From a virus: a stretch of DNA of 64,000 bases. The stretch's first letter is position 1. The number at the start of each line of letters is the position of its first letter. Location of the stretch: positions 26,113-90,112 of IMG/VR virus record IMGVR_UViG_3300032240_001151, one strand, 5' to 3'. The position numbers and the translations under genes were made by a program. Below are positions 1 to 64,000 of this stretch, one piece after another. The notes below the pieces were generated by a model, which saw only the letters and a list, made by a program, of their open reading frames with translations, had not been told where the DNA came from and made no database searches.

Positions 1-2
1 TA

Positions 3-743
3 ACATTTAATAATGAAGCTCCATCTTCTGGAGGAGGTGATGGAGATACTGTAGAAGATATAAGACTAAAGACAATAGCCAACTTCCCTACACAGTTGAG
101 AAACGTAACTAAGGAAGATCATATTATTAGAGCCTTGAGTATGCCTCCTAAATTTGGAACAGTTGCTAAGGCTTATATTACACAAGATTTAGCTCTAGCA
201 GAGATAGATAGCATGCCTGATTATATTGACAATAATCCATTAGCTTTAAGTTTATATGTCTTATCTTATGACGCAGATAAGAGGTTAACTGAGGCTTCTT
301 TAGCTGTAAAGGAAAATTTAAGAAATTATATTTCCCAATATAAGATAATGACCGATGCTATAACTATAAAAAATGCATACTATATAAACATAGGTTTAAA
401 TTTTGATATAGTAGTATTACCGTCTTATAATAGCAGAGAGGTTCTTAACCAATGTCTAAACGCAGTAAGAGATTATTTCAACATAGATAAGTGGCAAATA
501 AACCAGCCAATACTTTTGTCAGAGTTAACAAATGTAATAAGCTGTGGAAACATAAAAGGAGTTCAAAGTGTAGTTAAAGTTGAAATAGTAAATAAATACG
601 GAGAATCAAATGGTTATTCAAAATATGGTTATGATATCAAGGGTGCTACCAAAAATAATATAATCTATCCTAGTTTAGATCCATCTATTTTTGAAGTTAG
701 ATATCCTAATACTGATATTTACGGAAGAGTTGTAACCTATTAA
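3..743 (+). CDS. Baseplate wedge subunit (T4 gp6-like), C-terminal part; 5' end outside window
   Basis: Frame open from position 3: TFNNEAPSSGGGDGDTVEDIRLKTIANFPTQLRNVTKED matches the gp6/baseplate-J GG.D.E...IR....F..Q.R.VT..D motif; ends IFEVRYPNTDIYGRV. Confidence 0.8.
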   Translation, partial: TFNNEAPSSGGGDGDTVEDIRLKTIANFPTQLRNVTKEDHIIRALSMPPKFGTVAKAYITQDLALAEIDSMPDYIDNNPLALSLYVLSYDADKRLTEASLAVKENLRNYISQYKIMTDAITIKNAYYINIGLNFDIVVLPSYNSREVLNQCLNAVRDYFNIDKWQINQPILLSELTNVISCGNIKGVQSVVKVEIVNKYGESNGYSKYGYDIKGATKNNIIYPSLDPSIFEVRYPNTDIYGRVVTY

Positions 744-754
744 AATAGTCATAT

Positions 755-1354
755 ATGAATTTAGATAAGTTAAAAGGAAAGATACCTGATTCGGTAATAT
801 CTCAACTCCTAGACACAATTGCTAAGTTTCAAATAAACACTCCTTTGAGATTAGCTCATTTTTTAGCTCAAGCAGCCCATGAGTCTGGTGGATTTAAAAT
901 AGTAAATGAGAATTTAAATTATGGTGCAAAAGGCTTAAGATCAATATTTGGAAAGTATTTTCCAGATGATGCTACTGCTTTAGCATATGAAAGAAAGCCT
1001 GAGAAAATAGCAAATGTTGTTTATGCTAGTAGAATGGGAAATGGTGATAAAGCTAGTGGTGATGGGTGGAAGCACAGAGGCAGAGGATTCATCCAGCTGA
1101 CAGGACATGATAATTATGCAGCTTTTGATAAAGTTGTAGATGATGATATATTAGCTAATCCAGATTTAGTAGCTACAAAGTATCCATTGCTTTCTGCCGG
1201 ATGGTTTTGGAATAGCAGGGGATTAAATGCGATAGCGGATAAGGGCTCATCAGATGCAGATGTAACAGCAATAAGGAAGAAAGTGAATGGAGGGGTAATA
1301 GGATTAGATGATACAATTAAGCATTTTAAAGAATATTACAGTTTACTACAATAA
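755..1354 (+). CDS. Glycoside hydrolase family 19 endolysin
   Basis: HFLAQAAHESGGF, ENLNY, RGRGFIQLTGHDNY, SAGWFW and KVNGG are GH19 phage lysin motifs. Confidence 0.9.
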   Translation: MNLDKLKGKIPDSVISQLLDTIAKFQINTPLRLAHFLAQAAHESGGFKIVNENLNYGAKGLRSIFGKYFPDDATALAYERKPEKIANVVYASRMGNGDKASGDGWKHRGRGFIQLTGHDNYAAFDKVVDDDILANPDLVATKYPLLSAGWFWNSRGLNAIADKGSSDADVTAIRKKVNGGVIGLDDTIKHFKEYYSLLQ

Positions 1355-1360
1355 TAAAAC

Positions 1361-2461
1361 ATGGCCGTATATAAAATATTTGCTGAAAAAGACACAACAC
1401 TGTACTCTGACTACGGTACATTAAACTCTGGTATGGATCCTATTTTGGAACTATCTAAGAATGTTAGTCTATTGTACCCATCGCAATCATCAGCAGCTAG
1501 ATTTCTAATTAAGTTTGCAGATGATGATATATCAGATGTAGTGTCTAATTATATTGGTACGGCATCATTTAGCAGTAGTTTAAAATTATACTTAGCAAAT
1601 TCCACAGGATTGCCTACTGATTATTCAGTTGAGGTTTTTCCTGTATCTGGTGTATGGGATATGGGCACTGGTAGATTTGGGGATAATCCAATACCTACTG
1701 ATGGTGCTTCATGGATATACAGGAAGTCCGGTGGAACATCTCCTTGGGAGCTCGCTAACTTTTCAGCAGGAGTAACTGCATCTTATACAGATATTAATGC
1801 TGGAGGTGGTACATGGTATACTTCATACAAATCTGAACAAAATTTTGGAGTGTATACAAATAAAGATGCAAACATAGATGTATCATCTGCTGTAATAGCT
1901 TTTGTTTCTAGCTCCATACCAAATGAAGGATTTATAGTAAAACTATCAGGATCTTTAGAATTTGATGAAGCTTATAATTTTACTCTTAATTATTTTGGTA
2001 GAGATACAAACACAGTTTATCCACCGGTATTAGAATTTAAGTGGGATGATTCTACTTATTCTATATCTGGATCTTCGATAACTGGGGTCGGATCTGCTGA
2101 CGTTAGATTATCTCTTGCAAATAATAAAGGAGAATTCAATCAAGATGAAATACATAGGTTTAGATTAAATGTAAGAGATCTAATACCTACAAGAACGTAT
2201 GCCACTTCTTCAATATACACAACACAGAAGTATTTGCCAGCTAGTACATACTACTCTATAAAGGATGTAAAATCAGACATAACTATAGTAGATTTTGATA
2301 ATAATTTTACAAAAGTAAGTGCAGATTTACAAGGAAATTATTTTGATATTTACATGTATGGATTAGAACCAGAAAGATATTATAAGATACTTATAAAAAC
2401 AGTGATTAGTGGGTCTACTTTGATATTTGATGATCAATACTTCTTTAAAGTAACTGAATAA
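1361..2461 (+). CDS. Putative virion structural (baseplate/tail) protein
   Basis: 366 aa, beta-rich, in baseplate operon; KDTTLYS...PILEL start and P.LEFKWDD resemble DNRLRE-type domains. Confidence 0.5.
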   Translation: MAVYKIFAEKDTTLYSDYGTLNSGMDPILELSKNVSLLYPSQSSAARFLIKFADDDISDVVSNYIGTASFSSSLKLYLANSTGLPTDYSVEVFPVSGVWDMGTGRFGDNPIPTDGASWIYRKSGGTSPWELANFSAGVTASYTDINAGGGTWYTSYKSEQNFGVYTNKDANIDVSSAVIAFVSSSIPNEGFIVKLSGSLEFDEAYNFTLNYFGRDTNTVYPPVLEFKWDDSTYSISGSSITGVGSADVRLSLANNKGEFNQDEIHRFRLNVRDLIPTRTYATSSIYTTQKYLPASTYYSIKDVKSDITIVDFDNNFTKVSADLQGNYFDIYMYGLEPERYYKILIKTVISGSTLIFDDQYFFKVTE

Positions 2462-2793
2462 TGGGGGAACAAGTTAACATAATCAGAAAAATATACGGTA
2501 AGAATACGTTTACAAATGTAGTAGATGTTCAGTTTAATCAATTAGTTCCCAAAGAACCAAAAGATATAACTCAAACTCCTGCTAGTGTAGATACTTTTTT
2601 TAGTGATTATGATACATTGTTTTATGATATACCTCCAAGTGGATCAGAAAATTCACATACAGAATTAGTAAGAAGAAGTTCTGAATACATAGGTTTAAGC
2701 ATAGATGATTTAAAAGAAGAAATAGCAAATTTAAGAGATGAAAACGTATCTCTAAAAACACAAATAGTATCACTTACAAACCCAACTAAATAA
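2461..2793 (+). CDS. Hypothetical protein with C-terminal coiled coil
   Basis: 110 aa, translationally coupled on both sides; IDDLKEEIANLRDENVSLK heptads. Confidence 0.6.
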   Translation: MGEQVNIIRKIYGKNTFTNVVDVQFNQLVPKEPKDITQTPASVDTFFSDYDTLFYDIPPSGSENSHTELVRRSSEYIGLSIDDLKEEIANLRDENVSLKTQIVSLTNPTK

Positions 2794-5700
2794 TGGTAAC
2801 GTCTGTAAATAAGATAAATGTTAATTTTGATAAGTACGATACTATAGACTCGTCTCTTATAGCCTCAAGGGATTATATTAGACAGTTTGGTCTAAAAGAA
2901 GATTACGTAGAGTACCATGTTTATACTAAGAACGGTAGTTTATTATACTCAAATTATAACTATAAAGATTATAGAATACCAGGAACTTTACAAGGATCTA
3001 CTAGTACATACACTGAAGAATTAGAGTTTTTTCCTGGAAATGTTGTAGAGAGTCTTGGATTTACATATGGCACTTATAATGTGCAGTTCAATGTTTATAG
3101 AAAGAAAATAGTAGATATTAATCAAAAGGTATTTTTTATAAAAGAAATATCTAATGATCGTAAAGAACTTAGAATATCTTCTAATGATTTATCAAATCTT
3201 ACTATAGAAGAAGGTGTTTTAAATTTTTTATATGAAATACAATCATCTTCTTATTTTAAAGACTTTCTTTTAAATTTTGGAGATAATAAAATAGTAAATG
3301 CTGTAAACATAGCATTAGATAAGAATACAGACCCTTATAGCATTTTAATAAAACTATACCAACCATTACCTACTGAGTTTGATATTAAGTCGTCTTTTTG
3401 GTTTGTTGAGGAGTTATCAGAGGCATCTGTTTTTGAAGTTAATCTAGCTCCACAACCAATACAAACAAATACACCTTTTTTAAAAGGGGCTAATTTTGAT
3501 ATTGAAGTTGATGAAAATTCTATAAAGCCTTCTGATTATGTAAACATAGACGATCTTTTATCAAACCAATCTCTAGGGGCTTATCAAGAATTACTAAACG
3601 CCCTTAATAAAAAGGGGATACAAATAAATGTAGACTATTCAGACTATAACAATTTTGTTCATTTCTCTTCTGCAAAAGAAAGGTTGTTAAATTTTAGATA
3701 TAAAGTAGAGTTAATTGAATCCTATCAATCAGATATTGATGCAATAAAAACAACTAATAACTATAATACTTCTTTTAATTCTAGTGCAAGTATTACATCT
3801 TTACAAAATAAGATAGATAATCTTGTTACTAATTTTGATGGATATGAATCATATTTGTATTATACATCAGAGTCTGCTGCTTGGCCAAAATCAAATTCGG
3901 ATAAGCCGTATACTTTGTATTCTTCAACTTCCACTGAGGTACAATACTGGTTAGGAAGCGATGATTATGATTCTGTTGTATACGGAGGGCAAATAAACTC
4001 AGCTTCTTTATATGATTTAGAAAATCAAGATAATCTATCTTATATTATACCTGAGTATATATCTGTAGATCCAGTAAATGATGGATATACTTTATTTTTA
4101 AATATGATAGGTCAGCATTTTGATAATGTGTGGATCTATATGAATAGCATTACTGATCTTTATAAAAACAATAATAGTTTAAATAAAGGTATATCAAAAG
4201 ATATTGTATACTATGCTTTAAGATCTCTTGGTATAAAACTGTATAATTCCAAAAGTAGTGAAAACTTATTTCAATATTTAATAGGTAGTTCTGTATCGGG
4301 CAGTTATTCTCCTACAGGATCTGCGTTTGATACTTTAGTAACGGCCTCAGCATATACTATACCAGGTCAAGACATACAAAAAGAGACTTTAAAAAGAATA
4401 TATCACAACTTACCCCTTCTTCTTAAATCAAAAGGCACTGCAAGAGGTGTAAGAGCTCTTATATCCTCTTTTGGCATACCAGATACCATATTATCAGTTA
4501 ATGAATTTGGAGGTGCAGATAAGCTTAATAACACTGTAGAGTACACTTACGATAGGTTTTCATATGCGTTAAGCATGTCAGGATCATATGTTAAATCTTA
4601 TTGGGGAGCTAAGTATGACTACCCTACAGCATCTGTGACTGATTACGTACCTAATACTATAGAATTTAGATTTAAACCGGATAAGAATTATTACTACTAC
4701 ACATCTTCTTTATTTGACCTTACTTTAAACAATGGTGGAAATAGAACTATATATGCTAATGTGAGCCCTGATACTAGTATTGGGTACCCATATAGTTTAG
4801 TAAGTTTATATATTAGTGGGAGTTCTGGATTTGATAGGACATCTGTATCACTTCCTATATACATGACAGCATCATCTGGAGAGTCTTTGTGGTGGAATAT
4901 AATGGTCAGGAGAAGAAATAATTATGATGTAACAGTAAATAATCAAGACCAATATTACGATCTATACGTAAAAAATAAAATAGGATTAAGGATAGGACAC
5001 GAAGCCTCTGCAAGCATCTCTGCACCAGGATCTTCAAGGTCTTCTTACAACTATGGCTGGAATAGAGTATCACAATCTTTATACTTGGGAGGAACTGGTT
5101 CTAAGTTTGTAGGAGATATTCAAGAACTTAGGTACTGGACATTACCTTTATCTGAATCTGTTTTTGATTATCATACTTTAAATCCTGAATCTATAAGAGG
5201 AAATTATAGCGGATCTTCATATAATGAACTGTCTGCAAGATTTCCATTAGGTAATGATTTGTATATTTACAATCATACCCTTACTGGATCGGTGTATTCT
5301 GTACAGCCTAACTATAAAGAAAGATCTGTAATAGCTGGAGCAACTGTAAAATCAGCTAGCTTTGTAGGGTTTACTAACGAGATTAACTATTCAACAAATG
5401 ATGAAGAGTACGTTACAGATTCACCTAACATGGTGTACTCTAACCCAGTAAATCAAAAAATTAGAATTGTAGACAATGAAATAACAGGCAGTGTACTGTC
5501 TCCATTTATAAGATTAGAAGACGAGTCTAGTATATACACAACTAAGGATGTTCATTATATTGATGCATCATTCTCTCCACAGAATGAACTAAATAAAGAT
5601 ATAATAGGACAGTATGGTAATTCAATAGATATAGATCAGTATATAGGTGACCCTAGAGATGATTATAAAAAAGAATATCCAGATCTTGTATCTTTTAATA

Positions 5701-8213
5701 AAGAATATTACGAAAAGTATTTTAAAAATTACAATTTAGCAGATTATATAAGACTAATAAAGTTCTTTGATAATTCTTTATTTAAGATGATCAAAGATTA
5801 CGTACCGGCAAGGTCGAGTGTACAAACTGGTCTTACAATAAAATCAACCATAATAGAAAGGCCAAAAGCTAAAAGAGCAGAAACTATTTTAACTGAGAAC
5901 TATAATTCAAAAGAAGGGACTATAGTAACCGGAGAAGTTTCTGCCAATAGTATATACACTAGTAGTTATGGAGATGGAAGAGATTTTTATACAGGACAAC
6001 TATCAGGTTCCTTAATTGACATTAATAATATATTCGCAGAAAAAAATTATAATCCATATCTCTTATACACTTCAAGCATAGATCACAATTTCTTTGATAG
6101 GAGTATTTTTAATACAACTATAAATAACGTATCAGCTAGTCAGGTATCAAAATTGTTTAAAAAAATAAATCCATATCAATTTGGAATGCTTGAGCCTGTA
6201 GAAATTTTAGATGAGAATTATACAGATCCAAGATACACTAGACCAAGATATGAAGGATCTAAAACAACTAGTTCAATTTATAATTTTTATACTCCAGGAG
6301 ATTCTTCTTATGGTAAAACAGCGGCAATAGACAAGAACTCAGAAAAATTTGCTTTTGCAAACAGCATTAACAAAAAGAATCTTAATTTTTATGATAAAAC
6401 AACCGTCAATATAAAATATCTTATAGATGCTACAGGATCAATAACTGAGTTGTCTAGAAGAAACTACCATATATTTGAAGTACAAAATATTTACAAGAAA
6501 GGAGATCTTGTTAACGTATCTTTGATGGATAAGTTAAATCCAACAAATCAATCTTCTTTAGATGGAGATAAAGTAATATGGGAAGGTGGGTTTACCTATT
6601 CTCCTATCTTATTTAGAGAGATTAATGAAGATCTTACTTTTACATACATAGAACCTACAGAAACAACAGAAAAAAAACTGGGATTAAAAGCTATAAATAC
6701 TAGTGGGTATACATTTCAAACTGTAGGAGACGCAGATGGGTCATTACCAGGAAATTTCACAACAACAAACACTGTGAATCCAAAAGTTATTTTTAAAATA
6801 GATGGAATAGCGGATAATACAAAATCTTTTTCTCAAAAAAGAATTCAAAGTAATAACTGGCCTTATTTGAAAATGCCACTAACAGATTATAATAAAGTAG
6901 CATATAAAGATTATACAAACCAAAATGTATATATAGCATACTCAAATCCATTTGAAGACGAAGCTTCTTATTACTCACTAGATTGGTTTATTCCTGGAGA
7001 TACTACTGAAGCAGCTGGAGGTTACAGGACAGATGACTTTAGTGGGAAACTAACAGTGGTCCAGTCGGGCACCGAGTATTATTCATACGTTACAGCCCCA
7101 AGAAACACTACCTATAAAGTAAACGTAGATCTGCCTATAAGAGCAAAGGCCAGAAATCCAGAAACTGCAGGTGAAAGAGCAGCTGAAAAAGGACCTTCTA
7201 TAGTTAAAATAATAGGAGTTTTAGAAGTACAAAAATCAGGAACATCTACTTGGGAATATCTAGACAATACAAATGCTGCTAACCCAGTTCCTTATGGGTA
7301 TACTAAGTTTACAGCTACTAATATTCCTATTGCAAACGGAGGATCTCCTAAATGGGATACTACTGTAGCGGCAGTTAATGAGGAGCTTAGTTTTATAAAA
7401 TTTTCTGGAGATGCACAAGGAGGGACTTATAATGGTAAAACAATAAGTCCTTATTTTGAAGGAAGGTGTCAATTGTTCAATAAAGAGATAGTCTTAAATC
7501 AGGGGGACAAATTAAGAGTTAGATTCTTTTTTGCAGAGGTAACAACATTTTTTAGAAGAAGTTCGGATATAAATTTTGAAATACAACCCGGAGATACGTC
7601 CAAAGCATTTTTTGAAGTATGGGATAAGATAACATCAAATACAACGCAAGTAACAACAACAACTATAGGCACAGACCCTCTCCACCCCATAATAGGGCCA
7701 TCCTCAGATAATAAAACAATAGTTTTTAATGATGAGGCATCTTTATTGTGGAATAAGGCAATATTCGAACCGCCAGACAGCACTAATCCATCTTCTATAA
7801 GTAACAGTTACAGCGCTATTGAGTATCCATTTTCTATAAAGGTATATGACGTAATAAGGTTTACTCAATTTAATGCAATAAAACCTGATTATTATATAGT
7901 AATGGAGGTTATAGAACCTCAAATACAGACCATATCATCAGGAACTGTAACAACATATATAGTAACTAGACCTGCTTCTATAGTATTAGATAGGGCCTAT
8001 AACCCAAATCAAATAACTGGGGCTAGCTTTGCAATTTTAAGAAAGGTAGAAGATGAGACTGTTATAATATTAGATTTTAAGAAGAAGGACGGACTTCCTT
8101 CAAATGCCTTTATGATTCCTTATAACATTAAACCAGAGATTAAGAGAGAAATTGGAAATATAGTAGCTCCATTGAAAGATACTATCCTTTCTAAAGTTCT
8201 TATCATAGGATAA
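2793..8213 (+). CDS. Large baseplate/tail structural protein (gp7-like region plus LamG-like segment)
   Basis: 1806 aa; RIYHNLPLLLKSKGTARGVRALISSFGIP resembles tail-protein-I/gp7-type wedge motif; TIEFRF...LYLGG...FVGDIQELRYW is LamG-like. Confidence 0.6.
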   Translation: MVTSVNKINVNFDKYDTIDSSLIASRDYIRQFGLKEDYVEYHVYTKNGSLLYSNYNYKDYRIPGTLQGSTSTYTEELEFFPGNVVESLGFTYGTYNVQFNVYRKKIVDINQKVFFIKEISNDRKELRISSNDLSNLTIEEGVLNFLYEIQSSSYFKDFLLNFGDNKIVNAVNIALDKNTDPYSILIKLYQPLPTEFDIKSSFWFVEELSEASVFEVNLAPQPIQTNTPFLKGANFDIEVDENSIKPSDYVNIDDLLSNQSLGAYQELLNALNKKGIQINVDYSDYNNFVHFSSAKERLLNFRYKVELIESYQSDIDAIKTTNNYNTSFNSSASITSLQNKIDNLVTNFDGYESYLYYTSESAAWPKSNSDKPYTLYSSTSTEVQYWLGSDDYDSVVYGGQINSASLYDLENQDNLSYIIPEYISVDPVNDGYTLFLNMIGQHFDNVWIYMNSITDLYKNNNSLNKGISKDIVYYALRSLGIKLYNSKSSENLFQYLIGSSVSGSYSPTGSAFDTLVTASAYTIPGQDIQKETLKRIYHNLPLLLKSKGTARGVRALISSFGIPDTILSVNEFGGADKLNNTVEYTYDRFSYALSMSGSYVKSYWGAKYDYPTASVTDYVPNTIEFRFKPDKNYYYYTSSLFDLTLNNGGNRTIYANVSPDTSIGYPYSLVSLYISGSSGFDRTSVSLPIYMTASSGESLWWNIMVRRRNNYDVTVNNQDQYYDLYVKNKIGLRIGHEASASISAPGSSRSSYNYGWNRVSQSLYLGGTGSKFVGDIQELRYWTLPLSESVFDYHTLNPESIRGNYSGSSYNELSARFPLGNDLYIYNHTLTGSVYSVQPNYKERSVIAGATVKSASFVGFTNEINYSTNDEEYVTDSPNMVYSNPVNQKIRIVDNEITGSVLSPFIRLEDESSIYTTKDVHYIDASFSPQNELNKDIIGQYGNSIDIDQYIGDPRDDYKKEYPDLVSFNKEYYEKYFKNYNLADYIRLIKFFDNSLFKMIKDYVPARSSVQTGLTIKSTIIERPKAKRAETILTENYNSKEGTIVTGEVSANSIYTSSYGDGRDFYTGQLSGSLIDINNIFAEKNYNPYLLYTSSIDHNFFDRSIFNTTINNVSASQVSKLFKKINPYQFGMLEPVEILDENYTDPRYTRPRYEGSKTTSSIYNFYTPGDSSYGKTAAIDKNSEKFAFANSINKKNLNFYDKTTVNIKYLIDATGSITELSRRNYHIFEVQNIYKKGDLVNVSLMDKLNPTNQSSLDGDKVIWEGGFTYSPILFREINEDLTFTYIEPTETTEKKLGLKAINTSGYTFQTVGDADGSLPGNFTTTNTVNPKVIFKIDGIADNTKSFSQKRIQSNNWPYLKMPLTDYNKVAYKDYTNQNVYIAYSNPFEDEASYYSLDWFIPGDTTEAAGGYRTDDFSGKLTVVQSGTEYYSYVTAPRNTTYKVNVDLPIRAKARNPETAGERAAEKGPSIVKIIGVLEVQKSGTSTWEYLDNTNAANPVPYGYTKFTATNIPIANGGSPKWDTTVAAVNEELSFIKFSGDAQGGTYNGKTISPYFEGRCQLFNKEIVLNQGDKLRVRFFFAEVTTFFRRSSDINFEIQPGDTSKAFFEVWDKITSNTTQVTTTTIGTDPLHPIIGPSSDNKTIVFNDEASLLWNKAIFEPPDSTNPSSISNSYSAIEYPFSIKVYDVIRFTQFNAIKPDYYIVMEVIEPQIQTISSGTVTTYIVTRPASIVLDRAYNPNQITGASFAILRKVEDETVIILDFKKKDGLPSNAFMIPYNIKPEIKREIGNIVAPLKDTILSKVLIIG

Positions 8214-8233
8214 CCTAAAATGATAATCCTTAA

Positions 8234-8241
8234 TATTTATA
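8234..8241 (+). promoter_or_regulatory. Putative late promoter TATTTATA
   Basis: Intergenic, 16 nt before ATG 8258; same motif recurs before many structural genes. Confidence 0.6.
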
Positions 8242-8257
8242 TATACAAATTACAAAA

Positions 8258-8917
8258 ATGGGATATTTAAACAATACTGTAGTAACTGTCGATGCAATTT
8301 TGACTAAAAAAGGCAGGGAACTCCTAGCCAGAAACGATGGATCTTTTAGAATTACACAATTTGCAATGGCTGATGACGAGATTGATTATACACTATATAA
8401 TACAACACACCCTTCAGGATCAGCTTTTTATGGTGAGGCTATAGAAAATATGCCACTTCTGGAAGCATTTCCAGATGAAAATCAAATTATGAAGTATAAG
8501 TTGGTTACCCTACCTAGAGGTACCAGCAAACTCCCAGTTATCAATGTTGGATATGCTAGCATAGTTCTTAAACAAGCTGCTTCTATAGTAATAACTCCAC
8601 AGACTTTGAACTATCTGGGAGCCACTTCTACATTTGAGCCTAGTGGCTATGTAGTTACTGTAGGCGATGCTAGATTGTTGTCTACCTTCACTGGTATCGG
8701 AATAGATACAACCAACCTTGGCATATCTGATCTAAGTACAACTACAGGTACTCAAATAAGTAAGACTGCCATAGGTACTTCTTTCACATTGGTAGGAACC
8801 ACAATAGATACCTTATTCGGAAGCACATTAACAAGTCTCAGCACAACTATAACAGTGGTTGGAAGGGATTCAGGTGCTAGAATTACCATTCCATTAACTG
8901 TAAAAAAGAATAAATAA
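8258..8917 (+). CDS. Conserved large-phage structural protein (baseplate/tail-collar-like)
   Basis: DAILTKKGRELLA...ITQFAMADDEIDY resembles tail-collar fibre N-terminal motif. Confidence 0.55.
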   Translation: MGYLNNTVVTVDAILTKKGRELLARNDGSFRITQFAMADDEIDYTLYNTTHPSGSAFYGEAIENMPLLEAFPDENQIMKYKLVTLPRGTSKLPVINVGYASIVLKQAASIVITPQTLNYLGATSTFEPSGYVVTVGDARLLSTFTGIGIDTTNLGISDLSTTTGTQISKTAIGTSFTLVGTTIDTLFGSTLTSLSTTITVVGRDSGARITIPLTVKKNK

Positions 8918-9945
8918 TGTCATTCATAACATTTCAAGATGATGATAGTGTAATAAGTTCAGAAGCTATAACGGCTCCTCTTTGGACATCTAACGTATAT
9001 AATTTAACGGCATCCTTTACATCAAGTGTTCAACAAGGAGATAATACAGGAAAGTATTACTTAAATGTATACAATCTACTGTACGGTAGTGATGGATCCG
9101 AAGTACAATTTTCCTTAGCTTACGGACATATATCAGGTAGTGGATCAGCTGTGTTTAATAATCTAGTAGATGAAAAAACTCCTACTAGAGACATATACGG
9201 ACAGTATAGAAATCTGGTGTATGGAGATGAAGGTAGTGTGTTTAATTTTGGAGGAAGTAATGGTATATCTAGAGATATATTTGTTGTAAACGTTAACAGA
9301 TCTAGATATAAAGAAAAAATAAATACTGGCACTTGGAATCTTACTTTAAAAAATAATAGCAGTTACTTATACTTAACAGATAACAGTAAAGATACATCTG
9401 TAAATAGTTTTATAGGCGGAAACAGAGTGTACTATATTGTGAGTGGGTCAAATGGAAATAGCTATAACACATCATCTATACAGACTAACAGTGGAAGCTA
9501 TGGATACTTCTTCCCAGACATGGGAATATATGTTTTAAATCCAAGGGCGCTAGCTTTATCATATGCAGATGGTGGAATTGGGATGACTGTTGATGAAACC
9601 AATGCCAAATCATACACAGCTACTTATAATATAAATGCAGATAGATTGTTTAGAGTTATTAACTCTGGATTATCTTTCCAAGCAAAAAGTGAAGAGACTA
9701 TATCCTCTAGATATTTCTTTGTAAATGCGAAAAGCTCTCAGTTAAACTATACAACAAACCCATCTATTATAGATGAAAATGGAAATGTATTATACTCAAT
9801 ATTAATAGATAATCCACAGGTGTTCCCTACAACAATAGGACTGTATAATGATGCTAATGAGCTTTTGGCTGTTGCTAAACTAAGTAAACCATTGCCAAAA
9901 GACTTCACCAAGCAGATAACATGTAGAGTCAAATTAGAATTTTAA
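8917..9945 (+). CDS. Structural protein with tail-collar-like C-terminus
   Basis: Ends TTIGLYNDANELLAVAKLSKPLPK, typical of tail-collar/baseplate C-termini. Confidence 0.55.
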   Translation: MSFITFQDDDSVISSEAITAPLWTSNVYNLTASFTSSVQQGDNTGKYYLNVYNLLYGSDGSEVQFSLAYGHISGSGSAVFNNLVDEKTPTRDIYGQYRNLVYGDEGSVFNFGGSNGISRDIFVVNVNRSRYKEKINTGTWNLTLKNNSSYLYLTDNSKDTSVNSFIGGNRVYYIVSGSNGNSYNTSSIQTNSGSYGYFFPDMGIYVLNPRALALSYADGGIGMTVDETNAKSYTATYNINADRLFRVINSGLSFQAKSEETISSRYFFVNAKSSQLNYTTNPSIIDENGNVLYSILIDNPQVFPTTIGLYNDANELLAVAKLSKPLPKDFTKQITCRVKLEF

Positions 9946-9962
9946 ATTCGAGATGACTACAT

Positions 9963-12830
9963 ATGTCGGCATACAAACGTTTATATAAGTCAGATATATC
10001 TAACATTCCATATTTAGCAAATAAAAATTGGAGTGTCAGCGCATGTGATTTGGAGTCTTATGGAATTAGAGTATACAATGGAGTAAAAACCAGTAGTATA
10101 TTTGATTCTATAAACGATGTAAAAACAAATAATGAGTATGATAGATTGGTTTATCAATCGGTAAATCATCTATATTATCAAGAATTTTCAGGATCATTTT
10201 TAGACGATTCCTCAAATATAGCATCTCTAAACTATGCTAGTGCTTCAATTTATAGACCTTCCGGAGCTTATTATGACTATACTCCACAAGGGTACATGAT
10301 AAAATCCTTTCCAACAGGATCAAATGCCACTATAAAGGTATTATCCATATCTAAAGACGTATTTAGTAATTCTGTAAAACATTTATCCTTTAATATATCA
10401 ACATCCTTTATGAATTTACAGGATGATGGAAAAGGAAATATTTATGATACTTCAGTTATTGATACATTAGTTGGAAATATATTTTATGAACACGGACTCG
10501 TAATAATAACTAACCCAGATTACCAAAACATATTTCTTTTACCACCGTTTGCAAAAGACGATTATGCATCTTTTTCATCTTCCACAACTCCTAAATTAAT
10601 AAGTCCTTTATTAAACGACAATACTAGAGGATGGACTGCACTAACAGGGTCAATAGAACTATCAGGATCGGACGTTTCTTATTTTACTAATAATGGAAAT
10701 GGAACAGTAACACTAAATACAAGTGTAATAGGGACATATACTACACATTATAGATTTTCTACTAGCAGCTCTAGTAGTAATTGTATACTTAAGTCAAATT
10801 ATGCTAAAATAGAAAGCGTAGTTACTAAACCAATGTGTAATTTTATAGTGTATGCAATATATGTAGTACCAGCAACAGCTACTCCTACGCCAATACCAGC
10901 AACACCTACACCATTACCAGCTACAGCCACACCAACACCTTTACCAGCTACTATAAAATGGTGGAACTATGAACTACCTACTCCATTTGTAGACAGTGAT
11001 ATTGAGATAAATGGTACTACATATGCTGGAGGATATGATTCTGGATCATTTACTGTCGCAGCTAACACCAGTATTTTAGCAAAACAAAACTCTTCTACAT
11101 CAACAGAAGTACTAGGAGGGTATACATTTATTGTAAGAAATATAACAGATAGTACGGTACTGTACAATGCTACAACTACAGCAATAGTTTCTAGTTATAC
11201 AACTATGAACAATTATACGTTTACAGCGGTTGCAGGTAAGATATATGAAGTTTCTGCATCTACTTATAACTCTACTGGAGTATCTACACCAACACCAACA
11301 CCTACATCTACTTTAGCACCAGCTACAGCTACACCTACACCTACTAGAACACCAACACCTACACCTACTAGAACATCTACACCTACACCTACCTCAGCAC
11401 CAGCCACAGCTACACCAACACCTACACCTACCTCAGCACCAGCCACAGCTACACCTACTCCTACATCTACTTTAGCACCAACAGCAACAGCAACTCCTGT
11501 ACCAGCAACTGCTTGTTTCAGTGATTGGGTTGTTCAAGCAGGTAGTTATAGCAATGATTTAAGGATAACATCTACTGATATACAACTACACCCAGTAGGA
11601 ATGACCGGAACTAGCAACAGTCAAGACAGTACTGCAGATGGTTATATAACAGTAACTCCAGGATCTGAAAATATAAAAATATATTACGAAATATTTAACT
11701 ATAATATTACAAACCAAACTGGATCAATGTCTACATTGACTCTCGTTGGACAACAAGGGCAAGGTACATATAGTATAACACCATTTACAGTTAAGGGGTT
11801 AACACCTCCTAATAGTGGGTCATATATAACATTACCTCAAACAGGAAGTTATCATGCAACATTAGCAATTAGGTACCAATGGACAGGTACTGGTGGTGTT
11901 GATTCAAATAGTAGAGGTAGGATATATATTGACAATGCTGGAATTTGCCCAACATCTACACCAACCCCTACACCATTACCAGCTACAGCCACTCCTACAC
12001 CTACACCCATAGGAATAGCTTGCGGTGGTTCGACATTAACTGTGTCAACTAATGGGCTTGGAAGTTGCGCAACTCCTTCTATTCAGACAATAGCAATGAA
12101 TATGTCTGGCGCTTCTAATGGAGGTACAATTACTGTCCATTATGATGCTATTGATTATCCAAATAGATTTAATATATATGCTGATGGCTCATTAGTAACA
12201 ACTAGTGGTTGGGTAGGTCAAAATGCAACTAACTGTACAGGACCTTGGAATACTTTTGGAACATCAGCAGGAAATTTAGTATTCACATACGATAACACAA
12301 AAACTTATACAGTTAAAGTTGAACTTGCAGCACGTAATAGTGTTACAAATGAAACTTATCAATTGTATATGACATGTGCATCAGCTCCAACATCAACACC
12401 AATACCAGCAACTTCAACTCCTGTACCAGCTACTGCTACTCCAACTAGAACTTCTACACCAACTCCAACTAGAACTTCAACTCCTGTACCAGCTACTGCT
12501 ACTCCAACTAGAACTTCTACACCAACTCCTATACCAGCTACTGCAACTCCTATACCAGCAACTGCTACACCTATACCAGCAACGGCTACTCCTACACCAG
12601 TACCACAGAATAATTTTCAATATAGCGCTACGAGTTGTCTTACTGGAGGTAGTACTACATTAATAACAACAAGTGCATTATCTGTAGGAACTATATATAG
12701 ATCAGCACCATCAGGGATTTCTAATTGTTACACAATAACCGCTTTTATAACAATGACCTCAACAACAGCAAATTTTGTAGGATACGGTACTGTTTCTGAC
12801 TGTTTTGACTCAAACTGTACTCAGTTGTAA
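9963..12830 (+). CDS. Modular structural/decoration protein: baseplate-type N-terminus, Ig-like domain, Thr/Pro mucin-like linkers, Cys-containing domains
   Basis: LQDDGKGNIYD...VGNIFYEHGLVIIT N-domain; PFAKDD...LLND Ig-like start; four PATATPTPT tracts. Confidence 0.65.
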   Translation: MSAYKRLYKSDISNIPYLANKNWSVSACDLESYGIRVYNGVKTSSIFDSINDVKTNNEYDRLVYQSVNHLYYQEFSGSFLDDSSNIASLNYASASIYRPSGAYYDYTPQGYMIKSFPTGSNATIKVLSISKDVFSNSVKHLSFNISTSFMNLQDDGKGNIYDTSVIDTLVGNIFYEHGLVIITNPDYQNIFLLPPFAKDDYASFSSSTTPKLISPLLNDNTRGWTALTGSIELSGSDVSYFTNNGNGTVTLNTSVIGTYTTHYRFSTSSSSSNCILKSNYAKIESVVTKPMCNFIVYAIYVVPATATPTPIPATPTPLPATATPTPLPATIKWWNYELPTPFVDSDIEINGTTYAGGYDSGSFTVAANTSILAKQNSSTSTEVLGGYTFIVRNITDSTVLYNATTTAIVSSYTTMNNYTFTAVAGKIYEVSASTYNSTGVSTPTPTPTSTLAPATATPTPTRTPTPTPTRTSTPTPTSAPATATPTPTPTSAPATATPTPTSTLAPTATATPVPATACFSDWVVQAGSYSNDLRITSTDIQLHPVGMTGTSNSQDSTADGYITVTPGSENIKIYYEIFNYNITNQTGSMSTLTLVGQQGQGTYSITPFTVKGLTPPNSGSYITLPQTGSYHATLAIRYQWTGTGGVDSNSRGRIYIDNAGICPTSTPTPTPLPATATPTPTPIGIACGGSTLTVSTNGLGSCATPSIQTIAMNMSGASNGGTITVHYDAIDYPNRFNIYADGSLVTTSGWVGQNATNCTGPWNTFGTSAGNLVFTYDNTKTYTVKVELAARNSVTNETYQLYMTCASAPTSTPIPATSTPVPATATPTRTSTPTPTRTSTPVPATATPTRTSTPTPIPATATPIPATATPIPATATPTPVPQNNFQYSATSCLTGGSTTLITTSALSVGTIYRSAPSGISNCYTITAFITMTSTTANFVGYGTVSDCFDSNCTQL
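10868..12605 (+). repeat. Four Thr/Pro-rich coding tracts (~10868-10950, 11284-11510, 11949-12008, 12385-12605)
   Basis: Repeated PATATPTP(T/L) and TRTSTPTP units in translation. Confidence 0.9.
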
Positions 12831-12862
12831 AATAAAGATATGTTAAAATAAATAAAAAATAT

Positions 12863-12877
12863 TATATTTGCATATAA
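12863..12877 (+). promoter_or_regulatory. Bacteroidota-type -7 promoter element TATATTTG(CATATAA)
   Basis: Matches TAnnTTTG; near-identical 15-mer at 54612 before the second glycosyltransferase cluster. Confidence 0.6.
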
Positions 12878-12893
12878 TAATAAAAAAAGTGTT

Positions 12894-14147
12894 ATGGATA
12901 AAATATTTGTACAGATAGCTAGTTACAGAGATCCACAGCTAGTTCTCACAATAGATGACATGATGAGTAGGGCTAAACACCCTGAAAGGCTAACATTTGG
13001 TATATGTTGGCAATATGATGAAGAAGAAGATACTGAAATATTTGATGATAAACCAAATTTTCGTATAAAAAAATACCACTACACCGAAAGCGAAGGTTTA
13101 GGATGGGCTAGAAACGTTACTAATAGTCTATATGATGAGGAAAAATATACTTTACAAATAGATAGCCACCATAGATTTGTAGACGGATGGGATGATATAA
13201 TTATGGAAGATTATGCCCAGACTTTAGAAAAATCGGAAAAACCGATTATTACTACCTACTGTACCCCATTTGACCCAGAAGCTTGTAGATGTTCTTATGA
13301 AAGACTCCCATCATTAATGTCTCAGTATGAGTTTTCAGCAGATAAATTACTTATGAGTATGCCTTGGTATATTCAGGATTATCAGGAAAGAACTAAGGTA
13401 ATAAGAGCTAGAACTATCAGTGGACACTTTTACTTTGTAGATGGTAAGTTTATAGATGAAGTTAGATACGATCCTGACATTTATTTTGGTGGATACACAG
13501 AAGAAACAACTATGAGTGTTAGAGCGTTCACTCATGGGTATGATTTCTATAGCCCATACAGAATGGTAATGTGGCACGAATACACTAGAAATTACAGAAG
13601 AAAACATTGGGATGACCACGGATTAGAAAGCCAAACAAAAAAAACATCTGGGGAAAGAGATATATATGCTAGGAACAAGACTAGGCAATTGTTTGGACAA
13701 GAAGAGCATGGCATAGATATGGGAATATATGGATTAGGAACGGTGAGGACTTTACACGACTATGAGGTATATGGAGGGTTTGATTTTAAAAATTGCAGAA
13801 TACAAGACTATACTCTAAAGGTTAAAGAACCACCAAATCCAATAGATTGGGAAGAGCAGTTTAAAACTTATAAGTATGATGTTACAGTTGATTGGGATGT
13901 AGAATTTTTTAAGAAATTTGAATTTGAAAACCCTAAATTTTTAACACTAGGTATACAAACAAAATCTGGATTGGAATTATATAGGAAGGATTTTAAAATT
14001 GAAACAGAACCTGAGTATGTTAATCTAATAAATAATATGTACACAACTACTATAGATTCTCAAGATAAGCCTGATAAAATAGTAATGTACTTATTTGATG
14101 AAAATAAACAGTGGAGTGAAAGGTACGAAAAAGATATAAATGTATGA
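12894..14147 (+). CDS. GT60-family polypeptide/hydroxyproline alpha-GlcNAc transferase-like glycosyltransferase
   Basis: IFVQIASYRDPQL, FGICWQ, GLGWAR, LQIDSHHRF..GWD, EE..MSVRAFTHGYDFY, GLGTVRTL..Y match the Skp1 Gnt1/TcOGNT family. Confidence 0.85.
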   Translation: MDKIFVQIASYRDPQLVLTIDDMMSRAKHPERLTFGICWQYDEEEDTEIFDDKPNFRIKKYHYTESEGLGWARNVTNSLYDEEKYTLQIDSHHRFVDGWDDIIMEDYAQTLEKSEKPIITTYCTPFDPEACRCSYERLPSLMSQYEFSADKLLMSMPWYIQDYQERTKVIRARTISGHFYFVDGKFIDEVRYDPDIYFGGYTEETTMSVRAFTHGYDFYSPYRMVMWHEYTRNYRRKHWDDHGLESQTKKTSGERDIYARNKTRQLFGQEEHGIDMGIYGLGTVRTLHDYEVYGGFDFKNCRIQDYTLKVKEPPNPIDWEEQFKTYKYDVTVDWDVEFFKKFEFENPKFLTLGIQTKSGLELYRKDFKIETEPEYVNLINNMYTTTIDSQDKPDKIVMYLFDENKQWSERYEKDINV

Positions 14148-15280
14148 GAATACTATTTGTTGTAACAGGGAACGCCTCAAGAAGTAATTATGTAACTGGT
14201 CATAAGATGAGGTATGACAAAGCAGGGTTATCCGGAACTGATACCTCAAGTATACTCGTCGCAGAGTATTTAGCAAAGCAAGGTCATGAAGTTGTCATGG
14301 CAGTAGAAGAGTCAGATGATCATCTAAAAGAAGATAGACGCAAAAGAGGATATACGTTTAATCCAGGAAAAGAGATTGTAAATGGAGTAACCTATACATA
14401 CATACCTAGTTTAGAAGGTATAGAAGATACTGAGTTTGACATACTAATAAATTCATTATGGTTTGGTGAATATGATAGTTTGAATGCAAAAATAAAAAAA
14501 GGAATTTTTTATTGGTGTCATTTATCATGGGGATACTATACGGCAGAGTTAAAAGACTATGCAATTAAACATAATTTAAAAGTTGGGTATGTTAATATAT
14601 CAAAATGGGCTAGAGAACACCATTTAGAAAACATAAAATACTTAGAAGAAAATCTACCAACTGTATACGAAACAGTAATACCTAATCCAATGACACTAGA
14701 TGTAATGAAAGAAGTGTTGGATAAGAAATTAGAAAGAAAGCATAAAAAAGTAATATTTCCAGCCCAGTGGTCTAGAGGTGGTGATGTAGCTTTAAAAGCT
14801 GTAAAAGAATTAGGATGGGATGAAAATTTTGTAGCATTTGACTATGTTAATTTACAAAATGGAATAGATAAAGAAACTTTATTTACTGAACTTGCTACTA
14901 GCGATTATTTTATATTTCCACAATATACTCCAAATGAACATGTGTATAAAGATGTACACTCCTGCGCAATGGGTGAGGCATTAGGTATGGGAGTAGTGGT
15001 AGTATCATATCCTTTAGGATCTCACGAAGAGTACTATGGGAGTTATTATTATAAGCTAGATTTTCCTCCGGATATAGATATGGAAAAAATGATGAGGGAG
15101 AGGGTTACACATGAGCCAAAGATGGATTACATAGATAATATTGTAGAAAAAGTAAAACAGATAGAAGAAGACCTAGAAACAAAAGAAAGTATGAGAGATA
15201 AAAGTATTTCTTATATTTTTGAAAACTTTGACATAAATAAAATAGGCCCAATGTGGATTAATTTTATAAATAAATTTTAA
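14144..15280 (+). CDS. GT-B (GT4-like) glycosyltransferase
   Basis: GLSGTDTS...AEYLAKQGHEV N-terminal motif; SDYFIFP...SCAMGEALGMGVVVV C-terminal motif. Confidence 0.7.
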   Translation: MRILFVVTGNASRSNYVTGHKMRYDKAGLSGTDTSSILVAEYLAKQGHEVVMAVEESDDHLKEDRRKRGYTFNPGKEIVNGVTYTYIPSLEGIEDTEFDILINSLWFGEYDSLNAKIKKGIFYWCHLSWGYYTAELKDYAIKHNLKVGYVNISKWAREHHLENIKYLEENLPTVYETVIPNPMTLDVMKEVLDKKLERKHKKVIFPAQWSRGGDVALKAVKELGWDENFVAFDYVNLQNGIDKETLFTELATSDYFIFPQYTPNEHVYKDVHSCAMGEALGMGVVVVSYPLGSHEEYYGSYYYKLDFPPDIDMEKMMRERVTHEPKMDYIDNIVEKVKQIEEDLETKESMRDKSISYIFENFDINKIGPMWINFINKF

Positions 15281-15284
15281 AAAT

Positions 15285-15971
15285 ATGAATCCTTTTGATT
15301 TTTTTGATAAAATATTCTACATAAATTTAGAAGAAAGAACAGATAGAAAAGACCACATTGAGAAAGAACTGTCTAATTATGATATAAAAGCAGAGAGATT
15401 TCCAGCTATAACCTTATCTCCAGAACAAAATGAAAGTATTAGGCAAGACGGATGTTTTTTTAGAAATGACGAAAGACCTGAGCATGCCAGGTTTACTAAA
15501 TCTTGCACTCTGTCCCATCTTAGTGTAGTATTTAGAGCAAAATTGATGGGATATAAAAATGTTTTAATTTTTGAAGATGATGCAATGTTTCATAATACTA
15601 TTGTAGATGAGTTATCAAAAACAATAGAAGATTTAAAAACAATGGAAAGATGGGATATGTTTTATATAGGATGTAATCCATTAAGATACCAAAAAGTAAC
15701 CAATAACTTAGGAAGGTCATTAGGCGCATTATCAGCACATGCCTATGCAGTAAATAACCATTTTTATGATAAAATACTAAACATACCATTTAAACACTTA
15801 CCATCAACTGATTTGTACTATCATGATCTAGCGCTATCCCCACAAAATAATATATACATGGCTATTAAAAATTTGGCATGGCAAATGCCTAGCTATTCTA
15901 CTTTAGAAGAAATGGCAGTAGACTATTATCCATCAATACAAGCTAGATACGATAATAACATGGTAATATAA
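15285..15971 (+). CDS. GT25-family glycosyltransferase
   Basis: IFYINLEERTDRK, ERFPAI, CTLSHL, VLIFEDDA, WDMFYIG, AHAYAVN. Confidence 0.85.
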   Translation: MNPFDFFDKIFYINLEERTDRKDHIEKELSNYDIKAERFPAITLSPEQNESIRQDGCFFRNDERPEHARFTKSCTLSHLSVVFRAKLMGYKNVLIFEDDAMFHNTIVDELSKTIEDLKTMERWDMFYIGCNPLRYQKVTNNLGRSLGALSAHAYAVNNHFYDKILNIPFKHLPSTDLYYHDLALSPQNNIYMAIKNLAWQMPSYSTLEEMAVDYYPSIQARYDNNMVI

Positions 15972-15973
15972 TT

Positions 15974-16747
15974 ATGAAAGTTACTTTTAGTAAACTTGGT
16001 ATATATGGACAATTAGGAAATCAAATGTTCCAATATGCCCTTTTATTAGGGATAAAGCATAAACTAAAAGTACCTATAGTAATAGATCCAGAAACAGTAA
16101 AAACTTCTTATTTATTTGAATTTTTTAATTTAGAAGAGTACATAGAAGAAACATTTAAACCAGATAATTTTTATAAAGAAGTTGAATTTTCATATAATAA
16201 AGAAGTTTTTGATATAAAAGAGGACACAGATTTTGAAGGATATTACCAGACAGATAAGTACTTTAAACATTGTTCCGATATAGTAAGAAAGGAGTTTACT
16301 TTTAAAGAAAATGTAGTAAAAGAGGTAAAACAGTATTTAGATAAATTAGAAGGTAAAAAATTAGTATCCCTACATGTTAGAAGAGGTAGTTATCTTGGAA
16401 ATACAGAATTTCATCCATTGTGCAAAATAGATTATTATAACAAAGCTATGGATTTATTAGACGATGGAAATACTGTTTTTGTATGTACATCTGATGATAA
16501 AGATTGGTGTGAAAAAAATTTAAATAGGAGTAATATACTATTTAACTTTAACAGTTTGATTTATGATATGTGCTTAATATCTAATTGTCATGATCATATA
16601 ATAGCAAATAGTAGTTTTAGTTGGTGGGGATCTTGGCTATCTGATAATCCGGATAAAAAGATAATAGCTCCAAAAACATGGTTTGGACCAGCAGCAAAGC
16701 ATCTTGATACAAAAGATATATATTGCAATAATTTTATAAAAATATAG
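15974..16747 (+). CDS. GT11 alpha-1,2-fucosyltransferase-like protein
   Basis: GQLGNQMFQYA, GYYQTDKYF, LHVRRGSY, IIANSSFSWWGSWL, IIAPKTWF. Confidence 0.9.
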   Translation: MKVTFSKLGIYGQLGNQMFQYALLLGIKHKLKVPIVIDPETVKTSYLFEFFNLEEYIEETFKPDNFYKEVEFSYNKEVFDIKEDTDFEGYYQTDKYFKHCSDIVRKEFTFKENVVKEVKQYLDKLEGKKLVSLHVRRGSYLGNTEFHPLCKIDYYNKAMDLLDDGNTVFVCTSDDKDWCEKNLNRSNILFNFNSLIYDMCLISNCHDHIIANSSFSWWGSWLSDNPDKKIIAPKTWFGPAAKHLDTKDIYCNNFIKI

Positions 16748-16748
16748 A

Positions 16749-17357
16749 ATGTTAATAACAGATTTAAAAAAGCATTTTAAAAAACCTCTTAAAGGGGCTG
16801 TACATATAGGAGCATTTCATGGAGAAGAAAAAGAGTGGTATACCGAAAATGGGATAAACCCTATTGTATGGGTAGAAGCTAATCCAAATTATGAAAATAT
16901 TTTAAAAGAAAGATATCCAGAAGATATAGTAATAATATCAGGAGTTGGAAACGAAAATAAAATTGCTACTTTTAATGTAGCAAATAATGGACAATCTTCT
17001 TCTTTTTTGAAAATGGGAACCCATTTAGAACAACACCCAAGCGTATTTTTTGTAGACACTATTGATGTTGAAATAAAACCAATGAAGCAAATTATACAAG
17101 AAAATAATATAGATATTAGTAAGTATAATTTTTTAAATGTTGATGTACAGGGTTATGAATTAGAAGTACTAAAAGGCTTTGAAGATATTTTGAACAGCAT
17201 GGATTACGTTTACTTGGAAGTAAACACTAATTATCTGTATTTAGAGTGTGCCTTAATAGAAGATATAGATCAGTATTTACAAAAGTATGATCTAAAGAGA
17301 GTAGAAACTCTTATTACCCCTAATGAGTGGGGTGATGCTTTATATATAAAAAAATAA
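16749..17357 (+). CDS. FkbM-family methyltransferase
   Basis: HIGAFHGEE, VEANP, GQSSSFL, FLNVDVQGYELEVLKG, WGDALY. Confidence 0.85.
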   Translation: MLITDLKKHFKKPLKGAVHIGAFHGEEKEWYTENGINPIVWVEANPNYENILKERYPEDIVIISGVGNENKIATFNVANNGQSSSFLKMGTHLEQHPSVFFVDTIDVEIKPMKQIIQENNIDISKYNFLNVDVQGYELEVLKGFEDILNSMDYVYLEVNTNYLYLECALIEDIDQYLQKYDLKRVETLITPNEWGDALYIKK

Positions 17358-17358
17358 T

Positions 17359-18450
17359 ATGTACGATTATCTAATAGTAGGATCTGGTTTATATGGGTCT
17401 GTTTTTGCAAGAGAAATGACGGATAAGGGATATAAATGCCTTGTAATAGATAAACGTAATCATATAGGAGGAAACTGCTACACAGAAAATATAGATGGTA
17501 TAAATGTACATAAATACGGACCTCACATATTTCACACATCAGATAAAAAGATATGGGATTATGTGAATAGATTCGCTACGTTTAATAACTTTAGCTATAG
17601 GCCAAAAGTAAACTATAAAGGGAAGGTTTATTCTTTTCCTATAAATTTGATGACTCTATATCAAGTTTATGGGGTAACAACTCCGGATGAAGCTATTAGA
17701 AAATTAGAAGATGTAAAAGTTGATATACAAAACCCAAGTAATTTAGAAGAGTGGATTCTATCACAAGTAGGTCCTGAAATATACAATATATTCATAAAAG
17801 GATATACTAAGAAGCAATGGAAGAAAGATCCAAAAGAACTACCTACAAGTATTATAAGGAGGCTACCCATAAGAATGTCTTTTGATGACAATTACTACGA
17901 AGACACGTATTCAGGCATCCCAATAGGAGGATACACACAAATATTTGAAAAGTTACTAAAAGGCATAGAAGTGCGCTTAGATACTGATTATTTTTATAAT
18001 AGAGATTATTTTAACGATATTGCTAAAAAAGTAGTATATACAGGCCCCATAGATAGATTTTATTCATATATGCATGGAAAATTAGACTATAGGAGTCTTA
18101 GATTTGAAACTATGAATATTAACATGCCTGATTATCAAGGGGTTGCAGGTATGAATTATACTGATGAGGATGTTCCTTTTACTAGAATAGTTGAGCATAA
18201 GCATTTTGATTTTGGAAAACAAAAAAATACAATAGTAACTTTTGAATATCCAGAATCAAAAGGAGAGCCTTATTATCCCATAAATGATGATAAAAACAAC
18301 TCTATATATAGAAAGTACAAAGAAATGATGGACAAAGAGTCTGTATATATCTTTGGAGGTAGGCTGACGGACTATAAATATTATGATATGCACCAAGTTA
18401 TAGGATCTGCACTAACTAAAAGTCAGAAAGAAAATATTTATAATATATGA
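17359..18450 (+). CDS. glf: UDP-galactopyranose mutase
   Basis: DYLIVGSGLYG FAD motif, HIGGNCY, HKYGPHIFHT, TRIVEHKHF, EPYYPIN, GGRLTDYKYYDMHQ. Confidence 0.95.
   Translation: MYDYLIVGSGLYGSVFAREMTDKGYKCLVIDKRNHIGGNCYTENIDGINVHKYGPHIFHTSDKKIWDYVNRFATFNNFSYRPKVNYKGKVYSFPINLMTLYQVYGVTTPDEAIRKLEDVKVDIQNPSNLEEWILSQVGPEIYNIFIKGYTKKQWKKDPKELPTSIIRRLPIRMSFDDNYYEDTYSGIPIGGYTQIFEKLLKGIEVRLDTDYFYNRDYFNDIAKKVVYTGPIDRFYSYMHGKLDYRSLRFETMNINMPDYQGVAGMNYTDEDVPFTRIVEHKHFDFGKQKNTIVTFEYPESKGEPYYPINDDKNNSIYRKYKEMMDKESVYIFGGRLTDYKYYDMHQVIGSALTKSQKENIYNI
18435..18442 (+). promoter_or_regulatory. Putative late promoter TATTTATA within 3' end of glf
   Basis: Immediately before ATG 18447, where structural-type genes resume. 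Confidence 0.45.
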
Positions 18451-19235
18451 ATACCTATCAAGTTTTTATTTCTGGGGATGCTGGAGGTCCGTTTGATATA
18501 TACTACGACAGTGTATCAGTCGGAACTCAATTAGATACTGGCGTATCTAGAAGTAGTCTTTTGGCAGGGTATAATGTAAGTGGAATACCGGATTCAGCAA
18601 GCAGCATAATAGTATTTAATACAGATCCTGGGTGTAACAATTATGTTACATATTATATAAAACCGCCAACACCAGCTCCTACTGTAACACCTACACCAAC
18701 TCCTACACCAACTATAGTAGTGGATTGTTCAATGTCTGGAGGGTCTATAATACAAGCAACACCAACTCCAACCCCAAGCCCAACTGCTACTTCTGTAGTA
18801 ACAGCAACGCCAACAGCAACACCTAGTGCGACGCCTACAAGAACACCAACTCCAACACCTACAACTACTACTAATACTGTGACTGTGTACTTAAAAGGAA
18901 GGTATGCAACTGCATCCCCTCCAGATTTAGATTTGTTTTATAGAATAGATGGAGGTCCTGAGTGGAGCCTATATACAGGGTCACCATTTGCATTAACTAC
19001 TACAGCAACAGTGGTAACTCCTGGATTAGCTGTACCGGCAGGATTATCAGTAGAGTTTGCAGCCGTAGCCGCACATTCTGATAATGATGCAGTATTTCAT
19101 GGAGGATCTGCTGATGGGTATGTATATGGAGGTAGATGTGGAACAAATCTGCCTTATATAATAACTCCAACAACAGCTACATCTTGCTACATAAATGTAG
19201 ATGTAACAGTGGGAGGCGTAATAGAGATATGTTAA
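18447..19235 (+). CDS. Thr/Pro-linker putative virion decoration protein
   Basis: N-domain GPFDI...VSRSSLLAGYNV, PTPTPT linkers, beta-rich C-domain. Confidence 0.6.
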   Translation: MNTYQVFISGDAGGPFDIYYDSVSVGTQLDTGVSRSSLLAGYNVSGIPDSASSIIVFNTDPGCNNYVTYYIKPPTPAPTVTPTPTPTPTIVVDCSMSGGSIIQATPTPTPSPTATSVVTATPTATPSATPTRTPTPTPTTTTNTVTVYLKGRYATASPPDLDLFYRIDGGPEWSLYTGSPFALTTTATVVTPGLAVPAGLSVEFAAVAAHSDNDAVFHGGSADGYVYGGRCGTNLPYIITPTTATSCYINVDVTVGGVIEIC

Positions 19236-19254
19236 AAATAAATAGAAAGGTCTT

Positions 19255-20295
19255 ATGGCAACAAAATCAGTAACAGTAACAATAGCTAGTATAGGAGCTT
19301 CTGCAGGCCCTTTTAATATATCTGATGATGTATTAGGAGTAGTAGCAATGAATGTTAGCAGATCACAACTATTAGCAGGGTATAGTGTAAATATATCTAC
19401 CAGTGCTTCTGTTATTACTGTAACTTCTATCGGAACTTGTAGTACTTCGTTAAACATATACTTAGCAACTCCTACACCAACTCCAACACCAACAATAACT
19501 GCAACTCCTACTGTAACTCCAACTCCAACTCAAAATCCTATATATTTTGATAGTAACTTTACAAATACTAGCAATAATTGTGGAAGTGGAGGTAGAATAT
19601 GGTCTAGATTGATAGCCCCAGCAGGAACTACTGTAGAAGTAACGTTAACTTCTCAGCAATTTATAACAAGTGTAAACTCAGTAAGTGCGTCTATTTCTGG
19701 TACACTATACTTAACAACACTGCCTTCAGCAAATCCAACACCAGGAACAGTATTAACATCATCATATGCTAGTGTTAGTTATACAGATATACCTACGGTG
19801 TTAACAAATACACAAGTTACAACTCAAACAATTCCAGCAGCTGGGTATGTAGATGTTATGTTAATACATAGAACTCAAAATATAGCATCTAACTATTCAA
19901 ACGGTCAATCAACTGCTACAATAACAAAAGTAAACGGAGTATCTGTAAGCAATGGTGGAAGCCTTACAACAGGCTACAATTGTTCTGACACTACTTATTA
20001 TGAGTATATGATATCTCCTGTTGGGTATTCAAATTGCGGAGATGCGTGCGATTCCACTGTCTCAGTAACAACATCAGTGTATGCAACAGTATCATCAGAA
20101 GCTTTATTAACTGCGCAATATCTATATACTAGATCTGGTACAACATATACTTTATGGACTGGAGGAGATGGGCTATATCACCGAATAACTAAGGTAGGTA
20201 ACATGGGTTATGGATATTCTTGCGTTGTGATTCCTACAGGAAGAGTAGTATCAGTCAATGCATGTACTAGTGTAAGTCCTGGTACTTGTGCTTAA
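19255..20295 (+). CDS. Thr/Pro-linker putative virion decoration protein; N-domain paralogous to 18447 ORF
   Basis: GPFNI...VSRSQLLAGYSV N-domain, TPTPT linker, Cys-containing C-domains. Confidence 0.6.
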   Translation: MATKSVTVTIASIGASAGPFNISDDVLGVVAMNVSRSQLLAGYSVNISTSASVITVTSIGTCSTSLNIYLATPTPTPTPTITATPTVTPTPTQNPIYFDSNFTNTSNNCGSGGRIWSRLIAPAGTTVEVTLTSQQFITSVNSVSASISGTLYLTTLPSANPTPGTVLTSSYASVSYTDIPTVLTNTQVTTQTIPAAGYVDVMLIHRTQNIASNYSNGQSTATITKVNGVSVSNGGSLTTGYNCSDTTYYEYMISPVGYSNCGDACDSTVSVTTSVYATVSSEALLTAQYLYTRSGTTYTLWTGGDGLYHRITKVGNMGYGYSCVVIPTGRVVSVNACTSVSPGTCA

Positions 20296-20307
20296 TAACA
20301 TAATAAT

Positions 20308-20607
20308 ATGATACAATATCAAGATTTTAAACTTAATTTTACAAATAATCACATGATTATAGAGCGTACTATAAAATGTACTATCAAAGATCATGAAATG
20401 AATTATAGCTATAATCCGTCATTACTTACATCCGGCAGTCAAGAAAACATGTTAGAATTTGCATCTGGATCTGATTTTATGCCATATGCAAGTACAATAG
20501 GTTTTTACAATGATGCTAATGATTTATTAATGGTAGCTAAATTCGCTCAACCGGTACCAATATCTCCAAGTACAGATACAAATTTCTTAATAAGAATGGA
20601 TATTTAA
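20308..20607 (+). CDS. Stand-alone tail-collar-like C-terminal domain
   Basis: NYSYNPS...PYASTIGFYNDANDLLMVAKFAQPVP parallels the C-terminus of the 8917 ORF. Confidence 0.65.
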   Translation: MIQYQDFKLNFTNNHMIIERTIKCTIKDHEMNYSYNPSLLTSGSQENMLEFASGSDFMPYASTIGFYNDANDLLMVAKFAQPVPISPSTDTNFLIRMDI

Positions 20608-20608
20608 T

Positions 20609-21043
20609 ATGTGGTTTTACAAAGGACAAGTTATAACAGACATCACACAATTCCCAGAAAATGCATACGGTTTTATATATAAGATAAAAAAGGTAGATGG
20701 TGAAAAATTTTATATAGGACGAAAGAATCTAATATCAGAACGTAGCAAACCTCTTACAAAAAAAGAATTATTAGAACATACTGGTAAAGGGAAAAAACCA
20801 ACTAAAAAGAAAGTAGTATCTGAAAGCGATTGGAAGACCTATTACGGCTCTAATGCTACGCTTAAGGCAGATATAAAGGAGTTAGGTAAAGAGGCTTTTA
20901 TCAGGGAGATATTGCACATATGTACCCATAAAAAACAGATGACATACCAAGAATTGAGGCATCAGATCATAAATGGGTGTTTAGAGTCTACAAACTGCTA
21001 TGTTGATAACATTCTCGGTAAGTTTTGGAGAAAAGATATTTAG
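20609..21043 (+). CDS. GIY-YIG family endonuclease
   Basis: GFIYKI...KFYIGRK, WKTYYGS, FIREIL, conserved E (TYQE) and N. Confidence 0.75.
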   Translation: MWFYKGQVITDITQFPENAYGFIYKIKKVDGEKFYIGRKNLISERSKPLTKKELLEHTGKGKKPTKKKVVSESDWKTYYGSNATLKADIKELGKEAFIREILHICTHKKQMTYQELRHQIINGCLESTNCYVDNILGKFWRKDI

Positions 21044-21054
21044 TTGTATCTTTG
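21024..21054 (+). promoter_or_regulatory. Bacteroidota sigma-A promoter (-33 TTTG, 19 nt spacer, -7 TATCTTTG)
   Basis: TTTG at 21024-21027 and TAnnTTTG at 21047-21054, directly before primase ATG. Confidence 0.6.
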
Positions 21055-21058
21055 ATGG

Positions 21059-22000
21059 ATGGAGAACATCCTTTCAGGTCTCATAGATCAAGTTTTAGGG
21101 TATGGTGAAAAAGCCACCAAGACCAACAGAAAATACCATTGTCCTTTTCCTGATTGTCCTACTCATGGTACATCTAAGAGAAAACTTGAGATAGACATTG
21201 TTACTGACTCTGAGGGCAATAATAGATGGGCGTGTTGGGTATGCGGAAATAAAGGACGTACTATAAGATCTTTATTTAGAAAGATAGGAGCTACATCTAG
21301 TCAGCTGAGAGATCTATCCACAATAATAGTAAGAACAGATAGGGAAGATCAGGATACCGCAGAGTTTGATGGAGTTTTGCCAGTTGAGTACAAGTTTCTA
21401 TTAGATGTTAAGAAGAGTGATATTCTTGCTAAACATGCAATGTTATATCTCAAGAAAAGGGGAGTTACCGAACAAGATATTATCAAGTACCAAATGGGGT
21501 ATTGTGAAGAAGGTCCATATGCAGAAAGGATTATAATGCCATCCTTTGACTCCTCTGGTAAGATAAACTTCTTTGTAGGTAGATCGTTTGACCCAGAAGT
21601 AAGATTAAAGTATAAATACCCCCAGGCTTCAAGGGATATTATCCCATTTGAGATGTATATTAATTGGAACGTACCTGTTGTTTTGTGTGAGGGAGGGTTT
21701 GATATGTTGGCTATTAAAAGAAACGCTATACCACTGCTAGGAAAGTCTATAACTCCAAAGCTTATGAAAAAGCTAGTAGAATCTAAAATACAAAAAGTAT
21801 ACGTAGCTTTGGACAAAGACGCCATAGCCATGGCTTTAAAACATTGTGAGACCTTAATGTCTTTAGGTAAAAAGGTATTTCTTGTAGAAATGGAAGATAA
21901 GGATCCCTCTTCTATGGGATTTGACGCATTTCTGTCTCTAATTCAACAGGTAGAACCCTTGACTTTTAATAAATTATTAAAATATAAAATGCTACTATAA
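21059..22000 (+). CDS. DNA primase (Zn-binding plus TOPRIM)
   Basis: CPFPDCPTH...WACWVC; YLKKRG; RIIMP; FFVGR; VLCEGGFD; ALDKDA; KDPS. Confidence 0.9.
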   Translation: MENILSGLIDQVLGYGEKATKTNRKYHCPFPDCPTHGTSKRKLEIDIVTDSEGNNRWACWVCGNKGRTIRSLFRKIGATSSQLRDLSTIIVRTDREDQDTAEFDGVLPVEYKFLLDVKKSDILAKHAMLYLKKRGVTEQDIIKYQMGYCEEGPYAERIIMPSFDSSGKINFFVGRSFDPEVRLKYKYPQASRDIIPFEMYINWNVPVVLCEGGFDMLAIKRNAIPLLGKSITPKLMKKLVESKIQKVYVALDKDAIAMALKHCETLMSLGKKVFLVEMEDKDPSSMGFDAFLSLIQQVEPLTFNKLLKYKMLL

Positions 22001-22548
22001 TGGAAAATAAGACAAATTTTTTGATACAACTAGATGAAACTCAGTACCAAACCCCAGATTTAACCAAGAAAGGAGTAGCTAAGGCAGCTACAAACATATA
22101 TACAGCTGTTATGGATGGTAATATGTCTGCTGTAGACATTGCTGTAATGTTAAAGTTTGTGGAAGAGACTGGAAAAAGTCTAAAAGAACTATCAGACGAT
22201 AATGGTAAGAATACTTTTGTAGATCTGGTAAGAGATGAGATAGAGAGAAATTCAGATGATGGAAAGACATTTAATACCAAACATGGGGTTAAATTTGAAT
22301 TATATGAGGCGGCTACCAAATTTGACTATGAGTCTTGTGGAGACCCTATCTGGAATAAGCTTAGTAAGGAATTAGAGCTTATTAAGGCTAAAATGAAAGA
22401 AAGGGAATCGTTTTTAAAGAGTCTAAAAGGTACTACAAATATGAATATCATAGACCCAGACACCTCTGAATTCCATGAAAACGTAGAGTTATACCCTCCA
22501 GCTAAGTCTTCTACATCCACGTATAAACAGACTATGATTAACGGATAA
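22000..22548 (+). CDS. Hypothetical phage protein
   Basis: 182 aa, coupled to primase; ATKFDYESCGDPIW...ERESFLK motif. Confidence 0.6.
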   Translation: MENKTNFLIQLDETQYQTPDLTKKGVAKAATNIYTAVMDGNMSAVDIAVMLKFVEETGKSLKELSDDNGKNTFVDLVRDEIERNSDDGKTFNTKHGVKFELYEAATKFDYESCGDPIWNKLSKELELIKAKMKERESFLKSLKGTTNMNIIDPDTSEFHENVELYPPAKSSTSTYKQTMING

Positions 22549-22554
22549 GTTCGA

Positions 22555-22562
22555 TATTTATA
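22555..22562 (+). promoter_or_regulatory. Putative late promoter TATTTATA
   Basis: Intergenic, before 22579. Confidence 0.55.
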
Positions 22563-22578
22563 ATAGTATCGAATAAAT

Positions 22579-23208
22579 ATGCAAGAACAACATCCGTGCT
22601 ATTATCCTGGAGAATTCGCACCTCCAACTAAAATGCATTTAAATGCTTTGTATTGGCTTTTAAATAGGCCAGAGATTAGTCATGTCCATGTGGTAATAGG
22701 AAAAGATAACGGTCTTATAAGTCAAGATCAAAAGGCTAAGATGTGGGAAATGTTGATGAAATCAAATTTTGCACCACAAGCTACTATAATAAAGTCAAAA
22801 GATAAAGGACCTCTTAGTGAAGTCCATTCAATATTCGAAGAAAAAAGCGATAAACCAGCTTACCTAGCTTTAGATGAGAAATCTGCAAGGCATAAGGGTC
22901 TGCAAAAGAAGTTTTCTAAATTCCCTTATTATGGGATGCAACTTCTTCCTTCTCAATTTTATAAATCGTCAGCAGCTTTACATCAAGCTGCCATAGACGG
23001 AGATAATGGAGCTGCCAAAGCAGAATTACCAGACGACTTCTCTGATGAACAAATTAATGAGTACATGAAATTACTCAGTAAACCGTCTATTTCAGATGAA
23101 CCTGTAGAAGAAAAATCACCTCTGATTAATTATAAAGAAGAATACACTAAGAAGTTCAGTGATGGATTTTGGAAAAGTGTGTTTGAACCAATAAACAAAG
23201 AAGATTAA
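22579..23208 (+). CDS. Cytidylyltransferase-like (HxGH superfamily) protein with degenerate motif
   Basis: YYPGEFAPPTKMH resembles PGxFxPPHxGH; later SSAAL...LP segment. Confidence 0.5.
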   Translation: MQEQHPCYYPGEFAPPTKMHLNALYWLLNRPEISHVHVVIGKDNGLISQDQKAKMWEMLMKSNFAPQATIIKSKDKGPLSEVHSIFEEKSDKPAYLALDEKSARHKGLQKKFSKFPYYGMQLLPSQFYKSSAALHQAAIDGDNGAAKAELPDDFSDEQINEYMKLLSKPSISDEPVEEKSPLINYKEEYTKKFSDGFWKSVFEPINKED

Positions 23209-23210
23209 AA

Positions 23211-23573
23211 ATGGAACAGTTTGGATTATTTATCGGAACACTAATGCAGTCTAGAAATCAGGCGCACATCTATCATTTACAAACAAAGTCTTTTGCAGAA
23301 CATAAAGCATTGCAAGAGTATTATGAAGGAATTATAGATCATATTGACGGTCTTGTTGAGACTTTTCAAGGAAGATATGGTATACTTTATGGATACCAAA
23401 TGGGAGGAACTATTAAAGAAGATGGAGGTACAATATTATATTTTCAAGCTCTTTGTAAATTTGTTGAAGGTATAAGATCTTCAATACCTCAAGATTCGTA
23501 TCTTCAGAATCAAGTAGATGAAGTAGTAGCTCTTATAGAATCAACTAAATACAAATTAGTAAATCTTAAATAA
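23211..23573 (+). CDS. Dps/ferritin-like protein
   Basis: AHIYHLQT..FAEHKALQEYYE...IDGLVE; LQNQVDE...STKYKL. Confidence 0.7.
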   Translation: MEQFGLFIGTLMQSRNQAHIYHLQTKSFAEHKALQEYYEGIIDHIDGLVETFQGRYGILYGYQMGGTIKEDGGTILYFQALCKFVEGIRSSIPQDSYLQNQVDEVVALIESTKYKLVNLK

Positions 23574-24166
23574 TGAAACTAAGAGACATATTCCTAGAAG
23601 CATTTGATGATTGTGGGTGTTCCGGAGAAAAACTTTCTGAAGGACTGCAGTATCACGTAGACAACGAAAGGCCTCTCACAGAGAATATCTATAGGCCTTT
23701 TTCTAAAAAGTATTTTGATCTGTTTAAAGAAGCTCGTGAACTTTATAAAAAAGGTCTTTTAGTTATTACTGAAGAAGAGGAGAAATTACTAGCTAATACA
23801 GATCTAGGAGAGTATGGATATTATAATGGAGTTAAAGTTCCGTTAGATTTCCCAATGAGCTTTGAACAAATTAATGAAATTAAGCACCAGGGGAAAGAAG
23901 TTCAATTAAATCACCCACATCGTGGAGGGGCTAAGAAATTTTACGTGTATGTAAGAAAACCAGGTGGAGGAATTAAAAAAGTATCTTTTGGGGATACCAC
24001 AGGTTTAAAAGCTAAGATCAACGACCCTAAGGCCCGTAAATCTTTTGCAGCAAGACATAAATGTGCACAAGCTAAGGATAAAACCATGGCTAACTACTGG
24101 AGCTGCAGACTACCAAGATATGCCAAAATGTTAGGAATTAAGTCAAGTTTTACAGGATATTGGTAG
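23573..24166 (+). CDS. Conserved phage protein with basic C-terminal domain; putative internal head protein
   Basis: KKFYVYV...KKVSFGD...ARKSFAARHKC...ANYWSCR; MKLRDIFLE leader. Confidence 0.6.
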   Translation: MKLRDIFLEAFDDCGCSGEKLSEGLQYHVDNERPLTENIYRPFSKKYFDLFKEARELYKKGLLVITEEEEKLLANTDLGEYGYYNGVKVPLDFPMSFEQINEIKHQGKEVQLNHPHRGGAKKFYVYVRKPGGGIKKVSFGDTTGLKAKINDPKARKSFAARHKCAQAKDKTMANYWSCRLPRYAKMLGIKSSFTGYW

Positions 24167-24175
24167 ATTTTAAAA

Positions 24176-24183
24176 TATTTATA
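24176..24183 (+). promoter_or_regulatory. Putative late promoter TATTTATA
   Basis: Intergenic, before 24203. Confidence 0.55.
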
Positions 24184-24202
24184 TACACAATTGTAAATAA
24201 AA

Positions 24203-26968
24203 ATGGCAAACAAAAACAAAGAGATTCAAGATCTTATTAAAAAAATTTTAAGAGAAGAGCTAAGCAATATAAAAAAAAGTCATGGTTCGTGGGAATATCA
24301 AGTAGGAGAATGGTTTATTAATCATTATCCAGATATAGCAGAAAAAATGGCGAAGCCGTATGATCAGGATTTAGGCCAATATGCTAAAGAAATAGGCACC
24401 AGAGTAATTTTCTTGGCTGCAGCGGCAACAGGAGTATTAGGAGTTGGGGCAATTACGGCTTATGATGCAATTAAAAGAAAACTAAAAGAAGCACATCTAG
24501 ACAGCTCAATAATGGGTCTGATACAAGATAAAATGAAAGACCCAAAAGTTGCTCAAATGGTTTTAAATAAAGCAAAACAAATAACAGGCAAGTCGCCAGA
24601 AGAACTAATCAAAGATCTACAAGGATCATTAAAAGAAGGAGAGTGGGAAGAAAAGAATAAACCAGAAACTTCTAAAACTTGGGAAAAGTTAAAATATGTA
24701 ATGGGCCAGTTAGGTTCTTACAAGGTTAACGGAAAGATGTTTGGAAAAAAGAAAGAACTAGCCGCAGCAGAAGCAAGAATAGAGGCTATTATTAATAAAG
24801 AAAGTAATAAGTTTATAAAAGATCTAGACACTCTTATTAAACAAACAAATAAGGAATTTCCAAATAACTTAAAAGCAGCTGATTTTTTAAGTATTGTTTT
24901 AAGCATATCTGCTTGTTATGATTCTATAGTTGATGCTACAAAAAAAGAAAATCTACCTATTGATGCTGCCAATGCTATAATCAATGATTTAAGAGAGTAT
25001 GTTAAATACATTCTAGATGCAAAATTAGCAGCAGCTTACTCAACTGTAGATGAGTCTAAAGATGGAATAACAGAAGAAGAGTATAAAAACATAGACGAAG
25101 CTTTTGGGTTAAATGAAGACCAAGCCGCAGACGTTAGAGCTCAGTTTGCAGCTAACAGAGCCGCAAGAAGCGGAGAAGAAGATAAAGCAGACTTTAAGAG
25201 TACCAAAATGGACACTCTTAAATCTAATAAACTACCAATGACTTTGTTGGGAGTTGGATCTGCATTAGGAGGATTTAGTTGGTTAGTAAACACAGAATGG
25301 TTTAAACACTTGTTTGATATAATAACTCCTGGGCATTGGACTCAAGACTTAGCTACAGAGTCAAAAGTACTGACCGATATCAAACCTGGAGAAGGCGTGT
25401 ATAAATTACTTGGAAGAGTAACACAGCATAAATTAGATGGTAATTCAAGCCCTACCGAATTTGTTAATTCTTTGAAGCAAATTGGTGGCGGAGATGCTAA
25501 TAAAGGAGTAGATCTTCTTTGTCAGAAAGGTGGTGTAATGATGAAGCCGGAAGAGGCTTCTAAAGGTCTTCATGAGTTCTTAAAAAATCCAAGTAAGTAT
25601 AAGAACATGAATGACTTGTTTCATGGATCAGCATCGGGAACAGGAAAATTGGTACCTACAAATACTACTTTATATGGTACAATAGCTGGTAAACAAATGG
25701 TTTCAATACTGACTAAAGTTATCCCTAAAGTATTTGTTAGAGGATCTATAAAAACAGGAGCTGGATATGCCATAGCTAAAGGATTAGGAGCTATATTAGG
25801 TCCTATAGGTGTTGGATTGCTTGGAGCGGGGGCTTTGGTTAAAATCATGAGGATTAAAGGTCAAAAAACATCTAGGGCAGCTACTTTAAATGCACTTTAT
25901 CAATCTTTAAGAAATATTCCTGGAGGCACTGTAATAGAGCCTGAAGGAGAAGTAGACACTAAAATACAAGTAGAACCCTCTCCAATAAACCCAGGTCCTA
26001 TAGATACTGCAACAGATAAAGGAACAAAAGAAAAAGGTAAAGGAGCTGGGGTATCTGCTAAAGAACCTAAAGGAGATAATGATGATTTGTACAATACATT
26101 AAAGAATGTATTTAAGTATATTGTTAATAGCAGAGATATGCTGGGAACAAGATCTGCAGATAATGTTGGAACTGGAGCAGCTACTAGGAGAGCTAAAGAA
26201 AAAGGAGAAAAACCATCATCCGAGCCTACTAATAAGCCATCTGTAACAGTTCCTGAAGGACCAACAATTAAAAAAGGAAGTGAGTTTAAAATTACAGGAC
26301 GTAATGGAAGAACAGCTGCGATTAGAGTAGTTAGTGTAAAAAAAGATGGTACAGTAGAAGTAGAGAGAACAGATGGGGGTAAAATTAAAAGTCCTATGAT
26401 AGCTAAGGATACATTAGTAAAAATGTATAAGTTAGCTCAAAAGAAAACCCTATCAGAAGGTAAATATATAACTGATAATGAAGTTTTAAATTATTTAGAA
26501 AAGAAACTATCTTATGATAAATTAAAATCATTTGAAAATTTAATCAAAAGAATAGAGCAACTTAGAAATAAAATTAGAAACGCAAAACAATCAAAAGATA
26601 AAGATTTTAATAGATTGGTAGATAAGTTTAAAGCTAATCCAATCATGGCTACTGATTTTCAAAGTTTGTTTGATGTATCGTCAGCCAATGAAAAAGATAT
26701 GGCATCTTTAAAAGCTTTGATAGACGATATTTTTGTAACAGTGTACTCAGGTAAGTTTGGAAGAGGAAACTTGATAGATAAGATGGCAAGTACTGCTGGA
26801 GGAAGTATAAATTCTATAAAAGAAAAGTACTATGGTGCTGATGATCCAAACAAATCTTTTGAAAAAGATGCACAATCAAGAGATAGATTAAAAAATAATT
26901 TAATAAACTTTTTACAAGACGCTATTAGGTTGTTTCAGCATATGTACAGTAGAAGAAGAAACGGATAA
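24203..26968 (+). CDS. Large putative internal head/ejection protein with Gly/Ala-rich hydrophobic helices
   Basis: 921 aa; segments VIFLAAAATGVLGVGAITAY, LLGVGSALGGFSWLV, GLGAILGPIGVGLLGAGALV; several L/I-x-E sites. Confidence 0.5.
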   Translation: MANKNKEIQDLIKKILREELSNIKKSHGSWEYQVGEWFINHYPDIAEKMAKPYDQDLGQYAKEIGTRVIFLAAAATGVLGVGAITAYDAIKRKLKEAHLDSSIMGLIQDKMKDPKVAQMVLNKAKQITGKSPEELIKDLQGSLKEGEWEEKNKPETSKTWEKLKYVMGQLGSYKVNGKMFGKKKELAAAEARIEAIINKESNKFIKDLDTLIKQTNKEFPNNLKAADFLSIVLSISACYDSIVDATKKENLPIDAANAIINDLREYVKYILDAKLAAAYSTVDESKDGITEEEYKNIDEAFGLNEDQAADVRAQFAANRAARSGEEDKADFKSTKMDTLKSNKLPMTLLGVGSALGGFSWLVNTEWFKHLFDIITPGHWTQDLATESKVLTDIKPGEGVYKLLGRVTQHKLDGNSSPTEFVNSLKQIGGGDANKGVDLLCQKGGVMMKPEEASKGLHEFLKNPSKYKNMNDLFHGSASGTGKLVPTNTTLYGTIAGKQMVSILTKVIPKVFVRGSIKTGAGYAIAKGLGAILGPIGVGLLGAGALVKIMRIKGQKTSRAATLNALYQSLRNIPGGTVIEPEGEVDTKIQVEPSPINPGPIDTATDKGTKEKGKGAGVSAKEPKGDNDDLYNTLKNVFKYIVNSRDMLGTRSADNVGTGAATRRAKEKGEKPSSEPTNKPSVTVPEGPTIKKGSEFKITGRNGRTAAIRVVSVKKDGTVEVERTDGGKIKSPMIAKDTLVKMYKLAQKKTLSEGKYITDNEVLNYLEKKLSYDKLKSFENLIKRIEQLRNKIRNAKQSKDKDFNRLVDKFKANPIMATDFQSLFDVSSANEKDMASLKALIDDIFVTVYSGKFGRGNLIDKMASTAGGSINSIKEKYYGADDPNKSFEKDAQSRDRLKNNLINFLQDAIRLFQHMYSRRRNG

Positions 26969-26971
26969 TCT

Positions 26972-27235
26972 ATGCAGGATAGACCTTACATAGAAACATA
27001 TAGTGAAGGTTGGTATGAAAGGGTTTTTAAAGCTGATGTTGACTCTGGGGAATTAAGGTGGCATAGGGATAGAGAGGATCGTGTAATTGAACCCATAGAA
27101 CCAACCGATTGGTTTTTTCAGAAAGACGGAGGACTTCCTATGAAAATAGAAGGTCAGATTCACATACCAATGGGAGAGTGGCATAGGGCTATAAAAGGTA
27201 CAGGAGATTTAAAAATAAAAATAAAAAAACTATAG
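26972..27235 (+). CDS. Small cupin-like protein
   Basis: WHRDREDR...IHIPMGEWHRAIKG. Confidence 0.6.
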   Translation: MQDRPYIETYSEGWYERVFKADVDSGELRWHRDREDRVIEPIEPTDWFFQKDGGLPMKIEGQIHIPMGEWHRAIKGTGDLKIKIKKL

Positions 27236-27237
27236 TT

Positions 27238-27816
27238 ATGTCAGATACAAAATTAAAGAAAGAGTTCAAAGAAAGGGACGTTCAACGTCTCCGAAACATT
27301 ATCACAAAAAAATATGGTAATGCCACTGGAATTCAAGTTGGTTATGAAAAACAAACAGAGGATAGGCTAGAAGGAGATGTGTGGGAAGAAAATGGTAAGA
27401 CATGGACTATAAAAGATGGTCTAAAGCAAACCGTTACTAAACTAGATGAAATAAAAAAGGCAACAAGGATGCCTTTATTATGCCCAAACTGTTCTCAGCC
27501 AATGAAAACATCTTTAGATAAAAGGATGTACCCAATTCATAAAACTTGTTTTAACTGTGTTGTTAGCATAGAAACTAAGTTGAAGATGGAAGGTAAATAC
27601 GAAGATTATGCTAGAAATATGGTTACTAAAAATATAGTAACACACATAGAAGAAGCAGAACAGTTTATAGAAGAGTTTGCTAGGAATACTGTAAAAGAAA
27701 CCTACGTAACTGAACAAGGGGATGTAGAACAGTGGGAAGGGGGTGTAGATAAAGAGAATTTAATAGAAAAATGGAAAGAAGGCCTTAAAGAAATGAAAGA
27801 AAGGCTAGAAAGCTAA
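27238..27816 (+). CDS. Hypothetical protein with Zn-finger-like Cys pairs
   Basis: CPNC...CFNC; GDVWEENGKTWTIKDG. Confidence 0.6.
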   Translation: MSDTKLKKEFKERDVQRLRNIITKKYGNATGIQVGYEKQTEDRLEGDVWEENGKTWTIKDGLKQTVTKLDEIKKATRMPLLCPNCSQPMKTSLDKRMYPIHKTCFNCVVSIETKLKMEGKYEDYARNMVTKNIVTHIEEAEQFIEEFARNTVKETYVTEQGDVEQWEGGVDKENLIEKWKEGLKEMKERLES

Positions 27817-27817
27817 A

Positions 27818-27825
27818 TATTTATA
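27818..27825 (+). promoter_or_regulatory. Putative late promoter TATTTATA
   Basis: Intergenic, before 27843. Confidence 0.55.
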
Positions 27826-27842
27826 CATATAAATAAAATAAA

Positions 27843-28475
27843 ATGAAACTCTCTGAAATTTTTAAAGAAGCTTTATTGGAGGCTAAAAAGAAAAAACCGT
27901 CTGCTGGATTGTCAAAAAAAGAAAAATCAGCAGTAGCAAAGAAAGCTAAAGCAGGTAAAGATATAGGTAAAAAAGGAAAAGGATTTGAAAAATTAGCATC
28001 TAAAGCAGCTAAGGAATATGGTTCCAAAGAAAAAGGAGAAAAAGTAGCAGCTGCTGCTATGTGGAAAAACATTAAAAGAGTTAAAGAAGGCGCTGATGGA
28101 GAAGATCATGAAGTTTCTATGGCTAAAAATAGTCTAGAATCTATAATTAAATCTGCTGTAGATCTTGCAAAGAAACTAGGAGATGATGAAAGAAATATCC
28201 CAGGATGGATCCAAGATCATATTACTAATGCTGAAAATTACATAGATCAAGCAGCTCAAGGTTTTCATGAGCTAGGAGGACACGGTGAAGATGAAGAAGG
28301 TGGAGAAGATCAAGGTATGATTGAACCTGTAGATGAAAAAAAACTTACAAAAGCTGAAAAGGCTAAGAAGGAAGATATAATAAAAGCAATGGCTAAGAAA
28401 GGTGGCGGTAAAGATAAAATGGGTCCAAAACAATATGCAATAGCTACTTCACAAGCTATAAAATCTGCGGAATAG
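27843..28475 (+). CDS. Lys-rich putative internal head protein
   Basis: MKLSEIFKEALLEA leader; very basic segments; DHEVSMA...PGWIQDHIT module. Confidence 0.55.
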   Translation: MKLSEIFKEALLEAKKKKPSAGLSKKEKSAVAKKAKAGKDIGKKGKGFEKLASKAAKEYGSKEKGEKVAAAAMWKNIKRVKEGADGEDHEVSMAKNSLESIIKSAVDLAKKLGDDERNIPGWIQDHITNAENYIDQAAQGFHELGGHGEDEEGGEDQGMIEPVDEKKLTKAEKAKKEDIIKAMAKKGGGKDKMGPKQYAIATSQAIKSAE

Positions 28476-29044
28476 TGAAACTACTAGACATACTAAAAGA
28501 GTTAGCAAAAGAAGAAAGTCCCAAAGTAAAATGTAAAAATTGCGGATGGGAGTGGGAAGTAAGTGAAGGAGGGGAAGATCCTAACATATGTCATAAGTGT
28601 GGAGAGGATATTAGATACCAAGTTATAACTGAAAAGTTATGTCCAAAGGGAAGGGCATATGCTGATAGAAGAATAGCTGCTGGAGAAAAACACTCTGCAT
28701 ATTTAATGGGAAGAGCTGTTCAAGTGTGTAACGGAGGAATAGGAAAAAAGAAAAAAGTAAAAAAAGAAGAAGCGGAAGAGCTAGAAGAGAGTTTACACAG
28801 CTGGTTTAATGAAGAAGAGTGGGTACGTATAGATACGGAAGGAAATATAACAGGTCCTTGTGGATCTATGAAAAAAGGTAAAGCAACTACAAGATGCCTC
28901 CCTAAAGCAAAAGCAGAAAAGTTATCTAAAGCAGAAAGAGCTGCTACAGCAAAAAAGAAAGTGGCAGGGTCAAAAAAAGGAAAACAGTTTGTGTCAAATA
29001 CAAAAAAAGCTAAGGTATCTTTTAAAAATAATAAGAGAAAGTAA
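28475..29044 (+). CDS. Basic Cys-containing putative internal head protein
   Basis: GTG start; MKLLDILKE leader; CKNCGW...CHKCG; WFNEEEWVRI...RCLPKAKA. Confidence 0.55.
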   Translation: MKLLDILKELAKEESPKVKCKNCGWEWEVSEGGEDPNICHKCGEDIRYQVITEKLCPKGRAYADRRIAAGEKHSAYLMGRAVQVCNGGIGKKKKVKKEEAEELEESLHSWFNEEEWVRIDTEGNITGPCGSMKKGKATTRCLPKAKAEKLSKAERAATAKKKVAGSKKGKQFVSNTKKAKVSFKNNKRK

Positions 29045-29655
29045 TGAATGGAGAGCTTATAATAGCCATAGTTACGGCTGTAACTACTTCAGTAGTGGGA
29101 CCAATTGTAGTGCATTATGTACAACAGTGGACAGAAAAAAAGAAAAAAGATCCTCTAGCAGAGTCTATTGAAGTCAATCAAATGATAACAAGTAAACTTG
29201 AACAAGTAAAGGTTGATAATAAGTGCGATAGAGTTTGGATGATTCAATTTCATAACGGAGGACATTTTTATCCTACAGGAAAATCAATACAAAAGTTTAG
29301 TATTGTATATGAAATATCTACAACTAATATCGTACAATGCCAAGGGCAGTTTCAGAATATACCGGTTAGTCTTTTTAGTAAATCTATAAATGCATTACAT
29401 AAGGGAAGCACTATATCAATACCAGATACTTCTATAGCTGATAAACAATTTGAAGGATTTACATCAGTAGTTCCTACAGCTAATGTAAAAAGTACTTATG
29501 TATTCCCTCTTTATAATATTAAAAATGAGTTTATAGCTATAGTAGGTATAGATTATACCGAAAAGAAAAAAGAGCTAAATGAAAAACAATTAGTAGATAT
29601 AGATTTAGAGTTATCAACTATAGGTGGAGTACTGCATAATTATTTAACTGTATGA
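29044..29655 (+). CDS. N-terminal TM plus GAF-like domain; possible T4 gpT-type holin
   Basis: Hydrophobic LIIAIVTAVTTSVVGPIVV; DRVWMIQFHNG...KSTYVFPLYNIKNEFIAIVGIDY GAF-like pattern. Confidence 0.5.
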   Translation: MNGELIIAIVTAVTTSVVGPIVVHYVQQWTEKKKKDPLAESIEVNQMITSKLEQVKVDNKCDRVWMIQFHNGGHFYPTGKSIQKFSIVYEISTTNIVQCQGQFQNIPVSLFSKSINALHKGSTISIPDTSIADKQFEGFTSVVPTANVKSTYVFPLYNIKNEFIAIVGIDYTEKKKELNEKQLVDIDLELSTIGGVLHNYLTV

Positions 29656-29918
29656 TAAAGATAGTAGATTTACTAAAAGAAGAGTATGGGGGCGGTGAGT
29701 ATGTACTACCGAACAACCATAAAGCTGGCATGAAAGTTCCTAAGGGAGGGGCTTGCTGTGCTAATTGTCTATATTGGCATGAGGGTACAGAAAAAGAACC
29801 TGGTCACTGCGGTAACGAACTTTATGAAAAATGGAGTGGTAAAAAAACAATACCACAAGATCCTTTAGAATATTGTACTGATTGGTGGGAACCAAAGAAA
29901 GCACAAAAGGCCAAGTAG
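29652..29918 (+). CDS. Small Cys-rich protein
   Basis: CCANCLYW...HCGN...YCTDWW; MIKIVDLLKE leader. Confidence 0.55.
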   Translation: MIKIVDLLKEEYGGGEYVLPNNHKAGMKVPKGGACCANCLYWHEGTEKEPGHCGNELYEKWSGKKTIPQDPLEYCTDWWEPKKAQKAK

Positions 29919-29923
29919 GTAGA

Positions 29924-29931
29924 TATTTATA
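29924..29931 (+). promoter_or_regulatory. Putative late promoter TATTTATA
   Basis: Intergenic, just before ATG 29935. Confidence 0.5.
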
Positions 29932-29934
29932 TAC

Positions 29935-30501
29935 ATGAAACTCAATTATTATCAAATATTTAGGGATAGATTAGTTGAAGAAGCTGAGATTACTCCTGTA
30001 AAAACAGAGTCAAATCTAGAAAAGATACTATCTAAGTCCCCTAAAGTGACATCTGTATTGTTAAAACTTTTGACAACTCAAAAAAGTAAGAACGATACAT
30101 CCCTAGATCAAATAAGGGATACAGTATCGGATATAAGATGTATAGCATATAAACCTACTACTTTTAGAGTCGTAATACCTAATGGCAATTATTTTGATAT
30201 AAAATATGATCCAACACCAGTAGAATTAAACTACGCAGAGGATTTTAATCCAGCAGACTCTTTTCAAGTGTTGGTAAGCGGTAAAAAATACAGCATAGCC
30301 AATAAGTCAGAATATGAACAAGCTTTAGATTACATTAACATTCTTTTAAAGACTAAGCCAATAGCCAAGGAACCAGAACCAGGAGAAACACCAGCCCCAG
30401 CTGGAGAAACACCTCCTGAAGGCGAAACTCCCCCAGAAGGAGAAGCCCCAGCCGGTGAAACCCCTCCTGAAGAAGAAACCCCAAAAGAACCCGAAGCATA
30501 A
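29935..30501 (+). CDS. Hypothetical protein with acidic GETPP repeat tail
   Basis: KPTTFRVV motif; C-terminal PAGETPPEGETPPEGEAPAGETPPEEETP. Confidence 0.6.
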   Translation: MKLNYYQIFRDRLVEEAEITPVKTESNLEKILSKSPKVTSVLLKLLTTQKSKNDTSLDQIRDTVSDIRCIAYKPTTFRVVIPNGNYFDIKYDPTPVELNYAEDFNPADSFQVLVSGKKYSIANKSEYEQALDYINILLKTKPIAKEPEPGETPAPAGETPPEGETPPEGEAPAGETPPEEETPKEPEA

Positions 30502-30932
30502 TGGACTTAAAATATCAAAATATTAATCAAGACGTACAAGTATCTGGACAAAACATTGTTCCCTATTTACTTAATTTAGCCGAGTATATTCAGAATTCTG
30601 GTATTAAAATAATGCCGTATCCTAAAGTTATAGTATCTTCAAATACAGAATATGCCACTGATCCTTTTGGTAAAACAGCTTACTACGACCCATCTCAAAA
30701 ATCAGTAACCCTATTTGTAGCTGGTAGACATATAAAAGATGTACTAAGAAGCTATGCACACGAGTTGATACACCACAATCAGAATCTTTCTGGTATGTTT
30801 GATCAAAGCCATATGAGTGCATTATCAGATCCTAGATACGCAGAAAAAGATAAACATCTTTTAAATATGGAAAAAGATGCTTACCTTAGAGGTAACATAG
30901 TATTTAGATTTTGGGAAGATTCAATAAAATAA
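30501..30932 (+). CDS. Zincin-like metallopeptidase (HEXXH)
   Basis: TAYYDP...LRSYAHELIHHNQ...MEKDAY. Confidence 0.65.
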   Translation: MDLKYQNINQDVQVSGQNIVPYLLNLAEYIQNSGIKIMPYPKVIVSSNTEYATDPFGKTAYYDPSQKSVTLFVAGRHIKDVLRSYAHELIHHNQNLSGMFDQSHMSALSDPRYAEKDKHLLNMEKDAYLRGNIVFRFWEDSIK

Positions 30933-30933
30933 T

Positions 30934-31272
30934 ATGAAAAAAATTATTATAGCAGCGCTAATAGTATTAGGAGCCTTTTTAGTATTTCATGAGTATAAAG
31001 GTCATAATATTGAAGGATCTCAAAAAATAATAGATAGTTTAAATGCAAAAATAAAAATAAAAGAAGATTCTATTGTTGTATTTCAAAATCAAATTAGTAT
31101 ATTTGCATCTAAGGTAGCTGTAGCTGAAGAGAAAATAAAAGATAATCAGAGTAAAGTAAAAAAAATATATCAAACTTATGAAGTACAAATTCAGACTATT
31201 GATAGCTATGATGTTTCTGAGCTTGAGCAGTTTTTCTCAGACAGATATAAAGATACAGAAAGTATTAAATAG
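30934..31272 (+). CDS. Membrane-anchored coiled-coil protein (i-spanin-like)
   Basis: MKKIIIAALIVLGAFLVF anchor followed by coiled coil. Confidence 0.55.
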   Translation: MKKIIIAALIVLGAFLVFHEYKGHNIEGSQKIIDSLNAKIKIKEDSIVVFQNQISIFASKVAVAEEKIKDNQSKVKKIYQTYEVQIQTIDSYDVSELEQFFSDRYKDTESIK

Positions 31273-31597
31273 TGATAGCATAAAGCTACATAAAGATATA
31301 GCTAAGAAAATAGTAAAAGATCTTATGTACTTAGACGTTCTTAAACAAGAACGTATTTTTCTTTTAGAGAATATAGATACTTTAAATAAAGAGAAGGATT
31401 ATAAAGACTCTATAATAAAGTATAAAGACTATCAAATAAAAGAATATAAGTATATTATAGACATAGATGCATTAAAAGAAGCAAGATACAGATCAACTGT
31501 GACTGTTCTTAATAACAAATTAAAAAAAGAAAAACTTGCCAGTAAAATATCTTTTGGGTTAATCGCAATAGCGGTAGGTTTTATACTCATAAAATGA
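31178..31597 (+). CDS. Secreted coiled-coil protein with C-terminal TM (spanin-like partner), overlapping upstream gene
   Basis: Signal peptide MKYKFRLLIAMMFLSLSSFS|Q; C-terminal ISFGLIAIAVGFILIK; 95-nt overlap with 30934 ORF. Confidence 0.5.
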   Translation: MKYKFRLLIAMMFLSLSSFSQTDIKIQKVLNSDSIKLHKDIAKKIVKDLMYLDVLKQERIFLLENIDTLNKEKDYKDSIIKYKDYQIKEYKYIIDIDALKEARYRSTVTVLNNKLKKEKLASKISFGLIAIAVGFILIK

Positions 31598-31598
31598 T

Positions 31599-33179
31599 AT
31601 GTCTGAAGAAAAATCTATAAAAGAGATAATTCGAGAAGAGTATCTCAAGTGTGCTAATGATCCAATATACTTCCTAAAAAAGTTTGTTTACATACAGACT
31701 AGTGAAGGTAGAATGTTATTCAATCCTTATGTATTCCAAGAAAAGTTATTATTTCTTCTTAATAAACACGATAGGACACTTATCCTCAAGTCAAGACAGC
31801 TTGGTATCACTACTCTTACTGCTGCATACGCTTTATGGTTAATGATCTTCAAAAAAGATCAATCTATATTAGCATTAGCCCCTACACAAGAAAAAGCTCG
31901 TAACATTGTAGATAAAGTAAGATTTGCTTACGCAAACTTACCTAGCTGGATTAAAGTGCAGTCTGTAGAGGATAATAAGCTAAGTCTTATACTTGCTAAC
32001 GGGTCTAAGATAAAAGCAGCTTCTGGAGCTTCGGAAAGTGCTAGGGGATACACTGCAAACGTATTAGTATTAGACGAAGCTGCCTTTATAGAAAATGCAG
32101 AAGATTTATGGGGATCTGCACAACAAACTCTTGCGACTGGAGGTAGAGCTATAGTATTATCTACTCCTAATGGAGTTGGTCAATGGTTTCATCAACAATG
32201 GGTAGGCGCTGAATCTGAAGATAATAATTTTGTACCAGTAAGACTTCCTTGGAATGTCCACCCCGACAGAAATCAAAAATGGAGAGAAGATCAAGATAAA
32301 GAACTTGGTAAGAGGATGGCATCACAGGAGTGTGATTGTAACTTTATTTCCTCTGGAGATACGTATTTTGAGCCGGAAGACTTGGAATACTATACCGAAA
32401 GGACTAGAGATGCTATAGAACAAAGAGGTCCCCATAAAGATTATTGGATATGGGAATACCCAGACCCAAACAGGAATTACATGGTAATAGTGGACACAGC
32501 TAAAGGAGACGGTTCCGATTCATCTGTAATACAAGTAATAGATGTATTCACTGGATCACAAGTAGCTGAGTATAGAGGGGACATGGATACAAAAAGCCTA
32601 TCTAAATTTGCTGTGGCTATAGCTACGGAGTATAACAGTGCTTTGTTGATTGTAGAGAATACAGGACTAGGTCATGCAACCACTTCTGATATACTAGAAT
32701 TGAATTATAGTAATATATACTATTCCCCCAAAGGAGATACTTTAAACGTATCACAGTACATTACTCAGATGTATGACTATGATACTAGTAGAATGACTCC
32801 AGGATTCACCACGTCTACTAAAACTAGACCAGAAGTATTACTGGCATTTAAGCAGTATGTGAGAGATCATAGCATATCCATAAATTCTAGGAGGCTACTA
32901 TCAGAAATGTCTACATTTATATGGAAGAATAGTAAACCACAAGCCCAATCAGGGTATCATGATGACTGTGTAATGGCATACGCTATAGGAATGTTTCTAA
33001 GAGACAGTGCAATCCACTATAAAAATAGAGGTATAGACATGCAAAGGGCGTTATTAAATAACATAACTAAGAGGTCTGGAATAGGACAAAATAATGCACC
33101 AAACCAAAGTCAATTTGACAATCCTTATAATATGAATGTAAATGGCCAGCAAGAAGATATAACCTGGTTAATACGTTAA
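31599..33179 (+). CDS. Terminase large subunit (T4 gp17-like)
   Basis: LILKSRQLGITT Walker A, VLVLDEAAF Walker B, LSTPNG, IVDTAKGDGSDSS and HDDCVMA nuclease motifs. Confidence 0.95.
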   Translation: MSEEKSIKEIIREEYLKCANDPIYFLKKFVYIQTSEGRMLFNPYVFQEKLLFLLNKHDRTLILKSRQLGITTLTAAYALWLMIFKKDQSILALAPTQEKARNIVDKVRFAYANLPSWIKVQSVEDNKLSLILANGSKIKAASGASESARGYTANVLVLDEAAFIENAEDLWGSAQQTLATGGRAIVLSTPNGVGQWFHQQWVGAESEDNNFVPVRLPWNVHPDRNQKWREDQDKELGKRMASQECDCNFISSGDTYFEPEDLEYYTERTRDAIEQRGPHKDYWIWEYPDPNRNYMVIVDTAKGDGSDSSVIQVIDVFTGSQVAEYRGDMDTKSLSKFAVAIATEYNSALLIVENTGLGHATTSDILELNYSNIYYSPKGDTLNVSQYITQMYDYDTSRMTPGFTTSTKTRPEVLLAFKQYVRDHSISINSRRLLSEMSTFIWKNSKPQAQSGYHDDCVMAYAIGMFLRDSAIHYKNRGIDMQRALLNNITKRSGIGQNNAPNQSQFDNPYNMNVNGQQEDITWLIR

Positions 33180-33186
33180 TATTTGA

Positions 33187-33194
33187 TATTTATA
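33187..33194 (+). promoter_or_regulatory. Putative late promoter TATTTATA
   Basis: Intergenic, before portal. Confidence 0.55.
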
Positions 33195-33223
33195 TATAAT
33201 AAAATCATAAATTTTTAATAATT

Positions 33224-35080
33224 ATGCCGGTAGATAAGTCACTTTTTCCTCGTTTAAAACGTTTATTCTCCACTGACGTTGTTGTAAGGAATGTTGGAGG
33301 TAAGCAACTGCGTGTAATGGACGTGGAGAGGATTCAATCTTTTGGCCAATTACAGACCAATTCTTTAGTAGACAGGTTCACAAGGCTACATAAAGCCGGG
33401 CAAAGAATGCAGTTTAACCCAACGTTAAACTACCAGACTTTAAGGTTACAATTATATGCTGATTACGAGGCAATGGATACAGATGGTCTAGTAGCTTCAG
33501 TTTTGGATATACTTTGCGAGGAGGCTACACTGAAAGGAGATACAAACGAAGTATTAAAAATAAGGAGTTCAAACGAAAATATTCAAAAAATTCTATATAA
33601 TCTATTTTATCAGGTATTAAACATAGAGTTTAATTTACCTATGTGGATTAGGTCTATGTGTAAATACGGAGATTTCTTTTTGAAATTAGACATTGCTGAA
33701 AAGTTTGGAGTATACAGTGTAAGACCGCTATCTGTATACGATATGATCCGTGAAGAAGGGCAGGATCCAAATAATCCTTCCTATATTAAGTTTGTTTATG
33801 ATCCTGTAGCTGTAGCTGGTGGAACTACTGCTACTAAAAATAAAGAATCTTTTGAGAATTTTGAAATAGCCCACTTTAGACTGTTAACTGACACTAACTA
33901 TCTCCCCTTTGGTAGATCATATATAGAACCAGCTAGGAAATACTTTAAACAGTATATTCTTATGATGGATGCAATGTTATTGCATAGGATTATGAGGGCT
34001 CCTGAAAAGAGGGTATTCTATATAAATGTGGGTAACATTCCTCCTAATGAAGTAAACGCTTTTGTACAACAGACTATAAACGGTATGAAAAAAACTCCGT
34101 TTGTAGATCAACAAACAGGTGATTATAACTTGAAGTTCAATGTACAAAACATGTTGGAGGACTTCTATATTCCTGTTAGACCTGGAGACAATACCACTAA
34201 GATAGACACTACAAAAGGTCTAGAATATGCAGGTATAGAAGACGTTGAGTTTTTAAGAGATCTTATGTTAGGTTCTATGAAAGTACCTAAATCTTTCTTG
34301 AACTATTCAGATGAACTTAACGGCAAATCAACCATCAGTGCTCTAGACGTAAGGTTTAGCCGTACAGTAGAAAGAATACAAAGAATTATTATTAGCGAGT
34401 TAGAAAAGATAGCAATTATACATTTGTATGTTCAGGGCTTTGAAGACGCGGATCTTCTTAATTTTAGTCTTGAATTAAACAACCCTTCTATAATCTATGA
34501 ACAAGAAAAGATAGCCCTCCTTAAAGAGAAGGTAGATCTTGCTGGAAATATTATGGATAAGAAGTTGTTTTCTTCTGATTGGATTGGAGATAAGATATTC
34601 CAAATGTCTGAAGATCAAATTAATGAACAAAGAGATCTTATTGCTGAAGATGTTAAGAGAACATTTAGATACAATCAGATTGAGAATGAAGGAAATGATC
34701 CTTCTATATCTGGAGAATCTTACGGTACTCCTCATGATCTTGCCTCTGTGTATTCAGATGGGGGAAAGGAAAACCCTAACTTAGACGTACCAGATGAGTA
34801 CGATGAATTTGAAAAAAATCCAGTAGGAAGACCAAAAGAGAAAGCCTCTATATTTAAAACTGATAAGTCGGCTTTTGGAAGGGATCCACTAGGTTCTAAA
34901 GGTATGAAACCAAGCACTCCTTTGGACAAAACTAGGACAGATAAGGTCAAACCATTTGCAATGGAATCGGCTCTAAAAGGACTAGAAGGTAAAAGAAAAA
35001 AGAAAATTGTTCTGTACGAACAAAAAGATCAAGAATCTGGTCTTTTAGATGAAAGTAACCTTATTAATCACGACATTTAG
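33224..35080 (+). CDS. Portal protein (T4 gp20-like)
   Basis: LMMDAMLLHRIMRAPEKRVFYINVGNIP, MLEDFYIPVR, IEDVEFL, KVPKSFL, DVRFSRTVERIQ. Confidence 0.95.
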   Translation: MPVDKSLFPRLKRLFSTDVVVRNVGGKQLRVMDVERIQSFGQLQTNSLVDRFTRLHKAGQRMQFNPTLNYQTLRLQLYADYEAMDTDGLVASVLDILCEEATLKGDTNEVLKIRSSNENIQKILYNLFYQVLNIEFNLPMWIRSMCKYGDFFLKLDIAEKFGVYSVRPLSVYDMIREEGQDPNNPSYIKFVYDPVAVAGGTTATKNKESFENFEIAHFRLLTDTNYLPFGRSYIEPARKYFKQYILMMDAMLLHRIMRAPEKRVFYINVGNIPPNEVNAFVQQTINGMKKTPFVDQQTGDYNLKFNVQNMLEDFYIPVRPGDNTTKIDTTKGLEYAGIEDVEFLRDLMLGSMKVPKSFLNYSDELNGKSTISALDVRFSRTVERIQRIIISELEKIAIIHLYVQGFEDADLLNFSLELNNPSIIYEQEKIALLKEKVDLAGNIMDKKLFSSDWIGDKIFQMSEDQINEQRDLIAEDVKRTFRYNQIENEGNDPSISGESYGTPHDLASVYSDGGKENPNLDVPDEYDEFEKNPVGRPKEKASIFKTDKSAFGRDPLGSKGMKPSTPLDKTRTDKVKPFAMESALKGLEGKRKKKIVLYEQKDQESGLLDESNLINHDI

Positions 35081-35083
35081 TAA

Positions 35084-35091
35084 TATTTATA
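35084..35091 (+). promoter_or_regulatory. Putative late promoter TATTTATA
   Basis: Intergenic, before 35107. Confidence 0.55.
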
Positions 35092-35106
35092 GAAGATCAA
35101 TTTACA

Positions 35107-35949
35107 ATGAAGCTTAAACATAATAAACTTCGGAATACCGGCCTTTTGTTTGAATTGCTTGTTAGGCAAATCACTAGTGATACGCTTAATAATAAAGAAT
35201 CAAAAGCCGTTGATATTTTGAAAAACAACTTTAACAATAACGCTATTGCTAAGGAGTATAAGATATACAAGGCTCTTTTGAACAACAAAAACCTATCCGA
35301 AGCAAAAGCCAATATTGTTATTGAATCCTCTATAGAGGCACATAAAAAGTTGAATAAGAGCTTGTTAAATAGCCAAAAGTACAAGTTAATATCTCAAATT
35401 AAGGAGAACTATGACATTGAAGAGTTCTTTAAATCTAAGATAGAGAACTATAAAACCTTGGCTTCTGTGTACATGTTGTTTGAAATGTACCAGTCTGATA
35501 GCATAGATCCTCAAAATGAAGTAAAATATAAGTTTTCCATAATGGAAGACATATGTGCAGGTACTAAAGAGACTAAAAAAGACCCTGTATTAGAGGAGTA
35601 TGAGACTTTTGATAAAGGTACCAAAGCTTTAGTTTACAAATTAATGGTACAAAAATTCAATGAAAAGTACAGTGAGTTTAATAAAAATCAAAAAAAGCTA
35701 TTAAAAGAGTATATAAACAGCATAACAACTCCGGAAACTTTTAAGGAGTATGTAAACGAAGAATTTGACAGGCTTAAAAACAAACTAAGCACTTTGTCTA
35801 AAAAAGTAAATGACGAAGTAAGAAAAATAAAAATTCAAGAGGTTATAAATATAATAAAGCCGGTGTCCCAGCATAAACAAGTTTGTGATTTGGACTTAGA
35901 AAATCTATTACATTATTACGAATTGGAAAAAGAATTAGAAAATGTCTAA
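35107..35949 (+). CDS. Conserved head-module protein (possible prohead core protein)
   Basis: MKLKHNKLRNTGLLFELLVRQ; helical; directly after portal. Confidence 0.55.
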   Translation: MKLKHNKLRNTGLLFELLVRQITSDTLNNKESKAVDILKNNFNNNAIAKEYKIYKALLNNKNLSEAKANIVIESSIEAHKKLNKSLLNSQKYKLISQIKENYDIEEFFKSKIENYKTLASVYMLFEMYQSDSIDPQNEVKYKFSIMEDICAGTKETKKDPVLEEYETFDKGTKALVYKLMVQKFNEKYSEFNKNQKKLLKEYINSITTPETFKEYVNEEFDRLKNKLSTLSKKVNDEVRKIKIQEVINIIKPVSQHKQVCDLDLENLLHYYELEKELENV

Positions 35950-36175
35950 AAAAAATGTAAAAGAAATGTCTTCCACAGGTGGAGGAGCTCCGGCAGCAGA
36001 TCAAGGGCATGCAAATCCTGGAGATGGTGAAGGTATGGCAACTAAATATGGATTTGGAGGTGCTGGGGGAACAAAGGCTAAAAGAAAAAAAGGATTGATA
36101 AAGAAAAAATTTGCTGAGTCTAAAGATATTGACTTGGCTTTGGAGTATAAAAGATTATTTAAAAAGGAACTATAA
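35942..36175 (+). CDS. Small basic hypothetical protein
   Basis: 77 aa, overlapping neighbours; VKEMSSTGG. Confidence 0.5.
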   Translation: MSKKNVKEMSSTGGGAPAADQGHANPGDGEGMATKYGFGGAGGTKAKRKKGLIKKKFAESKDIDLALEYKRLFKKEL

Positions 36176-36729
36176 TGACAACACAGCAATTATACCAGAA
36201 GGTATTGAACGAGCAATTAACTGAATCAGAATTTTTATGGCACGTTCGTAGGAATCCTATGTACAGTGATATGTTGACAAATACGATGTCATATAAAGAT
36301 ACCGTATCAAAGCTTAAAGGCAAAGGACATATCTTTGACCCAAAAGCTAATTCAGAAATAAAGCAAGGTTTTAACTTTTTTAGCGCATTTAAATCATTGC
36401 AAGAGTCTCTTACTGAAGGTAAGAAGAATCAGCTAAAAGGTGGTAAAGGTGATAAACTTACAGCCGATGATGTAAACTACTATGAGTTTACTAAAGGTTG
36501 GAAGCATGAGCTAGAGCATACTGATGACATTGACAAAGCTAAAGAAATTGCTATAGATCACCTTGCTGAAGATCCAAACTATTATACTCGTCTTGAAATG
36601 ATTGAGTTTAAAGCTAAGAAAAAAAATCGTACCGATCTTCCTATTGAAATTAAAAAGAGTAATTTCAAAGATAAGGACAATCAGATGAAGAATGCTCCAA
36701 AGAAAAAGGCTCCTAAAAAAGCTAAATAA
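36175..36729 (+). CDS. Hypothetical head-region protein
   Basis: GWKHELEHTDD...AKEIAIDHLAEDPNYYTRL conserved phage motif. Confidence 0.6.
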   Translation: MTTQQLYQKVLNEQLTESEFLWHVRRNPMYSDMLTNTMSYKDTVSKLKGKGHIFDPKANSEIKQGFNFFSAFKSLQESLTEGKKNQLKGGKGDKLTADDVNYYEFTKGWKHELEHTDDIDKAKEIAIDHLAEDPNYYTRLEMIEFKAKKKNRTDLPIEIKKSNFKDKDNQMKNAPKKKAPKKAK

Positions 36730-36731
36730 GA

Positions 36732-39700
36732 ATGAATCTTTACGAAGACATATATAATTTTTTTAACGAAGCTCGTCCTAGAACTGTAAATAAGGATGTA
36801 GAAGATATTAGAAAAGGTCAAGCTATTTACAAAGGAGAAACTCCTAAAGATTTTGAAAAAACTTTTTTAAGAAGGGAAGAACCTAGTCAAAAAAGTTTTT
36901 TAAAGCCACCCTCAGATATAAATCAAAAGTCTTCCTTTAAAAATGGAGCAGTACATAGAATTGTTTTTAGAACTGCATTTAAAGATCAAAAAAAAGCTTA
37001 TTTTAGTATATACAGAAAAATATCTGAAAAAGAATATAAGGATCTAAAAAGTAATATTGAAATAAGTGCTACTGTATACCCTTCTGATAAAAAAGAGCAT
37101 TTTGAAGACGTATATTATTTAAATCCAGGAGAAGGAATTAGAAACGAAAAAGATGGGTTTGTACATCTAAACGATGCCCAGATAAAAGAAATAAAAGAAA
37201 AGTATTCTAAATACATGACCGAGTTTAATCCCGTATCTATAGAAGAGATAGCAAAGGGTTTAAAAATTAGGTATTATGAGTTTGATAAATTAAAAGCTTT
37301 CTGGGATAATAGAATGATAGCTTTTAAAGGTAGTAAAGATAAAGGATCTGCAAAAGCGGCTAGAGATGCAGAAAAGATTGAAGCTTTAAAAACAGAGATA
37401 GAAGATTTTATAGAGTATAATAAAGAAAATGTTATAAAAATTACTGGATTACATGATAAATCTGTAAAACCAGGTATAAGTCCAGAAGACAAAAAAGATT
37501 ATGAAGATCTTAGAAATTCTTTTATTAAATCATATGTAAGCAATCTTAGAAAAATAAGCAAATTAGCAGCTGTTCAAGTATTGACTTCTTTAGAAGAAAA
37601 GTTAAAAGATAGAAGAGATTTATTTGATTTAATAAAGTCTTCTTACGAAGGAAAATCAAAACCTTCTACATCTACTAGCACTGCAAAACAAAAAAGCAAG
37701 TTAGAAAAACCAGCAAAACCTTCTACAGACAAAGCTAGTTCTATTGAGTCTAAGGGAGGAGAGTTCATGTCTAATCAAAAACACATAGTAACTCTTAATA
37801 GGCTTATAAACGCTTTTTCTGAATCAGAAGATAAAGAAAAAAATGATAGAAAGGAAAGAGAGTATCAGAGAGATCAAATATTTGTATACCTCCCAGAACT
37901 TCTAAAACAAGTAAATAGCTTTAGCAAAAGCACTGAAGTAAAAGATTATGTGGTACAAGAAATGATAAGAAACAGAATAGCTGCTTTGACTGGAGACGAT
38001 AACACAGAATTATATAATATGATTAGCAAAACATATGATAATATGAAAGAGAAAGAATCTAAAAAGACATCTACAGGATCTATTACAGAAGCTGCAAAAA
38101 AGTATCTGATAAAAACAAAACCGGGCAGTGATGTAGATAATATATATAAAAAAAATCAAAAAGATCTTAATATAGGTGATGATGGAAAACCTATTCCTGG
38201 AGAGTATATAGTCGATTTAGATGTAGAACAACTGCCAAAGTTGAATGCTCCAAGCATGAAAGATAAAGGAATAATATCAATAGATCCATATTCTCCTAAA
38301 GATGAACCTTCTAAACAGGAAGCGTCTCCAGAAGATAAAACATATAAAGTATCAGCTAAAATAGGAGGCGGAAGTGAACAAGATGGTAGAATGGTAGGTA
38401 CCAAGATTCTTAACATGTTAAAAGCAGATCCTCAATATAAAAATATAACTTTTGCTGATTTAAAAGAAAAAGTTCCATATAAATTAAAAGGAAAAGAAGG
38501 TCAAGATATTGTTCTTACTATAAAAAGTTTAACTCCTTTTGGACAATCTGGAAAAAAAACTGTTTTTGGTACAAAAGATAAAAAAGAAGACGAACCAGAA
38601 ACTAGAAAAATAAGCGTTAGGATTCCATACCAAACTCCACAAACAATATCATATGCTGTAAATAAAGGAGTTAAAATGGCTAAACAAAATACTTCTGGAC
38701 TTTCCTTAAAGTTTTATGTAGTAGATACTGAAAAGAAAGAAATAGTAAAAGGGTTTAATAACTGGGGCGAGGCTAAAAAAGCAGCCCAGGATATGGGACC
38801 TAAGTTTAAAGCTATGCAAAGAGCTGAAATCACTTCAGCAGGTATAAACGAAGCTCTTTCTAAACAAGACATAGCTAAATTAAAAAGTACTAGAGTGTCT
38901 TTCACTATACAAAGTGACCTAGACCCAGATAAACAGTATAACATTTCAGATAATGTAAGAGAGGTAAAAGAAGAAAAAGGAAAGATAGTATTAGTTCTTT
39001 CTGAAGCTGGAGTAGTAACCTTTGATAAAGAAGGAACTGGTGTATTCAAATATAGTAAAGATAACAAAGAGTATCAAGCACTTAATGTACCATCTGATTT
39101 AAATTCTATGGTTAAAAAAGCATTAGCACCTGCTAAAGATACTAAAGAGCCTGAGTCTCAACTAGAAGCTTACATTCGTAAACGTATTCGTCAAGCTATA
39201 AAAGAAGCAGAAGTAAGCCAATATTGGGGATATCAAGGAGCTGATGTAAAAAAAAAGCGTCTTGAGGAGTATTTAAAGAGGTATGATTGGGGTTTTCAAA
39301 ACAGTGACAACCCTTATACTCATGCTGAAGGAAGTGCTAAACATGCTATAGTATCTAAATTAGTTCACGAATTACAAGCGATGGGAGTAGATGCAATAGC
39401 AATATTCAACTCGTATGCTCCTGACGAGTACCAAGTAACAGATTTAGATCAATTAGATTATGCATCTGATTCTCCTTTGGGATCTCAACTCACACAGCCA
39501 TATAATCCAGATTCATTAACTGCTAGAGGCGGTAGAGTAGCTGAAATGAACGGACCTGTGCCTACTAAAGGACAAGGGGCTGACCAATTAGATAGATTGG
39601 TTGCTAATATAACACCTAAGCTTAAAGCTGATATAATAGCAAAAGGAAATGCAAAAAATGCAAAAGAGTTAATATCTGTATTTAGACAAGCTAAAGGTAT

Positions 39701-39752
39701 AGCTGATGATGTTACAGATGACATGATCTATAATAAAATAAAAAGCGTATAA
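36732..39752 (+). CDS. Large Lys/Glu-rich putative internal head protein
   Basis: 1006 aa between portal and protease; FFNEA, SITEA, GINEA, IRQAIKEA sites. Confidence 0.55.
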   Translation: MNLYEDIYNFFNEARPRTVNKDVEDIRKGQAIYKGETPKDFEKTFLRREEPSQKSFLKPPSDINQKSSFKNGAVHRIVFRTAFKDQKKAYFSIYRKISEKEYKDLKSNIEISATVYPSDKKEHFEDVYYLNPGEGIRNEKDGFVHLNDAQIKEIKEKYSKYMTEFNPVSIEEIAKGLKIRYYEFDKLKAFWDNRMIAFKGSKDKGSAKAARDAEKIEALKTEIEDFIEYNKENVIKITGLHDKSVKPGISPEDKKDYEDLRNSFIKSYVSNLRKISKLAAVQVLTSLEEKLKDRRDLFDLIKSSYEGKSKPSTSTSTAKQKSKLEKPAKPSTDKASSIESKGGEFMSNQKHIVTLNRLINAFSESEDKEKNDRKEREYQRDQIFVYLPELLKQVNSFSKSTEVKDYVVQEMIRNRIAALTGDDNTELYNMISKTYDNMKEKESKKTSTGSITEAAKKYLIKTKPGSDVDNIYKKNQKDLNIGDDGKPIPGEYIVDLDVEQLPKLNAPSMKDKGIISIDPYSPKDEPSKQEASPEDKTYKVSAKIGGGSEQDGRMVGTKILNMLKADPQYKNITFADLKEKVPYKLKGKEGQDIVLTIKSLTPFGQSGKKTVFGTKDKKEDEPETRKISVRIPYQTPQTISYAVNKGVKMAKQNTSGLSLKFYVVDTEKKEIVKGFNNWGEAKKAAQDMGPKFKAMQRAEITSAGINEALSKQDIAKLKSTRVSFTIQSDLDPDKQYNISDNVREVKEEKGKIVLVLSEAGVVTFDKEGTGVFKYSKDNKEYQALNVPSDLNSMVKKALAPAKDTKEPESQLEAYIRKRIRQAIKEAEVSQYWGYQGADVKKKRLEEYLKRYDWGFQNSDNPYTHAEGSAKHAIVSKLVHELQAMGVDAIAIFNSYAPDEYQVTDLDQLDYASDSPLGSQLTQPYNPDSLTARGGRVAEMNGPVPTKGQGADQLDRLVANITPKLKADIIAKGNAKNAKELISVFRQAKGIADDVTDDMIYNKIKSV

Positions 39753-39763
39753 TTATATATAAC

Positions 39764-40372
39764 ATGCAAGTACTTACAGAATATCACCAAATACAATTAC
39801 CAAATCAGCTCCTAGAAGCATATGAGCCAGGTAAGCCTATGATGATCACAGGAGTGATTATACAACGTTCTAATGCTAAAAACAGGAATGGTAGGATATA
39901 TCCTGAAGATGTATTGAGAAGAGAGATAGATAAGTACAATGATACTATGGTTAAGTCTAATAGAGCTTTAGGAGAACTAGACCACAGTGATTCTAACGTA
40001 GTGAACTTAAAAAATGTATCACACAATATTAAAAAAATATACTGGAAAGGAGATGATGTAGTAGGAGATATTGAAATATTAGACGGAGATGAGTTCCCAG
40101 CAGGCCGTATAGCCGCAGGATTACTTCGTAGAGGTATACCAGTAGGAATTAGTTCTAGAGGTATGGGTAGTGTTAAAGAATCTCATGATGGTACTGTAAC
40201 TGTTAATGATGATTTTAACCTTCTTACTTTTGATTTAGTATCTTTTGAGTCTACTCAAGGAGCTAATCTGACTCTTAAAGAAGGGTATGAAAGTACTAAA
40301 GCATCTTATGATAGTATAGACCGTATAGTTAGAGATTTAATTTGCAATAATACTGGCGTCTGCCACTGCTAA
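39764..40372 (+). CDS. Prohead core protease (T4 gp21-like)
   Basis: KNRNGRIYP, ALGELDH, NVSHNI, VGISSRGMGSV, LTFDLVS. Confidence 0.95.
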   Translation: MQVLTEYHQIQLPNQLLEAYEPGKPMMITGVIIQRSNAKNRNGRIYPEDVLRREIDKYNDTMVKSNRALGELDHSDSNVVNLKNVSHNIKKIYWKGDDVVGDIEILDGDEFPAGRIAAGLLRRGIPVGISSRGMGSVKESHDGTVTVNDDFNLLTFDLVSFESTQGANLTLKEGYESTKASYDSIDRIVRDLICNNTGVCHC

Positions 40373-40380
40373 TTAAAAAT

Positions 40381-40388
40381 TATTTATA
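40381..40388 (+). promoter_or_regulatory. Putative late promoter TATTTATA (variant TATTTATT at 40416-40423)
   Basis: Intergenic, upstream of scaffold/capsid genes. Confidence 0.5.
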
Positions 40389-40525
40389 AAAATCTTGGTT
40401 TTTAAAATTTCTGTATATTTATTATAGAAATATTCGCCTAATACTCTTTTTTTATAAGGAGTTGAAATATAAAAATTCTATTACCCCTCTAATAGGCGTA
40501 AATCCAAAAACAAATTTTAAGGAAA

Positions 40526-41644
40526 ATGAACACAAATTTGCTCAAAGAAGCAATCGCTGAAGCGGATGCTATCAAAAAAATGGCTATTGAAAATGCCAAG
40601 GCTAGTTTAAACGAAGCTTTTGATTCTAAAATCAAATCTATGCTTGCTGCACGTCTTGAAGAAGAAGCTGATGACCTCGAAGAAGAATACGAAGAGGAAG
40701 ATGAAGCTGCTATGCCTAAGAAAAAGAAACATGCTGAACCAGATGCTGATAATAAAGGCGGAAAGTCAGACCATGATGCAGATAACAAAGAAGAAGATGA
40801 TGAAGAAGATGATGAAGAAGAAGATGAAGCTTACAAACCTAAAGAAGATGAAACTGATGAGGGATTCAATCTTGATGAGATCATAGCTGAGCTTGAAAAA
40901 GGTGAGGAAGATCAAGACGAAGCTGCTTACGAAGAAGAAGATGAAGCTGCAGTTTACGAAGGTGATGATGAAGATGGCGATGACGAAAAGAAATCAATGC
41001 CTGTAGAAGACGAAGAAGATGGTGATTCTGAAGATGAAGGTGCAATGGATGAAGAAATCGACATTGCTGCTTTATTAGCTGAGCTTGGTCATGAAGATCA
41101 AAAAGATCAAGACGAAGCTGCTTACGAAGAAGAAGATGAAGCTTACAAAGATGAAGAAGATGAAGCAAAATCTCTCGAAGAAGAAATGATGAGTCTTCTT
41201 GAAAAAATGAAACAAGCTAAAGCTGATAAAAAAACTAAAGAAGAAGAAAAAGAAAAGAAGCCTGAGTCAAAAGAGTTAAAAGAAATCAAGCGTCAAGCTG
41301 CTGAATTAGCTCAAAAAGTTAACGAAACTAATTTGATCAATGCTAAACTTTTATATCTTAATAAAATTCTTCGCAAGTATAACTTGTCAGAACAACAAAA
41401 GATTAAGGTTATCAGTGCTTTTGACAAAGCTGCAACTGTTAATGAGTCTAAGATCGTTCACGAATCATTAGATCAAGCATTCAGCGTTAAAAACGATAAC
41501 GTTAAATCCGGTCTTAAAGAATCTATTGGCTTTGCTTCTAGCGCAGCTGGTAATTCAACAAAGCGTGTTATAAATGAAGGCGTAATTGCTGATGTTGACA
41601 AACAAGTGTCAAGATGGCAAAAACTCGCTGGTATAATCAAGTAA
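40526..41644 (+). CDS. Prohead scaffold protein (T4 gp22-like position)
   Basis: Highly acidic coiled coil between protease and capsid; LLKEAIAEA start, NAKLLY, RWQKLAGI end. Confidence 0.85.
   Translation: MNTNLLKEAIAEADAIKKMAIENAKASLNEAFDSKIKSMLAARLEEEADDLEEEYEEEDEAAMPKKKKHAEPDADNKGGKSDHDADNKEEDDEEDDEEEDEAYKPKEDETDEGFNLDEIIAELEKGEEDQDEAAYEEEDEAAVYEGDDEDGDDEKKSMPVEDEEDGDSEDEGAMDEEIDIAALLAELGHEDQKDQDEAAYEEEDEAYKDEEDEAKSLEEEMMSLLEKMKQAKADKKTKEEEKEKKPESKELKEIKRQAAELAQKVNETNLINAKLLYLNKILRKYNLSEQQKIKVISAFDKAATVNESKIVHESLDQAFSVKNDNVKSGLKESIGFASSAAGNSTKRVINEGVIADVDKQVSRWQKLAGIIK
40908..41143 (+). repeat. 41-bp exact direct repeat in scaffold gene (40908-40948 and 41103-41143)
   Basis: aagatcaagacgaagctgcttacgaagaagaagatgaagct twice, encoding DQDEAAYEEEDEA. 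Confidence 0.85.
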
Positions 41645-41671
41645 TTTAAAAACAAAAATAAAAATTAAAAA

Positions 41672-43324
41672 ATGAACGTACAATCTCTCTTAGAAAGTTC
41701 TAATCCTTATGTTTCCCAAATGTCGGAAGCACAAAGGTTAGTAAAGAAGTGGGGTGAAACTGGCCTTTTGGAAGGTAATGACCTTGCAAAGCAACCATAC
41801 GGTAAAGAGCGTATGGCTATCATCCTTGAAAACCAAGCTAAACAGCTTATGGTTGAACAATCTCAAACTGGTACTGGTGGTTCTTTTACCGTAGGATCTG
41901 GTGAACAATGGGCTGGTGTAGCTCTTCCGCTCGTGCGTAAGATCTTCGCTGACATTTCTGCTAAAGAATTTGTTAGTGTACAACCTATGACACTCCCTGC
42001 TGGTCTTGTATTCTTCCTTGAATTCAAGTATGGTACTAGCGTACCTGGCACTGTAGGAAACAATCGTTTTACTTCTGGTGACAGCATGTATGGTACAACT
42101 AACGTGAAAGATGTAGATCCTTCAGGTGGTTTGTATGGTGCAGGTCGTTTTGGTTATTCAATCAACGATGCTTCTGCTTCTGTAAACTTCCTTATCTGGA
42201 CTGGTTCTGCTGGTGATGTAAACTATAACTCTCAATATAGTGCTTCTGCTGCTGCTAATGGCTTACGTAGAATCGTAATTACATCTGCTAGTGGTTCATT
42301 GGCAGGTTTGGATATTAACGGAGTTAGAGCTTTCACTATCACTGGTAGTGCAAACATTGGTGCAGTGTTGAGCGAATCAACAATTCTTTCTGAATTTACT
42401 AGCTATTTTGTAAGTGGTGGTGTTGATAACCTCCAGTTTATCGTATCTGGTTCTGGCGGTGCTATGAACTATGGTACTGGTTCTGGTCGTGTATTCTATC
42501 AAAAGCAACCTAACGACAATAGCCGTGGTGACTTCGAAGATACTGCAACAACTCCGTTGACTGGTTCTAATGCAATCCCTGAAATCAACGTAGAAATGCG
42601 TTCTGAGGCAGTTGTTGCTAAAACTAGAAAACTAAAAGCTAAGTGGACTCCGGAATTTAGTCAAGACCTTAACGCATATCAATCTTTGGATGCTGAGGCT
42701 GAATTGACTTCAACTCTTTCTGAGTACATTTCTCTTGAAATTGATCTTGAGATCATCGATATGTTGATCGAAAACGCAAACACTACAGAATACTGGTCTG
42801 CTGCGAACAATACGTTCTACAATAAAGCAACTGGTGTTTGGAGTGCTCCTGCAACAGGATTCTACAATACACAAGGTGGCTGGTTTGCTACATTGGGCAC
42901 TAAGATCCAAAGCGTAGCTCGTACTATCCACAAGAAGACTCTTCGTGGTCAAGCTAACGTTCTTATGTGCGGACCTTCTATCGCTACAATCATCGAATCT
43001 ATCCCTGGCTATGCCGCTGATACCGATGGTAGCAAAGAAGAATTTGCAATGGGTTCACACAAAGCTGGTCAGTTGAATAGCCGTTACAAAGTGTATGTTA
43101 ACCCATACATGAACGAAAACACTATTCTCTTGGCTTATAAGGGTAGCCAGTTCCTTGAAACAGGTGCTGTATTTGCTCCTTATATTCCATTGATCATGAC
43201 TCCTTTGTTGTATGATCCAGAGACTTTCACACCAAGAAAAGGTCTCATGACTAGGTATGCTAAGAAAATGCTAAGGGCTGAATTCTTCGGAAAGATAGCT
43301 TGTGCTGATTTGAACACTATCTAA
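41672..43324 (+). CDS. Major capsid protein (T4 gp23-like)
   Basis: KWGETGLLEG, ILENQ, LPLVRK, VSVQPMTLPAGLVFFL, AKTRKLKAKWTPEFSQDL, EIDLEII, APYIPL, PRKGLMTRY. Confidence 0.95.
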   Translation: MNVQSLLESSNPYVSQMSEAQRLVKKWGETGLLEGNDLAKQPYGKERMAIILENQAKQLMVEQSQTGTGGSFTVGSGEQWAGVALPLVRKIFADISAKEFVSVQPMTLPAGLVFFLEFKYGTSVPGTVGNNRFTSGDSMYGTTNVKDVDPSGGLYGAGRFGYSINDASASVNFLIWTGSAGDVNYNSQYSASAAANGLRRIVITSASGSLAGLDINGVRAFTITGSANIGAVLSESTILSEFTSYFVSGGVDNLQFIVSGSGGAMNYGTGSGRVFYQKQPNDNSRGDFEDTATTPLTGSNAIPEINVEMRSEAVVAKTRKLKAKWTPEFSQDLNAYQSLDAEAELTSTLSEYISLEIDLEIIDMLIENANTTEYWSAANNTFYNKATGVWSAPATGFYNTQGGWFATLGTKIQSVARTIHKKTLRGQANVLMCGPSIATIIESIPGYAADTDGSKEEFAMGSHKAGQLNSRYKVYVNPYMNENTILLAYKGSQFLETGAVFAPYIPLIMTPLLYDPETFTPRKGLMTRYAKKMLRAEFFGKIACADLNTI

Positions 43325-43348
43325 TCAAATGAGTAAATAAAATTAAAG

Positions 43349-43373
43349 AAGCCGGGTTCATCCCGGCTTTTTT
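43349..43373 (+). terminator. Rho-independent terminator after capsid gene
   Basis: AAGCCGGG-ttcat-CCCGGCTT followed by T run. Confidence 0.9.
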
Positions 43374-43385
43374 ATTATTATAATC

Positions 43386-43393
43386 TATTTATA
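43386..43393 (+). promoter_or_regulatory. Putative late promoter TATTTATA
   Basis: Just after the terminator, before phoH. Confidence 0.6.
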
Positions 43394-43405
43394 TAAAACT
43401 AGTTT

Positions 43406-44095
43406 ATGCCATCAAACCATCACAAAGATCCGGTGTTTCAACAAAAGAGAGTCCCTAAGAATCCTATTAAATTTCAGTTATCTTTAAATGATGAACAGAA
43501 AGTTGCAAAAGAAAAAATAATAAATAGTGATATTGCCGTTGTTAGAGGTAAAGCAGGTAGCGGTAAGTCTTTATTAGCAGCACAGATAGCATTAGATATG
43601 CTATATAAAAAAGAAGTAGAGAAGATTATAATAGCCAGACCTGCTATAACAGCTGGTGAACAAATTGGTTTTTTACCAGGAAATAAAGATGAGAAGATGG
43701 CACCCTTTACTGCACCTGTATATGATAACATGTATAGGCTAACAGGTAAAGAAAAGATAGAAAAATTAGTAATGGAGGGTGAAATTGAAATCATTCCTGT
43801 AGGTTTTTTAAGAGGGTTTAACTTTACTAATTGTATAGTTATAATTGATGAGGCACAAAACTGTTCTGAGAATCAATTAGAGCTGATTATGGGGCGTTTA
43901 TGTATAGGATCTAAGATTATTATATGCGGAGATAGCGCACAGATAGATCTTAAAAGCAAAAAAGATTCTGGGTTTGATTTTATATGTAAACATATGAAAG
44001 ATATACCGGGATTTAGTATAATAACCCTACAAACTAATCATAGGCATCCTATAGTAGAACCTATGCTGGCTATATTTGAACAATACAGGAGTTAG
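43406..44095 (+). CDS. phoH: PhoH-family ATPase
   Basis: GKAGSGKS, IIIARP, IGFLPG, FLRG, IIDEAQN, ICGDSAQIDL, HRHPIV. Confidence 0.9.
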   Translation: MPSNHHKDPVFQQKRVPKNPIKFQLSLNDEQKVAKEKIINSDIAVVRGKAGSGKSLLAAQIALDMLYKKEVEKIIIARPAITAGEQIGFLPGNKDEKMAPFTAPVYDNMYRLTGKEKIEKLVMEGEIEIIPVGFLRGFNFTNCIVIIDEAQNCSENQLELIMGRLCIGSKIIICGDSAQIDLKSKKDSGFDFICKHMKDIPGFSIITLQTNHRHPIVEPMLAIFEQYRS

Positions 44096-44098
44096 CGA

Positions 44099-44112
44099 TA
44101 TTTATATTTATA
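44099..44112 (+). promoter_or_regulatory. Tandem overlapping TATTTATA motifs
   Basis: 44099-44106 and 44105-44112, before 44124. Confidence 0.55.
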
Positions 44113-44123
44113 AAGAATTATAA

Positions 44124-45341
44124 ATGGCAGGCCAAGTAGAAATACAATATTATGATGCGTCTCAAACTTTATTGCCTGTGTCAGGTAATACTCCATTTGG
44201 ATACTACGATACAGATGCACAATTTCAAATAGACGGTCAAAAATTCGTAAAATTTGCAGCTAGGAGACTAGGATATCCTATCATGGAGATAGAATTGCAG
44301 GATATTAACTTCTATTCTGCTTTGGAAGATGCTGTATCAGCTTACGGTAAAGAATTGTATGAGTATAAGATAAGAGAGAACTATCTATCTATGGAGGGAA
44401 GTCCTACTGGTAGTAATCTTAATAATGCTTTAATTCAACCAAACTTTACAAATGTAATGAGAATAGCTGCCGATTATGGCAGTGAAGTAGGCAGCGGTGG
44501 CAACATACCTTATTATACAGGATCTATTGATCTTAAAGCAGGGTATCAATATTATGACCTTAATGCATGGGCTAGCGCATCCGGTATAGTACAATCAGGT
44601 GATCAAATAGATATAAAAAGGATTTTTTATGAGGCACCACCAGCAATTACAAGATACTTTGATCCGTATGCTGGTACTGGTACAGGATTGCAATCATTAA
44701 TGGAAACTTTTGGATTTGGTCAAATGTCTCCTGGTATCAACTTTATGTTAATGCCTGTCTATTTTGATGTACTAAAAATACAAGCAATTGAATTTAATGA
44801 TCAAATTAGAAAATCTGCTTATACATTTGAAATACATAACAACCAGTTAAGGATATTTCCTGTACCAACTTTTGACAGGAAATTGTTTTTTACATATGTT
44901 AAGAAGTCTGAAATGGGCTCTTTAATTAGAGGTGGTGTTGTTGTATCCGGATCCTCTAGTGTTACAACTGTGGGAACTGGTCCTGGAAGCACTAATGTAA
45001 TAACAAACATCAGTAATGTGCCATTTCACACTATTGTATATAGCCAAATAAATGATATATTCAAGAAATGGATATTTGATTACGCTCTTGCAATAACTAA
45101 AGAAACTTTAGGCAACATCAGGGGTGTGTATAGTCAAATACCTGTTCCTGGAGCTGAGGTTACAATAAATGGGCAAACTCTTATAGATCAAGCAAACACT
45201 GAAAAAACTGCTTTAATTGATCAATTAAGAGGGACTTTAGATGACACATCACGTCAAAAACAAATGGAGAAAAAATCTCAAGAAGCTGCTATGATGAGAG
45301 ATACTTTTATTAATTTTCCAATGCCAATTTACATAGCATAA
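44124..45341 (+). CDS. Neck/head-completion protein (T4 gp13-like)
   Basis: RRLGYPIMEIEL, WIFDYALAITKETLGNIRG, PGAEVTINGQTL. Confidence 0.8.
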   Translation: MAGQVEIQYYDASQTLLPVSGNTPFGYYDTDAQFQIDGQKFVKFAARRLGYPIMEIELQDINFYSALEDAVSAYGKELYEYKIRENYLSMEGSPTGSNLNNALIQPNFTNVMRIAADYGSEVGSGGNIPYYTGSIDLKAGYQYYDLNAWASASGIVQSGDQIDIKRIFYEAPPAITRYFDPYAGTGTGLQSLMETFGFGQMSPGINFMLMPVYFDVLKIQAIEFNDQIRKSAYTFEIHNNQLRIFPVPTFDRKLFFTYVKKSEMGSLIRGGVVVSGSSSVTTVGTGPGSTNVITNISNVPFHTIVYSQINDIFKKWIFDYALAITKETLGNIRGVYSQIPVPGAEVTINGQTLIDQANTEKTALIDQLRGTLDDTSRQKQMEKKSQEAAMMRDTFINFPMPIYIA

Positions 45342-45730
45342 TGGTAAAACTAGTAGACATATTAATTGAAGATAGGTTTGAAAGAAAAGAGTCTATAAAG
45401 AAAACCTACCACACATACTCGTGCGTATTCTTAGTAAAGTTTAAAAAAAAATTTAATAGAGTACAAGCGGTAGAAAGAGTTAGAGGGATTAAAACTGTAA
45501 CTATAGTAGATCTTAGAGGTGATGAAAGATTAGATAAAATTAACAGAACTCTTACAGACTATGAATATAGTACAATAGAAATAAAGTTTATAACTAATAA
45601 AGACCCAAAGACGAATCTTGAATCTATCAAAAAAGCTATGGTAGGTTCTGATAAAAAACAAGATATCGATAACATAGTTGGTATAGTTGCAGCCAAACCC
45701 AAGTTAGATACTTTAATACAAATAGACTAA
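45341..45730 (+). CDS. Hypothetical protein
   Basis: 129 aa; MVKLVDILIE leader; VRGIKTVTIV. Confidence 0.55.
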   Translation: MVKLVDILIEDRFERKESIKKTYHTYSCVFLVKFKKKFNRVQAVERVRGIKTVTIVDLRGDERLDKINRTLTDYEYSTIEIKFITNKDPKTNLESIKKAMVGSDKKQDIDNIVGIVAAKPKLDTLIQID

Positions 45731-46218
45731 TGGCATTATACGGCGGTATACGAGCAAGATCTTTTTTTAGACATCACAGCAGACAAATTGTAAATAGGAT
45801 TGTTGCTGAAGAAGTGCTATATTACAAGCTGTCTTTATCAGAGACAAAGTATAATATTTATGGAGAGTCTAAAAATAAAATGTATAAACAACCAATATTA
45901 ATAGCGTGTTTATATTTAGCTGACCAACAAGTATCGGAAGACGAAACATATGGTAAATCAAGAACACAAACAGCAGAATTTAGATTTTTAAGAGACGATC
46001 TTATAGATTTAAATCTTGTTACTGAAGCTGGAGATATAATTTGTTGGCAAGAATCTTACTATGAAGTAGATCTTGTAATAGAAAATCAACGTGTAATGGG
46101 AAAAAACCCAGAATACTCACTAGAGTCGGATTTAGAAAAGTATGGTGAGTCTTGGTCAATGATATGTAAAACTCATCTTACTGGTGTAAATAAATTAAAT
46201 CTTATAAAAACTACATAA
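45730..46218 (+). CDS. Neck protein (T4 gp14-like)
   Basis: VLYYKL...YNIYGES, EAGDII.W.ESYYEV; lies between gp13-like and gp15-like genes. Confidence 0.65.
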   Translation: MALYGGIRARSFFRHHSRQIVNRIVAEEVLYYKLSLSETKYNIYGESKNKMYKQPILIACLYLADQQVSEDETYGKSRTQTAEFRFLRDDLIDLNLVTEAGDIICWQESYYEVDLVIENQRVMGKNPEYSLESDLEKYGESWSMICKTHLTGVNKLNLIKTT

Positions 46219-46220
46219 AA

Positions 46221-47477
46221 GTGCCTCTACAAAAACGCGTCATAAAAAATAGACCAAAAACTGAGGCTGAGATACTTAATTCTCAGATAGAACCTTATAT
46301 AGAAACAAGCGGTAAGCCATCTATACAAGATTATAAAAGAGGTGATGATAATTCTTTACGTGGTGAAGAAATAAAAAATATTTCTGTAGGTCTTGAAGAC
46401 ATAGATAAGGCTATACTATACTATTTTGATGAAGTAATAAAGCCCTATGTAATAACAGAGGGGTCTAAGAAAAACATACCTGTAATATTTGCAGATGCTG
46501 AAAGATGGAAAACAGCGCAAAGCGACGGAGTTTACAGAGATAAAGAAGGTAAAATAATGTTACCTATAATAACTGTTAAAAGAGACAATTTAGAACGTAA
46601 TAGGTCTCTTACAACGAAGCTAGATGGTAATAAAGTGAACATTTATCAGAATTACGAGAAGAGATATACTAAGAAAAATCAATACGACAACTTTTCAGTA
46701 CTTACTAACAGGGCCCCTGTAAGGGAGTTTTACAATGTGGTGGTCCCTGACTACTATACTTTGACTTATACGTGTAATATATATGTATCTTTTTATGAAG
46801 ATTTAAATAAAATTATCGAAGCCATAGGTTTTAGATCAGACGCATATTGGGGAGAACCTGGAAAATTTTTATTTAAAGCAAGAATTGATAACTTTCCTAT
46901 TACAAACGAGATAACTGAAGGGGCTGATAGACGCTTTTTAAGCACCTTTACACTTGTTATGAATGGATACCTCACACCAAATAATATAGATCGATTTTTA
47001 GCCGCTAATGCGTTTAAATACCGTTCTAAAACCCAAGTATTATTCACTCTAGAAGCATCAGGACAAAATGTAGAAGATGTAAGATTTGCTACAGGAAATT
47101 CACCATCTGTTGCTAAAACATCATACATACCAGAAGGAGTAAATGTGAAAAATGTAACTCAAATAAATGTACTAGATACTGAAACTATAGCATATCTTAA
47201 TGCATCTAAGACATATAAAGCAAATCCAGCATCAACAACTACAAATACTGCTAGATTCCTGAACACAGCAATATTACAACCGCCAGTATCATCACAATTA
47301 CCGGCTACTTCTGTTAATGACTTTAAGTTTTTTGTTAATGGAGTTTTTGTAGATGCTACTCATATAATATCTTTTGATCAGATAGGTTCTAATACCGCAT
47401 TGACAGTAAATACAGCAACACTAGGGTATACATTTGACACTGTAGATGAAATAATTGCAGTAGGTAAATTTCAATAA
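46221..47477 (+). CDS. Tail terminator/sheath stabiliser (T4 gp15-like) with C-terminal extension
   Basis: IPVIFADAERW, MLPIITV, VPDYYTLTY, LNKIIE, FTLVMNGYL. Confidence 0.7.
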   Translation: MPLQKRVIKNRPKTEAEILNSQIEPYIETSGKPSIQDYKRGDDNSLRGEEIKNISVGLEDIDKAILYYFDEVIKPYVITEGSKKNIPVIFADAERWKTAQSDGVYRDKEGKIMLPIITVKRDNLERNRSLTTKLDGNKVNIYQNYEKRYTKKNQYDNFSVLTNRAPVREFYNVVVPDYYTLTYTCNIYVSFYEDLNKIIEAIGFRSDAYWGEPGKFLFKARIDNFPITNEITEGADRRFLSTFTLVMNGYLTPNNIDRFLAANAFKYRSKTQVLFTLEASGQNVEDVRFATGNSPSVAKTSYIPEGVNVKNVTQINVLDTETIAYLNASKTYKANPASTTTNTARFLNTAILQPPVSSQLPATSVNDFKFFVNGVFVDATHIISFDQIGSNTALTVNTATLGYTFDTVDEIIAVGKFQ

Positions 47478-47479
47478 TT

Positions 47480-47713
47480 ATGGCGTTAATAAGATCAAAG
47501 CAGCTTAACAAGAATATGACCGGAGATTTCACTTTTTCTGGAATGACAACTTTTATACAAACATCTTCAGCACATCCAGCAATTATAATAAGTGGGTCAG
47601 AAAAAATATCAGCTACTTCTGTATATAGTGGATCTATAACTATACAAAATTTAGGAACTTTTGCTGACACTGGAAGCAATGCCGTAATTGATCTTGGAGA
47701 TAACTCTTTTTAG
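47480..47713 (+). CDS. Small structural protein
   Basis: 77 aa, MALIRSKQL start, SGS-rich, ends IDLG. Confidence 0.55.
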   Translation: MALIRSKQLNKNMTGDFTFSGMTTFIQTSSAHPAIIISGSEKISATSVYSGSITIQNLGTFADTGSNAVIDLGDNSF

Positions 47714-47723
47714 GTATAATTGA

Positions 47724-47731
47724 TATTTATA
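47724..47731 (+). promoter_or_regulatory. Putative late promoter TATTTATA
   Basis: Intergenic, before 47767. Confidence 0.55.
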
Positions 47732-47766
47732 TTTAAGAGAGATTACAACAAAACTAAAAAGCATAA

Positions 47767-49329
47767 ATGGCTACCTGGCTCCAGATAAATCCTCAGGATG
47801 GAAACGCTACGTATAATAATGTTACAGTATATAATACTATAATAGCTAACTCTATTAGTGGGTCTTTTACCGGATCTTATAGTGAAACTGACCCTATATT
47901 TGTATCTCAATCTGCTTCTTTAGCTACTACAGGGTCTAATATTTTTATTGGAAATCAATATATTACGGGATCAATATTAGTATCAGGATCAGCATATTTT
48001 CCTGGATTGACTAATTCGTCTCAATCAGGCATAGTAGTAATAGACCCAACTACAGGACAATTATACTATACTACAGGGTCCATATCAGGAACTAGTGGCA
48101 CCTCAGGAATAACTCCTTTGTACAATGGAACTTCTAGCAATTGTATAACTTTACCTTTAACATTATGCAATAATTCTGTTCCAATTTGTAACAATAAAGT
48201 TTTAGTATTCCAAGTATGTAATTCAAATTCAGAAAAAGACGATAATTTTGATGTATACCTAAATGGGGCATATATAGGGGCTTTAGATCTAAATTATAAT
48301 AGCCAAGTTGGTTCTGTTTTTATAGCAAATCTTGATCCGTTATTAGCAATAACAGAGCCTAATTTTGTATGTCCTATGGAGTTGATTCAAGTGTATAGGT
48401 TTAACCCTTTAATACTTAATAGCATCAATACAATTGAATTGAGAAATACTCAAAGTAATAATAATGGTAATTATGGAATAATAGGAGTTAGTAATTATGA
48501 AATATCCGGAAGTAGTTTAGTTAATCCATGCCAAATAGCTAACATAGAGTATTCAGGTAATACTGGACAGAGTTTTTTCTTAAATTTTGAATATCAAGAT
48601 TGTTGTGCAACACTACCTTCTACAATTGAAATTGATTTAGACACAAATATTAATGGGGCAGTTGTAACAATGTATCCATACTCAATAGATACTCAAAACT
48701 ATATTGTAGATTGGGGAGACGGTAGTCCTGTAGATGAAAGTACAACTGAATATTTTGTACATACTTATGAAAGTACAGGAAGTTATACAATAACTGTAAG
48801 TTTTGAAAATAAATTAATTTTATATGACATTGATTTATACAGCAATAATGGTGAAACATCTATATATGATATAAGAAATTTACGAGATTTTCAAGCTTTA
48901 AGAACTTTAACGCTTGATAATGTTGCTTTTAACATTGAGACTGTTCAAATGCCTATAAATTTAAGTTTGTTATATTTATACTTTTCTCAAATAGCAAATG
49001 TTGATTTAAGATCAATACCATCTTTAGTACAGGAAATTATTGAAGACAGTGAAATAGTCACATCTATTAATTCATCTGGCATTACAAATCTTGAGTTTAT
49101 TAGTATTATGGATTATTCTTTAACCCTACCTAATTTGACGTATGTAAATATTAATAACTGTGCAGTAGTTCAATCATCTATAGACAATTTATTAGTAAAT
49201 TTAGACTCTAATGGTCTTTCAAATGGTTATGTAACCGCCCTATCAGGATCTAATCAACCACCTTCTTCAACAGGATTGACTGCTAAAGCTAATTTAATAA
49301 GTAAAGGATGGACTGTGTTAACTAACTAA
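47767..49329 (+). CDS. Fibre-like N-terminus fused to PKD-like and LRR-like domains
   Basis: SGSFTGS/TTGSNIFIGNQ.ITGS fibre motifs; VDWGDGS...HTYESTGSYTITV PKD; Leu-periodic segment; ends LISKGWTV. Confidence 0.6.
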   Translation: MATWLQINPQDGNATYNNVTVYNTIIANSISGSFTGSYSETDPIFVSQSASLATTGSNIFIGNQYITGSILVSGSAYFPGLTNSSQSGIVVIDPTTGQLYYTTGSISGTSGTSGITPLYNGTSSNCITLPLTLCNNSVPICNNKVLVFQVCNSNSEKDDNFDVYLNGAYIGALDLNYNSQVGSVFIANLDPLLAITEPNFVCPMELIQVYRFNPLILNSINTIELRNTQSNNNGNYGIIGVSNYEISGSSLVNPCQIANIEYSGNTGQSFFLNFEYQDCCATLPSTIEIDLDTNINGAVVTMYPYSIDTQNYIVDWGDGSPVDESTTEYFVHTYESTGSYTITVSFENKLILYDIDLYSNNGETSIYDIRNLRDFQALRTLTLDNVAFNIETVQMPINLSLLYLYFSQIANVDLRSIPSLVQEIIEDSEIVTSINSSGITNLEFISIMDYSLTLPNLTYVNINNCAVVQSSIDNLLVNLDSNGLSNGYVTALSGSNQPPSSTGLTAKANLISKGWTVLTN

Positions 49330-49356
49330 TTTAAAAATATAGTATAATAAAATATA

Positions 49357-52300
49357 ATGAGTTGTTCTTCTACATATTGCAATATAACAATCACCATATC
49401 TACTGGATTATCATACGTTACTGGTGATTATTTACTATTATATTGTGACAATTGCAACTCTATAAATGGTCAAGTTGTATCCTATGATTCTATTACTGGA
49501 CAATTAATATTACAACCAATATCATTCGAAGGTACTGGTTCATGTTGTAATTGGACAGTTAGTTTATCGGGAGCCCCAGGAAGCGTAGGCAGTTCTGGAT
49601 CTTCTGGTTCATCCGGATCTAGCGGTTCATCAGGTACTTCTGGTTCGTCTGGAACTAGTGGTAGTTCTGGTAGTACAGGAACGTCTGGTACTTCAGGCTC
49701 TACTGGCAGTTCAGGTTCTAGTGGATCTTCTGGAAGCACAGGAACATCAGGATCTACCGGTACAAGCGGTTCCACAGGTACTTCAGGAACTAGCGGAAGT
49801 ACAGGAACTTCTGGCTCATCAGGTACTTCAGGTTCTACAGGAACATCTGGTAGTAGCGGATCTAGTGGTAGTTCTGGAACATCTGGAAGTGCCGGCATAT
49901 CAGGAGACAGATACTTAACTTCTTCTACAAGTTCTATAGCTTTAGGAGTAGGAGGTACTATTACAGTAGAACAAAATTTAGCATATTCTGTTGCACAGAC
50001 AGCGTTAATAGCTTATGATACCACCCACTATCAAGAGGTGCCAGTAGTTTCATATAATCCATCTACAGGTGTTTTAGTCTATGGAACTCCTAGTTTAACA
50101 GTAGGAACAGGTACCTACTCATCTTGGAGAGTAAATTTAGCAGGTGCCAGTGGAGGAGATGGAACCTCAGGAAGTTCTGGATCTTCAGGTTCTAGCGGAT
50201 CTTCTGGTAGTAGTGGTTCAACAGGTACGTCTGGTAGTTCAGGATCTACGGGATCTAGTGGCTCAACCGGAACTTCTGGTTCGACTGGTTCATCAGGAAC
50301 CTCAGGCAGTACTGGATCATCCGGTACATCAGGAACTAGTGGGTCATCAGGTAGTAGTGGTAGTTCTGGCTCCACAGGTTCAAGCGGAAGCACAGGATCA
50401 TCTGGCAGCTCTGGATCAACAGGAACTTCGGGAACTAGCGGCAGTACAGGAACCTCAGGTACATCAGGAACTAGTGGAAATGGTTCATCAGGAACATCAG
50501 GTTCTACAGGAACATCAGGTTCTACAGGAACATCAGGTAGCTCTGGCAGCTCTGGATCAACAGGAACAAGCGGATCCACTGGTACTAGTGGTTCAACCGG
50601 TTCATCTGGTTCTAGCGGATCTTCTGGATCCTCTGGTACATCAGGTTCTTCCGGAACATCTGGAAGTTCTGGATCTACAGGAACGTCAGGAACCTCAGGT
50701 TCTACAGGAACGTCAGGTTCTACTGGATCTAGTGGTACTTCTGGTGTAAATGGATCTTTTGGAACTAGTGGAACTTCTGGATCAACTGGAACTTCAGGCA
50801 GTAGTGGAACAACAGGATCATCTGGATCATCAGGTTCTACTGGTACTTCTGGTTCTACTGGATCTAGTGGTACTGGAGGTAGTTCAGGGACTAGTGGATC
50901 GTCTGGATCAACCGGTAGTTCAGGTAGTACAGGAACTTCAGGTAGTACGGGGTCGTCTGGGTCTAGTGGATCTTCTGGTACTTCTGGTATAAATGGATCA
51001 AGTGGAACTAGCGGCTCGTCTGGTTCATCTGGAAGTTCCGGTACAAGTGGATCCTCTGGTTCTACTGGTAGTAGCGGATCTACAGGCACATCAGGAACAT
51101 CAGGTTCTACTGGTACTAGCGGTTCAACAGGAACATCAGGTTCTAGTGGAACAGGATTTAATACTATCAATAGCCCAGCTATTGGCAGAATATTATTAGC
51201 AGATAACTCTACTAATGCAGCAACTGCCTCAATTAGTATGAGCTTTAATAATGGAGTTTTATTAGTAACAGGAAGTATAACAGCTACTGGTAATATACAA
51301 GCTAACACTTTAATAGTACAAACTGTAAGTTCATCTGTAGTATACAGTAGTGGTTCAAATATATTTGGTAATGTTGTAACAAATACTCATCAATTTACAG
51401 GATCAGTATCGATAACAGGATCTTTAAGTATTGTAAATTTAAACATAAGCAGCAGCGCCAGTAAATTTGTAGTAGTAGATAATTTTGGTAAGCTATTCTA
51501 TACAACAAGTAGCGCAGCAGGATCTTCTGGTAGCGCAGGTTCATCAGGAACCTCAGGCAGTACTGGATCATCTGGTTCTACTGGATCAAGTGGATCAACA
51601 GGAACAAGTGGTTCATCAGGTTCTACAGGAACATCAGGAAGCACAGGTACGTCTGGTTCAACTGGATCTTCGGGCACGTCTGGTTCTGCTGGTTCTAGTG
51701 GAACTAGTGGAAATGGATCGTCAGGTACAAGTGGAACTACAGGAAGTTCTGGTAGTACAGGTACATCGGGCAGTTCAGGAACAACAGGTTCATCGGGGTC
51801 AACTGGTACATCAGGTTCTACAGGAACTAGCGGTACATCAGGCAGTACTGGATCATCTGGTTCTAGTGGATCAACAGGAACAAGTGGTTCATCTGGTGTT
51901 AGTCCCACTATATCAGGCACTGCTTACTATGTGCCAAGATATAATTCTACAGGCAATGCCTTAGAAAATACGACTGCCATGATATACAATAGTGGCAGTA
52001 ACGTAGGTATAGGAATTACTAGTCCGAATTATAATCTACATGTACACGGGTCAGGATCTACTCAATCTTATTTACAATTTACTACTACAAACACTGGTAC
52101 CGCAACTGCAAACGGATTTATAATAGGGGTAGATTCTACCAGTAAAGCTTATTTACTGAATAGACAGAATACAGATATGCAGTTTTATACTAATAATTCT
52201 GTACAGATGGTTATTCTTGCAGGAGGGAGTGTTGGTATAGGCACTACATCACCCGCAGAATTATTAACTGTTAATGGTAGTATATTTTTATCTGGAAGTG

Positions 52301-53052
52301 GTCGTAGTGTATGGTTAGGAAATAATGGTGATTCTCAACCTAGATTAAGACTGCATCACAATGGGACTGCGGCATACATAGATTATTCATCTAGTTTATA
52401 TATTAGAAATGGTACTCCTGATATAAAAGTAACTTTTGACCCTAATGGTAATGTTGGTATAGGTACTACATCACCAGGAACTACTTTAGATGTAGCAGGA
52501 ACATTATCATTTACCTCTGCTTCTTTAAGTGTTTCTTTTGCTAGAAGAAATGGTAACTATCATCAAATATTTGAACCAGCAGGTGGTATTGCAATTTATT
52601 TAGGTAATACTTCTGATCCTGGAAACTATTATGATAATACAAATCATAATTTTAGAAGTAGAGGAGGAGGTACTGTTTATGGATCAATAAACAGTTCCGG
52701 TACTTTAACAATGTTAGGAGATGTTATAGCTTATGGTTCTCCATCTGATATTCGTTTAAAAAATATTAAAGAGAAAGTACCTAACGCTTTATACTCTGTT
52801 CTTAAATTAAATGGATATAGATTTGATTGGAAAGAATCTGATTCAATCTTAAAAATAAAAGAAGACATAGGGGTCATAGCTCAAGAAATAGAAGACGTAG
52901 CTCCTGAACTAGTTAGAACTAATGAAGAATCAGGAATGAAAAGTGTAAGATACCAAGGTTTAACAGCTATACTAATTGAAGCAATAAAAGAACAACAACA
53001 ACAAATAAATAATTTACAAGAACAAATAAATAAAATAACAAATGGACATTAG
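49357..53052 (+). CDS. Tail fibre with Gly-Ser/Thr triplet repeats and C-terminal intramolecular chaperone (peptidase S74)
   Basis: Long (GSS/GTS/GST)n tracts; NVGIGTTSP repeats; SDIRLKNI, GVIAQEIE, V.YQGL...LIEAIKEQQ. Confidence 0.85.
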   Translation: MSCSSTYCNITITISTGLSYVTGDYLLLYCDNCNSINGQVVSYDSITGQLILQPISFEGTGSCCNWTVSLSGAPGSVGSSGSSGSSGSSGSSGTSGSSGTSGSSGSTGTSGTSGSTGSSGSSGSSGSTGTSGSTGTSGSTGTSGTSGSTGTSGSSGTSGSTGTSGSSGSSGSSGTSGSAGISGDRYLTSSTSSIALGVGGTITVEQNLAYSVAQTALIAYDTTHYQEVPVVSYNPSTGVLVYGTPSLTVGTGTYSSWRVNLAGASGGDGTSGSSGSSGSSGSSGSSGSTGTSGSSGSTGSSGSTGTSGSTGSSGTSGSTGSSGTSGTSGSSGSSGSSGSTGSSGSTGSSGSSGSTGTSGTSGSTGTSGTSGTSGNGSSGTSGSTGTSGSTGTSGSSGSSGSTGTSGSTGTSGSTGSSGSSGSSGSSGTSGSSGTSGSSGSTGTSGTSGSTGTSGSTGSSGTSGVNGSFGTSGTSGSTGTSGSSGTTGSSGSSGSTGTSGSTGSSGTGGSSGTSGSSGSTGSSGSTGTSGSTGSSGSSGSSGTSGINGSSGTSGSSGSSGSSGTSGSSGSTGSSGSTGTSGTSGSTGTSGSTGTSGSSGTGFNTINSPAIGRILLADNSTNAATASISMSFNNGVLLVTGSITATGNIQANTLIVQTVSSSVVYSSGSNIFGNVVTNTHQFTGSVSITGSLSIVNLNISSSASKFVVVDNFGKLFYTTSSAAGSSGSAGSSGTSGSTGSSGSTGSSGSTGTSGSSGSTGTSGSTGTSGSTGSSGTSGSAGSSGTSGNGSSGTSGTTGSSGSTGTSGSSGTTGSSGSTGTSGSTGTSGTSGSTGSSGSSGSTGTSGSSGVSPTISGTAYYVPRYNSTGNALENTTAMIYNSGSNVGIGITSPNYNLHVHGSGSTQSYLQFTTTNTGTATANGFIIGVDSTSKAYLLNRQNTDMQFYTNNSVQMVILAGGSVGIGTTSPAELLTVNGSIFLSGSGRSVWLGNNGDSQPRLRLHHNGTAAYIDYSSSLYIRNGTPDIKVTFDPNGNVGIGTTSPGTTLDVAGTLSFTSASLSVSFARRNGNYHQIFEPAGGIAIYLGNTSDPGNYYDNTNHNFRSRGGGTVYGSINSSGTLTMLGDVIAYGSPSDIRLKNIKEKVPNALYSVLKLNGYRFDWKESDSILKIKEDIGVIAQEIEDVAPELVRTNEESGMKSVRYQGLTAILIEAIKEQQQQINNLQEQINKITNGH
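49576..51898 (+). repeat. Three Gly-X-Y (X,Y = Ser/Thr) coding tracts (~49576-49905, 50146-51152, 51510-51898)
   Basis: 9-nt periodicity with Gly every third residue. Confidence 0.9.
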
Positions 53053-53410
53053 TGATATAAATTACGAATGGGGTTTCAATCCTTTACAGTCGTACCCCAC
53101 ATCTTCAGGTCAAAATGATGTAGTATTTATGGTACATTGGCAATTATATGGTACTACAGGATCTATAGAGGACGGTACATACTACTCTGGAGGAGTAATA
53201 GGAGTTCAACCTGTTGAATATAATAGTGGGTCTGATTTTATATCATTTAATGACCTTACCAAAGATATTGTATACGGGTGGGTTACTGCGTCCATGGGAC
53301 AAGAAAAAGTAGATAGCTACTATGAAAATATAAAAAATCAAATACAAGACAAAATAACTCCAAAAGCAATAACACAGCAAGCACCTTGGATAACAGGATC
53401 TATACAATAA
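53042..53410 (+). CDS. Tail fibre-associated small protein
   Basis: DVVFMVHW...FISFNDLTKDIVYGWV...APW, typical of genes following S74 fibres. Confidence 0.6.
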   Translation: MDISDINYEWGFNPLQSYPTSSGQNDVVFMVHWQLYGTTGSIEDGTYYSGGVIGVQPVEYNSGSDFISFNDLTKDIVYGWVTASMGQEKVDSYYENIKNQIQDKITPKAITQQAPWITGSIQ

Positions 53411-53422
53411 AAAATTAAATTT

Positions 53423-53599
53423 ATGAAGTACAGAGTAAATATGCAGTTTATACCTGGATTAGATCAGATATGGGTATCTAGACTAAACCCAAATGATCCT
53501 GAATATGTTTATGACATAGAACAGGAAGCAATAGATAAAGCAGCTGAATTAGAAGCTGCTGATTCTACAGGTAGAAAATATAGAGTAGAAACTATATAA
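53423..53599 (+). CDS. Small hypothetical protein (58 aa, absent from ORF track)
   Basis: MKYRVNMQFIPGLDQIWVSRLNPNDPEYVYDIEQEAIDKAAELEAADSTGRKYRVETI; fills the gap between neighbours. Confidence 0.7.
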   Translation: MKYRVNMQFIPGLDQIWVSRLNPNDPEYVYDIEQEAIDKAAELEAADSTGRKYRVETI

Positions 53600-53606
53600 A
53601 TAAAAA

Positions 53607-54572
53607 ATGGCATTACCATTAAGTGGAAAGTTGTCAATGAATGATATACGAGTAGAACTCGGAATATCTACACAATCTCCATTTTCTTTGGATACTGCTA
53701 CTAATGGTGGTTATGTTGCCTTGAATCCTTGTAGCCCGTATTTACCTATAGCAACAAATCCAGACGCTATTAGTGAATGGTATGGCTATTGTCATACATG
53801 CCCTTGTCCAACAGCTACTCCTACACCATTACCAGCAACAGCTACACCTACTCCTACTCGAACACCAACACCAGTACCAGCAACAGCTACACCAACACCT
53901 ACACCTCTACCAGCAACAGCTACTCCTACTCCTACTCGAACACCAACACCTACATCAACGCCTACTCCTGCGCCAGCAACAGCTACTCCTACACCTACGC
54001 CTACTATAGTTTGGTACTCTTATAATTTAAAGTACTCAGATACTAGTTATACAGCTGCTTGTAATTCATCATTAAGTCAGACTGTGTACAGTACTTGTTC
54101 TACTTTAACTACTGGTTGTATTATATACTTAGACACAAATTATACAAATGTTAATCATTTATATTATGCAGATCCTCTTGTAATTTCAGTTAGATATGGA
54201 TATACCGTAAATACAGATCCTAAATTATTATATACATATATAGGAGCCGTAAACGCATGTTCCGCAACTCCTACACCAACTCCAACTCCGGCCCCTACAC
54301 CAACTCCTACTCCAACAACTACAGGATTCTATTATATTGCTGATAGATATAATTGTACTGGTACTGGTAATACTTGCGCACTAGTATCAAGTAATATTTG
54401 TATTAAAAATACTGCAACAGTTAGCACGTTTAATAGGTACTATTTAGATAATACAGGGTATACTGGAGATATATTCTTTGTAAAATCAACTACATCATCG
54501 GGAGCTTGTTTAAACACATCGTTAGATTTAACAACTATAACAACAAGTTGTAATACTTTATGTGCATTATAG
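53607..54572 (+). CDS. Cys-rich Thr/Pro-linker fibre-associated/decoration protein
   Basis: MALPLSGKLSMNDIRVELG N-domain, PATATPTP tracts, two Cys-containing domains. Confidence 0.6.
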   Translation: MALPLSGKLSMNDIRVELGISTQSPFSLDTATNGGYVALNPCSPYLPIATNPDAISEWYGYCHTCPCPTATPTPLPATATPTPTRTPTPVPATATPTPTPLPATATPTPTRTPTPTSTPTPAPATATPTPTPTIVWYSYNLKYSDTSYTAACNSSLSQTVYSTCSTLTTGCIIYLDTNYTNVNHLYYADPLVISVRYGYTVNTDPKLLYTYIGAVNACSATPTPTPTPAPTPTPTPTTTGFYYIADRYNCTGTGNTCALVSSNICIKNTATVSTFNRYYLDNTGYTGDIFFVKSTTSSGACLNTSLDLTTITTSCNTLCAL

Positions 54573-54611
54573 TATGTAAAATTTAAATCTTTTTAAATTA
54601 AAAAAAATAAG

Positions 54612-54626
54612 TATATTTGCACATAA
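54612..54626 (+). promoter_or_regulatory. Bacteroidota-type -7 promoter element TATATTTG(CACATAA)
   Basis: TAnnTTTG; 14 of 15 nt identical to 12863-12877. Confidence 0.6.
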
Positions 54627-54637
54627 ATTAGGTTTTA

Positions 54638-56599
54638 ATGAAAAAAAGGTTATTATTTATAGCACCTCACCTTTCTACAGGTGGTATGCCTCAGTATCTT
54701 TATAAGCAAATTATAACGCTTTTAGAGGATTTTGATGTTTATTGTATTGAATGGGATAATGTAACAGGCGGAGTTCTTGTAGTGCAACGTAATCGTATTC
54801 TAGAGGCATTAGGAGACAGGCTTATTACATTAGGAGAAAACAAAGAAAATCTTTTATTACATATAAAAGTAATAAAACCAGACATTATTCATCTACAGGA
54901 AATCCCAGAGATGTTTATGGGCTATGGTTTAGCTGAAAAACTATATAACGATCCAGGTAGAACTTATAAAATAATAGAGACTTCTCATGATTCTAGCTAC
55001 GATGTAACCAAAAAGAGCCATTTCCCAGATAAGTTCATGATGGTAAGCCAGTATCAAATAGAGACTTATAAGAAACTAAATATACCGTGTGAGCTAGTAG
55101 AGTATCCTATAGAGTATAAAGTAAGGACTAAAACTAGAGAAGGGCTAATGTCTGAGTTAGGATTAGATCCTAGTAAGAAACATGTAATAACAGTAGGGTT
55201 ATTTACTCCTAGAAAAAATCAAGCTGAAGTAGTAGAATATGCTAAAATGCTTGAAAAATATCCAATACAATTTCATTTTATTGGCAATCAAGCAGACAAT
55301 TTTAAGCATTATTGGGAGCCTATTATGAAAGATTTTCCATCAAATTGCAAATGGTGGGGAGAAAGAAGCGATGTAGATACTTTTTACCAAATGGCTGATT
55401 TATTCTTGTTTACTTCTAGAGGGTTTATAACTGATAAAGAAACAATGCCTTTGGTTATTAGAGAAGCTATTAGTTGGAAAGTACCATCTTTAATATATAA
55501 TTTAGATGTTTATTTAAACTATTTTAATACCTTTGATAATATAGAATACCTAAATACAAAAGATAAAAAACAAAATAAAGAACTTATTTTAAAAAAAATA
55601 AACATGGATAACATAGAAAATTCTTATAATTTTTGGAGTAAATGGGATAAAGACCAACAACAAATGCATTTTGGGTGCTATGAAGATATTAATGAACCCT
55701 TATTAGTATCTATTAAAGAATATATGTCAAATGGAGTTCTATGGTCATCTGATTATACTCATATGCCAAAAGACATAGCATTTTGGATGATTCCTGTTAA
55801 TAAAAGTTTATTTGATTATGAAAAAGATCCAAAATATACGGGCACAAAATTATGTATATACAGAAAAAAAGATGGAAAGCAAGTATACGAACACCCTTAC
55901 TTTAGTAAATTTGTAGACATACCTAGAGTTACTCTAAGTAACAGTATTCCATATTATTACAATTATGTTGAGTTTTTTATTGCAAATAAGTATGGAAAGT
56001 ATTTTAATAAAAAATATAAAAATATAGTAGATGTTGGAGCTAACGTTGGAGCTTTTACTGAGTATCTGCTACAAAATGAATATACAGAAAAAATAATTGC
56101 TGTAGAATGTGATCAAAAAGCTTTAAATGATTTAAATAGAAATTTTAAAAGAGAATATAGGGTAGAAATAGAACCAAAGGCTTTATACCATGAAAATACA
56201 AAAATAAATTTCTATCATTCTGAAGAAAATCCAGTAATTAGCAGTACACTTTCTCCGGAAAAATTAGTTAATCATATGGCTGGAGTTAAAGGTAATGATA
56301 TTACAGAAGTAGATACTATAACTATAAAAGATCTTATAGATAAACTTGAGACTATTGATCTTTTAAAAATAGATATAGAAGGAGGAGAGTATAACATAAT
56401 TGAAAATTTAGACTCTTCTTTATTTCAATATATCAATAATTTTTTTATAGAGTGTCATTTTTTTGAAGAAGATTATAAAGTAAAGTATAATAGATTGTTA
56501 GATAAATTAAGAAAAAATGGGTACAAAGTAGAAGAGTTTTTAGAAAATCAATCAAATAATTCAGGAACTAGTGAGGTAGTATTTGCTTCAAAATTATAA
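54638..56599 (+). CDS. GT4-like glycosyltransferase fused to FkbM methyltransferase
   Basis: PHLSTGGMPQY, VGLFTPRKNQ, ADLFLFTS...ETMPLVIREA; C-terminal VDVGANVG, LLKIDIEGGEY. Confidence 0.85.
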   Translation: MKKRLLFIAPHLSTGGMPQYLYKQIITLLEDFDVYCIEWDNVTGGVLVVQRNRILEALGDRLITLGENKENLLLHIKVIKPDIIHLQEIPEMFMGYGLAEKLYNDPGRTYKIIETSHDSSYDVTKKSHFPDKFMMVSQYQIETYKKLNIPCELVEYPIEYKVRTKTREGLMSELGLDPSKKHVITVGLFTPRKNQAEVVEYAKMLEKYPIQFHFIGNQADNFKHYWEPIMKDFPSNCKWWGERSDVDTFYQMADLFLFTSRGFITDKETMPLVIREAISWKVPSLIYNLDVYLNYFNTFDNIEYLNTKDKKQNKELILKKINMDNIENSYNFWSKWDKDQQQMHFGCYEDINEPLLVSIKEYMSNGVLWSSDYTHMPKDIAFWMIPVNKSLFDYEKDPKYTGTKLCIYRKKDGKQVYEHPYFSKFVDIPRVTLSNSIPYYYNYVEFFIANKYGKYFNKKYKNIVDVGANVGAFTEYLLQNEYTEKIIAVECDQKALNDLNRNFKREYRVEIEPKALYHENTKINFYHSEENPVISSTLSPEKLVNHMAGVKGNDITEVDTITIKDLIDKLETIDLLKIDIEGGEYNIIENLDSSLFQYINNFFIECHFFEEDYKVKYNRLLDKLRKNGYKVEEFLENQSNNSGTSEVVFASKL

Positions 56600-56601
56600 G
56601 T

Positions 56602-57423
56602 ATGGTTTTATTTTTATACGGAAATAAAGATGTAGATCATCAAGCTATATCATGCATAAAATCTTTATCTAATAAAATAACAGATGATGTTAAGATAGTA
56701 TACTATACTATAGGTTTTGAAACTGATTTTTCTCTTAAAAATCTTACACCTATAAAAATAGATTATAAACCTCAATATCCAACTTTTCATTATTATAAAG
56801 CTGAGTTATCACTTTTAACAATGAGATTATTTCCTAATGAGTATTATATGTTTTCTGATACTGATATTTTATACTCTAGGAGGTTTTCTTTTGATAATAT
56901 GAAGAGTAATTTATCATACCCACTTGCTAGTTTTGGTCCTCATGAATATCCTTATTTATGGGAAAAAAGAGGAGATGCTACTATTATATATGATGAGTCA
57001 AAATTAATGGAGTATTTTAATGTTAAAGAAAGATCTCAAAGATATGTGTGGTCTTGCATTTATTCTTTTAGCGAAGAGTCTACCGATTTTTTTGAGGAGT
57101 ACACTTCTATGTGTAATAACAGATATTTGTTAAATAGAAGAAAAGATTATTATCCTATGCATGATGAAACATCTTTTAATGTATGTCTTTGGAAAAGAAA
57201 CGCAGATAAAAATTTAGGGTACTCTTTTTTAAATACACATCTTTTAGACTCAGTAAAAAAAGTAGAAGAAAACGATATAAAACAACAAAGATTAGGTACA
57301 AATTTAGATAGTCAAGGAAATGACTGGGAATATATTCATGATTCTAAAAGTATAATAGGATACCATGGATTTAAAGAAAAAAAAGATATAGAGGACACTT
57401 TAAAATATCTTCTTAGTTTTTAA
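56602..57423 (+). CDS. Putative GT-A glycosyltransferase
   Basis: FSDTDIL (DxD), HDETSFNV.LW, GYHG; inside the glycosyltransferase cluster. Confidence 0.5.
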   Translation: MVLFLYGNKDVDHQAISCIKSLSNKITDDVKIVYYTIGFETDFSLKNLTPIKIDYKPQYPTFHYYKAELSLLTMRLFPNEYYMFSDTDILYSRRFSFDNMKSNLSYPLASFGPHEYPYLWEKRGDATIIYDESKLMEYFNVKERSQRYVWSCIYSFSEESTDFFEEYTSMCNNRYLLNRRKDYYPMHDETSFNVCLWKRNADKNLGYSFLNTHLLDSVKKVEENDIKQQRLGTNLDSQGNDWEYIHDSKSIIGYHGFKEKKDIEDTLKYLLSF

Positions 57424-59505
57424 ATGAAAATAATAAATGTCACTCCAGGATTAATACCAATACCTCCTAATGGTTGGGGAGCTGTGGAGAAAATAATATG
57501 GGAGACGCACAATGCTTTATTAGAGTTAGGTCATGATTCTCAAATACTGTATTTAGATGATGTAAAAGATTATGACGTAGTTCATATTCATGTAGCTAAT
57601 CTAGCAAACATAGCTCACGAAAGAGGCATTTCATATTATTTTACAATGCATGATCATCATGCTTTTTTATATGGTAAAGAGTCAGAAGTTTTTAAAGAAA
57701 ACATGACTGCAATCAAAAATGCTAAAAAAGCATTCGTCCCTGCTAAATTTTTGGTTGGTTATTTTGGAAATATACCGGAGTATTTTTCTCATGGAGTTAA
57801 CACAGAATACTTCACTCCTAGTAAAACAGAGAATCCAAAAATATTGTGCGTAGCAAATAATGGATTTATACATGATCAATCAGAGGACAGGAAGGGATTT
57901 GGATACGCTATAGAGGCTGCTAAGAGGCTAAACTATCCAATAACTATAGCTGGACCTATTAATAACAAAAAGTACTTTGAAAAGTATCCATCTGACTATA
58001 ATAACCTTACTATTTTGTATGACCTTACAGAAGATCAGTTGAGAGATTTATACAAAGATCACAGCTGCTTTTTGCATCTATCTACTTTAGAAGCAGGACA
58101 TCCAAATTTAACTATATTAGAGGCTATGGCATCAGGATTACCGGTAATAGGTACTTATGAAGATGGCAATAGTCTAGAAGGTTTGATAAGAGTTAATAGA
58201 AATACAGATGAAACTGTAGAAGCACTAAGTAAAGTATTTCATAATCCTATTGAGTACTTGCATTATTCTAAAGCAGCACGAAAACAAGCCATGCAGCTAT
58301 CATGGAAAAATAGAACAAAAGAACTTATAAAATATTACACAATGAGTTTTAAAGAACAATTAATAAAAAGTTATAACAACACCAATATTTTGGGAATAAA
58401 ATCTAAACCTACTATCCCTTCTTTTAATATAAATTTTATAGGAGGGGCGTTTTTTGAAATTATAGGAGGGCCTGATAGGGAATATGATGTACAATTTATA
58501 GATAAAAAAACAAAAAAAATACATCATAAAGGACGTATCAAAAAAGATCATTGGATAAAAGCATCTATTTCTTATTGTGTAGATTGGGATATATTTGTAG
58601 ACGATGGTATAGATTCTTATGAGTTCCATACTGACTATTTGGGAAAGAGAGTTTATATAGCTTTAGATTCTAAAGCCTTGGGAGATACTCTTGCGTGGTT
58701 TCCTTACGTAGAAGAATTTAGACGTAAACATAATTGTAAAGTTGTATGTTCTACTTTTTGGAACCATTTTTTTGAATCAGAATATCCGGAAATTGAATTT
58801 GTAAAACCTGGTGACGTAGTACATAATTTATATGCTATGTATACAATAGGGTGGTTTTATGATAGTGATGGATCGTTTGATCTTAAAAAGACTCCAGGAG
58901 ATTTTAGGAATCAGTCTCTTCAAAAGACCGCTTCAGACATCTTAGGTCTTGATTTTGTACCAATTAAGCCAAAGATAAAGAAACCTGTACCTGGTTTAAA
59001 AGAAAAAAAAGTAGTGATTGCAATGCACTCTACAGCACAGTGTAAGTACTGGAACAATCCTGATGGTTGGCAGGGATTAGTAGATTACCTATTAGATAGT
59101 GGTTATGAAGTTATTATGTCTTCTAAAGAAGAAGATGGGTATATGGGTAATAAATACCCTAAAGGAGTTACTTTATTAATGCATAATAGCATAGAATCAG
59201 TAATGCTTGAGATTTTAACAGCCGAAATGTTTATAGGTATTAGTAGTGGTCTTAGTTGGCTAGCCTGGGCTTTAGGAGCTAAAACGTGCCTTATCTCAGG
59301 AATTACATCACCAGAGTCAGATTTTGAACCTACTGTGAGAATAATCCCTAAAGAATCTGTTTGTAGGTTTTGTTTTAACAAAGAAAGGCTAGACGCAGGA
59401 GATTGGAACTGGTGTCCTAAGCACAAAGGGACTTCAAGACAGTTTGAATGTACTAAAACTATTACAAGTGTAGATGTAATACAAAAAATATCTAAATACA
59501 TCTAA
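57424..59505 (+). CDS. GT4 domain fused to autotransporter O-heptosyltransferase (TibC/AAH-type) domain
   Basis: IPPNGWGAVEK, EAGHPNLTILEAMASGLPV; then SKALGDTLAWFPY..EFRRKH.C, KYWNNPDGW, FIGISSGLSWLAWA, CRFC...WCPKHKGTSRQFECTK. Confidence 0.85.
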   Translation: MKIINVTPGLIPIPPNGWGAVEKIIWETHNALLELGHDSQILYLDDVKDYDVVHIHVANLANIAHERGISYYFTMHDHHAFLYGKESEVFKENMTAIKNAKKAFVPAKFLVGYFGNIPEYFSHGVNTEYFTPSKTENPKILCVANNGFIHDQSEDRKGFGYAIEAAKRLNYPITIAGPINNKKYFEKYPSDYNNLTILYDLTEDQLRDLYKDHSCFLHLSTLEAGHPNLTILEAMASGLPVIGTYEDGNSLEGLIRVNRNTDETVEALSKVFHNPIEYLHYSKAARKQAMQLSWKNRTKELIKYYTMSFKEQLIKSYNNTNILGIKSKPTIPSFNINFIGGAFFEIIGGPDREYDVQFIDKKTKKIHHKGRIKKDHWIKASISYCVDWDIFVDDGIDSYEFHTDYLGKRVYIALDSKALGDTLAWFPYVEEFRRKHNCKVVCSTFWNHFFESEYPEIEFVKPGDVVHNLYAMYTIGWFYDSDGSFDLKKTPGDFRNQSLQKTASDILGLDFVPIKPKIKKPVPGLKEKKVVIAMHSTAQCKYWNNPDGWQGLVDYLLDSGYEVIMSSKEEDGYMGNKYPKGVTLLMHNSIESVMLEILTAEMFIGISSGLSWLAWALGAKTCLISGITSPESDFEPTVRIIPKESVCRFCFNKERLDAGDWNWCPKHKGTSRQFECTKTITSVDVIQKISKYI

Positions 59506-59535
59506 ATAATACCTAAGATATGTGAGTTTTAGTTA

Positions 59536-59543
59536 TATTTATA
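59536..59543 (+). promoter_or_regulatory. Putative late promoter TATTTATA
   Basis: Intergenic, before 59600. Confidence 0.55.
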
Positions 59544-59546
59544 TAA

Positions 59547-59583
59547 GCCTATATAGGCCAGCGAAAGCTGCGTGTAAATACAC
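59547..59583 (+). other. Three tandem hairpins in the 5' leader of the fibre gene
   Basis: GCC-tatata-GGC, CAGC-gaaa-GCTG, GTG-taaata-CAC; GC-rich in an AT-rich background. Confidence 0.6.
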
Positions 59584-59599
59584 TTAGAGACTCATAGAT

Positions 59600-62500
59600 A
59601 TGGCCCAAATACTCAAACTCCGCAGGAGCGCTATACCTGGCGCTAAACCTACAATTTCTCAAATTGAATTTGGGGAAGTAGCTATGAACACAGCTGATGG
59701 AAAGCTGTTCATGAAAGTTAGTGGTAGCGGTGGGGACAGTGTAATAGAGATAGGTGCAAACTCAGCAACCGGCAACGTATCAGGGTCGATATATTACATA
59801 CCAGTATTTACAGGTCCTAATTCAGTAGGCACAAGTTCAATATACCAATCTGGGTCTTTCACATCAATAAGAAATGCCACAGCACCACAAGATCCAAACA
59901 ATCCGGATATATTATATGTAAATGGGGATGGTGTTGATACATATAACCTTATATCTGCGCATGGTAATTTAAATGATTTTGTACAAATAAATGTACAAAA
60001 CTATAATTCTGGGGTATCTTCTTCATCAGATATAGTAGCAACTTCTGATATAGGAACAGAAACTAGCTCTTATGTAAACTTAGGTATAAACTCTAGCAAT
60101 TATAATATTGTTGGATCCGTAGGTGGTGCTCTAGATGCCTACTTATATGCCAGTGATAGCAATTTATTGATAGGTAGTACCGCTACAGATAAAAAAGTAA
60201 TAATATTTACAGGAGGACAAAATGCTCTTGAAAATGCAAGAGTGTATATAGATCCAGGAGGTACAGTAGGTATAAACACGTCCACTATCACTAGTGGTAA
60301 TCCTGAGTCTTTGTATATAGAAGCTATTAATAATCTTACATATAATTTAATTACAGCTAAATCTAATGTAAATAGTTATAGCCAGATTAATATTCAAAAT
60401 AGAAGTGATGGACCAAATGCATCATCTGATTTTGTAGCTACGGCAGATACTGGAGACGAGAATCAAAGGTATATAGACATGGGTATAAACTCTTCTGGGT
60501 ACTCCGCAGGTTCTTATATAGGCGGATCCTTAGATGCATACCTATATTCTAATTCTGAGAATTTATATATTGGTAATGCTGCTACTGGAAAAGAGATTAT
60601 AATATTCAATGGAGGGTATAATACCGAAACAAATGCTAGAATTTGGATACATGATCAAGGCACAATAGGCATAAATACAGAAGTATACAATTATACAAAT
60701 CCACCATCTCTTCAAATACAAGCTGCTAATAATAGCACCTATAATTTAGTACAAATAAAAGGAGATGTTAATAACTACTCTCAGGTAGCGATTACAAATG
60801 CTAGTCCTGGGAATATGGCATCTTCTGACTTAGCATTGTATAATAACGTAGACTCTGATAATCAATTATCTGGTTACATAGATTTAGGTATAAACTCCAC
60901 TAACTATGTACCAAATCCAGATTATCCTGGATATGGAGGACATGCTTATCTTTTTACTGATTCTAATAATTTAATAATAGGGTCTATAGCTGATACTGCA
61001 TCTTTAAGTTTTTTTGTAGGAAGTAAAAATCAAGACACCGGAAGCAAACTATCATTAAATTCTAATAACCAGCATACAATGACTGGTTCATTAGATATAT
61101 CTGGATCTTTATATATAGCATCTAGTTTAGGAATTACTGCATTTTCGTCTAACATAGATACTTTATTATTAACGGGTTCTGCTATTATAACTGGATCTTT
61201 AATTGTTACTGGTAGTGTAAATGTTGAAGGCGGTATAACTGGGTCTTTATATGGAACAGCAAGCTGGGCAGAAAATGTTAGAACTGCATCTTATTCTAAC
61301 ACCTCTATTAGCGCCTCATACTCAGAAACAGCATCATCAGCAGATAATTTTACTGTAAGAGGAACTCTAACTGCTCAAACTCTTATAGTTCAAACTATAA
61401 CATCTTCAATTGAATATGTTACCGGATCTACTCACTTTGGGACTGTTATTCAAAATACTCACGAATTTACTGGATCCGTAGCAATATCGGGATCTTTAAC
61501 AATAAACGGTATTCCATACACTTCTGCTACCTCAGGCACATCAGGTACAAGTGGCATATCTGGTTCAACCGGATCTAGCGGTACGTCTGGAACTTCTGGA
61601 AGTACTGGAACATCAGGTACTTCTGGATCAAGCGGTTCATCTGGAACTTCTGGACAAACAGGTAGCTCCGGTACGTCTGGTACAAGTGGCTCATCTGGAA
61701 TATCAGGATCAAGCGGATCATCTGGTTCAACAGGTAGCAGTGGTTCGACAGGTACTTCAGGAACATCTGGAAGTTCAGGTATTAATGGAACTAGCGGCTC
61801 TACTGGTACATCCGGGTCCTCTGGATCATCTGGTTCTACAGGAACTTCAGGCAGTAGTGGATCAACAGGCACCTCTGGAACTAGCGGTTCAACTGGTAGT
61901 TCTGGCTCAACAGGAAGCTCTGGTAGCAGCGGAAGTTCTGGCTCAACAGGTAGTTCAGGCACATCTGGAAGCACAGGATCTTCTGGTACCTCAGGAACCA
62001 GCGGTAGTTCTGGAACATCAGGTTCTACTGGTAGTAGCGGATCTACTGGTACATCAGGTACTAGCGGTACATCTGGTTCTACAGGAACTTCAGGTACTAG
62101 CGGTACATCTGGTTCATCAGGAACAGGATTTAATACAATTAATAGCCCAGCTATCGGTAGAGTGCTAATATCTGATAATAGCAATAACGCAGCAACTGCC
62201 TCAGCAGTAATAACTGTTAATGGAGGAGTAAATATATCAGGAAGCACTGTTGTTACTGGATCATTAACAGTATCTAATACTATAACAGCTCAAACCCTTA
62301 TAGTTCAAACTATAACTTCTTCAGTTGAATTTGTAACAGGATCTACTCACTTTGGAACTATAGTAACTAATACACATGAGTTTACTGGATCCTTATCTAT
62401 ATCTGGTTCTCTTACAATAAATGGTACGTCTTATACAGCTGCTACTTCTGGAACATCAGGTACTTCTGGATCATCAGGAACTAGAGGTTCTTCTGGATCA

Positions 62501-64000
62501 AGCGGTTCATCTGGAAGCACAGGTTCTTCTGGCTCTACTGGTAGTTCTGGCTCATCTGGTTCTACAGGTACATCTGGTTCTTCTGGAACTAGCGGTTCTA
62601 CGGGAACAAGTGGATCTTCAGGATCAACTGGTACTAGTGGTACATCCGGTTCCACGGGAACTTCAGGTAGTACAGGAACCAGTGGTTCAAGTGGAAGTAC
62701 TGGTACAAGCGGAAGCTCAGGAACAAGTGGATCAAGCGGGTCTAGTGGAAGTACCGGTACATCAGGTTCTAGTGGTAGTACAGGAAGTAGTGGCTCATCA
62801 GGATCTACTGGTAGCTCAGGTAGCACTGGCACCTCAGGTTCAACAGGAACGTCAGGTAGTAGTGGTTCTACTGGTACAAGTGGTAGTACAGGATCGTCTG
62901 GCTCTAGTGGTAGTTCTGGTTCTTCTGGCAGCACTGGTACAAGTGGGACATCTGGCTCATCCGGCACTTCTGGAAGTACAGGAACATCAGGTAGTAGTGG
63001 GACAGGATTTAACACTATAAGTAACCCAGCACTAGGTAGAGTATTAGTGTCTGATGGAACAACAAATGCAGCTACAGCGTCAGCTACATTAATTGTAAAC
63101 AATGAAAATGTTGTTATTACAGGAAGTTTAATCACTAGTGGATCTAACAAATTAATAGGAAATACACAATTAACAGGTTCATTGTCAATTTCTGGATCTA
63201 CAACTCAAATAGGAAGTAATACTTTAATTGGAAACACTGTATTATCAGGTAGTCTTATAATATCAGGGTCTCAAGGTACAACAATACCAAATATTCAAAT
63301 TTATGGTGATGTAAATCAAACAGGCTATACTAGATATTTACCAATATCATCAACTATAGATACTACAGTATCCGCCTCTTATATTTTTGTAAGTGGATCT
63401 ACAGGTGATTTGTATTTTTCTCAAAATGGTGCTGGATATTCTAACCTTGTTCGTTTACGTTGGTTAGAAGGAAATTTATATACCGGTTTATTAGGAGGAG
63501 GTGTCCTAAGTTCAACACTAGGATCAACAACATTTAACTTATCCTCAGGTTCAGGCATTATAGTAACATTAAATGCTAGTACAGGAAGTGCTGACCCATA
63601 TCCAACAGTACAATATATTACTTGGCCTAATTTTACAAATGTACCCATTACCAATTCAGGTTCAGCTAAAATTACGTACGTTAGCATAACATTAGCCGGA
63701 GCTATTAATCAACAAATAGTCCCTATTGGTTCATCAGATATTAATCAATGGGATACTCAAGTTGAAATAGGTGTTGTATTACATTTGTCTGGTAGTGTAT
63801 CTACCGGTGTTTATAATGCACCTCAATTAGCATACGGGTTTGCTCAAAGAACAGATGACTTTTTAAGAGCTTTTGGGCCATTAAAAATATCAGGCCATAC
63901 ATTACAAGCTAGTGGTAGTTCACCAACATTAAGTATTAAAAAATCAAGCGGTACTGCTTACAATAATGGATCTAACTATGTTAATAATCCAAATCATCCA
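59600..64000 (+). CDS. Long tail fibre protein (at least 1467 aa, runs off window; absent from ORF track)
   Basis: MAQILKLRRSAIPGAKPTISQIEFGEVAMNTADGKLF is a gp34-like fibre N-terminus; frame spot-checked at several points to 64000; three 133-aa repeats and two Gly-Ser/Thr tracts. Confidence 0.85.
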   Translation, partial: MAQILKLRRSAIPGAKPTISQIEFGEVAMNTADGKLFMKVSGSGGDSVIEIGANSATGNVSGSIYYIPVFTGPNSVGTSSIYQSGSFTSIRNATAPQDPNNPDILYVNGDGVDTYNLISAHGNLNDFVQINVQNYNSGVSSSSDIVATSDIGTETSSYVNLGINSSNYNIVGSVGGALDAYLYASDSNLLIGSTATDKKVIIFTGGQNALENARVYIDPGGTVGINTSTITSGNPESLYIEAINNLTYNLITAKSNVNSYSQINIQNRSDGPNASSDFVATADTGDENQRYIDMGINSSGYSAGSYIGGSLDAYLYSNSENLYIGNAATGKEIIIFNGGYNTETNARIWIHDQGTIGINTEVYNYTNPPSLQIQAANNSTYNLVQIKGDVNNYSQVAITNASPGNMASSDLALYNNVDSDNQLSGYIDLGINSTNYVPNPDYPGYGGHAYLFTDSNNLIIGSIADTASLSFFVGSKNQDTGSKLSLNSNNQHTMTGSLDISGSLYIASSLGITAFSSNIDTLLLTGSAIITGSLIVTGSVNVEGGITGSLYGTASWAENVRTASYSNTSISASYSETASSADNFTVRGTLTAQTLIVQTITSSIEYVTGSTHFGTVIQNTHEFTGSVAISGSLTINGIPYTSATSGTSGTSGISGSTGSSGTSGTSGSTGTSGTSGSSGSSGTSGQTGSSGTSGTSGSSGISGSSGSSGSTGSSGSTGTSGTSGSSGINGTSGSTGTSGSSGSSGSTGTSGSSGSTGTSGTSGSTGSSGSTGSSGSSGSSGSTGSSGTSGSTGSSGTSGTSGSSGTSGSTGSSGSTGTSGTSGTSGSTGTSGTSGTSGSSGTGFNTINSPAIGRVLISDNSNNAATASAVITVNGGVNISGSTVVTGSLTVSNTITAQTLIVQTITSSVEFVTGSTHFGTIVTNTHEFTGSLSISGSLTINGTSYTAATSGTSGTSGSSGTRGSSGSSGSSGSTGSSGSTGSSGSSGSTGTSGSSGTSGSTGTSGSSGSTGTSGTSGSTGTSGSTGTSGSSGSTGTSGSSGTSGSSGSSGSTGTSGSSGSTGSSGSSGSTGSSGSTGTSGSTGTSGSSGSTGTSGSTGSSGSSGSSGSSGSTGTSGTSGSSGTSGSTGTSGSSGTGFNTISNPALGRVLVSDGTTNAATASATLIVNNENVVITGSLITSGSNKLIGNTQLTGSLSISGSTTQIGSNTLIGNTVLSGSLIISGSQGTTIPNIQIYGDVNQTGYTRYLPISSTIDTTVSASYIFVSGSTGDLYFSQNGAGYSNLVRLRWLEGNLYTGLLGGGVLSSTLGSTTFNLSSGSGIIVTLNASTGSADPYPTVQYITWPNFTNVPITNSGSAKITYVSITLAGAINQQIVPIGSSDINQWDTQVEIGVVLHLSGSVSTGVYNAPQLAYGFAQRTDDFLRAFGPLKISGHTLQASGSSPTLSIKKSSGTAYNNGSNYVNNPNHP
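61525..63002 (+). repeat. Two Gly-X-Y (Ser/Thr) coding tracts (~61525-62125, 62443-63002)
   Basis: Same GSS/GTS/GST triplets as the 49357 fibre. Confidence 0.9.

What the first reader, a model, noticed from the sequence alone, without database searches (positions are those of the whole stretch)
1361..64000. [S/T]-G-S motif enriched in exterior virion proteins: candidate virion-wide O-glycosylation sequon
Seen: outside the long repeats, isolated [ST]-G-S (and [ST]-A-S) turns recur in predicted outer proteins. Examples: 1361 ORF (LSGSL, ISGSS, ISGST, VTASY); 2793 ORF (VSGSY, PTGSA, MSGSY, ISGSS, YSGSS, LTGSV, ITGSV, LSGSL); 8917, 9963 and 20308 ORFs (ISGSG, FSGSF, TSGSQ, ASGSD); neck (YTGSI, VSGSS); 47480, 47767 and 53042 ORFs; both fibres. 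The major capsid protein has six copies clustered in one central segment (~42197-42568: WTGSA, ASGSL, ITGSA, VSGSG, GTGSG, LTGSN). By eye, portal, scaffold, primase and the glycosyltransferases nearly lack the motif, and terminase has one. Known: TibC/AAH enzymes glycosylate Ser in short strand-loop-strand turns. Inference: unrelated folds converged on one motif because a phage-encoded enzyme glycosylates it, which would coat the virion in glycan.
Basis: partly seen in the sequence, partly recalled or inferred. Interest (0 to 1): 0.88.

Follow-up and report, generated by a model that had tools for sequence, protein, structure and literature searches.

The report
Ser-Gly-Ser turn motif in phage virion
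A short Ser/Thr-Gly-Ser turn is truly over-represented in this phage's tail, fibre and capsid proteins, and the phage carries a TibC-type protein sugar-transferase beside its serine-rich fibres, but related phages without that enzyme carry much the same motif, so it looks more like a structural building block that the enzyme may use than a virion-wide sugar code.

Summary
Observation confirmed. Outside the two repeat fibres, [ST]GS occurs 56 times against 14.7 expected from within-protein shuffles. It needs Ser at position 3: SGT, TGT, NGS and AGS are not enriched. It is confined to the tail/baseplate/neck/capsid/fibre blocks (54 vs 10.6), not the enzymatic and head-internal blocks (2 vs 4.0). 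T4 structural proteins show none (7 vs 11.6).

Interpretation partly supported. ORF 57424-59505 ends in a true TibC/Aah-family domain (TIGR04414, 271 bits against a cut-off of 200; catalytic Asp and four iron-finger Cys kept). It lies 95 bp upstream of a (Gly-Ser/Thr-Ser/Thr)n fibre gene. That pairing recurs in 28 of 43 viral lineages against 2 of 77 control loci. This scan has found the same pairing before on other DNA.

However, four relatives that lack the enzyme, three of them complete genomes, still show 2.1-2.4-fold enrichment. Their orthologous baseplate proteins carry equal or higher counts. In one baseplate family the sites are conserved columns.

Most likely the isolated motif is a lineage-wide strand-turn-strand element, and the enzyme's main target is the serine-rich fibres. 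A virion-wide sequon remains possible (about 0.2).

The parts
1361..2461 (+). 366-aa protein just after the baseplate-wedge gene; 3 [ST]GS and 2 [ST]AS
   Evidence: 3 vs 0.65, p 0.03. Orthologues in 5 relatives carry 3-7 sites. [ST]GS and [ST]AS interchange at the same alignment columns.
2793..8213 (+). 1806-aa structural protein; 10 [ST]GS
   Evidence: 10 vs 1.9, p 0.0005. Orthologues in relatives carry 2-20 sites.
8917..9945 (+). 342-aa baseplate-region protein; 4 [ST]GS at residues 73, 75, 176, 192
   Evidence: 4 vs 0.65. Across 120 homologues the mean is 4.96 vs 0.86 expected, and these four columns carry the motif in 101-115 of 120. In the AlphaFold model (pLDDT 81.5) the sites lie at strand ends and turns.
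9963..12830 (+). 955-aa protein with 8 [ST]GS and long Thr/Pro/Ala linkers
20308..20607 (+). 99-aa protein; 2 [ST]GS
   Evidence: 2 vs 0.04. It matches the C-terminal part of immuto gp165.
41672..43324 (+). gp23-type major capsid protein; 6 [ST]GS at residues 177, 207, 224, 259, 269, 297
   Evidence: All sites in 117 aligned homologues fall at residues 129-300. AlphaFold puts them at strand ends of a beta-rich module, residues 166-280, pLDDT 75-90.
44124..45341 (+). neck protein (head-tail adaptor Ad2-like); 3 [ST]GS
47480..47713 (+). 77-aa protein; 3 [ST]GS
   Evidence: 3 vs 0.31
47767..49329 (+). 520-aa protein with a PKD domain; 9 [ST]GS, six of them in the first 105 residues
49357..53052 (+). 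fibre 1: 192 proline-free Gly-X-Y triplets in 5 runs (X/Y 94% Ser/Thr), flanked by Phi-[ST]GS-Phi modules
   Evidence: (PHROG collagen-like tail fibre)
53042..53410 (+). 122-aa protein; 3 [ST]GS
   Evidence: 3 vs 0.20
54638..56599 (+). GT4-type glycosyltransferase fused to an FkbM methyltransferase; 0 [ST]GS
56602..57423 (+). 273-aa protein of unknown family inside the enzyme block
   Evidence: no Pfam, PHROG or NCBIfam match; conserved in G001
57424..59505 (+). GT4-type domain fused to a TibC/Aah-family protein O-glycosyltransferase domain (aa 350-691)
   Evidence: PDB 4RAP E 6e-46. TIGR04414 scores 271 bits against a cut-off of 200. Catalytic and iron-finger residues are kept.
59600..64000 (+). 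fibre 2 (cut by the contig end): 128 Gly-Ser/Thr-Ser/Thr triplets in 2 runs, plus 30 isolated [ST]GS
   Evidence: It starts 95 bp after the TibC-like gene.
12894..18450 (+). separate sugar island (GT60-like PF11397, GT4-like, GT25, GT11, FkbM, UDP-galactopyranose mutase); not tied to the motif by any test here

Best explanation
Two things are superimposed.

(1) Phi-x-Phi-[ST]-G-S-Phi-x-Phi is a short strand-turn-strand building block. It is used throughout the tail, baseplate, sheath and fibre proteins of this freshwater T4-like phage lineage. It is partly fixed at conserved positions, it interchanges with [ST]-A-S, and it exists whether or not the phage has a TibC-like enzyme.

(2) This phage also has a cytoplasmic TibC/Aah-family serine O-glycosyltransferase fused to a GT4 domain. 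It has a GT4-FkbM partner and sits between two fibre genes. Its most likely substrates are the serines of the proline-free (Gly-Ser/Thr-Ser/Thr)n arrays and of the [ST]GS strand-loop-strand modules that flank them. The partner enzymes would extend and methylate the sugar before or during fibre assembly.

Shown: the enrichment and its specificity; the enzyme's family membership; the conserved enzyme-fibre gene pairing; and the persistence of the motif without the enzyme. Inferred: that any serine is glycosylated, which sugar is used, and whether isolated sites on capsid, neck or baseplate are also hit.
For: Enrichment and Ser specificity. Not a DNA repeat: 35 distinct 9-mers for 59 sites.

Strand-turn-strand context: hydrophobic residues make up 0.61 at -1, 0.50 at -3, 0.46 at +3 and 0.51 at +5, against a background of 0.33. 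Sites lie at strand ends in both models.

Lineage-wide and enzyme-independent:
- Genome-wide observed/expected is 2.31, 2.14, 2.36 and 2.44 in four TibC-negative relatives, against 3.77 and 3.39 in the two TibC-positive genomes.
- Baseplate orthologues: 3,5 | 7,3,5,3; 4,3 | 8,2,7,4; 10,6 | 20,2,12,5 (TibC+ | TibC-).
- Motif columns are conserved in 101-115 of 120 homologues.
- A tail-sheath family has 4-8 sites vs about 0.8 expected in 80 of 80 loci.

Enzyme. Among 58 distinct phage sequences, Asp110, Lys230 and Trp305 are kept in 58/58 and the four Cys in 57/58.

Pairing with fibres: 28 of 43 lineages against 2 of 77 control loci, and both exceptions lie on TibC-positive contigs. In 12 lineages the fibre ORF begins 54-95 bp downstream. 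Long Ser/Thr Gly-X-Y arrays are found only in TibC-positive genomes. Mel-JY01 and megaphage LR756501 show the same neighbours.
Against: No sugar has been observed on any protein. TibC-positive genomes do have a somewhat higher genome-wide ratio (3.4-3.8 vs 2.1-2.4). The MCP has 6, 5 and 4 sites in this sub-lineage and 5 in an independent TibC-positive relative (G007), against 1 in each of four TibC-negative relatives. That fits some sequon-like gain on the capsid. All relatives keep other glycosyltransferases (a conserved four-gene cassette), so 'enzyme-independent' means only independent of TibC. A Gly-Ser-Ser array is not the beta-helix that TibC is known to act on. Arg286, a sugar-binding residue of TibC, is Val here and is Arg in only 14 of 58 phage sequences. 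No heptose-pathway gene was found, so the donor sugar is unknown.
Confidence: 0.55

Rival explanations
1. The TibC-like enzyme glycosylates Ser in every exposed [ST]GS strand-loop-strand, so capsid, neck, baseplate and fibres are all coated, and selection for that coat drove the motif into unrelated folds.
For: The enzyme family is named for strand-loop-strand acceptors (TIGR04414 description). TibC modifies Ser but not Thr, in S-G-G and S-A-A contexts (passages of PMC4358343). This phage's motif also demands Ser. MCP counts are 6, 5, 4 and 5 in TibC-positive relatives against 1, 1, 1 and 1 in TibC-negative ones. At homologous MCP columns the TibC-negative proteins have Ser/Thr-rich but non-motif strings. 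The enzymatic blocks hold 2 sites against 4.0 expected.
Against: The same enrichment and the same Ser specificity exist without the enzyme. Baseplate orthologues are as rich or richer without it. Other TibC-positive phages have MCPs with 0-2 sites: Mel-JY01 1, G037 2, and several with 0-2. An MCP with 5 sites sits on a 95-kb fragment with no TibC-like gene, though that fragment is only 57% complete. Many sites are conserved columns rather than drifting sequons.
Confidence: 0.2
2. The motif is a sequon for a different, lineage-wide enzyme: the conserved glycosyltransferase cassette (immuto genes 89, 90 and 92 and their homologues). The TibC-like enzyme is an add-on for the collagen-like arrays.
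For: The cassette is present in immuto, G003, G004, G005 and G001. The gene-89 homologue is present in G007, Mel-JY01 and RM378, and absent from T4 and HTVC008M. This parallels the observed/expected ratios of 2.1-3.4 (and RM378 2.6 on a small sample) against 0.6 and 1.6.
Against: The correlation is fully confounded with phylogeny. The cassette proteins have no informative relatives: the best PDB hit is a chlorovirus GT4 at E 0.0016, and there is no GtfA/GtfB-like match. They could equally modify DNA or host envelope. HTVC008M fibre-like proteins still reach about 2-3-fold without the cassette.
Confidence: 0.12
3. Nothing at [ST]GS is glycosylated. The motif is purely structural, and the phage's glycosyltransferases act on other targets: Thr/Pro linkers, host surface glycans or DNA.
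For: Motif columns are conserved. The motif occurs without TibC. The first sugar island sits among Thr/Pro-linker proteins, not among [ST]GS-rich ones.
Against: It leaves unexplained the very strong linkage of the TibC-like gene to Gly-Ser-Ser fibre genes. It also leaves unexplained the strict conservation of catalytic residues in a family known only as a protein serine glycosyltransferase.
Confidence: 0.12
4. The enrichment is an artefact of composition: Ser/Thr/Gly-rich patches or chance.
For: Motif-bearing proteins are richer in Ser, Thr and Gly than the enzymes.
Against: Within-protein shuffles already control for composition. Other words made of the same residues are flat: SGT, TGT, SSS 18 vs 20.5, GSG 14 vs 10.7, SGG, TGG. 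T4 structural proteins of similar composition give 7 vs 11.6.
Confidence: 0.01

Closest known systems
TibC-TibA and Aah-AIDA-I of E. coli (bacterial autotransporter heptosyltransferases, TIGR04414)
   Same: The C-terminal domain passes the equivalog cut-off. The catalytic Asp, Thr226, Lys230, Trp305 and the four iron-finger Cys are kept, and the position of TibC Pro300 is Ser as in Aah. The enzyme is cytoplasmic. Its gene lies directly upstream of a repetitive Ser-rich surface protein gene; the operon order of aah-aidA and tibC-tibA is recalled, not checked. Acceptors are serines next to Gly or Ala in short turns.
   Different: The partner is a phage fibre, not an autotransporter beta-helix. 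The enzyme is fused to a GT4 domain and clustered with a GT4-FkbM fusion. Arg286 is not kept. No heptose genes were found, so the sugar may differ. Nothing is known about dodecamer formation here.
Mycobacteriophage virion glycosylation (capsid and tail-tube proteins glycosylated by phage-encoded glycosyltransferases)
   Same: A phage-encoded enzyme decorates its own virion proteins in the cytoplasm. The concept is in print: 24 papers in the library cite 'virion glycosylation' together with mycobacteriophages (search listing and abstract starts only). Details of the original study are recalled, not read.
   Different: The enzyme families, the hosts and (as recalled) the targets differ: C-terminal Ser/Thr tails there, rather than an internal turn motif or collagen-like arrays here.
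Chlorovirus and giant-virus capsid/fibril glycosylation by virus-encoded enzymes
   Same: Virus-encoded glycosylation machinery acts on capsid or fibril proteins with non-canonical acceptor sites (search listing and abstract starts only).
   Different: Those are eukaryotic viruses. In chloroviruses (recalled) the glycans are N-linked. No TibC-type enzyme is involved.
Glycosylated collagen-like proteins (Bacillus exosporium BclA; Thr-glycosylated worm cuticle collagen)
   Same: These are proline-poor or hydroxyproline-free Gly-X-Thr/Ser triplets whose O-glycosylation stabilises or decorates the triple helix. This is recalled knowledge and no call supports it.
   Different: Here X and Y are almost only Ser/Thr (94-97%). 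The linked enzyme family is different, and triple-helix formation is untested.
Serine-rich repeat adhesins with GtfA/GtfB
   Same: Cytoplasmic O-glycosylation of S-x-S repeats by GT4-type enzymes (recalled).
   Different: No detectable similarity of the phage GT pairs to solved GtfA/GtfB chains.

Membership tests
BAHT / TIGR04414 (TibC, Aah) | Sequence scores above the curated equivalog cut-off | tested here: met
   271.2 bits against a cut-off of 200, residues 350-691. PDB 4RAP E 5.9e-46 over chain residues 37-384. LPS heptosyltransferases reach only E 0.55.
BAHT / TIGR04414 (TibC, Aah) | Catalytic base Asp-110 and sugar-binding Thr-226, Lys-230, Trp-305 | tested here: met
   Positions were hand-mapped on the alignment against the residues named in PMC4358343. 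Across 58 phage sequences: Asp 58/58, Lys 58/58, Trp 58/58, Thr 48 plus Ser 9.
BAHT / TIGR04414 (TibC, Aah) | Sugar-binding Arg-286 | tested here: not met
   It is Val in this protein and Arg in only 14 of 58 phage sequences. This points to a different donor or binding mode.
BAHT / TIGR04414 (TibC, Aah) | Four-cysteine iron finger (Cys-339, 342, 358, 370) | tested here: met
   All four align and are kept in 57 of 58 phage sequences.
BAHT / TIGR04414 (TibC, Aah) | Substrate is an autotransporter beta-helix passenger | tested here: not met
   No autotransporter is present. The neighbours are collagen-like fibres. It therefore works like a BAHT but has a different substrate class.
BAHT / TIGR04414 (TibC, Aah) | ADP-heptose donor | tested here: inconclusive
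   No SIS_2 (GmhA-type) or cytidylyltransferase-like gene was found in G000, G001 or G007. Mel-JY01 has one weak hit. The host could supply the donor, and G000 is only 51% complete.
BAHT / TIGR04414 (TibC, Aah) | Dodecameric ring assembly | not testable with these tools
   -
Protein O-glycosylation sequon | Motif more frequent than composition predicts, with positional specificity | tested here: met
Protein O-glycosylation sequon | Motif density tracks presence of the modifying enzyme across relatives | tested here: not met
   Isolated sites reach 2.1-2.4-fold in four TibC-negative genomes, and orthologue counts are equal or higher there. The feature is met only for the long Gly-Ser-Ser arrays.
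Protein O-glycosylation sequon | Sites are solvent-exposed | tested here: inconclusive
   Sites lie at strand ends and turns in two models. No coordinates were available to compute accessibility, and the MCP model has a mean pLDDT of only 66.
Protein O-glycosylation sequon | Sugar detected on the residue | not testable with these tools
   -
Collagen-like repeat protein | Long uninterrupted Gly-X-Y periodicity | tested here: met
   192 and 128 triplets; PHROG collagen-like tail-fibre families
Collagen-like repeat protein | Pro-rich or charged X/Y positions that stabilise the triple helix | tested here: not met
   X/Y positions are 94-97% Ser/Thr.

The most novel reading that the evidence does not exclude
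The phage's TibC-type enzyme and its GT4/FkbM partners put a methylated oligosaccharide on the serine of every exposed Phi-[ST]-G-S-Phi strand-loop-strand. That would include six sites on the outer module of the major capsid protein, so the whole virion (head, neck, baseplate and fibres) would carry a phage-made glycan coat addressed by a three-residue sequon.
Probability: 0.2. Interest if true: 0.85.

Novelty: new variant of a known kind. Interest (0 to 1): 0.55.

Why it matters
If the fibres, or more of the virion, are glycosylated by a TibC-type enzyme, this would be a widespread self-glycosylation system of environmental phages built on an enzyme family known only from bacterial adhesins. 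At least 43 lineages in IMG/VR carry it. It would also offer a simple acceptor rule that could be tested and reused for glyco-engineering. The negative part matters too. A striking, highly specific tripeptide enrichment can be a lineage-wide structural habit rather than a modification code. The enzyme-negative relatives identified here are the natural controls for any experiment.

Tried and rejected
- DNA-level repeat: rejected. There are 35 distinct 9-mers for 59 isolated sites.
- Local Ser/Thr/Gly-rich patches: rejected, because sibling tripeptides are flat.
- Generic property of T4-like virions: rejected for T4 itself. HTVC008M fibre-like proteins do show about 2-3-fold, so a mild background exists.
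- MCP as a reporter of the enzyme: suggestive within this sub-lineage and in G007. It is contradicted by Mel-JY01 (1), G037 (2) and several TibC-positive phages with 0-2 sites. Most MCP-bearing contigs are fragments of unknown status. Not usable as proof.
- Tail-sheath family as a second reporter: uninformative. All 80 homologues have 4-8 sites and the enzyme status of the short contigs is unknown.
- Fold search for the 8917 protein: no match with E <= 0.001. PDB sequence searches for the 8917 and 1361 proteins found nothing useful.
- Pfam and PHROGs gave no family for most motif-bearing proteins, so 'exterior' rests on gene order and synteny with immuto.
- Heptose-pathway genes: none found.
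- GtfA/GtfB-like identity of the conserved cassette: not supported.
- Literature. 'autotransporter heptosyltransferase' plus 'phage' returned 2 papers, both reviews seen only as listing. 'Mel-JY01' returned 0. The collagen-like/phage/glycosylation search gave nothing on this pairing (passages of PMC10202952 read mention collagen-like proteins and a glycosyltransferase separately). Supplements of papers were not opened.

Full report
WHAT THE WINDOW IS. The window is the last 64 kb of a 90-kb viral contig (G000, 51% complete by CheckV). It comes from a low-GC T4-like phage. Its gp23-type capsid protein is 53% identical to that of Flavobacterium phage vB_FspM_immuto, and the gene order is syntenic with that phage. 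Independent annotation exists for the following:
- baseplate wedge, lysozyme, terminase, portal, prohead protease, MCP, PhoH, a neck adaptor and a gp15-like protein;
- two collagen-like fibres;
- two sugar islands.
Most other motif-bearing proteins match no Pfam or PHROG family.

Seventeen of 58 ORFs carry [ST]GS. Against 2000 within-protein shuffles, nine non-repeat proteins exceed expectation with p <= 0.005 and one with p 0.03. An unbiased scan of every tripeptide in the 55 non-fibre proteins puts SGS (30 vs 7.3, z 8.0) and TGS (26 vs 7.4, z 6.7) just behind the Thr/Pro/Ala linker words. SGT, TGT, NGS, AGS and TAS are flat, and SAS is mildly raised (16 vs 6.6). The signal is therefore specific: Ser or Thr, then Gly (less often Ala), then Ser. 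It is not a Ser/Thr/Gly-patch effect. It is not a DNA repeat either (35 distinct 9-mers for 59 sites). By genome block, the tail/baseplate/neck/MCP/fibre-adjacent proteins have 54 sites vs 10.6 expected. The enzymes, replication, packaging and head-internal proteins have 2 vs 4.0. Flanks are hydrophobic at -3, -1, +3 and +5 (0.46-0.61 vs a background of 0.33), the signature of two short strands joined by a turn.

STRUCTURE. The MCP model (mean pLDDT 66) has a well-predicted beta-rich module at residues 166-280 (pLDDT 75-90). Five of the six sites sit at the ends of its strands and the sixth sits in the following loop. The best fold matches are T4 gp23 and gp24. By position this module corresponds to the gp23/gp24 insertion domain, which I recall lies on the outside of the T4 capsid; I did not superpose the structures. 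In 117 aligned MCP homologues every [ST]GS falls at residues 129-300. Two sites are widely kept (224 in 92/117, 297 in 103/117) and the others come and go. The 8917 protein model (pLDDT 81.5) also places its four sites at strand ends and turns. No coordinates were available, so burial was not computed.

THE ENZYME IS REAL. ORF 57424-59505 is a GT4-type domain fused to a domain (aa 350-691) with these properties:
- It matches TibC (PDB 4RAP) at E 6e-46, while LPS heptosyltransferases reach only E 0.55.
- It passes NCBI's equivalog model for 'autotransporter strand-loop-strand O-heptosyltransferase' (271 bits, cut-off 200).
- Mapping the alignment onto the residues named in the eLife 2014 TibC paper (passages) shows that the catalytic Asp-110, Thr-226, Lys-230, Trp-305 and all four iron-finger cysteines are kept.
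- Pro-300 is Ser, as in Aah, and Arg-286 is Val.
- In 58 distinct phage homologues, Asp, Lys and Trp are invariant, the cysteines are kept in 57/58, Ser replaces Pro-300 in 58/58, and Arg-286 is kept in only 14.
The same paper reports that TibC modifies Ser but not Thr, at Q-N-S-G-G and N-T-S-A-A. No heptose-pathway genes were found in this contig or in two relatives, so the donor sugar is open.

WHAT TRACKS WITH THE ENZYME. The gene lies between two fibre genes. Their Gly-X-Y arrays (192 and 128 triplets) are 94-97% Ser/Thr at X and Y. Each array is preceded and followed by Phi-[ST]GS-Phi modules. The second fibre starts 95 bp after the enzyme gene.
- Phage genome records: homologues of the enzyme in Microcystis phage Mel-JY01 and in a 735-kb uncultured phage also lie beside Thr/Ser-Gly-Ser-Ser repeat proteins.
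- IMG/VR: the domain occurs in 129 stretches. The best 80 loci collapse to 43 lineages at 90% identity. Twenty-eight of these have an ORF with at least 10 Gly-[ST]-[ST] triplets within 10 kb, and in 12 that ORF begins 54-95 bp downstream.
- Control: in 77 MCP-centred loci only 2 have such an ORF, and both lie on contigs that carry the enzyme. Odds ratio 70, p 2.6e-14.
- Fully read genomes: long Ser/Thr arrays occur in both enzyme-positive ones and in none of four enzyme-negative ones.
This agrees with several earlier follow-ups of this scan on other DNA. I found no paper in the held library that describes it.

WHAT DOES NOT TRACK WITH THE ENZYME. Immuto and three IMG/VR relatives rated 100% complete lack any TibC-like gene. 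None of this phage's glycosyltransferases has a homologue in immuto. Yet, with Gly-X-Y runs masked, genome-wide observed/expected is 2.44, 2.31, 2.14 and 2.36 in those four. It is 3.77 here and 3.39 in the enzyme-positive relative G001. The same preference for Ser at position 3 holds (SGT is near 1 in three of the four).
- Orthologue by orthologue, the 1361, 8917 and 2793 proteins carry as many or more sites without the enzyme.
- Aligned orthologues show [ST]GS and [ST]AS or [ST]SS replacing each other in the same columns.
- In 120 homologues of the 8917 protein the mean is 4.96 vs 0.86 expected, and four columns hold the motif in 101-115 sequences.
- A tail-sheath family found beside one TibC-like gene has 4-8 sites vs about 0.8 expected in all 80 loci.
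- Outside the lineage, T4 structural proteins give 7 vs 11.6. Pelagiphage HTVC008M gives 1.57 overall with fibre-like proteins at 2-3-fold. RM378 gives 2.6 on a small sample. All three are enzyme-negative.

THE CAPSID IS THE ONE AMBIGUOUS CASE. MCP counts are 6 (here), 5 (G001) and 4 (G025), which form one sub-lineage, and 5 in G007, an enzyme-positive relative only 54% identical. The four enzyme-negative relatives have 1 each. At the homologous columns those relatives have Ser/Thr-rich strings that miss the motif. Against this:
- Mel-JY01 (positive) has 1 and G037 (positive) has 2.
- More distant enzyme-positive MCPs have 0-4.
- An MCP with 5 sites lies on a 95-kb fragment (57% complete) without the gene.
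I treat this as a hint, not evidence.

OTHER ENZYMES. A four-gene cassette (two GT-B enzymes, a small protein and a GT2) is shared by immuto, G003-G005 and G001. Its first gene is also found in G007, Mel-JY01 and RM378, but not in T4 or HTVC008M. The cassette may well lie in the missing half of this phage. Its targets are unknown. Because it follows phylogeny exactly, it neither explains nor excludes anything yet.

VERDICT. The enrichment is real, specific and structurally coherent. The idea that a phage enzyme glycosylates serines of this kind is well founded for the fibres. The claim that this enzyme drove the motif into unrelated virion proteins is contradicted by the enzyme-negative relatives. 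The most economical reading is that [ST]GS is a lineage-wide strand-turn-strand element. On this reading a TibC-type enzyme, whose family recognises just such elements, was recruited chiefly for the Ser-rich fibres. A virion-wide coat remains possible at about 0.2.

BASIS OF LITERATURE AND RECALLED STATEMENTS. PMC4358343: passages. PMC10202952: passages. All other papers: search listings and abstract starts only. Recalled without a call: the original mycobacteriophage glycosylation study, BclA, glycosylated worm collagen, the aah-aidA and tibC-tibA gene order, and the outer position of the gp23 insertion domain.

Noticed in passing
window 9963-20295: Six sugar enzymes lie together: GT60-like PF11397 (E 1e-59), GT4-like, GT25, GT11, FkbM and UDP-galactopyranose mutase. 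They sit between proteins with long Thr/Pro/Ala linkers; TPT occurs 68 times vs 8.2 expected. This is a second, separate candidate protein-glycosylation island. The GT60-like protein has relatives only in four Xanthomonas/Stenotrophomonas jumbo phages among 50,697 phage records.
   Followed up: partly
window 9963-12830 and 20308-20607: The N-terminus of the 955-aa ORF and the separate 99-aa ORF both match one 357-aa immuto protein (gene 165). It looks as if one structural gene had been split by the roughly 7.5 kb (12.8-20.3 kb) that hold the sugar island.
   Followed up: partly
immuto 49128-52985; G001 5690-10458; G003 62973-66981; G004 99918-103782; G005 126799-130621: A conserved four-gene cassette (two GT-B glycosyltransferases of about 480 and 435 aa, a 150-aa protein and a GT2) is shared by all relatives read in full. 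Its function is unknown and it is probably in the missing part of this phage.
   Followed up: partly
L018 7117-8886 and loci L231-L309: A tail-sheath-like family of about 585 aa carries 4-8 [ST]GS against about 0.8 expected in all 80 loci examined.
   Followed up: partly
L007 (Microcystis phage Mel-JY01) 635-3052: An 805-aa + strand ORF with Thr/Ser-Gly-Ser-Ser repeats overlaps a CDS annotated on the opposite strand (739-2298). The deposited annotation of this repeat region may be in the wrong frame or strand.
   Followed up: no
window 49357-53052, last ~150 residues: By eye, the C-terminus of fibre 1 resembles the self-cleaving chaperone domain of many tail fibres and endosialidases. This was not tested.
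   Followed up: no
L229 (Rhodothermus phage RM378) 15773-16924: RM378, a distant MCP relative, also carries a UDP-galactopyranose mutase gene, as this phage does at 17359-18450.
   Followed up: no
G000 contig 12920-15722 (upstream of the window): Two Ser/Thr/Gly-rich proteins (523 and 406 aa) have no [ST]GS at all (0 vs 0.9 and 0 vs 0.8 expected) and match only PHROGs of unknown function. They are exceptions to the pattern if they are virion proteins.
   Followed up: partly
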